Below are positions 1 through 64,000 of a stretch of DNA of 64,000 nucleotides, piece by piece; position 1 is the stretch's first letter, and the number at the start of each line of letters is the position of its first letter. Below the pieces are notes generated by a model, which made no database searches, was not told where the DNA came from, and was given only the letters and a program-made list of their open reading frames with translations. The position numbers were made by a program, and so were the translations under genes. Where the stretch lies: assembly GCF_000315625.1 (NCBI RefSeq), contig NW_005434634.1, forward strand, positions 396,531 through 460,530. The letters run 5' to 3'. The stretch comes from Guillardia theta CCMP2712. Taxonomy: Eukaryota > Protista > Cryptophyta.

Positions 1-3000
1 GTGAAATGAAGCCCATCGCCGATACGAGAGAGAGTTTCCATGCTCACAAATGGTCCTTTAAAAATCAGACTTCTCTTGTTTCCCGTCGCACTGATGGTCG
101 CTCTCCTATCCGAAGCATCCGCCGCACCTTTTTAGACAAGAGATGTCAGTGAAACGACAAAAAGCAGAGGAGGAGGAGGAGGAGGAGGAGGAGGAGGAGG
201 AGGAGGTGAAAGGGGATAAGAAGTTCAGGAAAAGAACCTGAGAGATCCTGAGGAACACTTGCCGTCCCACCGAGACTGACAGCTCTATTCTTGTCAGCCG
301 AAACGCCAAGGCCAAGATCTGCCTGTAGCTTTTCGTATTCTTCAACCGAGACTTCTTCCATGGTTCCGAGGTCTTCACTGGCTTGCGAACTTGTACGTTC
401 GTGCTTGGATGGCAGGCTGTGGCTGTCAGAATTCTCCTCATCGACCTCATGAGTCTCGATGACGGGAGTGATCATCGGCGAGGAAGAGTCAAACACTTCT
501 TCGTTCTTGCCTGTCATCAAGGCCAGAACTAGGAAACTATCGATGAAATCTCCATCAAGAATGCGATTGTGGAAGGCGTCGCAGGAATTGAAAAGTTTCT
601 GAAAGACTTGGAATACCATGTTCAAAAATCCGCGCAAGTCCGAGTTGTCAACATACTCTGTTTATGCGTCAGCAAACTGTCATTTTTCAAACAAAAAAAT
701 CATAACCTTTATCGTTCTCTTGACCTGCTAAGTCAGAGAATTTGAGAGCGCACTGGTTGTTCCATGTCTGAATATCAGCAGAAGCTTCCCCAAGAAAGTT
801 CGATAGCTTCCTCAGCATACACTCTATTAAAGTAAGGCATTCTGGGAAAACAATTGTTCCAATTGAAACGTCCAGCACTAGCTTCTCGAAAACACCACCG
901 TCGATGACTTCCGGGATATTTGTGAAGGAATTCCCATACAAAAAGTGGATCAGAAGGTAGTAAACATGAGGGCTTTTGCAATGGTCCTCGAAATGTTGTT
1001 CCAGTTCCTGTATGCAACTTTTCTGCTTGAATACTTTGGCATGCTTGTTCTTTGATGTCACATGTACCATAATAAGTTGGAGTGTCAAGATAAATGTTCG
1101 AATGTTCACACGGCCATTCAAAATATGCATCAAAAACCTCAAATTGATGATTTTCTGGAATTCGTCACTGAGCAACTCTTGTCCTGCCGATTGTTTCCTT
1201 TTCATTTCATTGAGAGCGGTCGTGAGAAGCAAGTTCCTGATGTACACCTTGCGCGACATTGATTCTACCTTCTCGTGGGAAGCCTCGTCAGGCGCAGCCG
1301 TCCCAGGGGCAAACGAAGAGCTCTTGACAAGGTTCGGCTCATTGTCTGAGGAACCGCCTGACAGCGTAGCGAGAATCGCCCTAGCGAGGCACTGCAGATC
1401 TTCCTTGCGGTAGTGGAATCTCAGCAAGAACGCCACCATCTCGATGATGCTGCGCACTCCCTCCAGAGAGATCGGCTTCGTGTCATCCAGCAAGACGTGC
1501 AGAAAGCTTTGAAATGCACCAACGATGGCCAACCGCTGGAAGTTGAACTCACTCTGCTTTGAGCAAACCGTCTCGGAGAGAAGCTTGTACAGCTGATTTT
1601 GAAGTGCGGGATTTGCCTCCCTCCACAGATCTCTGCATAAGATAAGATCTTTGAATGCAAAGGGGTTCGAGAGAAATCCAGTGGCAGGACATTCCGTATT
1701 GATCCCCACGATCTCGAACACAACTTGGGCTGAGATCTCATCAAGAAGGTGACTTCTTCTCAGTAGCAAGAACAGAATCAAGTAGTACCCATCACAATTC
1801 ACCATCGACTTTAGATTCCTCGCATTCTTCTGTAAGATCGAACTGATCAAGCAAAGGACCTGATGGAGGGTGTCCGAGTCATCCGCCTCGCTCAGGATTC
1901 CAAAGACAATCCCAAGACCACCAAGATAATGTATCAGATCCGACAACAAAAGCCCATGGAAAGCATGCACAGATTCCGTCAAGACTGTCTTCGTGCGGAA
2001 ACTATTTTCCGAACGGACTATGTCAGACAATTTACAGTCCGCCGATTCGGGTAGTGCAACAAAAGTCAGTTCCTTTTGGTCATCATACTTGAAGATTGAT
2101 GGGATCGAACTTTGATAGCACAAAGCTGAAGCCGAGCACATGAATTTGACCGATGAAGGGGACAAGGCTCCAATGGGAGGAGGGTACAACCTGTCTCCAA
2201 GCATCGATGCCTTTGAGATCTTCTGGTACATTCTGATAACTTCTTCATTGTAAATGTCTAGCGGAACCAAGGGGCTCAATTCCGTTGACAAGCAGAGCAA
2301 CTGGCCATTTCCAATGAGATACATCGCAAGAATGAAGCCCGGTGCCAGGGCTTCATCAATCACGTAGAGGTCACCGACTCTTAGTAGAGCAGAGATTTCT
2401 TCCCAGTCATCCTCCCCTCTCTCAACAGCTTTGGTGACGCCATCCCCTCCAAACAGAAGTCGAAATTTCTGCCGGGTAGACGCCATGCCTGCTGCAACTC
2501 TAAGGTCTGCCATGTTTCTGTCCACGGTCACTTTGACTGTTTCGGTTTCTGTTCCGTTGATGTACAGCGTAACCCAGTCAGACTGTAATATCTGCCTTTG
2601 GTAAACTATAGCGAGGTGATATATCTTACCGAACTCAAAAACTGGGTTTGAAAATGTGATGTCAAATCTTCCAGGGGAAATGAGATTTAGATGCCCGTCT
2701 TGTATATTAGCTTCAAAAACTGACAAACTTGTATCAATAGACTTGAAGCTGAAGACCTTTGCACTCGGTTTCAGAACTTTCAGGCTTCGTTGTCGCGGGT
2801 TTGCTTTGTCATCTTGGTATGAATGTCTGTCAATTTCTATCCAGCCACAATATGAAAATCCCCCAACTGGAGGCCAGAAAATGCCATCAGACACAGGCAT
2901 TTCGATCATATATGGACACGGCGTTCTGCAATTGATGGGAGATTCGAAATAAGAAAAACCCTGGGAGCTGATTGTCGAGTTAAATGACCCCACTCCAGAG

Positions 3001-6000
3001 TTTGCATCCAGCAATGTCTTCAGTGTTGTATTGAAATAGTTACTATCCGTGTCTGGTCGCAAGAATCGAAACAATGAACGAGCGTCATAAAGAGACAGTC
3101 GATGCCGGCATAAAGAAATGAGTAGATCGTTGAGAATCTGATGAAGTCCTGCACCATTGTTTTGCACATCAAACAAGATATCCTGATATACTGTCGACAG
3201 GACAAATAGCATTCTGGCCTGGGAGAAGGATCTCTTATTTCTTGCTGATGCTCGGGCAAGAAGTAGAATCGCCTTGGCAGCTTGAGTTTGACAATCACGG
3301 TGGACTAGTTTGACCCCTGTAAGAGCCAGAACTGCTGCGTCTGCAAACCTCACCAGTCGCAATTTTCTCCCATCTCCATTAGGTGTACGGTGTTCGTTAC
3401 GAGATGATGACATAGAATAATCTCCCCACCTGTTCAAGAACAGCGCAATGTCGGTGTTCTCGTCATAGTTTGAGCCCGCTGAAAACTTGAGCTTCAAGTC
3501 AATGGCATCAAAGCCAACATTGCCTTTCTCCTCCAAGCTAGGAAGCTTTTCAGTGGCTATCCCCAATAACATTCCAACAGCCGTGAGACCTTTGCCTATT
3601 TCCAGCAGACGACTTTTTTGCAAAGCACTCAGGAGCTCGACACAACCGATTCTATCCCATAGATCATCCCTTACACTAGAACAAAAGCTCATTGCATAAC
3701 TCAAAAATTTGAACAAAATTTCAGAAAGTGCAAGCCGTTGAACCGTTGAGCCTGCAGAATCAATTTTCCCTATATCCCCTAAGACATCAATCGCTTTTCG
3801 AATCCAGCCATCCCTTAATTCTGGCGCAATTCGAGGATGCAAGTATGCCAATTTCACCATAGCTCTGAAAACATCATACCTCAAGCTGACTTGATCATAC
3901 GATGACTCTTTGACAACTTCTAGCAACCCTTGCAAGTCATTCTCCATCAGATGTTCATCTTCAAGAACAAATCGGCACAGTATCCTGCAAACAAGGTAAA
4001 TTGACTCATCATCAATCATATCAGCCTCCCAACCTTAAAGCCCCAGGACGCCACGAATCAAATGAAATCAGGTCAAGACATGTCCTGATGATTCCCTCTT
4101 CCCTGGCAGAGGCCACACTATCCTGAGCAAGGATCAGTTCAATCGTACAGAATAGATTGTTACGAACCTTGTTTCCTGTGACAATTGTAATGAGCACTTC
4201 AACAGCCATCTCGAACGTGCTCGGTACAACAAAAGACGACTGATAATCAGCAGATTCATACTGCTCTGACTGTAAACTAGCATCGTCCTTCATATTAAGT
4301 TGATTGAAAACACTGTGCAATACTGGATCGTCTTTGGGATCTACATCTTGGATCTGGTTTTGTACTTTGTCACCATTGGAATCGGCGTGTATCATAACAT
4401 TGTCGATTTTATCGATGAAATATCTCAGAACATCCAAGGCAGCTTGACCAACTTCAGTGGGTTCGACTGTTTCCATATTTGCAGTCCCTCCCCGTGCAAC
4501 CTCGAGTAGCAACGCAAGAAACAAATCGAATGGAGCACTCCAGACAACTGGAACTAGGTTCAACACATTGTTCTGATCTATCGCTTGCCAAATGCGATCT
4601 GCCAAAACTTCTACTTCATCTGGTGACATTCCAGAGAGTTCCTCATTCACAAAATGAAAGTCGACATGTTTGCTGATACAGTTCACCAAGTTCGAATATG
4701 ATATCTGGTTCTGATCATTGGAATACAACCCAGCACGATTCAAGATCATTCGAAAGTAAGCTTTGGCAGCAGATGCAAATCCCTGCCATTGAAAGTGTTC
4801 CACTGACATTTTGGATCCAGCAGACTCAACTTTTTCTACATTTAGGTATTGAATTGCAAAGGACATTCCGGGCACGCAACTGTAGACCGCAGGATAAAGC
4901 TCAGAACCATTCACACCCTCAAATTTTACAGTTCTCATTCCAGTTTGTGAGAAGCTTAGACACATCGTCACTGGATCATATGAAATTAAGATCTCACACA
5001 AATTTCCATTCCATTTGAAAGGAACAAGATCAGAATGCTTTGCAGAAGAATTCTCCAGCTGACCTTTGTCATTATAGAAACATGCGAAAGGCATCGACGA
5101 TGTCGGAGGCACTTTTTCAAAAGATGATACTTGCAAAAATCCTTTGCTGGCAAGACCAACTCCACAAGTCGGAAAGCAGAATTTTGAAGGGGAAATTCGC
5201 TTGACAGTTACAATGAACTTAACGCGTCTGTACGACAAATTGTTGTGATTAATTGCTCCAAAATACTTTTTGTCATCCCTCAATTTCGTGACAACGTCCT
5301 CTACGGTCAGCAAAGATCCGTTGTCGTCAACCAACCACTTGTTCAGATTGGTGTCATTACCGCTCATTTCAGGAAGTGGCAAAATTCTTGGAGACACGAA
5401 CATTCTAAAACTCTTCAGATGATTGAGCATAACGTGAAGAAAACCCGTCTCTCTCAGAATATCCGCTAATCTTTCGTCGTATTGCATCCACTTCAGAATC
5501 TTCCCAAGAGCAAAGTTCGCCGTTCCTTGCCGCCAAGTGACATCCATGTGGCGAGTAAGTAAGCATAAGTGTTGTAGAGGAAGAACATTATCTATAGTCA
5601 AGACGTATTCCAATACTTTCATGACTCGATCCTTCAAGCTATGCTTCAAAACATTCATCGACTCCATCGCAAACGTGAGAAGCGAAGAGTCTTGTACAGC
5701 AAAGAAATTCAAAGGATGTTCCGCAAATATAACAAAAGCCATGTCAAGGATCTAGGCAACAAAATAAGGTTGAAGTCAATAGCAATATACGGTGTACCTG
5801 CATTCTCAACGCATCTTCCGGAATCATTTGCCACAAGTCTGCAAAGACATCAAATACTCGAGGGTTGCAAACTTTTCTTCCAGGAACAGAAGCCAATTCA
5901 ACGTCATTTTTGCTGTCAGAAATAACATGTGTCTTGCCATTGAATGGCTTTGGAACAACCTCATCACCTTTGAGACTGTTCTCATCTTTCTGTTCAAGGG

Positions 6001-8226
6001 CATATCTCTCTGTCATCAGCACAGACGGTAATTGTCCAACGAATGCAAACTCTTTTGTGATATCCATCAGGTGATTGATCGCCTGAATTTGCGGCATGAC
6101 AGAGCATCGCGCCACAGCACAGTCTACATTCCATATGCTCAATTCCAACATTTCGCGGGCAGTTTCAAGAGTAACTGCACCGTTTAGTTTTCCAGTACCT
6201 GCGACTGGCAGTCAGCGGAAACTCTCGTCCTTGAGAGGAATGAAGATAGAGACATGCGATAAAGACCAACCTTTGAAGCTTGCTCGTTTTCGAATGACTC
6301 AGTCATGGCTTCATGTGCTGCAGTACTTGGCCTCCTTTCTCTGTCTTGAATCACTTCTCGGCAGACGGTTAAAACCTTAGGATGCGCCTTGGGGTCTTGA
6401 CCCTGAACTTTCAGTCTAACGTTTGTCCCGGAAGGACCTCGGAGTCTGCCCATAACCCCCTCTAGGTCTAGCTCGGAAAGAACCGCATCATCGACACTTA
6501 GTATGACATCCCCCAGTTTCAAATCGCCATGCTTTTGAGCAGGGCCACCCTCCACTACTCGTGAGACGAAAAAGCATTTCGAACCGTCTGCTTCGTCCTT
6601 TTGAGTAATCCCAATTCCTATCCCTGCAAGGAATGGATTAAAACAAATCATGTAATTCAATGCAATTGCTCACCGCTGTAATCAAGATTCGTGTCCCCAG
6701 CCCCAAGGTATGAAAGGGTATGTGCAAATAACGACTTTCGAACAAGCTCTGCCGAAATTTCTAGATTCCAATCACATGCCTCCAGTACTCGTATAGCAGT
6801 ATTTTTGTAAAGTGATCCACAGGCTTCAAACGCCAGTCTTCGGGCCTTATAGATTCTCACGTCTTCCTGGCTGACTGAATTCTGGTGACCCGCATCTTTC
6901 CACTCCACATTGAAATCCAATTTAGGATCTTGAGAAGCTCGTCTTGCATCTTTAACTCCAAGTTCATCAATAAATTTACCCTGTATGACAAGTTTCAACA
7001 AGACTCCAAAAAGCAAATGACATTCAGGAATAGGTACCTTGACATAGATTTGGAGGCATAGCTTTACAATGAACTCCTTCAAGAGCGACAGAGGATGGAA
7101 AGACAAAACATGATCAACAAATTCATATTCGCCTATCATGTGCGCCGACACACTTGACTGCACCAAATCATATTGTAAGAAACAAGAAACTCGAAAGTAG
7201 CAACTCAAAGCTAAAGCCTGACCTGCAGTAGAACTTTGAACAAACCAATCACGCCAAGGAGATTAGGCAAGGTATCTTGATTTAACGCTGAATTCAATGC
7301 ATCAACCACCGTCTGTAGCAGCATATTTCGCTGTATATGGAGTACAAGCTCACGGCACATTCCATTCCAAAGTACAGTCAACAGGATGTCAACCTGCTCA
7401 TTTAAATCAAGGAAATGCCGGTCATACAACAAACACTCACAGCATGAACTTCCACCCAACGAGAGAATCCAGCTTGATACGGTTTGACTGCTTGGCCAGT
7501 CATATGGATCAGACCTCGAATGGCATCTCCTCGGACAAGATCTTCCACCTGAATCAAAGTGCTTTAGATTGAACATTCAGCAGCAAAATCTCATGTCACC
7601 GCTATTTGTACGCCTTGCAACTTCGCAGCACCCTCTTGGTGTATTGTTAACGAGGAGAATATATGTCTCAGTGCCCGAACAATCATATTGAGCGCTTTGT
7701 TCAAGTCTTCAGCTGTTAAATTCATTTCTCCGTGCTGTCCACTTTCGAGCAAAACTGACACAGTCTGCATCCTGGCGAGCAGTTTCACCAGCATGGAAGG
7801 TACTCCGACACCGCAGACTGGGGTGAGATCATCTACAGAATGCAGGGAAAGCAGGAAGCTTGATAGAATGAATTGAGTGTTCAAACTACGAGCTTCCTCG
7901 ATTCCTGTGAAGAGGTGCAAAACTAGCTCGTCATCCTCCTTGGAAATATTGCGTATGAGATATCTGCAGAGAACTTCTATGAATTCAGCAGCTTCATCCA
8001 AAGAGCTTCCAAGTGCCTTGCGAATAGCCTCTTTGTTAGCGCCCCTTGGGAACAAATTCTCGTAAGCCTTTCTAAGATCGGCAACATCGCTGTGAGATAT
8101 CAGAAAATCCCTTTGGCCTTGGGCAGCCTCTGCCCATAGTTCCCCTAGACGGTCTAAAACGACGGGATTACGCTTCCCGTGATCATCTGCAGCATTGCTG
8201 CCCCTGAAATTTAGATACTTCTTCAT
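1..8226 (-). CDS. 5' part of a large BEACH-family (WDFY3/ALFY/SPIRRIG/neurobeachin-like) protein, multi-exon, continues beyond position 1
   Basis: Chain of minus-strand ORFs (7591-8283, 7211-7576, 6657-7208, 6184-6660, 5744-6151, 4021-5742, 687-4019, 146-637) joined by short GT-AG introns. ConA/LamG-like segment (WPPVGGFSYCGWIEID...YHLAIVY...VTLYING) and the following helical segment (LGGLGIVFGIL...NARNLKSMVNCDGYYLI...LSNPFAFKDLILCRDLW) resemble ALFY/NBEA N-terminal regions. The BEACH/WD40 domains are not in the window. Start placed at MKKYLNFR (8226). Confidence 0.75.
167..205 (+). repeat. (GAG)13 microsatellite inside a predicted intron (minus strand, 237..128) of the BEACH gene
   Basis: 13 perfect GAG units. 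Minus-strand donor CAG|GTTCTT at 237 and acceptor AAAAG|GT at 128 restore an open frame. Confidence 0.9.
6184..6630 (-). other. PDZ domain exon within the BEACH gene
   Basis: GIGIGITQK...FFVSRVVEGGPAQKHGDLKLGDVILSVDD...VMGRLRGPSGTNVRLKV matches the PDZ pattern. Confidence 0.85.
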
Positions 8227-8439
8227 CGAACGAAGGCTATCCTCATCCGAGCAGCAAAACTGTTCAAAGTTGTAGGTGAACAAGGAAAAACATTCCTGAT
8301 AAAGGCGATGAGGTGCAGAGCGCAGGAACTATGAGAAGAAGGGAGCTGCGACGAGGAAGGTCAAGATCAGGAGGATGTTGTACAGAGACGACAGATGCAA
8401 TCCCGCATATGATGTCCCCTGCAAGGCGACGGGCGCATG

Positions 8440-8745
8440 TTCATCCCCATCCTACGCCTTACCCCCCCACCCCCACCCCTCTAAACAACATGTACCCCCC
8501 TGTTGTCCATGCGAACCTTCAACTTCGTAATACTACCCCACCAAATTACAACAAATTAGCAGGTTCTCAACTTACCCTACCCCTATAAAAGTCCTAACCC
8601 CCCGGTATTGATTTGTTGTTACTCCTCCACTGCACTGAGTCTCTAACCCACCACTATCCACTAGCCCTATATTCTGGAAAAGGACCCCGTGAGGACCCTC
8701 ACCCCACCCTAGATGAAAGGTTCAGAATTCCACCCACCCCTACAT
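8440..8745. promoter_or_regulatory. C-run/TACCC-rich divergent promoter region between the BEACH and FkbM genes
   Basis: Dense CACCCC/TACCCC runs, TACCCTACCC at 8573 followed by CTATAAAA. Lies between head-to-head genes. Confidence 0.4.
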
Positions 8746-9109
8746 CACAAGTAAAATTACTCTTTGGGAACATGAAAGATGGTAGACCAGAGACGCATGA
8801 CCAACAATGATGGTTGAACCAGAGCAGAGAAGGTGCAGAGCAGCTGGGTGCAGAGTGCAGGAGAAGATGGTAGACCAGAGATACCTTGCTTCCGATGACA
8901 TGGCCAGTGACTGACATGGCGCCGGGTCAGGGGATACCAGGGGATACCAGTCGGTCACAACAACATGTCCCGCTCCCTCTTCATCCCTCCATGACATTCT
9001 CCTGTGCAGTCACCCTCACCCACTATAAAGTTCTCTCCCTCTGACTCCCCTCCCTTCTCCTTGGCTCAGTTCGTACCATCTGTGTTCAGCTCCTTCCTGT
9101 TTCTCCCTA

Positions 9110-10457
9110 ATGTACAGGGCTGAGAGCGAAGAGGAGAAGCCTCAACGGTGGCCAATAATCCTTCCTGTAGCTTTCAGCATAATCGGTGTGCTTGCAATTG
9201 TATCTTGGTGGCTGTGGGTAGGCAAGATTGCTGATAGCCCCAGAAATCGAAAGCCGGTGACAGCTCAGGAAATAGATTTTTTGTTTGCGAAATGCCAGAT
9301 GTCAAAAAGCGACGTATACACAGCAAGGAATGGAAAAGTAGCACTAAGACCAAATCGAAGAAGAATCCTTGAGGATCAATGCAAGGGCATTTCAAACGGA
9401 CTGATCGTTCCAGCTTCCTCAGACTGTCCATTTCTGATGGTCGTTTACCCGTTCAAAGATGGAACTTACGACATCGTGAGCAACAGCGTGAGACTGAGCG
9501 GACTATGGGAGCCACAAGAGAGCAGTATCATCCAGAGCCTTCCTCGTCCTTCTTTCTTTGTGGACATTGGGGCAAACATAGGTTGGCATTCCCTCCTCGC
9601 TCTCTCACTTGGACACCGAGTGGTTGCCTTCGAGCCGCTGCATTCCAATGTGAACCTTCTCCAGCATAGTCTTTGCTTGAACCCAGGGCTTCGTGAGAAT
9701 CTCGAGTTGCACACCGTTGCACTTACTGACCAAAAACAGCATGACTGCCGCATTGCTTTCCAAGACAGTAATGCAGGCAACGGTGTACTGCTGTGTGGGA
9801 ATCAGAGCAATGGAGATCCCCGAGGTGTTGAGCAGAATGCAGAAAAAACGAAGATAGGCAGACTAGATGATTATCTCCATCCTGGTCAGGATATTGACTT
9901 GATCAAGGTTCGACGTGAATGGTAGAGATTGGTCCTTGAAATTCACTAGATGACAGATAGACGTCGAGGGAAACGAGCTTACAGTCCTCAGAAGTGGTGA
10001 AAGGCTGTTTGACAGAAGCACGGGGCATCGACCGCCTGCACGCATCATTTCAGAGTACTTCTATAGTTGTTCTATAACTTGTTGTTCAGATGATGAGTTC
10101 GTAGGTTCGCTCCCAGATTGATTAACGAACTTGGTGATAACCCTGCAGATTACTTGAGGTTTCTTGACAGCAAGGGATACCTGGTGTGTGATCACCTTGT
10201 GGAGTGAGCCCAGACTTATGCCAATTGCAGTTGTATCACATTGAGAGGAATGTCGAAGCTTGGGACAAACCTCTACACGAAGCCGACTCCTCCCTGACAA
10301 GAACCAAGACACCGGTATGAGTAATACCAAATTTTCGCCCTTTTTTCATTTTTATTTTGAGCAGATCCTGTACAGCGAGTTTGACGTTTTTACCCTGAAA
10401 CACTGGGATGCAATTCTAACAATAGATGCGATTCTACCTCGAGATCGCAAAACCTGA
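9110..10457 (+). CDS. FkbM-family (Methyltransf_21) SAM-dependent methyltransferase with N-terminal signal anchor (type II membrane), 5 exons
   Basis: TM segment IILPVAFSIIGVLAIVSWWLWV. Motifs FVDIGANIGWHSL, VVAFEP, and LDDYL...IDLIK|IDVEGNEL after splicing 9908-9957. Further short introns lead to the stop at 10457. Confidence 0.9.
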
Positions 10458-10485
10458 CGACAGGCCATGATACGGTCGACGAGGG

Positions 10486-12862
10486 CTACCGCCTCTTATG
10501 ATTTTCGCTATGTTTTTGATTCATGAAGTTTGGAGGAAGCTCGTAACGGAAGCCAATGGCATGACGTTCAACTGCTGCCTCGACTGCATGTGCTCCAAGT
10601 TTCAAGATGCTGTCTGGAACTCCAAGGCCTCGCAGTGCACGAAGGGCTGCTGCACAGATATCATGAGCCGATGCATCTTTCCTGCCCGTGAACCCAACTT
10701 CGAGGGATAGATACTTGCCCCCCATCTCGAATCCCTTGGTAACAGCCTGCGCTGCCCCGGAGTATTTACGCAACAGGCTGACCAACTCGAGCTTCAGTTG
10801 CAGGTCTTGTCGTGTCAAACTTCCAGCAATCACGTCTGCAGCTTGGTTCCGCACTTGCAGCTCTGAGTCCTCGAGGCATTTCAGGAGCGGCCGAATGGCT
10901 TCGGGGTTTCCACTTGGAACATTGGACAGCGAAGCAATGGCGGCGATACGCACTCTTTGTATACAATCAGAGGAAATTGAAGATTTGCCGGGTTACCGCT
11001 TGTCTTCGTCCCTCAATGCCCCAATCACTGTTGGGCTTGATCCTGAGTTCCACAGCACAGGCTTGATCAGGTTTCTGACGGCACCATGAAGTGCTCGGAG
11101 GCCTGACAAATCATAAGTGGACAAATCATGGCGCCTGCAATTGTACTTGCAGCTCTGGTGAGAGGACTGGAGTGTTGCAGGAGGTCCAGAACATCCTTCA
11201 TTCGGGAGTTTCCTGAAGAGACGATGTCATCCAAGACCTGCTCCACCTGTCAGAGCAGCTCGAGCTAGTCTAGCACTTCCTCTGCCGCACTATCAAGTTC
11301 GTCTGTATTCTTTGTGTCGGGGTTCTTGAGAATTCCAAGTACAAGATCATATGCCCAGTCCTGCGAGGACGAAAGCGTCTGAAGGTGATGGGCTGTGTCA
11401 GGATGACCTATGTCCAAAAAATGCTATCACCTGTTTCACAGCACTGATGATCCAAGATATCGATTTTCGCCTCACAGCCGAAGACTGGAAATGTCAGGAC
11501 AGAAAAATAATACAACCATGCACCTTATGAGCGAATAAATCAATTGCTGATCTGACAGGTCCTCGACTTTGTTTGACTGAATCAAAATCGAGATGATCTA
11601 GTACGGAAAGGACGACATCATCGCATTCATCTCGTAATGCCCGTATCAGTAGCTTCATGTAGTGCTCCTTCACTTTCAGATCTTCGCTCTGAGAAACAGT
11701 GAACATCAAAAAGAAGTGGCTCAGAAAAGGTTTCACCTCGTCCTCCAGCGATGATTTCTTGAGAGCGATTGAACGACTGTTGGTGTTGTGCCCTTTGACA
11801 GTTTCAAGAGACGATCCCTGAGTGTTCCAATCGGAGAATCACAACTCCAGGGGAATTTGTAATATGAGGGTTGGAACCTGCAACTTCCTCGCAATGACAT
11901 GAATGGCATTCATCCGCACAACCGGATGCCCATCGACAAGCGCATGTTGCAGGCCTTCCATGACACGAGAGTCTGCTCGATCCTCCAGTTCAAACGACCT
12001 CACAGCAGCCTAAGCAAGTTCAAAAGGGGTCAAGGCCAAGCTTAAGATGACATGACTCACAATGCGTATGCTCTCCAGCTCATTCTCGAGCATCGAGCAT
12101 CGCATGCTCGTCGTGAAGGAATCGATCCTGGCAAGGATAACTTCCTGTTTTCTTCCCTCTCAGCCAAAAAGAATGTTCAATCTTTCAGGCACCTGAACCA
12201 TCTCGCGGATGGTAGGCACGCGATCTTGGGAAAGTGAAAGGATTTTCGACGCAACCTTCTCGTTTTCTTGACGTGCGCAGACATTCTTGAGACCCTTAAG
12301 TGCATGCAGCCTGCAGCTAGTTCAGGCCCTTGCGTATGACTGCTGTGATTGACCTGACAGAGGGGTCTTCATCCTCAAGCGCCTTCGCAAGGACGTCGGT
12401 CACTTCTCCAACTATGTTGGACTCCGACAGCAGCTCCACTGGGAGGAAGGATTGATTGTGATTAGAGCAACAAGACAGAGAAACCTTCTCATACCTGCTG
12501 CTGTTCTCACGTGCGGGTCCTGTTCGTGATGTTTAGCTTGCGATCATTTGGCTCATGTCTATCAAAACCTGGTGTTCTGCTGCTTGAATCATGGCAGCGA
12601 CGACACCTGGACTTTCATTGCACCGTGCCTTCATCATCATCATGTGCAGGAATCTTTCCTTGAGCATGGGGTCTTGGATCTCGGCAATCAGCTCTAGCTC
12701 GTCCTCATGGGACGAGGCTTGTCCAGCGCTCACATACCCTTGAGCCGACATTCGTCATGTCGATAGAACCGGCCAGGACGACTGGCAGCTACATGTAAAA
12801 ACAGTCAACATCGGGAGTGAGCTCACCTCAGCAAGGTCAAATACAAGAAGTAGAGGCAGCAT
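10486..12862 (-). CDS. HEAT/ARM-repeat protein, many exons, 5' end uncertain
   Basis: Repeated HEAT signatures in successive exons: LEDEDPSVRLHALKGL, DGHPVVRMNAIHVI, LRDECDDVVLSVL, DEDKRVRIAAIASL, LEDSELQVRNQAADVI. Confidence 0.75.
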
Positions 12863-13294
12863 TGTTGATGTTCCAACACTGATTCCTGCCAGCAGAGTGA
12901 AGGTAATGTCAAAGAAAATCTCGAGGCTTTGCCATCGGATTGGAGAGAGGGGATGCAACTAGTTGATCGAGCCGAAGTTGCGAGCTATCAAACGATTAAC
13001 ATCGGACGGTGCCACGGTGAGCTCGAAACGTTGGACCGCCGATCTGAAAGTCAAGCCTCAGGCCCGCCATCACCGTCAGCGCGGCTGGTGACCGCACCGG
13101 CATCCAAGGCTACGACAAAACAACCAGAGTTCAAAATTGAGCTTTATTACATACGGATGCAGGAGATACATTGAATCTCTCAGTTTGGTAATTTTAAATG
13201 CACATATGCGATAGGCTTTCTCCTTCGAAAGCAACAACAAAGTTCATTCAGTACAAATGCAACCATGTTGAGTAGAAATGACATACTGTGAACT

Positions 13295-14095
13295 TCAAGA
13301 GTCCAACAAAGGGCTTGATGGCGATGAGAGATCAGTTGTGGGATCACCGAGATCACCGAACATGTTCTGATCGTCGCTTCCGTATGAAACAGTATTATTG
13401 CTGCTCATACTCCCATTACTATCAGAAGACGAGAGATTATCGCTGCCAGCTGCAGCATTTTCTTCATTCTTCTCCGCGACAACATTGTTATTGGATGAAT
13501 GAGACTGCAGCTGAGCTCGGAAAGGCCATTTCTTGATTCCAAGCTTTCTGCAAGCAGATTTCAACGCAGTAGCACAGATCCCGAGTTGCTCGGCAGCCTT
13601 GTACAACGGCAGATTGAAAAGTTTTTGCAGGTTCCTCTCACTCAGTACCACAGGCTTGCTGTTCATCCTCACATTCTGCCCAGCCTTTCTTCTGGGGAAT
13701 ACCGTGTTGACTTTTGTATCCTTCGCACAATTCTGCTGCTTTGATGGAGGAGTCGGCGACACTGAACGATGTGACTCGTCCTGACAAAGAGACAATTCGG
13801 GAGTCTCAGCATCCGATAATTCAAGCGCTAGTTCTTCTTCTTCTTCTTCGCGAAGTCCAGAATATTCTTCATCGAAAGGCCAATCATTCACGTCACAAGT
13901 TGAGTATTGGAATAATTTAGAATTCCGCGCTGTGAGAAATTCGTCAAGAGGTTGAAAAATCGACGAGTATTCAACAAGAAAAATCATCGTAAGATCACAT
14001 AGTGAAATGACACGGACAAGTATCCAACGAATATAAGTTCCTCTCTTCTTGCAAATTGGAGAACTCAAGGGGGATATAAAAGCACTCGGTAGCAT
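13295..14095 (-). CDS. RWP-RK (NIN/RKD-like) transcription factor
   Basis: LSERNLQKLFNLPLYKAAEQLGICATALKSACRKLGIKKWPFR is an RWP-RK domain, with an acidic N-terminal region and Ser/Asn-rich tail. True start may be the internal Met near 13988. Confidence 0.9.
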   Translation of the reverse strand: MLPSAFISPLSSPICKKRGTYIRWILVRVISLCDLTMIFLVEYSSIFQPLDEFLTARNSKLFQYSTCDVNDWPFDEEYSGLREEEEEELALELSDAETPELSLCQDESHRSVSPTPPSKQQNCAKDTKVNTVFPRRKAGQNVRMNSKPVVLSERNLQKLFNLPLYKAAEQLGICATALKSACRKLGIKKWPFRAQLQSHSSNNNVVAEKNEENAAAGSDNLSSSDSNGSMSSNNTVSYGSDDQNMFGDLGDPTTDLSSPSSPLLDS

Positions 14096-14225
14096 GAAGA
14101 TCCAGCAAAGTGTGTTCGAAGTGGAGAAACAGCATAAATAGTGCTAGACAAGCAAGACAGTGAGGGGCCGTGCAGCATACACATTAGTTACAGAAGATAT
14201 TTCACAGGACAACAAGCTAGATCCA

Positions 14226-14457
14226 TTAGTCGCCTTGATGGGGGCCAAAGACCATGCAGGGATACTCGGGAGCATGAGGATCCGACGCATAGCGATTGCA
14301 ACCAACCATGTGGTGACCAGGGTGAATGCTACACAGGAGGATACACCACAATGATTGGGGGCTAGGTGCAAACAAAGAGATAGAAGCAAGAGAACCAACC
14401 GGGAGAGAGCATGTTGGCGGCAAAGGCCGTCCGGAGAAGCTTGTCGGCGAAGGCCAT
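14226..14457 (-). CDS. Predicted two-exon 54-aa microprotein MAFADKLLRTAFAANMLSPGCIHPGHHMVGCNRYASDPHAPEYPCMVFGPHQGD
   Basis: ATG at 14457, GT-AG intron 14395..14329 (67 nt, pyrimidine-rich), TAA at 14226-14228. Codons end mostly in C/T. C-run promoter-like tract upstream and T-rich UTR-like DNA downstream. Confidence 0.55.
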
Positions 14458-14479
14458 GTCTGCCCCCTCTTAATCTCAC

Positions 14480-15370
14480 ACTACCCCCCAGATTTTTATC
14501 ACCCCCTTGTGGCGGGTATCACCCCTCCAATTTACTGCCAAAGAACCCTATGTCCAAGGACTTTGATAGAACCCCACCCGAGCAGGTGATGCGCCCATCC
14601 ACTACCCCCTACCCCATCCCCCTGCAGCACTACCCACCTTATGAGATGGAAGTTTTCCGCAGATATTTGGAGGGTACCGGGATGCTGTGTATGGAACAGG
14701 GGAATGGGTGTGGAGCAATGGGGTGCTACAGGCACGAGGGCTATAGGCATATGTTTGGCAGATAGGTAGGTTGCTCTAAGGAGATAGGGTGGGGTGGGAA
14801 GGTGGAAGTACAGGGGGTGGGGGTTGGATTTCGACGAAAAGTACTTTACAATGAAAGGGTACTGTCGGTGTAATTTGGGGTGAGTTCCAAATCGTGTGGG
14901 TACTTTACAAAAGGGGTTGAGAACGGAACTGTCAATAAGGGGGTGGGGTAGTAAATGAGGAGGCTGGGGTATCATATGAGTACTGTCATGGAACACGGGT
15001 GCTTTTCCCATGTCAAACAAGGGTATCTGCATGGTGGTATCATGAAACGCTGTGATCTCGTGTGAGCTCGATTGATCAACTACCCTACCCCATGAACAAT
15101 TTTATTTCAACCCCACCTACTGAATTGAGCTCTACAAACACATGATTCATGGATAGTCAACTCCACTAGGCCTGCATTCCAATTGAAATCATAATCCTTA
15201 TCCCACATCCCACTGTCATCATGCACTGACCCCCTTCATTTGGGCACCCTACCCTTTATTCTCCATTTCAATCTGACCTCCCCTACCCCCATTTCAACAC
15301 AAAAAAATGAACGACACGCAATAGAAACTACCACTACCCCATTTTACAAAGGAAAAAGAAGGGGTAGCGT
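14480..15370. promoter_or_regulatory. Intergenic region of alternating C-run and G-run tracts (G-quadruplex-capable)
   Basis: C-runs at 14480-14640 and 15080-15345, G-runs at 14700-14970 (e.g. gggtggggtgggaaggtggaagtacagggggtgggggttgg). TACCCTACCC at 15081. Confidence 0.45.
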
Positions 15371-15429
15371 GTGTCTCTTTTTTGGCCTCCGGATCCTAGG
15401 AAGTTCCTAAGTCGTATCAACCCCCCTCA

Positions 15430-16012
15430 ATGCAATGATTCCCCGGCGGCCTGCCGCCGGGCCGACCGGGGCCCGGACTCTGCCGCACCCCGGGCCCGGC
15501 CGGGCAGTGAGCCGCCGGGGCCGCTCAGCGGCTGCCCCAGTGGGCGCGCGGCGGCGCCGGGTCAGGGCATCGCGGGGCCCGGCCCGGGGCCAGGCCCGGC
15601 CGGGCCGCCGTGACACTGCACTGCCAGGCCCGGGCGCCGGGCGGGAGCCGCTGCGGCCAGGCTGAGCCTGAGTGCGCCGGGCCGGGCCCCGGCGCACTGC
15701 GGCATGTAAACCGTCACGTTGGAGCCTGACTCGTGACTCAAATTATCAGTGCAAGTTGTCCCAAGTCTGCCCGGCCCACCGTCACTGCGGCCACAAGTCC
15801 TCCGAGTCACCATTGCCACCGATCCACTCAGGCTTGTAAAGAGAAAAGTTGCTTCCCATGATTTTTACAGAAGTTAACTTTAGGTTCGGCGGCTGCCAGT
15901 GACCGTCACCGCCCCGCCGGGATCGGACCCCGCCGGGCCGGGCCGGGCCGGGCGGCGGGCGGCCCGGGGGCCCGACCCGGTATCGGCCGCGTGCGGCCCG
16001 CGGCCGAGCCAT
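15430..16012. repeat. Bipartite very GC-rich CCGG/GGCC palindrome island upstream of the Mre11-Rad50 gene
   Basis: Two blocks (about 15440-15700 and 15885-16012) dense in ccgg, gggccc, cccggg and ggccgg, flanking a less GC-rich core. Confidence 0.7.
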
Positions 16013-16125
16013 CCGTCGGAACCTGGGTGAACTTGCGGACTGAAATATGCTCATGGCAGGGGCGCAGGGATTGTCAGCGTAGGAGTGTGGAGGGGATGAC
16101 CTACGTGGGAGAAAGCAGGTAGGCG

Positions 16126-19100
16126 ATGATCTTTCGGCATCATGGTAGGAGAAACATTCAAATATGCACACTCAGCACATTGCTATCCACTTCCTTGATC
16201 CTTGGGAATTGCCTCCTTCTTGCCATGCCATTTACGATTTTGCAAAGTGGGTCATGGCATTTGCTTCATCCTTCCACAAGGAAGAGATTGTTTTGCCCAG
16301 GGAACTCCGTGTTTTCTCGCTATTTGCTACGAACAAGCGCATTGCCTGAAGTCAAGTTGGTTTTGAGAGGTGGGTCACGGCACATTGCAAGGGCGACGCA
16401 CTCGGACCACAGCTCCAGAGATCAGTCGGGTTCACTTGATGAAGAGGAAGAGATCAAACCTTCCAAGCGAAAGAAGGCATTTTTGATAGATTTGGACGAG
16501 CAGGGTAAAGAGATATCTAGGAGACCAAAAGGAAGGGGGAGAGCCCCTTCCGGATACGTCCAATCCGAAGGCTTTCACTGGACAAGAGTGTTGAAGCAAG
16601 CAGACATTCATCGGAACAGAGAGAATTTCAGCTCTATGATGACAATGTCTTCGGACGAGGAGCCCACACTGAGATCCGTTCCTCTCTCCGCCACTCATAC
16701 ACCATTCAATCAGACCTGGACCGATCCGCCAGAGAAGTGGGTAGTGTTCAGCGACCTCCATGTGTCTCGCAACTCACTGGAAACATGCCTTCGTGTTCTT
16801 GAAACAATTCATCATGAGGCATTGAAACGAAATGCTGGCGTCATATTTCTTGGAGATTTCTGGCACGAGAAGGGAGTACTACGGGTGGATTCTTTGAATT
16901 CAATCTTGCTCGCATTGTCAAACTGGAAAGTCCCTGTTCTTGCGCTTCCTGGTAATCACGATCAGGCGACTTTTGATGGCGAAACTCATGCCCTGACTCC
17001 TTTGGGCCTCGTGCTCTCGGCCGGGCACATCATTTCAAAGCCTTCAATCTTGCTAGGTGCGCTTTGGGTGCCGTACACCCGCAGCCCAGAATCATTTAGG
17101 CAGATCGTCAGGAGTTGCCCGCCAGGAGAGGTTTCCGCTCTTTTCTGCCACGTTGATGTCATTGGTGCGGATCTTGGACTAGGAATGAAAGCAGAAAGAG
17201 GTCTGAATGTATCTGACTTCCCCGCGGATATTCCCGTCTACACTGGACACTACCATCGACCTCAGAAGCTCTGGGGCACTGCACACGATCGTCGAAGATT
17301 TCCTGTCCAGTATGTTGGCTCGCCTTACCAAACTTCTATGTCAGAAGCCCACGAAGACAAGTTTCTCCTCGTTTTGAATGCCAATAAGAACTGGACGGTC
17401 GAAGAGGAGATTCCGATGCAGGTGCACATACAATATTCAGACTTACCATTTCTCTCACGTTATTGTGTCATCTGCATATTGAGTGAGTTGACTTGTCACC
17501 GCAGATTGGACGTCGTCATTATATTGCCAAATCAATCGACGAGCTTGAGGAGAAAATCTTGAAATGGGAACCCTGCGTTGGAGACAGAATCCAGTTGACT
17601 GTCGACGACCCCATTGGTGCCCGTCAGAGGTTATCAAAGTTCAACCTATCAGGGGTCTCTCTTGAGGTGCTCTTATCCTTTAGTCCTGTTGAAGTCTAAT
17701 ATGCATCCTTGTTTAAATCTCAAGGTCAGAGAGAAGGTCCCCGAGCTGAAGCAAGCGCGCATTCCAAAGGCGGATATTCTGGATCCCTCCTCTCTCTTGT
17801 GCCGCTTTTTTGATCTACAAGACGGGTTGGGTGAGATGGAAGGAGCCATTAAGAAAGCTGCTAGTGGTCTACTTCAAGAGGTACTTGTAGAGAAGTCGTA
17901 TTCTTCCATTCAAAATCACAGGTTGGTCTTCTTTAACATCACAATTTGGAAAGTCACTCTTGACATTTAGGGAGGTTGTGTTTGAAAGCGTTGAATTGAA
18001 GGGGTACTGCTCTTTCGGTCCAAAGAAGAAGATCATGTATCCGTTGGAAGATAGAGGTGTGGTGTTAGTCATGGGTCGAAACCAGGATGAGAACAGGTAA
18101 GGCGAAGGACAACAGGAGCCCTTGAGGGTCTGACTTTTCTTCTCTATGCCAGTTGTGACAGCAATGGATCGGGGAAGACGAATCTTTGCATGGCTTCTCT
18201 CTGGGCTTTGACGGGATCTGCGGATGTGCGGGCAGACGGGAAGAGGCTGGGCAGGAAGGACGTTGTACATCAGATTCGAGGAGGAAGAGACCAAGAGGAA
18301 GCGTCAGTGACTGCAAGCGTGACTGTGAAAGGAAGGGTCAATGGGCAGGCGTTCAGCGTTCAGCGGAGGGTTTCTGAAGGAAAGGGGGAGAGTCATGCAC
18401 TCAAGCTGAAGTTGGGAGATCAGGATCTGACCCAATCCTCGCTGCGGGACACGCAGAGTGAGCTTGAGCGATTGATCCCTGTGCAGGTCATTCCCTTGCT
18501 CTACTAGTTCCCTTTATGACGAGCTACAGGTCATCTCTGACGCTGTGTTCCATGGACAACATCTCATTACAGGAATTCTTGACAAGACTGACAAAGACTT
18601 CAAGGCAACTCTTGACAATGTCATCTCGTCGGAGATTTGGTCTTCGGCTCAGGAAATTGCTAAGGATAGGAAGAAAAAAGCAAAGGCCAAAGCAGATGAG
18701 CTCAATGGTCGGCTGCTAGAGCGACAATCTGAGCAAGAAGCGTTGAAGTCTGCTTGCATGGACGTCATTAGCAAGTCGGACGCCTGGTCGACTGAGATGT
18801 CAGGTGCCCCCTGTTGCTGATGTCCTGATTCTCCAAGAGTGAACCATAACAGAAAAGATCCAAACGCTGTCGGACGAGATAAAGCACAAGAAAGAAGAAG
18901 TTCAGAAGAATATGTTGGATGTAAGCAATTGCAGGTAATTCCAGAGGATGGAGGCTGAGGGTGCAGGGTTAGCTGATCATCTGTTGAAATCGATGAAAGG
19001 CTGGAGACGAGTACAGCTTCAGAGAGGATGAAAGCCGCGCAAGACGAGTTCGACAGATCTCTTGATGAGCTGCAGAACTTGAGACTAGATGGTCAGAGAA

Positions 19101-21456
19101 AACGTACTGAACTTGAGATCAAAGTGAAGAAAGTATGACGTTCTCATTCTATTCTCAACTCTGAAGCCGTCCACAGAACATGAAAGCGGTCAGCTCAGCT
19201 CAGATGTTGCAGCGACAACTGGAAGTCAAACTCGAAGAGCTTGGGTCGATTGTAGCTAGGATGGATACAATCGAGCGAAAGAAGGAAGACGTGGAATCAC
19301 AACGCCTGAAATGGAAAGGAGATGTTCAGAGGAGAATATTAGAGACCAAAGAACTCCTTCAACAGGCCAAAGTCGATTGCGAGAAATATCGCAAGACGCT
19401 TGGAGAAGAGATGAATGAGATGGAGAGCACGAGAGTTATGCTGTTGAGAAAGTTGAACGAGACGGAGAGGACTTTCGAAGAAGTATCTGACCGGTGAGAA
19501 AGTGCATTAGCGACTGGGCCATTGTGTGATTCTCTTCAGCCGCGTTCGTTTGGAAGAGGCATGGAGGACGATCTCGCAGCAGCTGGAGGAGCTTGAAAAT
19601 CTCCAGCATAGGATGAGCTGTCATGTTTGTCTGCAGGTCCTGCACTCCTTGAAGTGCGTGTGTCTTACATTGACGCAGCCAATCAACCATTCACAACACA
19701 TGAATCATGTGATCGAGATGAAGCAAACCAAAGACGTCAAATATCGAGAAATGCAGGTGGCTGCAGCAGACTTCTCCAAGGCAAGCGAGCGACGGAAGGA
19801 GGTGTGCAGTGGCCCATGCGATGAGAACAGGGTGAACTATTTCTAGGCAAGAAGGCTGCTAGAGGAGCACTACGTGCACATGAATCTGGTACAAGAGAAG
19901 TTGAGGGAGGACCTCAAGACAGCTGAGGAGAATTCAACGAGCGCCAAGAGACTCCTGACAGAGCTGGAGGCAGAAGTCGATCCCTACAGGTTGGGATGAG
20001 TCAACTCCTCCAAGCACTGACGTTCCGCAGCTTGATGATAGAATCGGCTGCCGTCGATCAGGGAGAGTGCAACGAAGCTTTCAGGAAGTTGGTGAACTCG
20101 TTCAGTGATGAAGGTTGGAAGCAACAATTGGCTGAGCTGGGCTGTGCGGCCAAGCTTCCAGAGAGCAGGTTCGAGGACGAGGTGGATCTTCACACGACCT
20201 GGAAGCATGAGAAGACCGTGTGGGAGGAGGCAAAGGCTCAGCTTCAAGGGTTGGAAGCCACGTACAACCTTGATGTGATTGAGCTCGAGGTCGCGTCCTC
20301 TGCCTACTGAAGTGCGATGACTCAACTGCTGGAGCAGAAGGACATAGCAGGCATCGATTCACAAGCTATCAGCCTCGAGCAGAACCTTTCAGAGGCTCGA
20401 TTGAAGTGTCGCGAGACTCGGTGAATCCTTTTAGAGTATCATCTTCCTTCCTCGTTGACTGCCGTCCTCTCAGACAAGCGTTCGAGGAGGCGAGCTCGAG
20501 ACTTGAGCTTGCCATGAGCGCAGATCATGAAATGAAGGAGCTGGAGACCGCACTAGCACAAGGTACACACTCGAGGTCCCTTAGAGGCCCTGAAATCGAT
20601 CTCAGCGTATGATCGCTCGAACCCATGGCTGGCCGAAGTCAACATGCGCAAGGAGGCTGAGCAGAGCGGCATGCAGCGAATGCTGGAGCTGCAAGAAGCT
20701 CGTGACCTGGTGACCCAGGAGAGAACGAGAGGAAGGAAGGAAGTGATGTATGGTTTGTAGCAAGAGCAACAACAGAAGCAGTGGGAGAAGATTGATGAGA
20801 TCTTTGGAAAGAAAGGAATACAAAGTTTTGTGTACGAAGTGGCTATTCTCGAGCTACAGCAGAGAGCGGAGAAGTACCTTGAGGTTGTCAAAGCAGGTTA
20901 CACTACAGTGAGCTGGCTAAAATCATTATCAGGTGCTCTCAGAAGACTCGCTGAGACTTCAACTGGCGCTGGATGGATCGATTGTTGAGCGGAAGATCCT
21001 GATTCGCATGCAGGATGGCTCATACAGTAGCAGAACGCTGCATCAGCTGTCTGGTGGACAGTGGCGCAGGCTGAGCCTGGCTCTTGCTCTTGCCTTCTCT
21101 GAGTTGATCTTGTTGCAGTCCTTCTGACGTCACTGACATGTTTCCAGGTGGTCCATGGAGCGGACAGCTACTTCGTGTAACCTCCTGGTTCTGGATGAAG
21201 TCATGCAAGTAGGTTCTGAAGGATTCATGCCACCATCTTACTTCAGTCCCAGCACTTGGACAGCGAAGGGTGCATGCGAGTCAGCAAGATGCTGGAAGAC
21301 ATGATCGGAAAGAAGATGACGACTTTCTCTACTGTTCTCGTCGTTCTGCAAACTCAGATAGGAGAGGAACTTGGAGATTCTTTCGATCACATCGACGTCG
21401 TCGTGAAGTCTAACGATGAAAGTCAAGTCATGACTCTCGCTGGCAAGCGATACTAG
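16126..21456 (+). CDS. Mre11/SbcD nuclease - Rad50/SbcC ATPase fusion protein with N-terminal presequence, about 20 exons
   Basis: Phosphoesterase motifs FSDLH, GDFWH, PGNHD, FCHVD, TGHYH, YVGSPYQ. Then VELKGYCSFG, Walker A GRNQDEN..SNGSGKT, Q-loop FHGQH, coiled coil with zinc hook CHVCLQ|PI (about 19618), signature LSGGQ, and Walker B/D-loop LLVLDEVMQ|HLD. The two halves join in frame through short introns at about 17422-17504, 17667-17724 and 17922-17970. Confidence 0.88.
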
Positions 21457-21519
21457 TGACTGCTAGTGATTTATGTTTGTGAACAATCTTCTGAAATGCC
21501 GATGCACGCCACATGTACA

Positions 21520-21655
21520 CTAGCCGGCACTGATGCTACCGGGCCTCCCGCGGATCGGACCGGACTCCGGCCGCCGCCGGCCGCCCGGCCGCCCCGGCGG
21601 GCCGCCGGCGCTGGCCGGACTCCTCCCGGACGCCACTGAGGCGAGCTTGACGTGA
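21520..21655. repeat. CCGG/GGCC-rich GC island
   Basis: ccgggcctcccgcggatcggaccggactccggccgccgccggccgcccggccgccccggcgggccgccggcg. Same composition as 15430-16012 and 33290-33770. Confidence 0.65.
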
Positions 21656-21697
21656 ACTTAGGCCTGATTGCTTCCAGAAATAGCTTTGGACCAGAAA

Positions 21698-22740
21698 TGT
21701 TCGCTCTCCTGGAGGCTTGCCGCTTGAAGGCTTGTGCTGTGAATGATGCTGCAGAGCTGCAGGCAGTAAAACCAGCAAGAATGATGGAAATGGCCAGCGT
21801 TCATGTTGGTGTTGACAACGATTACTCGGTAATTTCTTCTACATAATGCATGCTTGTCAAGGAGATGGCAAAGAAGCTGTTTTCTTTAACCTGAAAGTGT
21901 GGTGGACACATATATCATATATCTTCTATGAGACTGATTTTGATGATTTGTGGCTCTAGTGACATTGTTTATTGATTTCATGAGCTAACATCGCTTTCGT
22001 TATTTGTACATCAGTTCTCTGGACCCAAAGCCGAGGAGGCTCTTCTCGCCAAAAGCAGAGTGCATGGAAACAGACTGCCAAGATTCTTGCTCTCATCAAC
22101 GAGATCTTACTAAGATTCCAAGAAACGTGGGAAGAATTTGGAATTAAACCAAATGATGTTCTGCATTAGTATGTGTGATGATGTTTGTAATGACAGCTTT
22201 GTCAATTTTTGGATTCTTCTCCTCTCACACTCATATCTTGACTCATGCAAATTATCTAACTTTCAACGGTCTGATCCTTCCTGGCGAAATCACAGGTAGA
22301 ACATTGCATGCTGAGATCATGGCCATGTTTAAGCGTGCTGAGATCATGGCGATGTTTTGCATCTGTTTTGAACAACAAGCAAACGGATGAACGAGTTGCG
22401 AAAGTGAGAGAACGGCTTGCGATGCAGTCGAAGCTCACGATACTCAGCAAGAAACTAACGAAACAAACTCGAACAAAACAAATGACTATCGCAGTCAAAC
22501 CCATCTAGAATAATGGTACAAATTTTTATTTCACCTATGTAGAAGTTATGCCTCTTGATCACCATCCAAGGCGCTTGCTCCTGAAGGATAAAGGTTGTAA
22601 ATCCTGATCGCAGCCTCCTCTGGATCTTCTCCATCGCTTCCAAGATACCTGTAGCACATTTTTCATTGACTAACAAAGTACAACGGCCAAGAAAATCATC
22701 AAAGGCTTGCAGTCAGCGCAAAATAAACTCGCTGAATATC
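21698..22740. pseudogene. Degenerate coding-like region with broken frames and a 27-bp-period duplication
   Basis: Short protein-like fragments in shifting frames (e.g. AWKQTAKILALINEILLRFQETWEEF, NKQTDERVAKVRERLAMQSKL). No clean spliced model found. Confidence 0.3.
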
Positions 22741-22762
22741 ATAACTACTTGATACTTGACAT

Positions 22763-23332
22763 TTAAATCGCATACCTGAGAAAGTTAGAGTAATGTCTAC
22801 GAAAATCTGCTGATCTTGGAGACTCTGTTACTCCGTCTAATCTGCCATGCGTTGTAGATGGACTTTGTTTCCAACCGGGAAAGTATGTATGCGGATCACC
22901 ACTATTGACGGGCGTTAACACGTCAGAATCTTCGTCTTCAAATTGAAAGTGTTTCTTTTCAAAGTCAGCAACAGTGTCCACGCTTCCCGAAGCAGTGTCA
23001 ATTTTTGTCACAGCACCGGTTTCTGGATTTCTCGCGGTGAATACGCCGGTTGCTGGATCATATTTGACCTCCATATTGGGAACTGTGCTGGATGAAAGCA
23101 TTTGTACCTGGTGCATTGGAAGGTAAAAGCTTGTTTGTACCAACGCAGAAGTGTGGTCGGTAACAGAGTACATCGAAACACACAACAGCATGGCAGCAGC
23201 CACACTGCAGAGAGTAGCAGCGGCTAGACTAGGCTGCATAGATATGAATCTCACGAGTCCCTTGGAGCCTCTATTCCAAGCTTGATGTTGCACAGCCGCA
23301 ATCAGATGCTCGCCCTCGTCGCTGCTGCTCAT
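22763..23332 (-). CDS. Intronless membrane-anchored or secreted protein of unknown function (about 189 aa)
   Basis: Likely start MSSSDEGEHL (23332). Hydrophobic segment LAAATLCSVAAAMLLCVSMYSV, then ALVQ...QVQMLSS and a short beta-rich region (VKYDPATGVFTARNPETGAVTKID). Confidence 0.7.
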   Translation of the reverse strand: MSSSDEGEHLIAAVQHQAWNRGSKGLVRFISMQPSLAAATLCSVAAAMLLCVSMYSVTDHTSALVQTSFYLPMHQVQMLSSSTVPNMEVKYDPATGVFTARNPETGAVTKIDTASGSVDTVADFEKKHFQFEDEDSDVLTPVNSGDPHTYFPGWKQSPSTTHGRLDGVTESPRSADFRRHYSNFLRYAI

Positions 23333-23477
23333 GATGGCATTTGCTGCGACACTTGAAACTTCACTCATCACTTCGTCCAAAAAGACAGCATCATCTGCTA
23401 CCTTCCGTTTCGCACCCGGCAAGGGCAGCAAAATTTGTGCGGGGACGAGGGCCAAGCTGATATAAGGCTGTAGCGCA

Positions 23478-25682
23478 ATGTTGTGGCTGCAGCGTGTGAT
23501 CATGCTAGGAACGATGATGTTGATCATGAGCCTTGCGTCCGTTGAGGGAGGAGATCGAGGGAGGACGGCAGGAGGACGAGGAGGCAGAGCACTGGCTTGG
23601 GTCCCGCATCCTAGAATTTTCTCTCAAGGGTTCACCTGGAGACGTAGAACTCCAGCTCAAGTGTGTAAACCCTGCAAGATGAACACTGACAGCAGCGGCG
23701 AGCTTCTGTCCTCCAGCTGGAGTGCACTCAACGGCAATGTCCAGGTTTTGCTGAGTTTAAGACACAAATGCTAGGTCTGATCAGTTTGAACAACAGGTTA
23801 GACAACTAGTCAGTTCCCAGGACAGCGATAAGGAGATTGTTAGAGCACTGTGGTTCGATTCGAGCCCACAGGTGTGGCAATCCGCAATGAAGATGAAGAG
23901 AGAAAAAGAGAATGGAGAATTTCGTCCAGACTGGAATGTTCTCCCCTTTCATTCATCGAGGTTGAATCGAATCTGAAATTCTGCTTTGGATGTTGAGTTT
24001 CAATGTGGCAGGGCGTTGGCGTTTGCCTCTGCATTGATTCAGCGCGGAGGATCTCCTGCTTCTTTCGCTGAAAGGGTGAATTCTTCCTTTGCACAAGATG
24101 TAGCAGGAGTTCAGGTTGGAGTCGCAGATGCTTGTAATAGGGCTGGGGGGCGGCACGATAGTGGGATGGTCCCTTGCCAACATGCCAGGACTCAAGGAGC
24201 TTCAAGCAGTTGAGGCCGATGAGGTCGTTGTGGACATGGCCAGCAAGTTCTTTGCTCTTCCAGTGGACGACGATAGGCTGACTGTGACTGTGGCCAACGG
24301 GTGCGAATATGCGCACAAGGTGAGCACGGAAAAGAACCAGCCAAGGGTCTCACTGTAGCGCAGTTGAAGGACATGGGAAAATCCTTTGACCTCATCATCC
24401 TGGATGTTGGCAGCACAGGCGATGAAGGACATTGCACAGCCCCACCCGAAGAATTCTTGAGGGAGGAAAATATGAAGAACTTTCATGCAATTCTCGAGGA
24501 TGGTGGAGTCCTAGCCTTCACAATGATAGGTAATAGTTGTCAGGCGTGCCTCAAACATCTGAGCTGTTCCACTTTAAGGTCATCCAGCAGAGGTTCTCTT
24601 GACTCTGATGAAGAAAGTGGAAAGTATCTTTGATGGCGGGCTCTGTTTTCTGGAGAACAGAGACGTCAGTCACTCATGGTTGCGTACACCGGCATCAAAG
24701 GCAAGTAGGATCTTGTGAAGCTAAGCAGGAACTGATGATGAATAATCAGGTGGTGTATTGTGTAAAAACGCCAGGCAAAGATCAAGAAGGAATGCCAAGG
24801 AAAACAACCACACGCTCTGCAATGACCGAAAGGGCTCGGCTTTTCGATTCTGTGTTGCCTGATGGTGCAAAACTTGACATGGCAACTCGTGTTCTCCGAG
24901 AGTTCAACGACCTGCAGAGTCTTGAAACTCGTGTGCAGCAACAAAAAGTCTATGCTAGCACTAACTTAGGTCGCGGGGCTTCAAAGCAGGGAGATGAGAA
25001 TGCAGACGAGTCGGATTGGCAGCGAAGGGTCAAGAACTTCAAGCAGGGCAACAATCAAGGAAGCACGAGTGTTTCCCGCTCTCAGCTTGAAATTTTCCAG
25101 AAAAATCATCCTTTAGCTGCTGGAGTCCAAGAGCTCAGTCGCAATCTTGGCATTGCGCAAGAGAATCTCAATCAGCCTGATGTTGAAAAACAACGCCAAA
25201 TGAAGGTTTTCATGCAAAATCATCGTGGTATAAACCCTGCATTTGCATTATGAAATTGTAATGGAGGTTGGTAGGAGTCCAACGATTTGATGAGCAGCTG
25301 CAGTCAGAAGTTTTGGATGATGAAGATGTCGAGGTTGCGAGAATGTAGGTGAACGCACATGATTGACAAACGGTATTTCCAGGACAATGAGAGCAGGCAG
25401 GCAGAGCTGGAGGAGATCGAGAAGGAAATCCTGCGCGCCAGAACCCCTGATACAGATGCTACTGCAGTCTCATTCTTGAGTCTTTTGCCGGTTGACAACA
25501 AAGGAACTGAGGGATTGAAACCGGATCAACCTGAACTCTCCACGGGAAAAAGCCAAGCGAAGAAATCAGAAGATGATAAGACTCCTCGAGCACTAAATGT
25601 TGGCGACGAAGTGCGTATTCTTGTTCGGACTTTTGGGCTTTCAAGAAAGCTTGTTCAAGAAGGTGAATCTATTGAGACTTGA
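23478..25682 (+). CDS. Spermidine-synthase-fold methyltransferase resembling the METTL13/eEF1A-KNMT C-terminal domain, with signal peptide and charged C-terminal extension, multi-exon
   Basis: MLVIGLGGGT, AVEADEVVVDMASKFF, RLTVTVANG, FDLIILDVGS...CTAPPEEFL...LEDGGVLAF. N-terminal hydrophobic MLWLQRVIMLGTMMLIMSLASVEG. Confidence 0.78.
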
Positions 25683-26389
25683 GGGTAAATCAGTAAAGCG
25701 ATGCAGGGATTCAAACCGACGATCTTCGCGGCAGAGTGTCAGAGATTTCGGAAGATGTATTGCTATATTAGGAAGGATGGAACACAGTCTGATCATTGTG
25801 ACAGGATGGAGATATCTTTGGTGTCCAAGTTACCTTTGATAAGGTACGTATCAGGTAAAGAAGGAAATTTCTGATGCCGTATAGGCTGGAGGAAGCAACT
25901 TCGTTCATTTCTTTTCACCGGATGAAGTTGAGAAGGTCCGATGAAGTAAGATCGCTCGGGCGCACCTTGACTTCCCGCCGAAGGTTCGTCAGCCCGTGCC
26001 GGAACCACCATCAAAGGAACGGAGGAGCGAGAAAGGGATGCATCTCGCCCTGAACTTGGTGCTGAGTGCCCCGGTAAGGCGTCCTGAACTCAAGGTGAGG
26101 GTGTGAATCGCTGTCAGGGCATGTCTGTAGATGAGCTGCTCCCCTCGCTCGAGGAGACGATAAGTGCCAACACGGGCATCAAGGTGAGTCGTATGAGCGC
26201 ATTCGAGGGATGATGGACTCGTAGGGTCAGAAAATCAGCTCCGGTGTGATGCTCGAAGGAGAGTGGGATGATGTGATGGAGGTGAGATGTGAACAAGGGG
26301 CTCGGCTGGATGGCTGACTTGCAACTAGACAGCGAAGAGATGCTGCATGCTTGCGAAGGAGACCAGCAAGGTTTGTCGCACCACGTCGT

Positions 26390-27178
26390 TTACAGGAGTA
26401 ATGGAAGCTCGCAGGGCGAAGTTCTATTCTCCATTGCCATCGTCAACAATCCTGTCCCCTGAATAATTTCGTTCCGATCGTAAATCAACAGTTACATGAC
26501 GGTTAAGACGCCCTTGCCGCGCACAAGATGCGTCACCTGCAATGCACCTCTTGTCATAACCAACAGCAAGGAGAAAAGTCTTACGTATCGCTCGCCTGTC
26601 CGCCTCTTCTCGAAGGACAGTTTAACTACCTGCCTCGGCTTGTCAAACAATGTCTTGGAGGAGCGATATACTCTCACTGTTCCAGAAGGACCAAGCACAT
26701 GCTTTCCGAGCTCGCAAAGTGGCTGGCCGTATACGTCCTTGTCGTCCACAGCACAGAGCGCGTCGCCTATCTCAATTATCCCTGTTTGCTCAGCCGGGCC
26801 TCCAGGAACCTGTAAAGATCAGGCGTGAACAACCTGAAGAGAGCACCAAAACGGCAAAGATACCAGGCTCTTGACCCTCGCCACGCTGTCATTCTGTCCC
26901 TCGAGCCGCCCAAAGTATGCTCCCACCCCGACAGCCTCATCAGCCGAAGCATTAAATCTCCACGAGTCCTGCGTGGGCTGAGCCACATAGTGCCGGCGAG
27001 GAGACGGATGTTCAACAGTGTCTGTTCGTGAACGCTCCGTTGGTGTCATCACAGTCTCCCTCTTATCTCGTTCTTGAGGATGATTCCTCTTCACACACGC
27101 TGTCTCGGCGAAAAAACCAGTTTCGTCGCTGCAAGAACCGCACAAGCGATCGTCCTCACGACTTTCAGTGGCACCCAT
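26390..27178 (-). CDS. Small PDZ-domain protein with predicted N-myristoylation, multi-exon, 3' end approximate
   Basis: Start MGATES (MGxxxS) with nearby Cys (LCGSC). Spliced PDZ: GVGAYF...VARVKSL|VPGGPAEQTGIIEIGDALCAVDDKDVYGQPLCELGKHVLGPSGT..VKLSF. Confidence 0.78.
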
Positions 27179-28249
27179 TTTTCGTTGTGAGCTGAAAGCC
27201 TGCAGGGGAGGCTGAGCCCAATAAGCTGCCTCCCCAGGAAGGATATTCAAGTTTCAACCCTAACTCAACACTGCAGCTGGCAGTTAGCGACCCCACAGAT
27301 ATCCGGAAAAGCAAACATCTTGATTGAATATTTAAAGTTTCACATGGTATCATGCTCTATTGGAGTTTTTCCACCTGCCTGTCTGCCTACCTTCTGAATC
27401 CATCGCTCGAAAATCCTACCTCCATTGAACCCGTGAGAAAGCTTCACTTTATGGTATCTCACTCCTCTTTCAACGGAATCCCACTTTTCTCGCTTCATTC
27501 CCCTCCATCCCTCTCTTCCCTTCTACAACTCACTCGTCTACTCTGCTCCATCTTAATCGACCATCTTCCTCTGCTCTAGTTCATTACATTTCTCTTCACT
27601 TTCTTGTTCTTTGCCTCGCTTACCACGGTCCAGAAATGTTTCGTCGCACTGATTGACCCTGGATATTGTTCTGCACGTATTCCTTCCTCTCCTATCTTCT
27701 TTCCATCTCTCATCTATGTTGTTGTGCGCTTTCTCCACTAGCATCCCCTCCCTCCATCCTCGTTCCTCCAGTCAGTAAACTCCCCTCTCGCCCATTCCTC
27801 AGGATATCTCTTCACCATTTTTCAATCACCTACCGTCGACTACCCCTTTCGTACATCTCTACCCCCACCGGTTCAGGCCCTCCAACAACAAACCCACCCC
27901 TACCTCCGACCACCTTCCCACCCTACCACAATGGAAACTATTTTATTCGACGTTTCACGGTACCGTTACCAACTGGGTAAACTACAGTTACAAACCCGTT
28001 TCTCCACGTTACACAGCCGTTGATGGTTCCAACTGACATTCCGTTGGCGTCCTCCTCGCTGCTTTGGTTCCTCGATCTTCCTCCCCCTCCCTTGACCCTC
28101 CTGCCCTCTCTCTGTCCCTGCTTCAGGACTGAGAGTATCCTTCTCTACTCTCTTGCTTTTCTCCTTTCTCATACTCCCTTATTCAAGTTCTCAACTACTT
28201 TCATCCTGGGTAGTCTATTCCGATCCTTTTGGACTGCTTCATTGTTGAA

Positions 28250-29873
28250 ATGGCGAGGAGCACTTCTGGCCTCTCCGTCAACTCCCTGAGCGCGCAGCCT
28301 GTCATTCCCTTGGGACAGACTACAGTTTTGACATCAGACGAACTTGATCGTATACGGAAGACTCTATTGCATACAGATGCTAAAACTCAAGGGCAAAATT
28401 TGCAGTCTGAGGTCCTCCGCTCTTGCTATGCTTGTCCTCTTCTAACATGATTCGCAGGATGATCGACTTCGTGACAAACTCCGAGACATGTCACGAACAC
28501 GCATGGAAGGATGGAACAATACCTTGGAAGCAAGGCGTAGACAAAAGGAAGCAGAAAGAATGGCAAAATCTGAAGAATATGAACAGAAGCGCAGGATTCA
28601 AGATCGGGAAGAAGCTGAATTTCAGGCAGCTGAAAGGAAGAAATGCATCCAGAGGGCAACAGCTCTGTTATATGAAAACACCGAGCGCGTGAAGACTTTT
28701 GGCAGCAAGCTCTACTTAAGCGATGTCATGAAAGAGCGTGAGCTGCAGATTGAAATCAAGAGCAAGATTAAGGAACGAAAAATTGCCGAGGAAAAACTGT
28801 GGCATGAAAGAACCATTGAAGCTGTCAAAATTGGTGATGAGGAAGAGGAGAAGAAGAAGAAGGAAGCGCTCGACCGTGCATTGCATGCAAAGCAAGTCCA
28901 ATTAGACCAGCTCGAAGACTTCCGTGTAAGATATGTCTCTCAAAAGTTAGAGGAACGCCGGGAAGGAGAACTGATCAAGCAGAGAGTTGAAGCTCACATC
29001 TTGGAAGAAAAGCAGAAGGAGCAGGAACGAAGAAAGGTAATTCCTAATTGGATTTTCACATCTTGAATTTATCTGACTGACTTGTCTTTTCAAAGCTTGA
29101 AGCAGAACGAGCAAAGAAGACGATGCTTGATAATCAACGGCTTCGGGAAGAAAAGAAGATTTCTGACCAAAAGGCACAAGAGGAGGAAGAGCGAAGAATT
29201 CAATACTTTGCTGATGAGAAAGAGCGCAAGACGCGAATGAGAGAAGAACGAGAAGCTGAGATCATGGCTCAGAAGCAAGGAATTCGTCAGCGCATGATTG
29301 ATCGACAAGTTGCCTATCTGCAATCATTGAGGAAAAATGAGAATGAGCGCATAGCAGGACAGGTTCGTGAGGCAGAAGCCAAGCGGGATGCGGAATTGAG
29401 CGCCAAGAATGAGAAGTTGAGGAGAGAGTTGGAAGAGATGCGGGCGTTGAACACCGCACAACTCCAGAAGAAAGCGGAGCAAAAGAGGCTCGACAGGGAG
29501 CAAGGAGAAATCGATGCCAAGAAATTCGAAGCCGAGTACGAGGCTGGACTCGCTGCAGACAGAGCTGCGGAGGCACGCAGACGAGCGAAGAGAATTGAAC
29601 TCAAGAATTACCATGTCAAACAGGTGCCTGGGAGTTTGAATTGCAAGACCCTCACTGACGTTTGTGTATCAGGCGAAAGCAAAGACTTTATTCCTTCAAC
29701 GTGAGAAGGATGAGGAATTGAGCGAACAAGAACTTGTCAAGCAGAAACTCAAAGAGGAAGATCTCCTGTTTGAAAGGTACTCTCAAGCTCTCGTGGAGCA
29801 GTACAAGGCAGAAGGCAAGAATATCAAGCCTCTGCTGCTTGAATTAGCAAAGATGAAGTCTGAGGGTAGATAA
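28250..29873 (+). CDS. CFAP210: Cilia/flagella microtubule inner protein CFAP210 (CCDC173)-like, trichohyalin-plectin homology coiled coil, 4 exons
   Basis: WNNTLEARRRQK...IQDREEAEFQAAERKKCIQRATALLYENTERVKTFGSKLYLSDVMKERELQI resembles CCDC173. Long E/K/R/Q-rich helix. Confidence 0.75.
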
Positions 29874-29901
29874 AGCAACATTTCAATTTGAGAACAATGA
29901 A

Positions 29902-30283
29902 TCATGAAAAATCAAGCAGCAGCTGTGGAAAGTGTCACTTTTTAGCCTTGACTTTTCAACCTGTACCTGAGGAAGAATCTTTTCCAACTTAAAAAGAAAA
30001 CACGCATAGAGCAAGAACAAGAAACAACAACGGGGAATTAATGTCAGATCTTTGGAATGAAACATACTCTACATCTTACATGCTGGATCCCAATCTTGTT
30101 CGACCCGTCAAGCTGCGCAGCAGAAGCGGCTCGTGCTACAGTTTCCCGGACAAATGCATCTACCATGAATCCGGCAACTTTACCAGCTGAGCTTGAGATC
30201 TTGACCGAGGGATCAAGAGCATGGGCTTGACGTGCCAGCCGCTTTCTTATCCGCTCACTCGCAAGTATGTGAGTCTCCGACAT
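29902..30283 (-). CDS. CENPX: Centromere protein X / FANCM-associated histone-fold protein MHF2, 3 exons
   Basis: VKISSSAGKVAGFMVDAFVRETVARAASAAQ...IGIQH|LEKILPQ|LLLDFS* gives the diagnostic C-terminal LEKILPQLLLDF after splicing. Confidence 0.9.
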
Positions 30284-30466
30284 TTCTCCCTCTCAAGTAT
30301 GACCCACCCCCCTACGAGTGTGAGTACCCCAGTAGTCAATCCCATCTACCCCCTACTTGAATTGCCCGTGAAATGTAATATACTCACCACCCGTCCCCTC
30401 TATACTGTGTCCTTCTTTTTCAGTCAAATAAAAAGCATACTGTGGGTCGGTCAGGCCCCGTGCAAT

Positions 30467-31038
30467 ATGGCTAGCCACGGTTGGGATGCGTATGAGGAGC
30501 TGGGTGTGAGCTGCTCAGCGAGCCTTGAGGAGGTGAGAGAAAGAGATGGAGATGTTTGCTTGTGAGCCCATGCACACAGATAAAATCGGCTTTCCGCGAA
30601 AAAGCGAGAAAGTTTCACCCGGATAAGATGTGTGCGGCAGGAGAAGCGGAGCCATTCATCAGGATAAGAAAAGCCTATGAAATTCTGTCAGACGAAACTT
30701 CGCGGTCGAACTATGATCGGTCTCTGGTATACTCTGTGAATAGCTCTTCAAATATTCATGAAGTGGATTTGGGTATGTCACTGTGTAACTTCCTTCGTCT
30801 TCAAAAGTGTAATTGTGTTTGCAGATGATATGGAATATGATGAAGCGTCTGAGACATTTTCTCAGTCGTGCAGATGCTCAGGAAGATATGCAATATCAGT
30901 TTCACAGATGGAGAAAGGTGTGTCTCTTTGGTTGGATTCCTTATCCATCAAAGTAATATTTGCCCAGGATTCGACACAGTATGCTGTAGCAGTTGTTCAT
31001 TGTGTATACGAATACTTTATGAAATAGAAGAGAGTTGA
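30467..31038 (+). CDS. DPH4: Diphthamide biosynthesis J-protein DPH4/DNAJC24 (J domain plus CSL zinc finger), 4 exons
   Basis: YEELGV...IKSAFREKARKFHPDK J domain, then VDLDDM...SCRCSGRY...VCCSSCSLCIRI CSL finger. Stop at 31036-31038. Confidence 0.92.
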
Positions 31039-31063
31039 AGCTCTTAACTCTTACATATATGTT

Positions 31064-33127
31064 TCATGCCAACAGATAGGTTTGCATGTAATCCTCCGCC
31101 ACCTCGAACATGCTAATGCTATCCATCACAAAGCCATACTGCGTGTTGCTCAAGGTCGACAAGGAGTCATCGAACATATTTCATACCTTGATGAGTTGAG
31201 CTCTCAATCTTCGCATTCTATTCAATGCAGAATCACAGCAAGTCTCCGAATTCACCAGCACAATCAAGCTTTTGGCTTCCTCAGCTGTTGAAGGCTCGCT
31301 GACCTCCTCCCCACCCGCCAACCTTTCCAAAGAATCAATCAGGGGGCTCTATCACACTTTCATACCTGAGTAGTTTGCTCAAACTACTTCCATCTGGGTT
31401 CTTCATTCTCGACTTGTCAAGGAGACAAAATCTTTTTCCTCCAAGCTGACAAATAGTGAGAATCGAGGGAAGTTGCTTTGTACGTGTGAACCTTAGCCGG
31501 AGCAAAGATGTCGACACTAGAATGCATCATCAATGAAAGGATTTCCGAACGCTTGAGGGGTCCAAAGTGCTTCCTCTTTCCAACAGTACATCCTCGAACG
31601 ATTTCGCTGTCATTTGGATTTAACCATGCTTGTATACAACGTGAGATGGCGAAAATCATCAAGATGGTTACCTTTTGCCTTTTGACATCGACGAAGCCAT
31701 ACGGGACTCACGAGTTCCACACCACACAGCATTGCATAACAAAACCTGGTAGAAGTCAAATACAACGGTAGCCAAGAAGCATACTACTTCAAAGTTCTTA
31801 TGCTAAGCAAAGATTCGTCTACACAACAAATCATATGAGTCACTGACGAATCTACGTCTTCCTTGCATGATCCACCAAGAACCTGAGTTACAAAGTCAAA
31901 AAATTCAATCCGATGGGTCATACAGTGATTTCACGTGCACAATACATCGAAGTTCCATCGCCTCTACTCGACCTGTATTCATGAATTGTCAACCAATGCG
32001 TCTTGATGAAAAAAAAGAGATTATACCCATCCCAGTAAATGCTACGACTGGCCGAAAAGGTACTGGAAAATATAAACTATTAATGAGGGCAGGAGCAAAA
32101 TGTGCAAAAGGGGTTCACGAATACCTCTCGGACAATTGGAACTTGGTTCAACTTCATCATTGACAAAGCTCCTTCTCTTTGGAGTCTCTGTCATCAATGT
32201 GGATAATCCATCGTATCGAATATAGGTTGCATGTGGTGTTCCCGGAGAAAGAGATGCTCGGTGGCTCTTTTTGGGATTCTTTACAGTAGCAGGCGTGACA
32301 GTAGCATGCAAAGCACTCCTTCTGCCATCCATTGTATTGGGACCCTCTGTGATTCTACTCTTCTTATCTGGCGTGTTTTCGGATTCATCGGTAGTTGTAG
32401 ACAAATCACATTCATCACCATTGCCACGGAAATTCTTCTCCATCCGGGAGCTTTGATCGGACGAAGCTTTAGAAATAAGGATGGCATCCATTGTCTCCGC
32501 ATTCAACTGTACAACTTCCTGGTGTTGTCCGACTTTCTCTGAGACAGCACTGCTCAGTCCCGTTACATCATTTTCTTCATGAAACTCTATCGGAATCTCC
32601 AGGGAAGGCCCGAAATCAATGTCATAGTAAGAGCCATTGACCTCATTGTTGCTTTCATCTACATCCAGCATTGCCGCATGGTAATGTTCCTTCTCAAGCC
32701 CATTGTTGTTAACCCCTTCATCTACATTTGCAACATCCTCCACAGTTTGTTTTGCGTGCTGACGGGGCCTGCCTCGTTTTTTCCGCTTCCCGGCGACCGA
32801 TCTGGCCTTCCACAATGCTTCTCTGGGTGTTTCGGTTTCTGGACTGATCATACCAAGTGCAATGGCCAACTTCTTCGTGATTCCTGTCACCGTTTTCAGC
32901 GTATTGTTCTTCGCCAACGTTCGACGGTTTGTGCCGGGGGTTCTGCAAGATGGACACTCGCTATGGTTGTCTTTGATATACTCACAGATGCACTCTTCGC
33001 AAAAGTTATGCTGACAGGGTGCAGTCCTGGGATCAATCAAGAAATCCAAACATATGGGGCACTTCGTTTCTTGAATCAGCTCCTCAACAGCATTGCGAAG
33101 TTCCCTGTTGTTGGAAATCGAGTCCAT
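31064..33127 (-). CDS. RING finger plus tandem BRCT protein (BRCA1/BARD1-like), multi-exon at the 3' end
   Basis: C3HC4 RING CPICLDFL...PCQHNFCEECI...CPSCR. Disordered linker with KRKKRGRPR. BRCT-like pieces PVVAFTG, VTHMICCVD, YAMLCGVELVSPVWL and FVMDSISMF near the stop. Confidence 0.75.
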
Positions 33128-33289
33128 GACCACAAAGAGGGAAAAATGCCTCCCCTCTTCTATACACTGAATGACAGCTATCAGAATAGCTATCTACTCT
33201 TCACCATCATCTCAACCTTTTCGGCTGTTGCAGCTGCATTCCCAGCACACGTTGCCTTCCCGCCATTGTGCCTTTCACAAACTTTTGAG

Positions 33290-33775
33290 AGCCGTCGCCG
33301 GGCACGCCGGGCCCGCCTGGCATTGAGAGTTAGGGCGCCGCGCCAGCGCCGCGCCAGCGGGCGGCCGCGCTGGCTCTGACTCGCCGGGCCCGGCCGGGCC
33401 CGCGGGGGGGCCGCCGGGCCGGGGGGCCGGGGGGAGGTGACTCCTGACCCGGCGGCGTCGGGTGACTAGTACCGTCGGTTCGGCCCGCGTCCCCGGGATT
33501 GCCGCAGTGCTGCCGGGTGCAACTCACTGTCACAGTTTGTTCAACTTGAAATCAAATGCTGGTCAGCCAGGTTGCCATGCCACTTCAAGTCAGTGAACAA
33601 GGTAACTTCAGTGAGGCTCCATGGTTCTGAATGATCATGATTTTACTTATCTTTGAGTAAAGACCGTCGACATACTCCGGCCGCCACAATGATCCCGGAT
33701 GCTGACTCAGTGGCATCCCGGGCCGGAGTCCGGTCACCAGTGACGGGCTGCTGGCATGCCGGGCGGCGTCAAAGT
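33290..33775. repeat. Bipartite CCGG/GGCC palindrome island in the divergent promoter between the BRCA1-like and giant IPT genes
   Basis: GC blocks at about 33290-33520 and 33675-33770 around a less GC-rich core. Includes the perfect palindrome gggcccggccgggccc. Confidence 0.7.
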
Positions 33776-34114
33776 GAAAAGTGCATGACAAGCTAGTTTT
33801 TTTATTTTTATCTTCATCAACCGATAGCCCCCTACCCCCTCACCCGTCAGGATGAACCATTACCCTACCCTCATTTTCAATACTATGTCAAAGGTCTCTA
33901 CTAGGGGTACTTGTGAGGATGGACCCACCAGACTTAATCTTCCATCAAGTAGGTCAAAACCGTTGCGCCCGCTGATGCGTGCAGAGGGAATAAAGAGGAG
34001 GCAAGCAAGAGACTATAGCGAGGATTACGTCGCCATCGCCACCCCAAGGTGCCATGTGGTTCTAAATTGTGGAGTTTGACAGTAGCCTACACTATACATA
34101 CACCCACGCCCTTC

Positions 34115-37100
34115 ATGTCACGGATTATTGCCTTGCTCCTCATTCTCTGTCTCTGGGACGCTCAAAGCAATCAAGATGCCCTTGACATCCCGATTCTGAG
34201 GATCGTGGAGCCGACGTTTGGATCAAAGCTTGGTGGTACCGTTATAACCCTGAGGGGCTTTTCATTACCAGCAAACAACTCTTTCTGCCGGTTCGGGGAG
34301 GTCGCGATCGTTACCCCCATCTACTCCTCGGAGAATGAATTCATCTGTGAGACCCCTGCGCATTCAGTGGGGAAAGTTGCGGTCGATCTGATCAATGGCA
34401 ACCAATTCCTTTCCAACATGAACAAATTGTTGTTTGAATTCACAGGTACTTTGAATCTATAGACATTTCGTTTGGGTATGTAATGATTTCCTTTTCATGG
34501 CAGAGCCAACTCAAGTGACATTGATATTTCCATGCCGAGGCCCACGACAGGGAGGCACTCGGGTAAGGATATACGGAAAATGGTTTCCGAACAGTATCTC
34601 CTTGGGATGTTTGTTCGGAATTTCCTACATTCCAGCGAGATGGATTACAACCTCTGAGTTGGAATGCCTATCGCCGCCAAAGAAGTCAGGCCTTGAAGTA
34701 TCTGTCAGAATTACTTCGAACAAAGTGGATATTTCACAATCGTATCAAGCATTTGCTTATCAAGGTGATGAATTGCTACTTCGAATCGCTTTTGCTATCT
34801 GACACCTTTGGTTGGCAGAGAATCATCGTTTGTTTTCAATTTTTCCAACACTTTCTCCGGTGGATGGTGGTGTTGTGATCACTGCATTTGGAATGTATTT
34901 TTCTCCCTCGGACTCAGTCTTCTGTAAATTTGGCGAAGTGGAGAGTGCTGGCATGTATACTTCATCTTCTCAAATTTCATGTCTAGCTCCCTCCAATCTT
35001 GTCGGCAAGTTAAGTGTGGATGTCAGCAATAACAGGTTTGATTACACTTCCAGTGCCATTGAACTTGAGTACACGGAACATTCCTATCTGTATTCAATTT
35101 TCCCGACGTTTGGACCATTACGCGGAGGCACTGTGCTAAGAGTGTTTGGTTCTAACTTTGTATCATCGAACACCTCAATACTCTGCGTTTTTGATGACAT
35201 TCTTTTTGGAAGTGCTACTGTGGTTTCAAATAGCCAAATTTTTTGCCTCACTCCTCCTTCGCTACTAGAAAGGACGATCTCTCTTGCCGTTATGTCCAAT
35301 GAAAGTTTGTCCTCTGTAAATATGAAGGACTTTCATTACTATCCAACAATATCTTTGTATACCATTGTTCCGAGTCTTGGATCTCTCAGCGTCAAGACAA
35401 AAATCACGGTACTTGGCAAAAATTTTATCAGCTCACCATATCTGAGCTGTCAATCAGAATTTGATAACGAGATTATCACTGTGAATGCTTCCTGGATAAC
35501 TTCCACATCAATAATTTGCACTTTACCGATTCATAACTACACGTCAACTTTCCAGACAACAATAAGGGCCTCCAATAACGCATTGGATTTTTCTCTGGAA
35601 ACCTTAACTTTTCAATCTCTGCCACTTTTGAATGTCAATAGCATCTTCCCATCATCGGGCCCAACGGATGGTGGAACTTCCATTACTGTCGTCGGTCAGA
35701 ACTTTGGAAATACGCTCGTTCTTTGCTGCAAACTTGCCAATACGGTTTCTCCTGCTGTATACTTGTCTTCGTCACTTCTTAAATGCTATTCTCCAAGGTC
35801 AAAAAGCGGGATCATTCCCATGTTAATTTCGAACGATGGCAATCTGTTTGTCGATTCAGGTTCATTTTACTACTATTCATCTTTCAGAGTCTTATCTGTC
35901 ACTCCAAGTATACTGGCGGCCCATCAGTACAACATTATCAATATCACTGGGATAGGATATCAGCAGATAAAATTTACCGATGGTTTGCTTTGTAAGTTTG
36001 GAGCAATGTCTACAGTTGGAACGATGATCACATCATCTTTTCTGGTTTGCCGCACCCCGAAATTAGATGTACAAAACTCTTCAATGATGATATCATTCAA
36101 TCAAGCTGACTTTTTCGACATCGATTCTCCATTAAATTTTGTAGCATTACCAAAGATAGCTACCATGGCACCCATGAAAGTTCCGTTGTACTTTCCCTTT
36201 GAAATATACTTACAAGGATACGGATTTGATGTTTCAAGGCAAATGAAGCTAACACTGAACAATGCAGTACACCCGATTGAAATTTTGAACAGTACAGTAG
36301 CAAAATTTCGGTCAGACTTAGTCACTTCTCCAGGAAACTACGAAGTTCTGTTTGGATTCGATACTATCAACTTGTGGACCACCGGATTGCTGCTTGAATT
36401 CGATTACAGCAACACTTTTGTTGATGTGCATCCGTCTCTAGGCCCTTCCATCGGAGGAACTATTGTCACACTCAAATTCATCTCGAATATCTGGTCTGGC
36501 ATCCGATATGAGTTTGTTTTTGGTGATCAAGTTTCTCAGAATTATACTCTTCATGGAACTGACGTGATCTGTTGGACGCCTCCCCAAACGACTGGATGTC
36601 ACGAAGTTTCTGTCGCTATAGATGGGGTCTTGTCGAAATTAGAGGGAATTTCATATGAGTATTACTTGTTGGAGGAAGTGATTACTTTGATTCCAAGTAT
36701 AGTATTGGCAAACAAACTTTCTGTGATAACAGTTTTGGGAGAAAATTTTATTCACCAAGAATGTATCTCTAATTTCAATTCCTGGATAGCATGGTGTAGA
36801 CTCTCGTCTGGACGGAACTTCGACGGTACGATTGTTTCAAGTACTCTTTTACTCTGTTCGATTGACTTCGAGCTCCCTGGACAAGTGGGCCTGGAGATTT
36901 CAACCAACAATGTAGATTTTACCAACAATAGTCTACAAGTCTCGATAATTCAAGAAGCAATCGTGTTCGGTCTTGCCCCTACTGTCGGTCCATCTAGTGG
37001 AGGTCTTGTAGTCAGTTTTACAGGACTTTACTTAAATTTCTGGGAAGCATGCATGATGGAGGAAATTCGTCTCAATGTAGCGTATGCCTCCTCGTCCGTG

Positions 37101-40100
37101 ATCCATTGTATTCTGCCATCGTCTCGGCATGGAGATAAATTTCTTTATTTGTCTTCGTTGGACCTGACCAAAAATTCTTCTGAATTTCGTTTTGTTTACC
37201 AAGCACCTATCATCCTCAAATTCTTCCGACCGAACCTCGCCAAGAACGAGATTCTCCTCGTTGGAGAGAACTTTCATTCAAACAGTTTGCAATGCTTTTT
37301 TGGAGCTGAAGCATCCATAGGAACAATGGAAAGCAGCTCAACGTTGCTGTGCTCTTCACCTCGTGATTTAACTTTGCCCATCACTCTCACTGTCTTTGAT
37401 CCGTACAGCAGTTCATGGAGCAATACTTTAAATTTTCAGCTGAATAAGCCTCCTAGGCTGACGTTGGTCATGCCTTCGCAAATTCAATTCCTGAGCAGCA
37501 ACAAAGTTACAATCATAGGATCAGATTTGTTTGGCGATGCGGTATTTTGTCGATTTAATACTACAATTCTTGAGCCGGCAGAAATCAAGTCATCGTCGGA
37601 AGTGCGATGTATGTTACCAACAATGATGGAACCTTATGATTATCTCCTTGTTCACGTGATTTCTGATGGCAGAGAAAGCGAATCATTCTTGCAGATCAAC
37701 TCGTCTCCTGATCCCAAGATAGACACGCTCAAACCTTCGCTTGCATTTGCCGGATTATCATTCCAACTCACTATTTTTGGCTCATGGCTTCCCGTTTATG
37801 AAAGGGTTTGGTGCAAGCTTGGGCATGTTTCCTTGCCAACGAGTGGAATTCGAAGCTCCTCGATGATTGTTTGTCATGCTGACTTTCTCAGTTCTTCGAA
37901 TGTTTCCCTTGCCCTTATCACCGAAAATGGTAACAATTTAAAGTATTCGGGAAGCTTCGTAGTACTCCCCATGGTCAAAGTTGATAGCATTTCACCTCAG
38001 ACAGGTCTAGCATGGGAAAGCAACACAATTACCGTTCTCGGTATCAATTTTGAAGGGGAGTTCCTGATTAACATTAATGGGTCTTCTGCAAAATCAACTA
38101 CATTGACATCTAGCCTGATAGTTTGTATTTCACCGATGTTTGCACCTGGCATGACAAGGCTTATTGTCAGCATCAAAGACTATCCCGATCTTCTCGCTGG
38201 CTTCGATTTCGTATTTTACAATTCAACTACACATCTTGACGTGTATCCCCGAGTACTCTTTGAAGGGCAATCGTCACGGATCTATATCCTTGGACTAGGC
38301 TCAAATGATTCCTTTCAATGCAAATTACTCGAAAACTGGATAACTGGATCGAAATCATCGACTTTCCCACCAAATTGTTTACTGCCTGCGTTGTATGCAG
38401 GTTTGGTCGAAGTGCAAATTTCATCAAGCTCCATTACATCTGTTGTAAAAATCGAGGTTGTAAAACTATTCATTCTATTTGGCATTCAACCAAGCATTGG
38501 GTATTGTCGAACTCAGAACCAAGTAACTCTGATAGGATCATCGTTCTCAAATCTGACGGACTTGATTTGCGGAAATGATAAGATCAGCTCTCCTGCTTCG
38601 TATATGACCTCAACTAGCATAAAATGCACTATTTTGACAATTTCATGCGAAGCTTCAAAGGAAATATGGATTTCTCAAAATGTTACACGCGCTTCTCGCA
38701 ATTCGCTTCAATTCTTCTTGAAAGATTCTCTGATTTTCATGAACATTGATCCAACTTTCAGTGCGTTGTCTGGCGGAACATATGTTGTTGTACATGGTCA
38801 GGAATTTCTTGAAGGGCCAAATTTTGAATGCAATTTTGGGAATGTGTCTGTTATGGCTGAAGTGTTAAATCAATCAACTTTGCGATGTACTTCACCTCCA
38901 TCTCCACCCGGGAAGGTTGAATTTGCCATTGCAATCAATGGGTTCGTCTACTCTGAATTTAAGCGGAGTTTTCAGTTTGAAGAGGCTCCACAACTGAATT
39001 TTGTATCACCAAGTTCGGGCCCATACACTGGCGGAATTCTTGTCACCGTGGTAGGTTCTGGATTTCACCTTGGTAAAGCCATGTGTAAGTTCTGTGATAG
39101 TCGAATTTGCACAGCCGTTATTCCTGTTTTCTGGGCAGACGGTCAAATTTGTTGTTTTGCTCCGCCTGCAGAGATTGGCACCAGCAGAATTTACGTATAC
39201 AATAATGGTAGCAATTCACTGATAGCTGAGGGGATTTTTGTTGTTGACAATGTGACAAGTCAGATTTTTTCAGTGCATCCTCTTCGAATGAGCAAAAATG
39301 TGTTGACTTGCATTACTGTCAAAGGAAATCATTTTGATGATGTTGATACATTTTGCAGAGTAGCGTCGATTCAATTTGCTTCACAGCGACAATCCCTTAC
39401 GTCATTGACCTGCTGTTGCGTTTTGAATGAAACTGGTTCATTCGAATTGATCTTGACAAATGATTATTATGAGATGAAAACTGGTTTCAATCTGTCCGTC
39501 ATTTTGCATCAAGAGATCGTAGCATCTACAATCATTCCTTCAATTGGAGTGACAAATAGCAATTCAGAAGTCTCCATTCTTGGAAAGAACTTCATTCATG
39601 ATGACACCCTACGCGTCGCATTTGACTCGAGATATGTTCCAATCACAATATTTAGCTCGACAGTTGCGTTGTGCGTTTTGCCTCCAGTAAATCAAGTGGG
39701 AAGGTTCAATTTGACCTTGTGGAGCATCACAGATTCTAGTTTCAGCCATCCATTTCCATTTGAAATTATTGATTCGGCAGTGTTTCTGGAAATCCGTCCT
39801 TCGATTGGGCCATCTTCAAAAAATAACATTGTACGTGTATATTTTAAGGACCAGGTCTTGAATGGTATTCGAATGTTCGTGAACAATTTACAAATTGTGC
39901 AGATGAAATCGATTTCATCATCGATTTTATCATGTCTGATTCCCGGAAGTAAGAATGGCACCTATGCACTTGAATTTTCAGTCAGTGCGATTCGCTTTTC
40001 AAGCAATCTGTTTTACAGGTTCTATGATGAATTCCAAATAGATCAAGTAGAATGGGCTCTTGAAAAGGACTCAAATAGGATAAACTTTCTGTTGCACAGT

Positions 40101-43100
40101 GCTTTCTTCCCTGAAGGCATACAATTTGCTTGTAAAATTGGAAACAAGTATGAGCTATATCCTGCAAAGAGAGTCACAAGAACAACTATTGCATGCACTT
40201 GCAGTTTGCGTCAGTCAAGAAATATTTCTCTCTCTGTAACAACAAATGAGCTTGATTTCATTGATTCGCAAATTTGTATGGATGTACCTCCTGATATTTC
40301 GGGACTTCAACTTATCCAGCATAAGGGCACGAGAGAAGTCAGACAAGAAAGTGTTAAAACCCCAACATCGAGTGCACGTTCTGACCTACTTGGGTCCATT
40401 CATCACAATCTACCTCTGCTCATTGAAGAACCCAGGAAATCTAGGATCCAAACCTCCAGGGGAGTTGATATGCTTCGAATTTCACCCTCCATTGGCCCAA
40501 CACTGGGTCATTCTCTTGTCCGTTTGATTTCTGAAGGGCTGCAATCTTTCAGTTACGTCACGTTCAGTCACTCTAGTGGGCTTTTTGAAACCCAAGTGTT
40601 GAGCTCAACTGTTCTGCAATGCAGGACGCCTGCAGGTAGAGCTGGTCCTGTGACTGTTGAAGTTGTTTCAGGTAGTGGTGAACAGTCGCAAGTTGTGTTT
40701 GGCAGATACCTGTACAAAGAACCGGAGCTGATACTCCGAGTTCAGCCATCGGTCTGTCCTGAGCACGGGGGTCTTCTTGTGACTGTGATTGGAGAGCATT
40801 TCACAGCTAGTGAAGATGCTGTATGTAGATTTGGCTCTAGCGGAGAGGATGGGGTCTCAGTCTCAGCTCGGCTTTTGATTTGTCGGTGTCCAGCAAATCG
40901 TGCGGGGGAGGTGTACTTGGATGTAAGCAGCAATGGTGTAGATTATTCGTTGAACAAGATTCCCTTTATGTATACGTCACAAGTGATCATCCTCTCCATC
41001 TATCCAAGCGTCGCAGTTTCTTCTGTCAAGACAGTTGTGCAAGTACGTACGACGCCTGTCCTTTCTTCTGCTTTGCTTTGTCATTTTGGGAATCAAAGTG
41101 CGGTAGCAGTCTTAGAAAGTAGCAGCATTCTCTCGTGTACGACCCCAGCGCATTTGCCTGGTGATGTAGTCTTGCGCATAGAAGAAGCAGAGCACCAATT
41201 TTCCACGGGCGTCACGTTTGCCTTTCTTGAAGCTCCACGAATCATGTCTTTAAACCCGAGCACGTGCTCGTCAGGAATCAGCATGATTCGAATAGTGGGC
41301 AGTGGGTTCGACAAATCGGGTGCCATCTGCATGTTAGGGCAGGAGGTGAAGGTCGACGCGGAGGTACGTAGTACATCAGTAGCCCTTTGCAAATCATCGG
41401 CTCCAAGAGACAGGAAAAACGTGGAAGTGAAGCTTGTTTTCAACGCTTTGCAGTATACGACGAATGGACTGATGCTATACCACTATGAAAGTCCCATGAT
41501 CATGAAGATAATCCCTTCAGTAGTATCAAACCAAGATGCGAGGGTCTTGACCGTATATGGAGACTCTTTTGTGAGCGGTGGAAGCAAAGTTTTCTTGCAC
41601 ATTGGATCCAGCAACATGCTTGAAACTTCACTGGTCTCCAGCACTAAGCTTTTGTGCTCAATTCCCATGTTTCAAAATATGGGCAATTTCTCCGTTTTTT
41701 TGTCGTTTGAGAGGGGTGTTCGGAGTAATTCTATCCTAATTAGTGTTATGAAGGATTCACTGATTCAATTTCACCCGTGTTCTGGGTCTTTGCAAGGTGG
41801 TACCAGCGTTTCTCTAAAGGGTTTCTGGTTCGATGCAGGCATTGGGAGTTGTTTCTTTGGCAACGTCAGTGTCAAACTTTCAGTTACTTCTTCTTCCTCT
41901 GCTGTTTGCGTGACACCACCATCCAAAACGGGCTTAGTTTCATTCAAGATGATTTTTAACGAAGTCATCGTATTGAATGAGAAATTTTATTATCAAGATA
42001 GGATGGAAATCATGTACGTGGACACCTATCCTCTGTTTCGATCTGGTAGATTGAAGGTAATTGGGAATGGGTTTCCTACTGGAGATCTACTTTTCTGCAA
42101 GTTTGACCGTCACTTCCAAAAGGCTGCTTCGGTAATCAGTTCCTCATGTATATTTTGTTTTATACCGACCATGCGTGCTGCTGGTATCGACCTTGAAATC
42201 TTCAATTTTGAGATGCAAGAAGTAAGTAACCGAGTGATAGTACGATCCTTACAGCCTATCATCTATTTTATATCTCCCCGCAAAGTCTTTGTGAACTCGC
42301 TAGTAACAATAACAGGTCTCTTCAATGATGAGAGCTATGTAGTGAATCTTGCAGGACATCACAATACGACTTATTGGGTTCTTTCATCCTCTGAAATTAT
42401 CGTTCAAGTTCCTCATCTGTCACCCGGAAAACATTATGTCAAAGTCTCAATGACGGATGGGGAGAACTCGTTGCACGACATCCGTGGTTTACATTGGATT
42501 GAGGTGCTTGGATTTCTGGATTCCTCTTCGTCTTTGCAAAGGTTGCCTGTGTCAAACGGCTTCTCATCGAATCCTCTCGAATATCCAAATAGCGATAAAC
42601 TTTCTCGTTTACATGATTTTGAGCTTTTGCAAATGATTCCAAGTATTTGTGTCGTTGGTAGTAACTGTGAAGTGAAAATCTTGGGGGTATTTCCTGACAC
42701 TGGTTTGCGATTGTTTTGCCGTGCATTTGATCGGGTTGTACCAGTTGAGGTTTCGTCCTCATCTCATGTTGCATGTTCAATTCCGGTTCTCAAAGAAAGG
42801 AATCTTACCGTCGAGATATGTGAGAACAGTCTTGCGACCTGTTTGGAGTTCCCTGCGCCCGTCTATATTTTACCATACTGGCATCTATTACAAATTCGTC
42901 CGTCAACGGTACCCAGCTCTTCACAAACTCATTTAACCATTGTTGGTCACTCGTTTCAAAGGAATCTGAACTTATCTTGCGTTTTTGGCATTTCGATGAC
43001 CAGCCAGGCGAGTGTTATCACGACAAGTCTTGTCCTTTGTCAGAATCCTGCTTTGGAATACGGCAATTTTTCAATCAATTTGATGTTTGACGGAATTGTC

Positions 43101-46100
43101 ATCGGCTACGAAAATCTGCACCTGAATGTATATCCTCATATTGAGCTCAAGGCTGTTCATCCAGCGACAGCTCAACTTGTGCAGGGAATGATGATCAGTT
43201 TGTTAGGGACTGGCTTTGAACCGACTGTAAGATATTCTTGCAGATTTCATGGATTGAATGGAATTCTGTTTGATGTCGTTGCTTTTGATGTCACTATTAA
43301 TCAGGTGATTTGCAAGCTTCCAAACAGTTCCGCAACTTTGTTAAGGGGAATATCGGTCACGCATTCGCAAGAAACATTGAGTAACATATTTCGTTTACAA
43401 GCAGTAATTTGTCAACGCTATGTATCATATTTTCCAAGCAAAGGGCCAGCTTCAGGTGGAACATTGATCAAATTGATCTATCAGTATCCTATTTCTGGAA
43501 GACTTCTACAAATGACATGGGGGGACTTTCTTTTGAATTGTACATTAATTGGGAATACAATCAGTTTTTTCACGCCTATCTGGAAAAATTTGTCGATGGA
43601 AGTGATTTCGTTCTTGAATGTGGATGGAGCAATATGCAGTGATTCACCGATTAATTTCCAATACTTTGACAATCTGGTGATAGAACAAGTTTTTTATCAT
43701 GTCAATCATACCACAATAGACATTGTAGGCAAGGGATTTTCAAGACAAATTTGTTGCTTGTTCAATGATTCTCTTGTTATTTTGCCTTTGGAAATCTCAG
43801 AAACGCGATTAAAGTGCGCTTTGAGGAATTCATCTCATCCATTGCAAAAACTTGTTATTCTTTCAAACTGTAGCACGTTGGAGGATTCTGATCCTCCTAC
43901 CTTTGTGTGGAATTCTTTGATTCCTTTGTCATTTTTCTCAGTCAAGTTTGATTTTGAAATTTCAAGATTGATCATTGACTTGCATCCTTCTGTCCTTGAT
44001 TTTCCGGGCAAACTTCATTTTCAATCCAAAGAGCTTGGCGTGCCTCTTGCTCCGTTGGATGCTTTACACATCGAAGTTTCAGTTGAAATTCCATACCCAC
44101 GAAGAGACGTTTCAGTTGAATTTTGGCATGAAATATTTGCAACAACGAATATTTACACCGTTCAAATAGAAATTAATCCCATTCCAATTCCTTTGAATCT
44201 GAAGTATAACTTGTATGGTGACAAGGGAGACACAACAGTTTCGTTTAAATTTGATAGTTACTGTGAAATAGCTCTGTGTCACGTTGGGAAAATGTATATT
44301 TTGCCAGAAAGTATCCTTTCCAAGAATTCAGATGCAATCTACGGTCCGAGCTACACTCTGAAATTCTTGGAATCCGAGCAGAATGTCAGAAAGATGCTGG
44401 AAAAGCAGGTGTAAATTTGCTCTTAGAAAATTCTCCAATTTCATGGGCATCTGTCAGTCCCGCACAGACTTGCCAGAGCCTCCCGACAAAGTTGATCTTG
44501 CGCGGTGCTGGTTTCGATTGTCATCAGAAATTGAGATGCAAAATTGGACAATATTTCTCAACATCAGCAAATTGCTTGAGCTCTTCGATGATGAGTTGTT
44601 TCATTAATATTCAACAGGAAGGGAATTTTTCAATTTTCTTGACATGGAATCACATTGATTTTATCGAGACACCATTTGCAATGACTGTGACATCGTTTTT
44701 GCAAGACATCACTATATACCCGACGAAAGGACCATTTCAAGGTGGATCAAAAGTTTTTGTGACGATACCATTGTATAGCACGACAAACCATAGCATAAAA
44801 TGTGTGTTTGGAAACAAGTTGGTTCCTTTGTACACTCAAGACAGAGAAACTCTGTTCTGTTTTGTCCCAAGGCATGTCTTAGCAGAATCCATCGATTTTA
44901 TGATCAGATTCGACAACGTTTGTACCTCCCGGAAACTGCGTTTTCAATACTACAAAGATACAGTGATAGAGAGAATCTATCCAAGGCAAATTCGTACAGG
45001 TGTTGAATCTGAAATTTTTGTTGTAGGCATGTTCCTGGAAAATATATCATTTTGCGTATTTGGAATTCTTCAAGTTCCTACAGCCTTGTTTTCAGTGTCT
45101 GTATTGAGATGCAATCTACCTCCGCTGACATCAGGAAGCTACAAGTTTTCGATGGTACTGAACTCTTCTGATATTTGTGCCTCAGACCTGCTATTGGAAG
45201 TTTATGATCCTGTGATTATCACTGCTGTCATGCCATCAGTTCCCATCTGCAGAGTTGGTGCTGACCTGACTATTGTCGGGAATAATTTTTTGGACACAGA
45301 ATTCCTTTCATGCAAAGTAAACAAGGCGTTGCCAAGCCTTTTACAAATTATTACCTCAACTGCGGTGAAATGCCCTTGTCCATCCTCGACTGAATTATTG
45401 GAGACTATTTCTATCAGTATTGATGGAAAACTGTGGAATCATTCAAAATTGACGATTCAAAATGGACCCAGGATCTTTAAGATTTTTCCAACAATCTCTG
45501 CAATTTTCGGTAGATCAAATGTATCGGTGTACGGAATCGGTTTTGCGAAAAATTCATTCGTTCTATGCAAGTTTGGTCAGCACATTTCTGAACCTGTCAT
45601 GCCCTCCTCCTCTACTTTAATCCACTGTCTCAGGCCAAAAATTGAATTTGCTCCCTTAAATCCCTTGCCATTCCACCTGGGGTTTCAATTCGGGTCTCAC
45701 AGCTTCTATACTTCTTCACACTTGTCTTTTCGATATACGGAAGCCGAAATTTTTTCATTGAAACCGTTGCTGAAGCCAAGCTCTGGGTTTGTCCTTACCA
45801 TCATAGGCAATTTCGGGTTTCTTCAATTTCCCTCATGCAATCTCACCTGTCCAAAACTTTTGCAACCAGCATGCTTTTTGCAATCCTCGTCAATCTTGAA
45901 AGTTCAAATTCCTCCAGTTCAGCAGGTCCATTGCCATCTTCAGATTTCTTTCCAAAATAGAGGAAATTCTCTGAACATCTCTCTCACTTTGAATCGCGAT
46001 CTCCTTTCTCCATCCGTTTCTTCAATTTTTCCAACAACGCTTTCATTGTCCAATGACAAATTCATCACCATCTTTGGAAAACATTTTAGAAAGGAAGCAT

Positions 46101-49100
46101 CCATAGAATGCATATGGGGCTCAAAAATTTCGTTCACTGCATTGTTCTTGAGCCAAACATCCATCCTTTGTGCTGCTCACATTCAAACTACAGGAAACCA
46201 CACCCTTCAAATCATTGATGTAGACCAAAATTCATTAATGTATTCTCATTTCTTTGAAGTTGGCACCGTAGTTCGCATCAATCGTTTCCGAACTGTTTCT
46301 CCAACCTCCAACCCCCAATCTGACCTGAAAGCAAGGAAGATATATCCTTCCTATGGCCCAACACTGGGTCATTCTCTTGTCCGTTTGATTTCTGAAGGGC
46401 TGCAATCTTTCAGTTACGTCACGTTCAGTCACTCTAGTGGGCTTTTTGAAACCCAAGTGTTGAGCTCAACTGTTCTGCAATGCAGGACGCCTGCAGGTAG
46501 AGCTGGTCCTGTGACTGTTGAAGTTGTTTCAGGTAGTGGTGAACAGTCGCAAGTTGTGTTTGGCAGATACCTGTACAAAGAACCGGAGCTGATACTCCGA
46601 GTTCAGCCATCGGTCTGTCCTGAGCACGGGGGTCTTCTTGTGACTGTGATTGGAGAGCATTTCACAGCTAGTGAAGATGCTGTATGTAGATTTGGCTCTA
46701 GCGGAGAGGATGGGGTCTCAGTCTCAGCTCGGCTTTTGATTTGTCGGTGTCCAGCAAATCGTGCGGGGGAGGTGTACTTGGATGTAAGCAGCAATGGTGT
46801 AGATTATTCGTTGAACAAGATTCCCTTTATGTATACGTCACAAGTGATCATCCTCTCCATCTATCCAAGCGTCGCAGTTTCTTCTGTCAAGACAGTTGTG
46901 CAAGTACGTACGACGCCTGTCCTTTCTTCTGCTTTGCTTTGTCATTTTGGGAATCAAAGTGCGGTAGCAGTCTTAGAAAGTAGCAGCATTCTCTCGTGTA
47001 CGACCCCAGCGCATTTGCCTGGTGATGTAGTCTTGCGCATAGAAGAAGCAGAGCACCAATTTTCCACGGGCGTCACGTTTGCCTTTCTTGAAGCTCCACG
47101 AATCATGTCTTTAAACCCGAGCACGTGGACCTCGTCAGGAATCAGCATGATTCGAATAGTGGGCAGTGGGTTCGACAAATCGGGTGCCATCTGCATGTTA
47201 GGGCAGGAGGTGAAGGTCGACGCGGAGGTACGTAGTACATCAGTAGCCCTTTGCAAATCATCGGCTCCAAGAGACAGGAAAAACGTGGAAGTGAAGCTTG
47301 TTTTCAACGCTTTGCAGTATACGACGAATGGACTGATGCTATACCACTATGAAAGTCCCATGATCATGAAGATAATCCCTTCAGTAGTATCAAACCAAGA
47401 TGCGAGGGTCTTGACCGTATATGGAGACTCTTTTGTGAGCGGTGGAAGCAAAGTTTTCTTGCACATTGGATCCAGCAACATGCTTGAAACTTCACTGGTC
47501 TCCAGCACTAAGCTTTTGTGCGCATTTTCAAACTTAGCCTGTGGGAAATATACAGTTGGTGCTTCTTTTGCAGGTCTTGACTATGCTTTTTGGTCACAAC
47601 ATTTTTTTCTTGTTTCATGCCTTGAAAATCCAGAATCTGAAATTTACCTTTACCTTATCAAACCAACTTTTGGATTCCTCAACAGAATCAATCGCGTGTC
47701 TATTATTGGAATCAATTTTGATTCAAATACAAATTGCCAATTTGGAAATCTAGAGTCCTCTCAATTCAAGTACTTGTCAAGCACTCTCTTAGTCTGTCTC
47801 AGTCCTCCGTTTCCCCACATTGACCAGGATATCTTCGAGGTGTCACTAAGCCTACGGCGGGATGGCAGACAACAGCAAGGTACTTTCGCGTATCAATATT
47901 ATCGCACGCCCAGTATTCAATCTGCCTTTCCCGTTGTCTCAACCATTGGCGAATCCATGATCACCGTCTATGGTGCGTCTTTTTCACCTGTTTTTGAGTA
48001 CCAATGTTGCTTTGGAGCACGTGATGAAGTTTTGGCACAAGTCATCACTTCGAGCCAGGTGCTCTGTCATCATACAACGCTGAGGGATGGAAATCACAGC
48101 CTGAAAATCAAGATGAACGGTAACTTGGTGTTGTCTACATCTATGCATATTTTGGTTGAGGGACTGGTCAAAATAAGCAGTTTCACACCAACCCGCGTGC
48201 CACTTCAAGGTGGCGTGCCCCTACGAATTGTGTTGACATCCGACCTAGTACATTCCCAAGTACAGTGCAAGATTGGGGACAGTACTTCAGCGCCCATTTT
48301 TGCTCGAGGCAACTTGATCTTGTGCCGTGTACCTCAGAGAGAACCAGGCAAATGCAAAGTAGCAATCAGCACTCCGAGCGGTCTGCTTACATCTGGGATG
48401 GACTTAGACTACCCGCACGTCTACTACGAGATTCTTTCATATAAACCGACAACATGTTCGCCAAGCGGAGGGACAAAGATCTCTGTAAGGCTCAGTTCTA
48501 TCCTAGAGGATAGGGTTTCTTGTAAATTTGGGACGGTATCAGTGCCAGGTTTGGTGCGGCGTAACGCCAGCCTGGTAGTCTGCCATTCACCAAAGCATGA
48601 CAAGGGGCCCGTGAGTTTTCAACTTGCAGGTGATCATGGGAAGAAATCTGCTTTGTATCCATTTGAATATTTGGAACCTCTCATGATTTTAGATGTTGAG
48701 CCAGCGAGGATTTCTTTGAGCAACAAAACTGTCCAGTTGACCCTGAAAGGTCGAAACTTTGGAGCAGATATGCTGCATTGTAGTATAGGAAGGACACTCC
48801 AAGTACAATGTTTTCCTCGAGACGAGCATACAGCTACCTGCGACTTGACACCAGTCTTGCCTCCCGGAGTACATGTGATAAGCTGTAGCTTGAATCAGGT
48901 AGAGTATCGTACATCAAGGCGAGCACTTGAGGTGGTGTCATACTGTGTGATAAGCTCAGTACACCCGTCACGGGTTCTCTTGTCCTCCAGAGGCCGATTG
49001 ACTATAGCTGGGTCGGGCTTTTCACCAGGAGTCAGCTGTAGATTTGGCACAGCAAATTCAGAACTTGCTGTCTATATTACATCATCACTTTTGCAATGTG

Positions 49101-52100
49101 AGTATCCGCGCCAGCACAGGCTATCTCGTTTGACTGTGTACCTTGAAGAGAGTCAAAGCGGGAGTCAGTTGTGTGCGACAACGCTAGGGTATTTTGCAAA
49201 GCCTGAAATACTTCATGCGAGCACTATCCGCAATATCCTTACTGGAAACTCGTTTGAAGTGCATATTGCTGGCAGTAATTTTGAACGCACAGCCAAATGC
49301 ATGTTTTCATATGATGGACAACAGCTGACAGCGAGTGTGCTCTTTTCTTCTTCTTCTCTGGTAAGATGTGTCCTCAATGAGAAATACTTAATGAAAAGTG
49401 GTAGCAATCTGCTATTCTTGAGTAATGACGGAATCGATTACATACAAGTAGGTTCAGACTGGGCAGAATGTGCACCAGAGCCTGTCCCGCTGCATTTTCA
49501 TCCAAGTTTTGGTCAAGCACTTGGAGGCACAAGAGTAACATTTTCTGGCAGTAGGATATCTCGAATAGCTCGATGCCTGATAGAGTTCAGGTGTAGATTC
49601 GGAAATAAGGATGCGATGGAAAGCAAGATACTCTCTTCTTCTAGGCTGATGTGCTTGAGTCCACCCCAGGTCGAAGGAAATGTGACTCTCCGTCTGATGG
49701 CACAAGGGATGCAATTGAACAACAATGCCATGCTTTTCGAGTATCAGAAGGTCTTCAACCTATACAGCTTCACGCCTCAGTCATTCTTGGCGGGATACGA
49801 GGTGAATGTGACCATCATTGGGTCTGCATTCATGAGATACTCTGAGTACCAATGCGTTTTAGGAAAACATGAGGTTCGTGCCGCATGGCTGTCCTCATCA
49901 TGTTTGGTATGTAAGTCAGGGATCCACCGAGAGGCATCATGGATCGCCTTGAGCATCTGCACGGGCAACATTTCACAATCTTGCGTCGTCATGAAGCACA
50001 AAGCTCGCGTTTCCCCCAGGCCTGAAGTACAGAGCATCAAACCATCCAATGGGCCATCGCTCGGTGGGACGAGATTGACGATCTTTGGAAAATACCTTGA
50101 TTTGATCAATGCCAAGTGCACTTTTGGATTTGCAGGTACAACTCCAGCAAGAGCAGAGACTTCGTCGCTTGCTACCTGTATCACCCCTTGTACAGATCCG
50201 GGGATCGAAAGCTTTGGGTATGGGTTTGAGCTATGGGAGTACTTAGGTCCCTTGACGTATACATTCATCAGCGAAACTACAATTCTTAGTGCAAGCCCAA
50301 CTTATGCAGTCTTATGCAAGAATGAAGCGATCACGGTGCATGGATTCAACTTCGACGCAAAAACAAGCTCGTGTTACATGAATGATATGAGGACAACACT
50401 ACGACTTCTGGACCAGTACACTGCTATTTGTACTTTGCCTTGTCTGGAAGAATTTCTGGGTAGAATAGTACTGAGGGTCTGTGCACAAGGATACAATTGT
50501 TCAAGCTCTTTCGTGAATCTTCAAACCCAACTCAGCAGCTCCCCGATAGCTATCTCACCGACAAGATCTCCACTCCAAGGAGGTATTCGTATTAGACTAG
50601 ATGGAGATTTCAACAAAGACAAGTATAGCATAAATGTCAGTTTAGGGCAGTTTTCGGTATCAGTCACGAAGAACAGATCTAGCAATGGATTGTATGAGTT
50701 CTTCTCACCGCCTCAGAGTGTCACAGGCGTCTTCAACTTTTCTGTGAGGATACCTGGATCTGCTTTCGAGATTGGTTCCTTTGCACTTGAGTACTACTCC
50801 TATGCAGAAGTCACTAGGTTGATACCGTCCTGTAGCTGGCTCCGGGATAGTTTCAAGCTAACCTTGGTTGGTTCAAACTTTTTAGATCAAACTCATTGCC
50901 AAGTTGGAGATTTCAGCATTTCTGGTACTTCTTTCATTTCCTCTAGCCTGATCATATGTCCGGTTGCAGCATTTCATAGTTTCAAACCGTATGCTGAAGT
51001 GGAAGTGAAGCTTCTAAATGATGGGATCTCGAGTTGTTGCTATGCTAATCATTCAATATTCTACTACAAGCAACAATGCCTCATTTTGCGGGTCCATCCT
51101 GCCGTTGGCGGTCTACTTGGAGGCCAGTCGGTGCAGCTTACCTTGAGCACAGAACTTGACGTCGAGGGCTCAGTGGTTTGTCAATTTGGAAAGATACAGG
51201 TTTCTGGATCTATGCTCTCATCGTCCGTTGTACTGTGCGTCAGTCCACCGTCAGAGAATGCAGCAAATGTGTCATTGAGTATAACCATCGATGGCATCAT
51301 CGTTGCAACATCGTCAGAGGAATACAAGTATGTAGATCTTGGGATCATAATCTCGGCAGACCCAAGCTGTTGCATCTCCAACGCTGGTAGGTGTATTGTT
51401 TACCAAGCAGCAGATTTGAGTAAGCCCGAGGCCGTGAGATGCTTGATTGGCAATGATACAGCTCTTCCCTTGAGCATTTCCTCAACCTCCGTAACTTGCA
51501 CAGTGCCGCCAGCTTCATCTCAAGGCACGCAGATGGGTATCATGGAAGGCACAACCATTCTGAGCGGGAATGGACTGAAATATTCCAGAAGTCTAAGTTG
51601 GGCAGTACACTTGATTCAACCAAGCAGTGGTCCTTTCGCCGGTGGTGAAACTGTCTCTGTAATTGGCCTTGGTTTTTGCAAACACGACAAATGGTTATGC
51701 CGGTTTGGCGCGAAATCGGTTGGTGCAAAGTACATGACATCAAGTTTGATGCACTGCATGTCCCCAAGTGCACCCAGCAGGTCAGAACAATGGTTCGATG
51801 GAAGCTCTGTATCCCTCGTTGTGGATTCTGAAAATATCCCGGGGGCCAAGCAGAAATTTTCATACCGCTACGTGACTGAGGTCCATGTTTCCTCCTTTTT
51901 CCCATCTAGAGTAGCATCACGGGTTGGAACTTCCATATCCATGATCGGTGTGGAATTCATGAGCACGGCGAGAATTCATGTCTTGCTCAACGGAGCTCAT
52001 GCCGTGAGCACAATTTTCATGAGTTCTACATTGCTCATGGTGAAAATACCCCCTTTGAACTGCGGCCAGTACCTTTTGGGAGTCCGATCAGAGGGGATGG

Positions 52101-55100
52101 ATTCGTTCTCCTTCTCCGGGATGCTCCACGTAGAAAACTTGAGTGCGGTCAGGCGGGTTGTACCGAGCTACAGTAGATTGGGAGGTGGACAGGCTGTAAA
52201 CATTACTGGCATTGGACTCACAGAACTGTCGAATACTTGTAAGTTTGGATCTACCACTGCCAAGTGTACGCACTTGGACAGTATGATAATGCGGTGTATT
52301 ACACCTCCTGCACAGTCCTCTGGAGGTACATTTTTAGATCTGTACATGGGAGAGAGCTTGTATGCGTCTCTTCCTTTCCTGTACTACCGGGACTGGACAA
52401 TTCAAGTAAGCAGTATCAGACCAACATCCGGTTTGCACAGTACGCAAGTCAGGATAACTTTCAGCGGGCAATTCTCCAATCTACTCGACAACGCAAGATG
52501 CCGAGTAAGAAATACTAAGATTGCAACGCCGTTGATGATTTTGTCTTCGACTGCAATGGGCTGTATCATACCAGCCCTCAGTCCTGGAAGCTATTCCCTC
52601 TACATGGAACAGGAAACGTGGAGGACGAGCGACTTTCATTACATAAGTTTGGAGGGATGGAATGTAGATCGCATCGTACCAAGTAGGGGGTTACGCGAAC
52701 AGTTGAAAACCTTTCGAGTCATAGGGGGCACATTCCGACTTGATGAAGAACTTGATTGCATTGTTGGAAACTTTGTATCGAGGGGAGAGGTACTGACGAG
52801 GTCTGAAATTTTATGTCGAGTAGAAGGTTTGCCTTGTGGAAATTACACTATAGGATTGAAGGCTGGAACTGAAGCCTTCTTTCGCACAAAGCATACACTA
52901 GAGCTATTACTTCCTGTATCGGTAACAAGCATCTGGCCTTCTTCTGGAGTTTGTGATGCCTTTTTCAATGTTTCGATTCATTTATCTGGTGACTTTCGTA
53001 CCCTCGGAAATGCCTCATGCAAGTTTGGTCGACAGTCTTTGGCAATGTTTGATCTCGAAAAGGGATACAGTTGTCAAGTGTTTCAACCATGTTCTGCTTT
53101 TCAGAAGAGATTCAATCTTGTTTCTTTTCAGTTCTGGTTAGATGGTTTCGTGAGCCATCACATGTTCTTTCGAATTCACAAAAATGATTTATCGTTTGCA
53201 TCAACGTTTGTTGCTGATGCTCCAGAACTTGGATTCAAAACATTTTGTCATAGTTTTGAGTACATTTTATACAACGAAACACTTTTGTTTACGGGAAGCT
53301 TGCCCAGTGCATTCCAATCCAGTTTATACTGTTTCTCCCGACAGCGATTTGCTCATGTCGTCCAAAAAACTAAAACGACCTTTCAATGTCAAGCTGAATG
53401 GTTGCGAGAGATGCAAGGAATTTTTATCATGTACCTATCTCATCATGAAAACAGAAGCAATTATACATGCAAAATACCAATTCATGAAATCCAGATAAAT
53501 CGATCTAATCAACAACCACAAATCTTCAGCATCAGACCGAGCCAAGGAAATCATCTATTACACACACGAGTTGAAATACATGGAAAATATTTTCACCAAA
53601 CGGACACATGTATGTTTGGAAATCTAGAGTCCTCTCAATTCAAGTACTTGTCAAGCACTCTCTTAGTCTGTCTCAGTCCTCCGTTTCCCCACATTGACCA
53701 GGATATCTTCGAGGTGTCACTAAGCCTACGGCGGGATGGCAGACAACAGCAAGGTACTTTCGCGTATCAATATTATCGCACGCCCAGTATTCAATCTGCC
53801 TTTCCCGTTGTCTCAACCATTGGCGAATCCATGATCACCGTCTATGGTGCGTCTTTTTCACCTGTTTTTGAGTACCAATGTTGCTTTGGAGCACGTGATG
53901 AAGTTTTGGCACAAGTCATCACTTCGAGCCAGGTGCTCTGTCATCATACAACGCTGAGGGATGGAAATCACAGCCTGAAAATCAAGATGAACGGTAACTT
54001 GGTGTTGTCTACATCTATGCATATTTTGGTTGAGGGACTGGTCAAAATAAGCAGTTTCACACCAACCCGCGTGCCACTTCAAGGTGGCGTGCCCCTACGA
54101 ATTGTGTTGACATCCGACCTAGTACATTCCCAAGTACAGTGCAAGATTGGGGACAGTACTTCAGCGCCCATTTTTGCTCGAGGCAACTTGATCTTGTGCC
54201 GTGTACCTCAGAGAGAACCAGGCAAATGCAAAGTAGCAATCAGCACTCCGAGCGGTCTGCTTACATCTGGGATGGACTTAGACTACCCGCACGTCTACTA
54301 CGAGATTCTTTCATATAAACCGACAACATGTTCGCCAAGCGGAGGGACAAAGATCTCTGTAAGGCTCAGTTCTATCCTAGAGGATAGGGTTTCTTGTAAA
54401 TTTGGGACGGTATCAGTGCCAGGTTTGGTGCGGCGTAACGCCAGCCTGGTAGTCTGCCATTCACCAAAGCATGACAAGGGGCCCGTGAGTTTTCAACTTG
54501 CAGGTGATCATGGGAAGAAATCTGCTTTGTATCCATTTGAATATTTGGAACCTCTCATGATTTTAGATGTTGAGCCAGCGAGGATTTCTTTGAGCAACAA
54601 AACTGTCCAGTTGACCCTGAAAGGTCGAAACTTTGGAGCAGATATGCTGCATTGTAGTATAGGAAGGACACTCCAAGTACAATGTTTTCCTCGAGACGAG
54701 CATACAGCTACCTGCGACTTGACACCAGTCTTGCCTCCCGGAGTACATGTGATAAGCTGTAGCTTGAATCAGGTAGAGTATCGTACATCAAGGCGAGCAC
54801 TTGAGGTGGTGTCATACTGTGTGATAAGCTCAGTACACCCGTCACGGGTTCTCTTGTCCTCCAGAGGCCGATTGACTATAGCTGGGTCGGGCTTTTCACC
54901 AGGAGTCAGCTGTAGATTTGGCACAGCAAATTCAGAACTTGCTGTCTATATTACATCATCACTTTTGCAATGTGAGTATCCGCGCCAGCACAGGCTATCT
55001 CGTTTGACTGTGTACCTTGAAGAGAGTCAAAGCGGGAGTCAGTTGTGTGCGACAACGCTAGGGTATTTTGCAAAGCCTGAAATACTTCATGCGAGCACTA

Positions 55101-58100
55101 TCCGCAATATCCTTACTGGAAACTCGTTTGAAGTGCATATTGCTGGCAGTAATTTTGAACGCACAGCCAAATGCATGTTTTCATATGATGGACAACAGCT
55201 GACAGCGAGTGTGCTCTTTTCTTCTTCTTCTCTGGTAAGATGTGTCCTCAATGAGAAATACTTAATGAAAAGTGGTAGCAATCTGCTATTCTTGAGTAAT
55301 GACGGAATCGATTACATACAAGTAGGTTCAGACTGGGCAGAATGTGCACCAGAGCCTGTCCCGCTGCATTTTCATCCAAGTTTTGGTCAAGCACTTGGAG
55401 GCACAAGAGTAACATTTTCTGGCAGTAGGATATCTCGAATAGCTCGATGCCTGATAGAGTTCAGGTGTAGATTCGGAAATAAGGATGCGATGGAAAGCAA
55501 GATACTCTCTTCTTCTAGGCTGATGTGCTTGAGTCCACCCCAGGTCGAAGGAAATGTGACTCTCCGTCTGATGGCACAAGGGATGCAATTGAACAACAAT
55601 GCCATGCTTTTCGAGTATCAGAAGGTCTTCAACCTATACAGCTTCACGCCTCAGTCATTCTTGGCGGGATACGAGGTGAATGTGACCATCATTGGGTCTG
55701 CATTCATGAGATACTCTGAGTACCAATGCGTTTTAGGAAAACATGAGGTTCGTGCCGCATGGCTGTCCTCATCATGTTTGGTATGTAAGTCAGGGATCCA
55801 CCGAGAGGCATCATGGATCGCCTTGAGCATCTGCACGGGCAACATTTCACAATCTTGCGTCGTCATGAAGCACAAAGCTCGCGTTTCCCCCAGGCCTGAA
55901 GTACAGAGCATCAAACCATCCAATGGGCCATCGCTCGGTGGGACGAGATTGACGATCTTTGGAAAATACCTTGATTTGATCAATGCCAAGTGCACTTTTG
56001 GATTTGCAGGTACAACTCCAGCAAGAGCAGAGACTTCGTCGCTTGCTACCTGTATCACCCCTTGTACAGATCCGGGGATCGAAAGCTTTGGGTATGGGTT
56101 TGAGCTATGGGAGTACTTAGGTCCCTTGACGTATACATTCATCAGCGAAACTACAATTCTTAGTGCAAGCCCAACTTATGCAGTCTTATGCAAGAATGAA
56201 GCGATCACGGTGCATGGATTCAACTTCGACGCAAAAACAAGCTCGTGTTACATGAATGATATGAGGACAACACTACGACTTCTGGACCAGTACACTGCTA
56301 TTTGTACTTTGCCTTGTCTGGAAGAATTTCTGGGTAGAATAGTACTGAGGGTCTGTGCACAAGGATACAATTGTTCAAGCTCTTTCGTGAATCTTCAAAC
56401 CCAACTCAGCAGCTCCCCGATAGCTATCTCACCGACAAGATCTCCACTCCAAGGAGGTATTCGTATTAGACTAGATGGAGATTTCAACAAAGACAAGTAT
56501 AGCATAAATGTCAGTTTAGGGCAGTTTTCGGTATCAGTCACGAAGAACAGATCTAGCAATGGATTGTATGAGTTCTTCTCACCGCCTCAGAGTGTCACAG
56601 GCGTCTTCAACTTTTCTGTGAGGATACCTGGATCTGCTTTCGAGATTGGTTCCTTTGTACTTGAGTACTACTCCTATGCAGAAGTCACTAGGTTGATACC
56701 GTCCTGTAGCTGGCTCCGGGATAGTTTCAAGCTAACCTTGGTTGGTTCAAACTTTTTAGATCAAACTCATTGCCAAGTTGGAGATTTCAGCATTTCTGGT
56801 ACTTCTTTCATTTCCTCTAGCCTGATCATATGTCCGGTTGCAGCATTTCATAGTTTCAAACCGTATGCTGAAGTGGAAGTGAAGCTTCTAAATGATGGGA
56901 TCTCGAGTTGTTGCTATGCTAATCATTCAATATTCTACTACAAGCAACAATGCCTCATTTTGCGGGTCCATCCTGCCGTTGGCGGTCTACTTGGAGGCCA
57001 GTCGGTGCAGCTTACCTTGAGCACAGAACTTGACGTCGAGGGCTCAGTGGTTTGTCAATTTGGAAAGATACAGGTTTCTGGATCTATGCTCTCATCGTCC
57101 GTTGTACTGTGCGTCAGTCCACCGTCAGAGAATGCAGCAAATGTGTCATTGAGTATAACCATCGATGGCATCATCGTTGCAACATCGTCAGAGGAATACA
57201 AGTATGTAGATCTTGGGATCATAATCTCGGCAGACCCAAGCTGTTGCATCTCCAACGCTGGTAGGTGTATTGTTTACCAAGCAGCAGATTTGAGTAAGCC
57301 CGAGGCCGTGAGATGCTTGATTGGCAATGATACAGCTCTTCCCTTGAGCATTTCCTCAACCTCCGNNNNNNNNNNNNNNNNNNNNNNNNNNNNNNNNNNN
57401 NNNNNNNNNNNNNNNNNNNNNNNNNNNNNNNNNNNNNNNNNNNNNNNNNNNNNNNNNNNNNNNNNNNNNNNNNNNNNNNNNNNNNNNNNNNNNNNNNNNN
57501 NNNNNNNNNNNNNNNNNNNNNNNNNNNNNNNNNNNNNNNNNNNNNNNNNNNNNNNNNNNNNNNNNNNNNNNNNNNNNNNNNNNNNNNNNNNNNNNNNNNN
57601 NNNNNNNNNNNNNNNNNNNNNNNNNNNNNNNNNNNNNNNNNNNNNNNNNNNNNNNNNNNNNNNNNNNNNNNNNNNNNNNNNNNNNNNNNNNNNNNNNNNN
57701 NNNNNNNNNNNNNNNNNNNNNNNNNNNNNNNNNNNNNNNNNNNNNNNNNNNNNNNNNNNNNNNNNNNNNNNNNNNNNNNNNNNNNNNNNNNNNNNNNNNN
57801 NNNNNNNNNNNNNNNNNNNNNNNNNNNNNNNNNNNNNNNNNNNNNNNNNNNNNNNNNNNNNNNNNNNNNNNNNNNNNNNNNNNNNNNNNNNNNNNNNNNN
57901 NNNNNNNNNNNNNNNNNNNNNNNNNNNNNNNNNNNNNNNNNNNNNNNNNNNNNNNNNNNNNNNNNNNNNNNNNNNNNNNNNNNNNNNNNNNNNNNNNNNN
58001 NNNNNNNNNNNNNNNNNNNNNNNNNNNNNNNNNNNNNNNNNNNNNNNNNNNNCGATCAGAGGGGATGGATTCGTTCTCCTTCTCCGGGATGCTCCACGTA

Positions 58101-61100
58101 GAAAACTTGAGTGCGGTCAGGCGGGTTGTACCGAGCTACAGTAGATTGGGAGGTGGACAGGCTGTAAACATTACTGGCATTGGACTCACAGAACTGTCGA
58201 ATACTTGTAAGTTTGGATCTACCACTGCCAAGTGTACGCACTTGGACAGTATGATAATGCGGTGTATTACACCTCCTGCACAGTCCTCTGGAGGTACATT
58301 TTTAGATCTGTACATGGGAGAGAGCTTGTATGCGTCTCTTCCTTTCCTGTACTACCGGGACTGGACAATTCAAGTAAGCAGTATCAGACCAACATCCGGT
58401 TTGCACAGTACGCAAGTCAGGATAACTTTCAGCGGGCAATTCTCCAATCTACTCGACAACGCAAGATGCCGAGTAAGAAATACTAAGATTGCAACGCCGT
58501 TGATGATTTTGTCTTCGACTGCAATGGGCTGTATCATACCAGCCCTCAGTCCTGGAAGCTATTCCCTCTACATGGAACAGGAAACGTGGAGGACGAGCGA
58601 CTTTCATTACATAAGTTTGGAGGGATGGAATGTAGATCGCATCGTACCAAGTAGGGGGTTACGCGAACAGTTGAAAACCTTTCGAGTCATAGGGGGCACA
58701 TTCCGACTTGATGAAGAACTTGATTGCATTGTTGGAAACTTTGTATCGAGGGGAGAGGTACTGACGAGGTCTGAAATTTTATGTCGAGTAGAAGGTTTGC
58801 CTTGTGGAAATTACACTATAGGATTGAAGGCTGGAACTGAAGCCTTCTTTCGCACAAAGCATACACTAGAGCTATTACTTCCTGTATCGGTAACAAGCAT
58901 CTGGCCCACGTATGGTGCAATGAATTCAAATACCTCAGTGACGGTCCACGGCCTTCGATTTGACAGTCACATGCGGGTATACTTCCACAGACATCCTCTT
59001 TCTTATTCGATTTTGAATTCGACAACATTGATCGTAGATTTCCTCAGTTCCATTCAATATCAATCAGATTACACTTCAGGTTGTGTTGACGCAAATTTTA
59101 CTAATCACACCATTCCTTGCAAAATCACATTCTGGTATCATTCGCATCTTGTGAAAGGAATTTCATTTAGGTTTTCAGCAAAACCCGATTCGAAGTCAGA
59201 CTTTTTGTATGATCCCTTTGCTCAAAACGAGATGTCAAATACAGCAGTTTTTCTTGGACCAACCAAAGGATCCGTGCGGGGTGGAACCAAAGTATTTTTC
59301 AGATTTGTCAATGTTACAGGATCCTTCAAAACTCGATACTGCAAATTTGATTCTGCATTGGAAAAACTTCAATACGCATTTGATCAGTATTATTGCTCAT
59401 CGCCAGCGAACCGGAAAGGACTTGCTAACCTCTCGCTGGGTTGGGATGATTCATATACGGATGATATTAGTGGGGTGCCTTTCCAGTACATTCCTGAAGC
59501 CGTGCTACTCTCGGTTCTCCCTACACAAATCTTCAGCGGGTCCACCGCTGTTTTGACCATACTGGGAGAGTCATTTGATGAGGATGCTCATGTGCGGGTA
59601 GGCGACCGCGCTTGTTTTGGACTGTCTTTCATTTCGTCTACCATCCTGTCTTGCATCATTCCAGCACAGACGCTGGAAGGCTTGCTGCAGGTGTGGGTAT
59701 CCAACACAGGNNNNNNNNNNNNNNNNNNNNNNNNNNNNNNNNNNNNNNNNNNNNNNNNNNNNNNNNNNNNNNNNNNNNNNNNNNNNNNNNNNNNNNNNNN
59801 NNNNNNNNNNCAACCGTCCTCGGTTGATGTCGGAGGTCAACTGGTCACGCTAGTCGGCAAGGGCTTTAGTCGTGACAGGGAGTACGAGTGCGACTTTGGT
59901 AAAGAAGAACGAGTTGGTTGCCAAGGAATCTCGTTAACGGCGGTTGAGTGCAGAGCACCAGCTCACAGGCCTGGGAACGTGAGTCTCAGGCTATGGCACG
60001 GGAACGGTCAGTTCTTAGTCTTGTCCCCGCTGCTTTCGTACCATTCACCGATTCGAGTGGACAGTATCACTCCGAGTTTTGGACCGAGCCGGGGTGGAAG
60101 TCGAGTGACAGTGAATGGTGCTGGCTTTTCTGTTTCAAAGAACTTATTTTGTAGGTTCGGATTTGATGCATCATCGAGTGAAGTAGTAAGCAGTTCTTTG
60201 TTGATCTGCATTACACCGGAGAAACGTCCTAGCCATGATATCATCACTGTTGCGTCCCAAAATGGAACCATTTTGCCTTCATTTGTTTATCACTTTCAAG
60301 ATCCAATCAAAATCCTTGGCATCTGGCCTAGCTTTGGATCAGTACTCGGAGGTACAGTGGTGATATTGAAGGGTGAAGGCATATCGAGACTTAGCCATTG
60401 TCGTTTCGGACATAACAGCTCGCAGACATCTGCGGTGTACACGTCTAGTTCAATCATGCATTGTACCAGTACAACTCATACCACACAAGAAGTAGTGCCT
60501 TTGACAATATCTACAAGCCACGGTGAAGAAAGGCACGTCATGGACTTTGAATACATCGTGCCTTTGAATGTTCTTGAGGTCAGACCGAGAATGGTCTATC
60601 ATGGCTGTGGCATGCAATCTTTGACTGTAATTGGAAGCAACTTGAAGAGGACGGAAGATATGGGATGCCGGTAGGTTCAAAGTACGTAAAGGGGATTTAC
60701 ATGACTTCAACTTCAATGCGATGTAATGTTATATTTGAGCGGCATGGCAAGGCACATCTCAGCGTCACATTGAATGGCGCCGATTATGTTCGGTGCCCTC
60801 AGGCAATAGAGGTACAAGAGGCGATGGAGGTTATGGAAGTCCTGCCTCGCGAAGTGGAGTATGTTGCAGGGACGTTGGTGACCATCGTTGGTACCAACTT
60901 CAATGATAAACTCACATACGAGTGTTTCATTGAACCACGGACTAGCATGAAGGCTAGAGTGATCAATGAAACAGCATTGATTTGTCCACTTTCAATCATT
61001 GACAATCCTTTAGATGAGCTGTGTCTCGGGGTCAGAGTAATTGGACAGGAAAATTGTGCTTTTCACTTGCCATGTGCTGCCTTGTGGCAGGACGCAGAAA

Positions 61101-64000
61101 TCCTGTCTCTTTCACCTTCAAGAGTCAATCTTCTAAGCGCGCCTGTACAAAGCATTCTAGTTGCTGGGAAAGGCTTTCGTCAGTCCAACTACATGTGCAA
61201 ATTTGGTGCACATATCACAGAAGGCACTGTGGTAACATCGAGTTTATTACATTGCCCTGCTCCACGACAATGCGGATCATTCTCATCGTTCGTTACAGAC
61301 TTGAACGGTAATAGCTGCAAGGGTTTGCTTTTGTTTGAAGTTGTTTGTGCCGATTTGTATGGTGTTACTCCCTCCTTTGGGAATGTCTGTGGATCCCAAC
61401 GAATAACGTTGTATGGCAAGGGATTTGCAGCTGCTGGCGATGCTTTCTGTACTTTTGGAAGGGACCAGAGGAGGATTGTAGATGAGTTTCTAAGTAGTAC
61501 TGCTCTTGTTTGCTTGACTCCATCCTGGGACAAGGTCGGTTTAGCAGAGATTTCCGTTCTGTGGGACCATAAAGATCTCCCGACAGATAGCGTGGCTTTC
61601 CGATATGTGTACTCAAGCTCCATTTACCATATTCATCCATCCAGGGGCAGAGTCGCAGGGCAGTTTCGCATTACAGTCTATGGTCACAACTTTCCAACAG
61701 TGAGTAGTGCAGGCATCTTCCATTGCAGGTTCGGACTCCAGAAGACTATTGCATCACGAGTGTCTTCGAGCATTGTGCATTGCAACGTGCCGACAAAAGA
61801 CAGTTTTGCTGTTGTCAACTTCTCGCTGGGTTGGGATGATTCATATACGGATGATATTAGTGGGGTGCCTTTCCAGTACATTCCTGAAGCCGTGCTACTC
61901 TCGGTTCTCCCTACACAAATCTTCAGCGGGTCCACCGCTGTTTTGACCATACTGGGAGAGTCATTTGATGTGGATGCTCATGTGCGGGTAGGCGACCGCG
62001 CTTGTTTTGGACTGTCTTTCATTTCGTCTACCATCCTGTCNNNNNNNNNNNNNNNNNNNNNNNNNNNNNNNNNNNNNNNNNNNNNNNNNNNNNNNNNNNN
62101 NNNNNNNNNNNNNNNNNNNNNNNNNNNNNNNNNNNNNNNNNNNNNNNNNNNNNTGGAAAGTATTCAACCGTCCTCGGTTGATGTCGGAGGTCAACTGGTC
62201 ACGCTAGTCGGCAAGGGCTTTAGTCGTGACAGGGAGTACGAGTGCGACTTTGGTAAAGAAGAACGAGTTGGTTGCCAAGGAATCTCGTTAACGGCGGTTG
62301 AGTGCAGAGCACCAGCTCACAGGCCTGGGAACGTGAGTCTCAGGCTATGGCACGGGAACGGTCAGTTCTTAGTCTTGTCCCCGCTGCTTTCGTACCATTC
62401 ACCGATTCGAGTGGACAGTATCACTCCGAGTTTTGGACCGAGCCGGGGTGGAAGTCGAGTGACAGTCACAGGGTACGGATTTCACTTGGAATCTCACCTT
62501 GTATGTTGCCAAGGTCTTGATTGTCTCCCGGCTGAAATCATTGATTCATCGCACATTCTTTGTGTTCCTGCAATACTCAGCCCTCAACGTTCTTTTGAAA
62601 TTTTCACATGGGCATGTTGTGGGAAGATTTGAGTTCTGTTTATGCGAGACGAGGAGTTTCAATTTGATTAGAACGTCCATGATTGAGAATCTATCCTACA
62701 GCTTCTCCGTCCAAGGAGAATGTTTTGATGCAGGGTTACAGTGCCATTATTTATTTGATGATGGCCAGGAAAGCCTTAGGCAAATAGAGCTGATTTCATC
62801 CACCTTGCTTTCCTGTTCCTTGCCGGTTGTTTTTCAAGGAATACGAGGAATTGAAGTGATTGATTCCAGTATGCGACCTGTTGGAGCTTTATTTGAGCCA
62901 AATCTATCACAGATTCACTCAATCTTGCCTTCTCTTTCAAGTACAATGAGTGGCCTAAGAGTTACTGTAATTGGATATTTCCCAGCCACCAGACTTAATT
63001 GTCATCTTGGATCTCATCCAGGCCATGCTCTTTGGTACTCAAGTAGTGTTGTGTACTGTAATCTTCCAGCAGTCCAGAGGCCAGGGTCATACATGATCAG
63101 GGTTAGCACTTCCGATTCCGTTTCTGAGCTGAGCTCGAAACAAATTGTTTTCTATGAAAGTGTTTCCTTCACTGGTTTTCACATTGATGATTTAAGGTCA
63201 GAAATCCTCATATTTGGTCAGAATTTCAAATCAAATGGAAATGCCATTTGCAATGTTTCAGGACAATTGATCGAGTCAGAAAGAATATCTTCTAGATCCT
63301 TAAAATGTCTACTCCACATGAAACAAAGTGAGATAACATATGTTTCAGTCTTGGTTGACGATTCTCACTATGTTGTCGAACCACTCTCTGTCACCGAGTT
63401 GACTTTGCTATTCGTCCGTCCATCGATGGCACCAATGTCCGGAGGAATGATAATTACAGTAGTGGGGAAAGGTTTTGACGTTTCAAGGTTTATGACTATC
63501 GGAGGTATCAAAACTCCCTTTGAAATAATAACGAGTTCCTTGATACTGCTGTTGGTTCCAAGCATTCAACGTGAAGTATCCCCACGTATTTGTTTAACGC
63601 ATGCCATGACTTCCATTGGAGCTTGTCTTGAGAAGGCGTACTCCTACGTTCGTAATCCACATTTGATTGAAATACTTCCTTCAAGCTTTGACCAGGAATA
63701 TCACGTGATGATCACTGCAATAGGGGAACACTTTGATGATGCATTGAATTTACGATGCAAACTCAGTTTGATGTCTACAGATACAGTATTTCTCAGCTCT
63801 TCGAGGGTTTTATGCAGATTTGATCGTATTGACAGTCAGGCTAATTTATCATTTTCAATCCTCTGTGGAAATTTTTCCTGTGGCGATAAGAGTTTGTTGT
63901 TTTCATTCCCAAGTATTTATTTTCGAGTTGCACCAACAACAGTGATTTACGACCAAACGACTCTTTTGCGAATACAATTTTCACAAAGGCACAATCAAAG
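34115..64000 (+). CDS. Giant secreted or cell-surface IPT/TIG-repeat protein (about 10,000 aa or more, roughly 100 domains), runs off the window, with 3 frame breaks and 3 gaps
   Basis: Signal peptide MSRIIALLLILCLWDAQS at 34115. Introns 34446-34503 and 34765-34818. Then ORFs of 3200, 4622, 869 and 655 aa and an open frame from about 62.6 kb to the end, all repeating [I/V]xPxxGPxxGGTxVxVxGxxF...CxFG...SSxxLxCxxP every 85-95 aa. Many N-x-S/T sequons. Confidence 0.9.
40493..41657 (+). repeat. Cassette R1 copy a (second copy 46354-47521)
   Basis: Identical by eye except a 3-nt insertion (TC vs TWT) in copy b. Confidence 0.95.
46354..47521 (+). repeat. Cassette R1 copy b
   Basis: Direct repeat of 40493-41657, offset 5861/5864. 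Confidence 0.95.
47741..52938 (+). repeat. Cassette R2 copy a (5.2 kb, second copy 53615-58906)
   Basis: Direct repeat with offset 5874. One substitution noticed (C50784 vs T56658, Ala/Val). Confidence 0.95.
53615..58906 (+). repeat. Cassette R2 copy b, interrupted by an N gap
   Basis: Matches 47741-52938 on both sides of gap 57366-58052. Confidence 0.93.
57366..58052. other. Assembly gap (687 N), other gaps at 59711-59810 and 62041-62153
   Basis: N runs. All three lie inside duplicated cassettes. Confidence 1.
59431..60112 (+). repeat. Cassette R3 copy a (second copy 61821-62466)
   Basis: Direct repeat. One substitution noticed (A59581 vs T61971, Glu/Val). Both copies contain N gaps. Confidence 0.92.
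61821..62466 (+). repeat. Cassette R3 copy b
   Basis: Matches 59431-60112. Confidence 0.92.

Follow-up and report, generated by a model that had tools for sequence, protein, structure and literature searches.

A Predicted Giant TIG-Domain Protein with a Polycystin-1-Type Membrane Anchor Encoded by a 94.5-kb Locus of Guillardia theta

Relation to Known Receptors and Giant Proteins

Filamin-REJ-GPS receptors with five membrane helices are on record in cryptophytes and other protists (P0018, 7,178 aa; P0177, 7,067 aa). They carry about 44 filamin repeats and the same C-terminal cassette as the Guillardia theta gene described here, and relatives of this cassette gave 873 library matches at E ≤ 0.001. 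P0177, from a Rhodomonas salina cluster, combines a signal peptide with 44 filamin repeats and this same anchor. In the receptors on record the signal peptide stands directly before the filamin array, and there is no TIG array. In the Guillardia gene, by contrast, roughly 245 TIG domains, a TMEM132-like stretch and one SRCR domain come before the filamin repeats.

The polycystin-1 family (PKD1, PKD1L1-3, PKDREJ and the sea urchin REJ proteins) resembles the predicted product in its large ectodomain of Ig-like repeats, in the REJ domain, in the His and Thr of the GPS and in the first membrane module, whose TM2-TM3 aligns with that of human polycystin-1. However, the Guillardia product lacks PLAT in the first loop, the TM6-TM11 half and the TOP domain, TIG and filamin repeats replace the PKD repeats, and the GPS has two cysteines. 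It is also about seven times as long as PKD1. Adhesion GPCRs combine GAIN/GPS with a seven-helix family-B domain; here a GPS was found together with five helices and no 7tm match.

Tandem IPT/TIG domains also occur in the surface proteins fibrocystin (PKHD1) and PKHD1L1, where roughly a dozen of them are accompanied by G8 and PbH1 parts and one helix only. No match to G8, PA14 or PbH1 was detected in any piece of the Guillardia gene, which with its five helices does not belong to the fibrocystin type. The preliminary description of this DNA had stated that known TIG proteins have at most somewhat over a dozen such domains. This fails in G. theta itself, where other TIG open frames reach 16,482 codons (contig C67), 8,821 and 7,360 codons (C56) and 8,567 codons (C134); they show 23-31% identity to the Hanusia ortholog of the present gene. 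Of these giant TIG genes the present one, as assembled, is the longest.

In Chlamydomonas, the mastigoneme core protein MST3 (8,572 residues) extends over the 800 nm of the mastigoneme, and a polycystin-type membrane domain tethers it (PMC11015965). It is thus also a giant algal extracellular filament protein held by a polycystin-type module. The likeness concerns overall build. MST3 consists of a hydroxyproline-rich helix and a domain of the PKD2-like, channel type, whereas the Guillardia product is an Ig chain on a polycystin-1-type, non-channel module. The PKZILLAs of Prymnesium are giant polyketide synthases (10.1101/2024.01.29.577497). Titin and PKZILLA-1 share the size class of the Guillardia product, and the comparison concerns size only: the former are an intracellular muscle spring and an intracellular enzyme, whereas the latter is a predicted extracellular Ig chain on a membrane anchor.

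Gene Extent, Domain Order and Anchor

The predicted gene spans C40:430,645-525,111 on the plus strand (94.5 kb). Its 5' third lies in the window, that is, the whole stretch of 64,000 nt that was analysed; extended coordinates continue the window numbering beyond position 64000. Reading in one frame system, all on the same strand, starts at 34115 and reaches a stop at C40:525,109-525,111 (extended coordinate 128579). About 30,600 codons are readable as assembled, including uninterrupted open stretches of 10,501, 4,626, 4,274 and 3,204 codons, with interruptions by introns (five, all short), assembly gaps (four) and single-base frame breaks (at least four). The size of about 10,000 aa proposed earlier was a threefold underestimate because the gene continues for 64.6 kb beyond the window, to these roughly 30,600 codons and about 245 TIG domains.

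The features in the window are collected in Table 1. No part of the window resembled human sequence. Database searches took single open stretches; pieces joined with N across the breaks were scored locally against the gene's own profile only. Word searches with 1,000-aa and 250-aa pieces found, within their length range, no public protein from the locus. The gene's final 155 residues are matched at 99% identity by P0008 (155 aa), which is encoded on a 2,096-nt ENA contig.

Table 1. Features of the locus in the window.
Feature	Position	Strand	Evidence or remark
Start codon and signal peptide (MSRIIALLLILCLWDAQS...)	34115-34180	+	Sequence and translation
Exon 1: signal peptide and TIG domain 1, phase 1 end	34115-34445	+	Pfam TIG E 2e-09
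Intron 1, 58 nt, GT..AG, phase 1, between two domains	34446-34503	+	
Exon 2: TIG domain 2	34504-34764	+	Own-profile match 34515-34760, 72.7 bits; spliced translation
Intron 2, 54 nt, GT..AG, phase 1	34765-34818	+	
Open stretch, ~3,160 codons, ~34 TIG domains	34819-44290	+	Pfam TIG E 4.9e-139
Single-base frame break in A-run, no intron room	44286-44296	+	Hanusia phi P0001 aligns through
Open stretch, ~4,356 codons, ~48 TIG domains, ends at gap 1	44297-57365	+	Pfam E 1.8e-235
Tandem duplication, 5.87 kb, ~21 TIG domains, 99.97-100% identical	47741-58906	+	Copy 2 contains gap 1
Assembly gap 1	57366-58052	.	Flanks in register with duplication copy 1 (593 nt expected)
Open TIG stretch, gap 1 to gap 2	58053-59710	+	Pfam TIG E 3.4e-34
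Assembly gap 2	59711-59810	.	Same point of repeated ~0.7-kb unit as gap 3
TIG stretch with single-base frame break near 60670	59811-62040	+	Pfam TIG
Assembly gap 3	62041-62153	.	Same point of repeated ~0.7-kb unit as gap 2
TIG stretch leaving the window, ambiguous break 62564-62687 inside	62154-64000	+	Open to 68487

The signal peptide is the sole N-terminal hydrophobic leader across the whole gene, and the spliced reading is continuous from exon 1 over intron 1 into exon 2. Pfam TIG (PF01833) was significant on every piece in the window. A profile built from the gene gave 107 TIG matches there, with a period of 87 aa and 99 matches scoring at least 20 bits. Over the whole gene we found 245 own-profile matches, from 34205 to 101325, and 109 individually significant PF01833 stretches, which places the domains in the IPT/TIG family. 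Two cysteine columns are conserved, C-x-F-G in 76% and L-x-C-x-x-P in 86% of the domains, and the ectodomain contains 374 NxS/T sequons against 252 in shuffles (1.5 times expectation). These results agree with the preliminary description, which had noted a signal peptide, about 100 two-cysteine TIG domains in the window and many N-glycosylation sequons and had proposed the PF01833 search. The median pairwise identity between TIG domains was 19%; the array is hence old, and neither a recent amplification nor a collapse artefact.

The TIG domains are followed by the TMEM132-like stretch, the SRCR domain, about 45 filamin repeats, REJ, GPS and five helices. One frame of 10,501 codons carries the last ~42 TIG domains together with the TMEM132-like, SRCR and filamin parts, and a 46-nt GT..AG intron links it to REJ, GPS and the helices. 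For the TMEM132 ectodomain the only match was PF16070, with E 1e-3 and 19.5 bits, below the cut-off of 27. The filamin/ABP280 family PF00630 matched three pieces (E 1.3e-91, 2e-148 and 6.9e-37), and our own profile gave 45 repeats at extended coordinates 107182-123739. PF02010 identified the REJ domain at E 1.4e-21 and 77 bits (cut-off 25).

The GPS motif, CRYWD...ACQVYHM|TDFSS (HM|TDFSSVLL around the predicted scissile bond), lies about 35 residues ahead of TM1. It has the catalytic H and T and retains two of the four usual cysteines. The profile of the anchor family matched the GPS regions of adhesion GPCRs at E 6e-13, and cleavage is predicted only. Then come five hydrophobic helices, homologous to TM1-TM5 in the N-terminal membrane module of polycystin-1 and with a 360-residue cytoplasmic loop, and the stop. 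A direct sequence search of the anchor against the PDB gave no match and a profile was needed: profile A1, built from the anchor and its relatives, matched polycystin-1 (6A70_B, 8Z6F and 8Z6B) at E 1.1e-10, with the motif EH..G.F....S.FTRPRR..LF..GN of the TM2-TM3 signature aligned between the two. The first cytoplasmic loop is about 90 residues long and was modelled as a helix. PLAT was looked for in it, and no Pfam family reached E ≤ 0.1 in the last 502 residues. Eleven helices, the channel-like TM6-TM11 half and the TOP domain are absent, as five helices are followed by the stop. The AlphaFold model of the GPS-TM region was poor (mean pLDDT 57.7), and Foldseek with this poor model gave only a weak GAIN match (8HC0, E 0.02), to which we give no weight.

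The sequence between the signal peptide and the C-terminal helices contained no TM-like segment or hydrophobic leader. The earlier observation that no TM segment occurs before the end of the window therefore held, and the downstream DNA, where the preliminary description had suggested looking for a TM helix, a GPI signal or an effector domain, encodes REJ, GPS and the membrane helices. With this polycystin-1-type C-terminus the product, although extracellular, is not simply secreted.

The present analysis shows in what order the domains stand, that there is one leader and one anchor, to what this anchor is related, and that the repeats are old. We consider it somewhat more probable than not (about 55%) that the 94.5-kb locus is one gene, with a predicted product made of a TIG chain, filamin repeats and a polycystin-1-type anchor. 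If it is made as one chain, this product would be among the longest polypeptides predicted in any organism, and extracellular. The locus is one that gene predictors are likely to fragment.

Duplications, Gaps and Frame Breaks

The first rival explanation is that the size is partly an assembly artefact, that is, the near-identical blocks beside the gaps are one locus assembled twice and the gene has about 25-30 fewer TIG domains. The block pairs lie at 47.7-52.9/53.6-58.9, 59.4-60.1/61.8-62.5 and 85.7-88.2/94.2-96.0 kb. In the first pair, 47741-51491 and 53615-57365 are 99.97% identical, and 52085-52938 and 58053-58906 are 100% identical. The flanks of gap 1 share their codon register with copy 1, whose counterpart of the gap is an open frame of 593 nt; the apparent frame change at gap 1 arises because its 687 N are an estimated gap length. 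Gaps 2 and 3 each have the same register open on both flanks. To their left, 59427-59650 and 61817-62040 are 99.1% identical, and to their right, 59811-60112 and 62165-62466 are 100% identical. One of the two copies of this repeated unit may have been duplicated in assembly. Of the 107 TIG domains in the window, about 26 lie in duplicates of at least 90% identity beside gaps. For the whole gene, about 27 domains lie in 98-100% identical duplicates adjoining gaps, and some of them may be artefacts.

Identities of 99.97-100% across 3.75, 0.85, 0.30 and 0.40 kb, in blocks that each touch or neighbour a gap, speak for double assembly. However, shotgun assemblers usually collapse identical repeats and do not duplicate them. 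The 3.75-kb pair also has one base difference, and the sole difference in a 1.17-kb pair (40493/46354) is an in-frame indel of 3 nt; such differences fit two real copies or gene conversion. We regard a partly artefactual size as unlikely, though it is the rival that deserves most weight. Without any of the duplicates, the gene would still have about 218 diverged TIG domains and some 28,000 codons.

The second rival concerns the frame breaks. Clear single-base breaks, at least four in number, were located near 44290, 60670, 73793 and 90492, and ambiguous ones at 62.56-62.69 kb (a 124-nt intron or a one-base break) and 68.36-68.57 kb. Introns do not explain the clear breaks. At 60.67, 73.79 and 90.49 kb the best GT..AG model scored 8-29 bits below a one-base break (104 against 127 bits at 60670), and the 44.29-kb break is crossed without loss by the alignment of the Hanusia phi protein, with CHVGK in one frame and NVYFARKY in the next. 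An exact-pattern scan of metagenome contigs over the 44.29-kb break gave no match. The breaks are most simply explained as draft-sequence errors.

Alternatively, the 5' TIG part could be broken or form one or more separate transcription units, and only the 3' part would be a working gene. This 3' gene would have about 12,700 codons from ~90.5 kb onward (42 TIG domains, TMEM132-like stretch, SRCR, filamin repeats, REJ, GPS and five helices), and the array in the window would be a relic that was disabled recently, or else one or several genes of its own. All four clear and both ambiguous breaks fall within the 5' 56 kb, and the remaining 38 kb at the 3' end are free of them, a pattern that evenly spread breaks would give in about (56/94)^6 = 4% of cases. 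A further gap of 879 N divides the two parts, and the relatives in other cryptophytes, such as P0177, are complete without a TIG array.

However, no leader-bearing start codon or hydrophobic segment follows any break, and the sequence after every gap or break starts inside a TIG domain. The upstream stretches are open for 1,700 to 4,600 codons, and the lone in-frame stop (TGA at 86540) sits in an intron-like 48-nt GT..AG piece of the same type as the other introns; any decay would thus have to be extremely recent. Part of the array in the window is also conserved: Hanusia phi P0001 (1,380 aa) aligns collinearly with 40626-44752 (52% identity), and nowhere else in the genome does it match nearly as well. 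Two of the breaks lie less than 1 kb from assembly gaps, where draft quality is lowest. A broken or separate 5' part appears improbable, and a single gene is the reading that we prefer.

Possible Role at the Cell Surface

All that follows on function and mechanism is what we infer. The chain would be exported and glycosylated and, after a cut at the GPS, would stay attached to its five-helix stump. With about 290 Ig-like domains it could extend from the surface of the cell or flagellum as a flexible filament some 1.2 micrometres long. A pull or binding on this filament might be passed to the GPS and the membrane module, as is thought for adhesion GPCRs and polycystin-1, and a polycystin-2-type channel may be its partner; a gene for such a channel lies 2.3 kb beyond the stop.

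In its most specific form, this proposal holds that the whole locus is translated into one precursor, at least about 30,600 residues long, which would act as a GPS-cut tripwire of ~1.2 micrometres; its stump would gate a polycystin-2-type channel, perhaps the neighbouring one, and contact with a grazer, particle or mate would be turned into a calcium signal. We put this forward only as a speculation with a small chance of being correct. If it were true, the calcium signal could serve the escape jump of cryptophytes or the discharge of ejectisomes.

A third rival is a structural surface or matrix fibre without signalling. Once cut at the GPS, the chain would be released or become part of the periplast coat, scales or flagellar hairs. 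The five-helix stump would then do no more than deliver or tether it, in the manner in which Chlamydomonas mastigonemes are tethered by MST3. Besides the MST3 precedent, the ~290 Ig-like domains with conserved cysteine pairs and enriched sequons suit such a fibre, as do the catalytic H and T of the GPS. Against it, no polymerisation module was found, and the relatives retain both the TM2-TM3 signature that polycystin-1 also has and the long conserved motifs of the cytoplasmic loop (LPRRLF, PIEEGDEER and WLRxxLL), which argues for more than a passive anchor. We judge a purely structural fibre to be improbable. The preliminary description had proposed an extended surface filament or coat component. 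The filament fits the present results; a role in shed matrix, scales or periplast is less likely than a membrane-tethered receptor or filament because the product ends in REJ, GPS and five polycystin-1-type helices.

The REJ-GPS-TM1-5 half of polycystin-1 occurs in protists as a free-standing anchor. Here it carries a chain of Ig domains that exceeds the one in the animal protein some 20-fold in length. The locus may serve as a test case for the transfer of force from a long Ig chain to a GPS and membrane module, for the role of polycystin-1 before animals, and for the making and export of megadalton proteins. Its significance is reduced by the gaps and frame breaks, by expression that is predicted only, and by the several other TIG giants in the same genome.

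The downstream match to PKD_channel lies in another gene, on the far side of an antisense Rce1-like gene. A fused 11-helix polycystin-1, spliced over the Rce1-like gene into the PKD_channel exons, was rejected because the relatives terminate just after helix 5; they end 35-50 residues past the fifth helix, as does the Guillardia gene.

The TIG array within the window

The reading starts from an ATG at 34115 with MSRIIALLLILCLWDAQS, which is a typical leader sequence. From there to the window end the forward strand is a single system of long open frames, first of 3,204 and 4,626 codons and then of shorter ones between three N-gaps. Pfam PF01833 (IPT/TIG) matched the first three pieces of this giant gene (E = 2e-09, 4.9e-139 and 1.8e-235) and the pieces between the gaps (E = 3.4e-34, 2.4e-25 and 4.5e-31). 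A TIG profile made from the gene itself, seeded with a Pfam-verified domain, counted 107 domains over the window, repeating every 87 residues; 99 of these scored ≥20 bits. The C-x-F-G cysteine was kept in 76% of the domains and the L-x-C-x-x-P cysteine in 86%, and the ectodomain held 374 NxS/T sequons, against 252 in shuffles. No membrane-type segment was detected in the window. Therefore, the first observation, of a signal peptide followed by about 30 kb of one domain type with two conserved cysteines, many N-glycosylation sequons and no TM segment before the window end, is confirmed. PF01833, the family proposed for checking it, is significant on all in-window pieces.

Pairs of TIG domains were 19% identical at the median (99th percentile, 32%), and no periodic super-repeat was found in the array except at lags 19-21, which come from a few recent duplications. 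Thus, the array is ancient and diverged.

Extent of the giant gene and its membrane anchor

We examined 100 kb of sequence past the window, which itself is C40:396,531-460,530 on the forward strand. Extended coordinates continue the window numbering past 64000, and adding 396,530 to them gives the C40 position. Open frames on the forward strand go on for 2,009, 1,763, 4,274, 1,274, 10,501 and 2,300 codons, to a stop at extended 128579-128581 (C40:525,109-525,111 on the contig). TIG domains run to extended 101325, with an own-profile total of 245; Pfam TIG gave 109 individually significant stretches over the whole gene. In total the gene has about 30,600 readable codons, so that the preliminary description (a protein of about 10,000 aa or more, with about 100 TIG domains) had the kind right and the size far too low.

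Past the TIG array, the 10,501-codon frame matches TMEM132 weakly, and it has an SRCR domain as well as filamin repeats (Pfam E = 1.3e-91 and 2e-148); our own filamin profile found 45 repeats at extended 107182-123739. The roughly 1,950 residues between the two arrays (extended 101326-107180; L005:7856-L006:3710 in the downstream pieces) matched the TMEM132 fourth domain weakly (E = 1e-3), SRCR (E = 4.7e-06) and no others. An Ig-like domain is about 4 nm long, so a chain of approximately 290 would reach about 1.2 micrometres. The last stretch, past the 46-nt intron, contains more filamin repeats and a REJ domain (E = 1.4e-21), as well as the GPS motif CRYWD...ACQVYHM|TDFSSVLL. It also has five hydrophobic helices, the third and fourth of which are separated by a loop of 360 residues. 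The proposed downstream check for a TM helix thus found five at the C-terminal end, an anchor that the earlier picture of a secreted filament had missed.

A direct sequence search of the PDB with the last 1,200 residues gave no match. An all-against-library search found 873 relatives at E ≤ 0.001. The best of them have filamin, REJ, GPS and five helices in common with the giant gene, and they end 35-50 residues past the fifth helix, as it does. A profile of the anchor and 17 shorter relatives matched adhesion GPCRs at their GPS (E = 6e-13) and, as a separate match, human polycystin-1 (6A70_B, E = 1.1e-10) over a stretch that begins directly behind PLAT and takes in TM2 and TM3. The anchor is therefore a homologue of polycystin-1's N-terminal membrane module. 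However, neither a PLAT domain nor any seven-helix or channel family was detected in the tail. As PLAT and the channel-like half, which both define the polycystin-1 family, are lacking, we do not file the anchor as a strict family member. Chlamydomonas MST3 is a relevant precedent for a giant tethered filament: this protein of 8,572 residues extends across the 800-nm mastigoneme, and its tether is a polycystin-type membrane domain paired with PKD2 (PMC11015965).

Frame breaks, gaps and the number of genes

The product is most likely one filament of Ig domains, of the polycystin-1 type. Support for the architecture is good, and we infer the single transcript and the function. The giant precursor would be cut at the GPS, and the filament would stay membrane-tethered by its polycystin-1-type anchor and act in adhesion or mechanosensing. 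A single gene is favoured by the single strand and single frame system, by one leader at the start with helices at the end only, by one 10,501-codon frame and one clean intron joining TIG, filamin and anchor, by mid-array TIG sequence on both sides of every break or gap, and by conservation of the in-window part in Hanusia. Against it, word searches of public proteins with pieces of the gene returned none from this locus, and all frame breaks lie within the 5' 56 kb.

With the first two introns spliced out, domains 1 to 3 read continuously. Protein P0001 of Hanusia phi (1,380 aa) aligned to 40626-44300 at 52% identity and then straight on in the next frame (44267-44752) with no residue lost, which rules out an intron at 44290. 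Near 60670 an intron was likewise rejected on model scores. Breaks occur about once per 10 kb, some adjoining gaps, and no nonsense codons are left once the 48-nt intron is accepted. Draft sequencing errors fit the breaks better than decay, and are probably their cause.

Features of the giant gene, its surroundings and other TIG loci (window numbering unless marked)
Feature	Position	Strand	Remark
Intron	34446-34503	+	GT..AG, phase 1, between first domains
Intron	34765-34818	+	GT..AG, phase 1, between first domains
One-base frame break	near 44290	+	within A-run
Gap 1	57366-58052		N-run inside second copy of 5.87-kb tandem duplication
One-base frame break	near 60670	+	break model 127 bits; best intron model 104
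Break, two readings	62564-62687	+	124-nt intron or one-base break
Intron	extended 68495-68542	+	within locally ambiguous stretch
One-base frame break	extended near 73793	+	
Intron-like piece, 48 nt	extended 86526-86573	+	holds sole in-frame stop
Gap 4	extended 89431-90309		N-run in giant gene
One-base frame break	extended near 90492	+	
Intron, 46 nt	extended 121812-121857	+	joins last open stretch
Rce1-like CPBP intramembrane protease gene	L008:5268-6602 = C40:525,268-526,602	-	PF02517, E = 9e-18
PKD_channel-type gene	L008:7416-9927 = C40:527,416-529,927	+	~2.3-3.6 kb past giant gene's stop
Long ORFs, 1,110 + 573 aa	690-5742	-	neurobeachin-type DUF4704, E = 2e-08
RWP-RK domain ORF	13298-14095	-	E = 1e-15
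Calcineurin-like phosphoesterase ORF	16126-17559	+	
Two adjacent trichohyalin-plectin-homology ORFs	28488-29701	+	
RING-finger (C3HC4) gene	32045-33133	-	head to head with giant gene
TIG open frames	C67:55-111 kb	-	other contig
TIG open frames	C56:183-240 kb	+	other contig
TIG open frames	C134:14-38 kb	+	other contig

Within the window, 47741-51491 and 53615-57365 are 99.97% identical, and 52085-52938 and 58053-58906 are 100% identical. In each duplication copy the open frame has codons starting at 51491/57365 and 52085/58053, and the copy 1 counterpart of gap 1 is 593 nt and open. The frame change across gap 1 is only apparent, because its length of 687 N is an estimate; the copies are in register. 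Gaps 2 and 3 interrupt a single repeated unit, about 0.7 kb long, at the same point (left flanks 99.1% and right flanks 100% identical), with the same register open on either side of each; one copy of this unit may be an assembly duplicate.

About 30 TIG pairs are >60% identical, all in blocks beside gaps. Among highly similar copies, one pair differs by an in-frame 3-nt indel alone and another by a single base, which suggests real copies or gene conversion. Islands of 98-100% identity, flanked by otherwise 19%-identical parts of the array, were seen between 40493-41657 and 46354-47521, extended 85752-86149 and 94202-94599, and extended 87401-88246 and 95191-96036. An in-frame codon indel is the sole difference in one island pair, and in another the differences crowd at one edge, a pattern that resembles internal gene conversion of the giant gene.

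Neighbouring genes and related loci

The polycystin-2/TRP-type channel gene is separate from the giant gene, on the same strand. Its 399-aa exon matches PKD_channel (E = 3.5e-19), and its upstream ORF pieces resemble S1 and the TOP domain. The stop of the giant gene and the channel gene are separated by the Rce1-like gene, which is in antisense orientation. There are at least 55 PKD_channel matches in the 87 Mb genome, and such a neighbour within a few kb, observed post hoc, is uncommon by chance. On the other side, about 1 kb is left between the RING-finger and giant genes for a shared promoter region. The DUF4704 ORFs are probably part of a BEACH-family gene.

The Guillardia theta genome has been given as 87.2 Mbp (PMC9756366); the assembly behind our genome-wide counts has 669 contigs and totals 87,145,349 bases. 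REJ domains occur at 38 loci or more, many in open frames of 2,000-5,000 codons, and together with the PKD_channel matches this amounts to a large expansion in a single-celled alga. A full-text literature search for Guillardia polycystin and cryptophyte TIG, giant or REJ proteins turned up no paper that deals with them. Hanusia phi, a sister cryptophyte, has the closest relative of the in-window protein. Within the Guillardia theta genome the giant TIG genes are a family, with TIG open frames of 16,482, 8,821, 8,567, 7,360 and 4,590 codons on the three other contigs.

Follow-up and report, generated by a model that had tools for sequence, protein, structure and literature searches.

Near-identical, GC-rich block pairs inside a giant IPT/TIG gene of Guillardia theta, probably maintained by GC-biased gene conversion

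Near-identical multi-domain units within a single giant gene are familiar from the LPA kringle IV-2 array, the nebulin triplicate region and the titin repeat block, in all of which they are arranged head-to-tail in tandem. Trypanosome VSG, Borrelia vlsE and Neisseria pilE/pilS are cassette gene-conversion systems for surface variation. GC-biased conversion acts on duplicates such as those of human gene families, histone and Hsp70 paralogues and rDNA, and leaves tracts that greatly exceed their flanks in similarity, have sharp ends and are richer in GC the more partners there are. In human duplicates, converted tracts have 48.9% GC, about 10 points above the 39.6% of matched unconverted DNA (bioRxiv 10.1101/135152). 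The Dictyostelium proteins TgrB1 and TgrC1 carry extracellular IPT/TIG domains and are encoded at a locus prone to duplication and recombination (PMC12745789). In polycystin-1 and the sea-urchin REJ receptors the Ig-like ectodomain is very long and leads into REJ and then into several membrane helices; REJ genes have also been described in a brown alga (PMC4700764).

The window analysed here, a stretch of 64,000 nt from Guillardia theta CCMP2712 (contig NW_005434634.1, positions 396,531 to 460,530), contains part of a giant IPT/TIG gene on the plus strand (34115-64000). It was delimited from stop-free stretches, which form seven reading pieces here; each of them matches Pfam TIG (PF01833) above the gathering score (E 1e-17 to 1e-235). 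The whole gene spans ~94.5 kb or ~31,000 codons, ending at about C40:525108 (128578 in window-continued coordinates), and is estimated to encode ~250 IPT/TIG domains, 231 of which were detected with a self-built HMM; the domain period is 258-261 nt. A start codon and a hydrophobic N-terminus (34115-34168), which would act as a signal peptide, lead into the first IPT domain (TIG match at 34115-34459). Reading in three frames gives a probable phase-1 GT-AG intron of 58 nt that separates the first IPT domain from the second (34446-34503) and a second putative intron of 54 nt at 34765-34818. SRCR, many filamin-type Ig repeats, REJ (PF02010 in L015:1-4578; E 1e-21, 77.5 bits) and membrane helices follow in the downstream part, and the product is predicted to be a secreted or multi-pass membrane protein. 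The order of these parts is that of polycystin-1 and the REJ receptors, although IPT/TIG and filamin repeats take the place of the PKD repeats and Pfam finds no GPS, PLAT or channel-like domain. The searches for GPS and PLAT covered the C-terminal 1,526 residues at E <= 0.01, where distant versions could escape. PF08016, the channel-like last six helices, has no match in the giant gene; the only one is a separate polycystin-channel ORF 3.6 kb downstream, past a minus-strand Rce1-like gene. Compared by sequence with solved structures including polycystin chains, the REJ/membrane part gave no match. Literature searches returned no description of these giant IPT genes.

Self-BLASTN and exact-run tracing bear out the layout proposed in an earlier note on this DNA, which had described three different blocks, each occurring twice in almost identical form and separated by unique sequence. 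The order is R1a-U1-R1b-U2-R2a-U3-R2b-U4-R3a-U5-R3b, all on the plus strand, with R1 (1,165 nt), R2 (5,198 nt) and R3 (~0.68 kb) present in two copies each at 99.9-100% identity. R1a (40493-41657) comprises 1,165 nt or ~4.5 IPT domains and has 48.1% GC against 40% in its flanks. It is separated by the unique spacer U1 (41658-46353; 4,696 nt, ~18 diverged IPT domains, 39.9% GC) from R1b (46354-47521), whose sole difference is an in-frame insertion of 3 nt at 47128-47130. A short spacer, U2 (47522-47740; 219 nt, GC ~36%), leads to R2a (47741-52938; 5,198 nt, ~20 IPT domains, 46.6% GC), and U3 (52939-53614; 676 nt, GC ~38%) separates this from R2b (53615-58906), within which lies an assembly gap of 687 N (57366-58052). 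Over the 4,605 nt that can be compared, the two copies differ once, R2a having C at 50784 and R2b T at 56658 (Ala/Val). After U4 (58907-59430; 524 nt) come R3a (59431-60112; 53% GC, gap 59711-59810), U5 (60113-61820; 1,708 nt) and R3b (61821-62466; gap 62041-62153); the R3 copies differ by one mismatch and contain one gap each.

The edges of the blocks are sharp, identity falling from 100% to approximately background at a single base. Every junction lies in a frame that is stop-free for 150 nt on either side, and the two copies are cut at one and the same point of a full-length IPT domain, as had been claimed. Nor does the claim that the other IPT domains are highly diverged need revision: of ~26,000 domain pairs, none outside the blocks reaches 50% amino acid identity and the mean of these others is 21%, so the blocks lie far beyond chance. 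Four further block pairs are found downstream in the gene, just beyond the window. The cores of the seven pairs contain 3 substitutions and 1 indel in ~7.9 kb; divergence is at most 0.5% in every pair, there are no intermediate identities (none at 50-95%), and only at a few edges (the right edge of R7 and the edges of R4) are there short zones of 70-90% identity. Head-to-tail adjacency of identical units was not seen. The pairs resemble LPA, nebulin and titin in being in-frame, domain-preserving, near-identical units of one giant gene for which copy-number instability is expected, but unlike the units of those tandem arrays they have unique domains, unrelated to them, in between, over 0.2-4.7 kb (4,696, 676 and 1,708 nt for R1, R2 and R3).

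The blocks also stand apart in composition. All of 44 edges show a step in GC content from 40% to 50% (40.5 versus 49.8%) exactly at the edge base, every one of 24 comparisons with unique flanking sequence finds the block richer in GC, and 17 of the 18 array windows with a GC content of at least 48% fall in blocks. The shift affects all three codon positions and the amino acid make-up. The same block pattern recurs in two unrelated giant IPT genes, C67 and C56. A gap-free stretch of the C67 gene contains six pairs, all with offsets that are multiples of 3 and with edges in register; identity between this gene and the one in the window (C40) is of the merely generic order of 21-25%. In the C56 gene, GC climbs from 44% to 49%, 51% and 56-59% as the number of extra copies grows; a trial of majority-rule singleton polarity on its four-copy family met a copy that is just partly homologous. 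The GC jump exactly at the block edges, rising with copy number, is new here and is a signature of GC-biased non-allelic gene conversion.

We consider it probable, at roughly 70%, that the block pairs are genuine duplicates within one gene that are kept near-identical and GC-rich by GC-biased gene conversion, that is, by concerted evolution. As expected of conversion, the duplicated tracts are far more alike than the adjoining sequence and end sharply, and GC enrichment is confined to the tracts and increases with the number of copies. The blocks, their edges and domain register, their occurrence in reads, their absence from the rest of the genome and the compositional step are observed directly; that conversion is the cause, how old the duplicates are and by what mechanism they arose is what we infer from these patterns. 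Each pair would most likely go back to a rare event that copied part of the array in register, since when recurrent non-allelic intragenic conversion would have held the copies almost identical. As the mismatch repair that accompanies conversion is biased towards G/C, the converted tracts would drift to ~50% GC and the surrounding unique domains would stay at ~40%. Edges would remain sharp because conversion cannot pass the end of homology, and because the edges are in register every boundary domain is a complete chimeric domain. The outcome would be homogenisation of a few multi-domain modules, and copy-number instability of the array may follow. In known systems of GC-biased conversion the partners are not, as here, pieces of one coding array 2-10 kb apart, nor do the tracts, up to 5.2 kb long in this gene, end in register with an 86-aa domain. 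The process looks like concerted evolution, not programmed diversification. A hint in favour of this reading, in that copies within a genome may be more alike than orthologues, comes from an environmental relative (metagenome reads, X4). Between it and the reference, R2 has 136 differing sites (2.6%), though two or more strains may be mixed in the metagenome; the X4 contig nevertheless breaks off at the R2 edge of the reference, from where one path leads into U3 and another into U4-like sequence. Part of the high GC may have come first and favoured conversion, instead of resulting from it. A point against the conversion model is that it leaves unexplained the origin of the non-tandem layout, two copies around a unique spacer; the domains concerned share just ~21% identity, so ordinary homologous recombination cannot start there.

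Two older histories were considered and set aside. The R1 and R2 offsets both correspond to ~22 domains (5861 and 5874 nt), as an ancient higher-order repeat might leave them; identity is flat at 21% for lags of 1-60 domains, without periodicity, and U1 and its counterpart 22 domains away are at background. Larger duplications that have since eroded are not apparent either, the flanks reaching background within ~90 nt at almost all edges.

The gapped state of the draft scaffold raises the question of whether each block is really single, with merged haplotypes or misplaced reads giving the appearance of two. Three gaps do sit within R2b, R3a and R3b, frame breaks cluster in the same region (44-90 kb), and the lengths of reads and clone inserts are similar to the block sizes and offsets (~2.4 and ~6 kb). 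Contigs built independently of the assembly from the reads of independent runs (X1 and X2, along with the X4 metagenome) speak strongly against such an artefact, even though contigs of this kind can mask differences between block copies. In X1, R2 is a single contig of exactly 5,198 nt, and a 736-nt contig consists of 30 nt of the R2 end, U3 and 30 nt of the R2 start; U3 is also covered by contigs from X2 and X4. X1 contigs of 279 nt (30 + U2 + 30) and 584 nt (30 + U4 + 30, with loose-end letters that match the assembly) stop exactly 30 nt inside R1 and R3, placing branch points of the read graph at block edges, among them the right edge of R1b. X2 has the same junctions as X1, both match the assembly, and the exit from R2 in X4 is that of the reference. 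As the read contigs reproduce the R2 unit, the U3 junctions and the R1/R3 branch points, the blocks are not scaffolding artefacts. In the read graph, R2 is 2.7-3.4x as deep as the spacers U2, U3 and U4, about 3x overall, which counts against a single copy; two copies would give 2x, and the excess possibly reflects library GC bias or a third copy. The pattern is found without any gap in the C67 gene, and an artefact would neither preserve frame and domain register at every junction nor make a GC step; a clone-insert or read-length origin of the offsets was rejected on the same grounds, frame, register and GC step being biological. Thus, an artefact is largely refuted for R2 and very improbable overall. 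An exact look-up of the product of the U3 contig in public assemblies found none on record, and no relatives were found among JGI metagenome contigs.

If the copies are genuine, they could instead be very recent one-off segmental duplications, without continuing conversion, caught before divergence or loss. The near-zero divergence between copies is what such a history predicts, instability is to be expected of direct repeats at distances of 2-8 kb, and the few edges with zones of 70-90% identity could be read in the same way. However, a fresh copy of a random piece would carry the composition of the array, whereas the blocks are GC islands with a step at every edge, account for nearly all of the GC-rich windows and become richer as copies are added. 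Extreme turnover would also be required to leave all seven pairs so little diverged and none between 50 and 95%, and the R2 edge is apparently common to the relative at 2.6% divergence; this history is therefore unlikely. Still less probable, to our mind, is a dedicated or selected system of the kind that the earlier note had in view, in which IPT cassettes are moved within the gene to give strain- or cell-specific ectodomains of a recognition receptor. In-register, non-tandem copying does recur in several giant IPT genes, the IPT domains are extremely diverged, and REJ and GEX2-like filamin domains are known from gamete-recognition proteins in other lineages. Against this, searches of the whole 87-Mb genome with the DNA of R1, R2, U1 and U4/R3 found no copy outside the giant gene, so there is no cassette archive. 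In this gene there are only a few pairs of exactly two copies each, the three read sets agree on the junctions, the visible effect is homogenisation, and almost no RNA was detected (7 reads in one raw run). In VSG, vlsE and pilE, as in the giant gene, segments of coding sequence are copied in frame into a gene for a surface protein, but here there is no silent donor archive, expression-site logic or sign of switching, and donor and acceptor are both in the same reading frame.

Of the earlier interpretation, then, recombination or conversion within the gene gains support from near-identity, sharp edges and a 10-point GC step that scales with copy number; exchange among paralogs does not, the blocks having no counterpart in other IPT genes. 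No evidence was seen that the process diversifies the protein; a few block pairs are homogenised within an array that is otherwise very diverged. A role as a coat protein finds no support in the RNA reads of one run, which barely cover the gene, and the analogy with Tgr is likewise unsupported. The Tgr proteins are small, span the membrane once and come from paired polymorphic genes at a rearranging locus, whereas this is one gene of ~31,000 codons for an IPT-SRCR-filamin-REJ multi-pass membrane protein, beside which no partner gene was seen.

The giant gene is not a single open frame in the assembly. Frame breaks occur at ~44267-44411 (U1), at ~60650-60671 (U5) and at ~62596-62629, just after R3b. 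That at ~60650-60671 falls within one IPT domain and adds no length, so it is not an intron; the break at 62.6 kb and two more at 68.46/68.57 kb likewise leave the length unchanged, and all four resemble shifts of 1-2 nt. Introns were considered as a cause of the breaks and offered many GT-AG candidates, none compelling; 86526-86573 (48 nt) alone looks like one. The gap in R2b most likely stands for 593 in-frame nt, equivalent to R2a 51492-52084, rather than the estimated 687, since the reads give R2 as one unbranched unit of 5,198 nt; with a fill of 593 nt the R2 offset, 5874, keeps the frame (0 mod 3). R3 presumably continues across both of its gaps, the offsets on either side (2390 and 2354) differing by 36, also 0 mod 3, and R3b keeps the usual domain period of 258 nt. 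For annotation and assembly, the identical blocks are real, the R2b gap can be filled by inference and several frame breaks need checking.

At ~94.5 kb and 31,000 codons, few known coding sequences are longer, and the gene is one member of a family of similar giants. Were in-register, non-tandem copying of IPT blocks to be recurrent, selected ectodomain remodelling in giant recognition receptors, which we doubt, it might serve mating or cell-cell recognition, for example; the mosaic of blocks would then vary from strain to strain, and those rich in GC would be the modules active now. On the conversion reading, what appeared to be a cassette shuffling system is recast as intragenic GC-biased gene conversion, and the giant IPT genes would provide a clean, quantitative case of that process inside single genes of a microbial alga, with a dose response to copy number.

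Self-BLASTN of the window recovered exactly the three pairs of near-identical blocks that the earlier note had described in the giant IPT/TIG gene, arranged on the + strand in the order R1a-U1-R1b-U2-R2a-U3-R2b-U4-R3a-U5-R3b, where U1-U5 are unique spacers. After refinement of the edges by tracing exact matches, R1 lies at 40493-41657 and 46354-47521, R2 at 47741-52938 and 53615-58906, and R3 at 59431-60112 and 61821-62466. The R1 cores differ solely by a 3-nt in-frame insertion in R1b, the R2 cores by one substitution (50784 C/56658 T) and the R3 cores also by one; the end mismatches in the BLAST alignment of R1 come from chance matching outside the true edges, not from real divergence. Identity falls from 100% to approximately background within one base, with almost no graded identity beyond the edges. 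All 12 junctions lie in a frame that is open for 150 nt on either side, and they occupy identical positions within a complete IPT domain in the two copies: residues ~5 and ~50 for R1, 28 and 2 for R2 and ~60 and ~15 for R3. Outside the blocks every pair of IPT domains is <50% identical (mean 21%, ~26,000 pairs compared), the few pairs at 55-83% being the chimeric boundary domains, and no trace of an old higher-order repeat was found in the array. The block pairs are thus confirmed, far above chance.

The R2 layout was compared with reads from four public runs, using as target 51492-57365, a stretch that amounts to a circularly permuted R2 unit with U3 at its centre. Among contigs assembled from the reads of DNA run X1, R2 forms a single one of exactly 5,198 nt at depth 168. 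Another, of 736 nt and depth 50, consists of U3 between the last and first 30 nt of R2. One of 584 nt (depth 60) has the final 30 nt of R2 followed by U4, and one of 279 nt (depth 63) reaches from U2 to 30 nt inside the start of R2. The letters at the loose ends match the start of U4 and the end of U2 in the assembly. The lengths of the last two contigs equal U4 + 60 and U2 + 60 exactly to the base, so these contigs end exactly 30 nt inside R3a and R1b, and the left edge of R3 and the right edge of R1 are therefore branch points in the reads as well. The same junctions occur in run X2 (2011), where a single T>C difference within 56010-57365 fits the R2a/R2b mismatch at 56658. The R2-U3-R2 arrangement exists in the reads. 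The depth of R2 in X1 is 2.7-3.4 times, not twice, that of U2, U3 and U4, and it is about 3 times that of U3 in the freshwater metagenome X4 (~15 versus 4.6). A third copy of R2 is a possible source of this excess, but the junction graph has no path for one; it may instead reflect GC bias of the library, since the spacers U2-U4 have 36-41% GC as against 47% for R2.

Runs of N interrupt R2b (57366-58052), R3a (59711-59810) and R3b (62041-62153). As R2 is unbranched in the reads along its full length, the gap in R2b should contain the same 593 nt as 51492-52084; with that length the offset between copies remains 5874, a multiple of three, and the frame continues. Across the R3 gaps, continuity is suggested by internal consistency: the offset changes by 36 nt from one side to the other, and R3b keeps a domain period of 258 nt. 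The gene is not a single frame in the assembly, with breaks at ~44267-44411, ~60650-60671 and ~62596-62629. The last two are shifts of 1-2 nt, whether errors or real, and not introns, because they add no length to the domain period. Two compensating shifts ~110 nt apart occur at 68440-68580 in window numbering continued downstream, as used from here on (L005:4440-4580 of a downstream piece), where an IPT domain reads in frame 1 between stretches in frame 0; these represent consensus errors or else a genuine compensated pair. A 48-nt segment, GTATGA...TACAG, at 86526-86573 (L006:2526-2573) holds the sole stop between same-frame stretches of 4,273 and 1,273 codons and, to judge from its sequence, looks like a short in-frame intron.

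The gene begins at 34115 (+) with a start codon and a hydrophobic leader followed by the first IPT domain, and two candidate short GT-AG phase-1 introns lie near its 5' end, downstream of this start. From 34803 to the window end it is open in a few very long stop-free stretches, all rich in IPT/TIG domains (Pfam PF01833, E down to 1e-235), with one domain per 258-261 nt by a profile made from the gene's own domains. With 70 kb of additional downstream sequence, the frames run on to ~128578, one stretch comprising 10,500 codons; 231 IPT domains were detected, reaching ~101.3 kb, and they are followed in the 3' direction by an SRCR domain, numerous filamin/GEX2-type Ig repeats, a REJ domain and several hydrophobic helices. 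In all, the gene spans about 94.5 kb, or about 31,000 codons. The gene is barely expressed in the sample of raw run X11, as only 7 RNA reads fall on 51492-57365. Its part at 34205-64000 has 42% GC (unique domains ~40%) against 48% in the neighbouring genes and spacers at 1-34000, which puts the duplicated blocks near the genome's local average. Outside the window, 3.6 kb downstream of the giant gene, lies a separate ORF (L015:8171-9394 = C40:528701-529924, +) that encodes a polycystin cation-channel domain (PF08016, E 2e-19). An Rce1-like gene (L015:4741-6087, -) stands between the two; by analogy, the REJ-domain gene and this ORF may form a receptor-channel neighbourhood resembling PKD1/PKD2. 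ORFs in the window at 13298-14143, 32045-33193 and 690-5751 (all -), with RWP-RK, RING-finger and neurobeachin-type (DUF4704) domains, respectively, are ordinary eukaryotic genes without relation to the blocks.

Extended self-comparison revealed four further pairs beyond the window, 72875-73074 with 79102-79301, 83973-84207 with 89196-89430, 85752-86149 with 94202-94599 and 87407-88164 with 95197-95954, all with core identities of 99.5% or more and edges in domain register. Giant IPT genes are numerous in the genome (87.1 Mb, 669 scaffolds), which yields at least 1,350 candidate domains; their open frames reach 16,482 codons. Those with frames of 8,000-16,482 codons lie at C67:49791-112915 (-), at C56:180-245 kb (+) and on scaffolds C25, C2 and C134. 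They relate to the gene in the window at the generic domain level only (21-25% identity), and each contains near-identical, GC-rich blocks of its own. A gap-free stretch of the C67 gene holds six pairs (99.1-99.7% identity as given by BLASTN), with all six offsets multiples of three and all edges in register; the C56 gene has block families of up to five copies, 87-99.8% identical. As identity between the window's gene (on C40) and the C67 gene is just 21-25%, the pattern has arisen independently in each. IPT domains on two small unplaced scaffolds (C515:2654-2911 and C488:306-533) score the same as those of the C56 and C134 genes and are probably repeat copies that the assembler left unplaced.

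The decisive new observation is a step in composition. Every block is GC-richer than the unique DNA that flanks either copy, as seen in 24 of 24 comparisons across two genes. Averaged over 44 edges in 25-nt bins, GC is 0.39-0.43 outside and 0.47-0.54 inside in every bin; the step sits at the edge base, and the inside exceeds the outside at all 44 edges. Nearly all IPT-array windows with GC of 48% or more (17 of 18) lie within blocks, where composition is shifted at each of the three codon positions and in the encoded amino acids. GC in the C56 gene increases with the number of extra copies, from 44% with none to 49% with one, 51% with two and 56-59% with three or four. A random part of the array, freshly copied, would be no GC island, whereas a block passing repeatedly through heteroduplex repair biased to G/C would become one, which argues for gene conversion. 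Converted tracts of human duplicates show the same contrast, 48.9 versus 39.6% GC, with the proviso that GC might in part drive conversion besides resulting from it (bioRxiv 10.1101/135152). As to how the copies were first placed, a single unequal crossover would yield them head to tail, unlike the non-tandem R-U-R layout, which stands between domains sharing ~21% identity; our guess is that template switching through microhomology at conserved motifs, with selection then favouring intact domains, could have produced it.

Freshwater and lake metagenomes X4, X7 and X8 contain DNA 96-99% identical to the giant gene, so a close relative of the sequenced strain lives in such waters, going by the run labels. 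In X4 the relative's R2 carries 136 differences from the reference (2.6% of sites), while the contig breaks off at the R2 edge known from the assembly, where it is continued both by U3 and by U4-like sequence; this hints at concerted evolution, although more than one strain may be present.

The earlier note had proposed cassettes shuffled within the gene or among paralogues to diversify a surface protein. Exchange among paralogues found no support: R1, R2, U1 and U4/R3, searched across the whole genome, have no further copy, in other IPT genes or elsewhere. Cassette diversification and the analogy with the Dictyostelium Tgr proteins are likewise unsupported; there is no donor archive, and three read sets show identical junctions. 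Ongoing conversion within the gene is supported by the GC step at the edges, its rise with copy number and the near-identity of the copies. We therefore read the pairs as products of concerted evolution, duplicates that GC-biased non-allelic gene conversion keeps identical; the visible effect is homogenisation.
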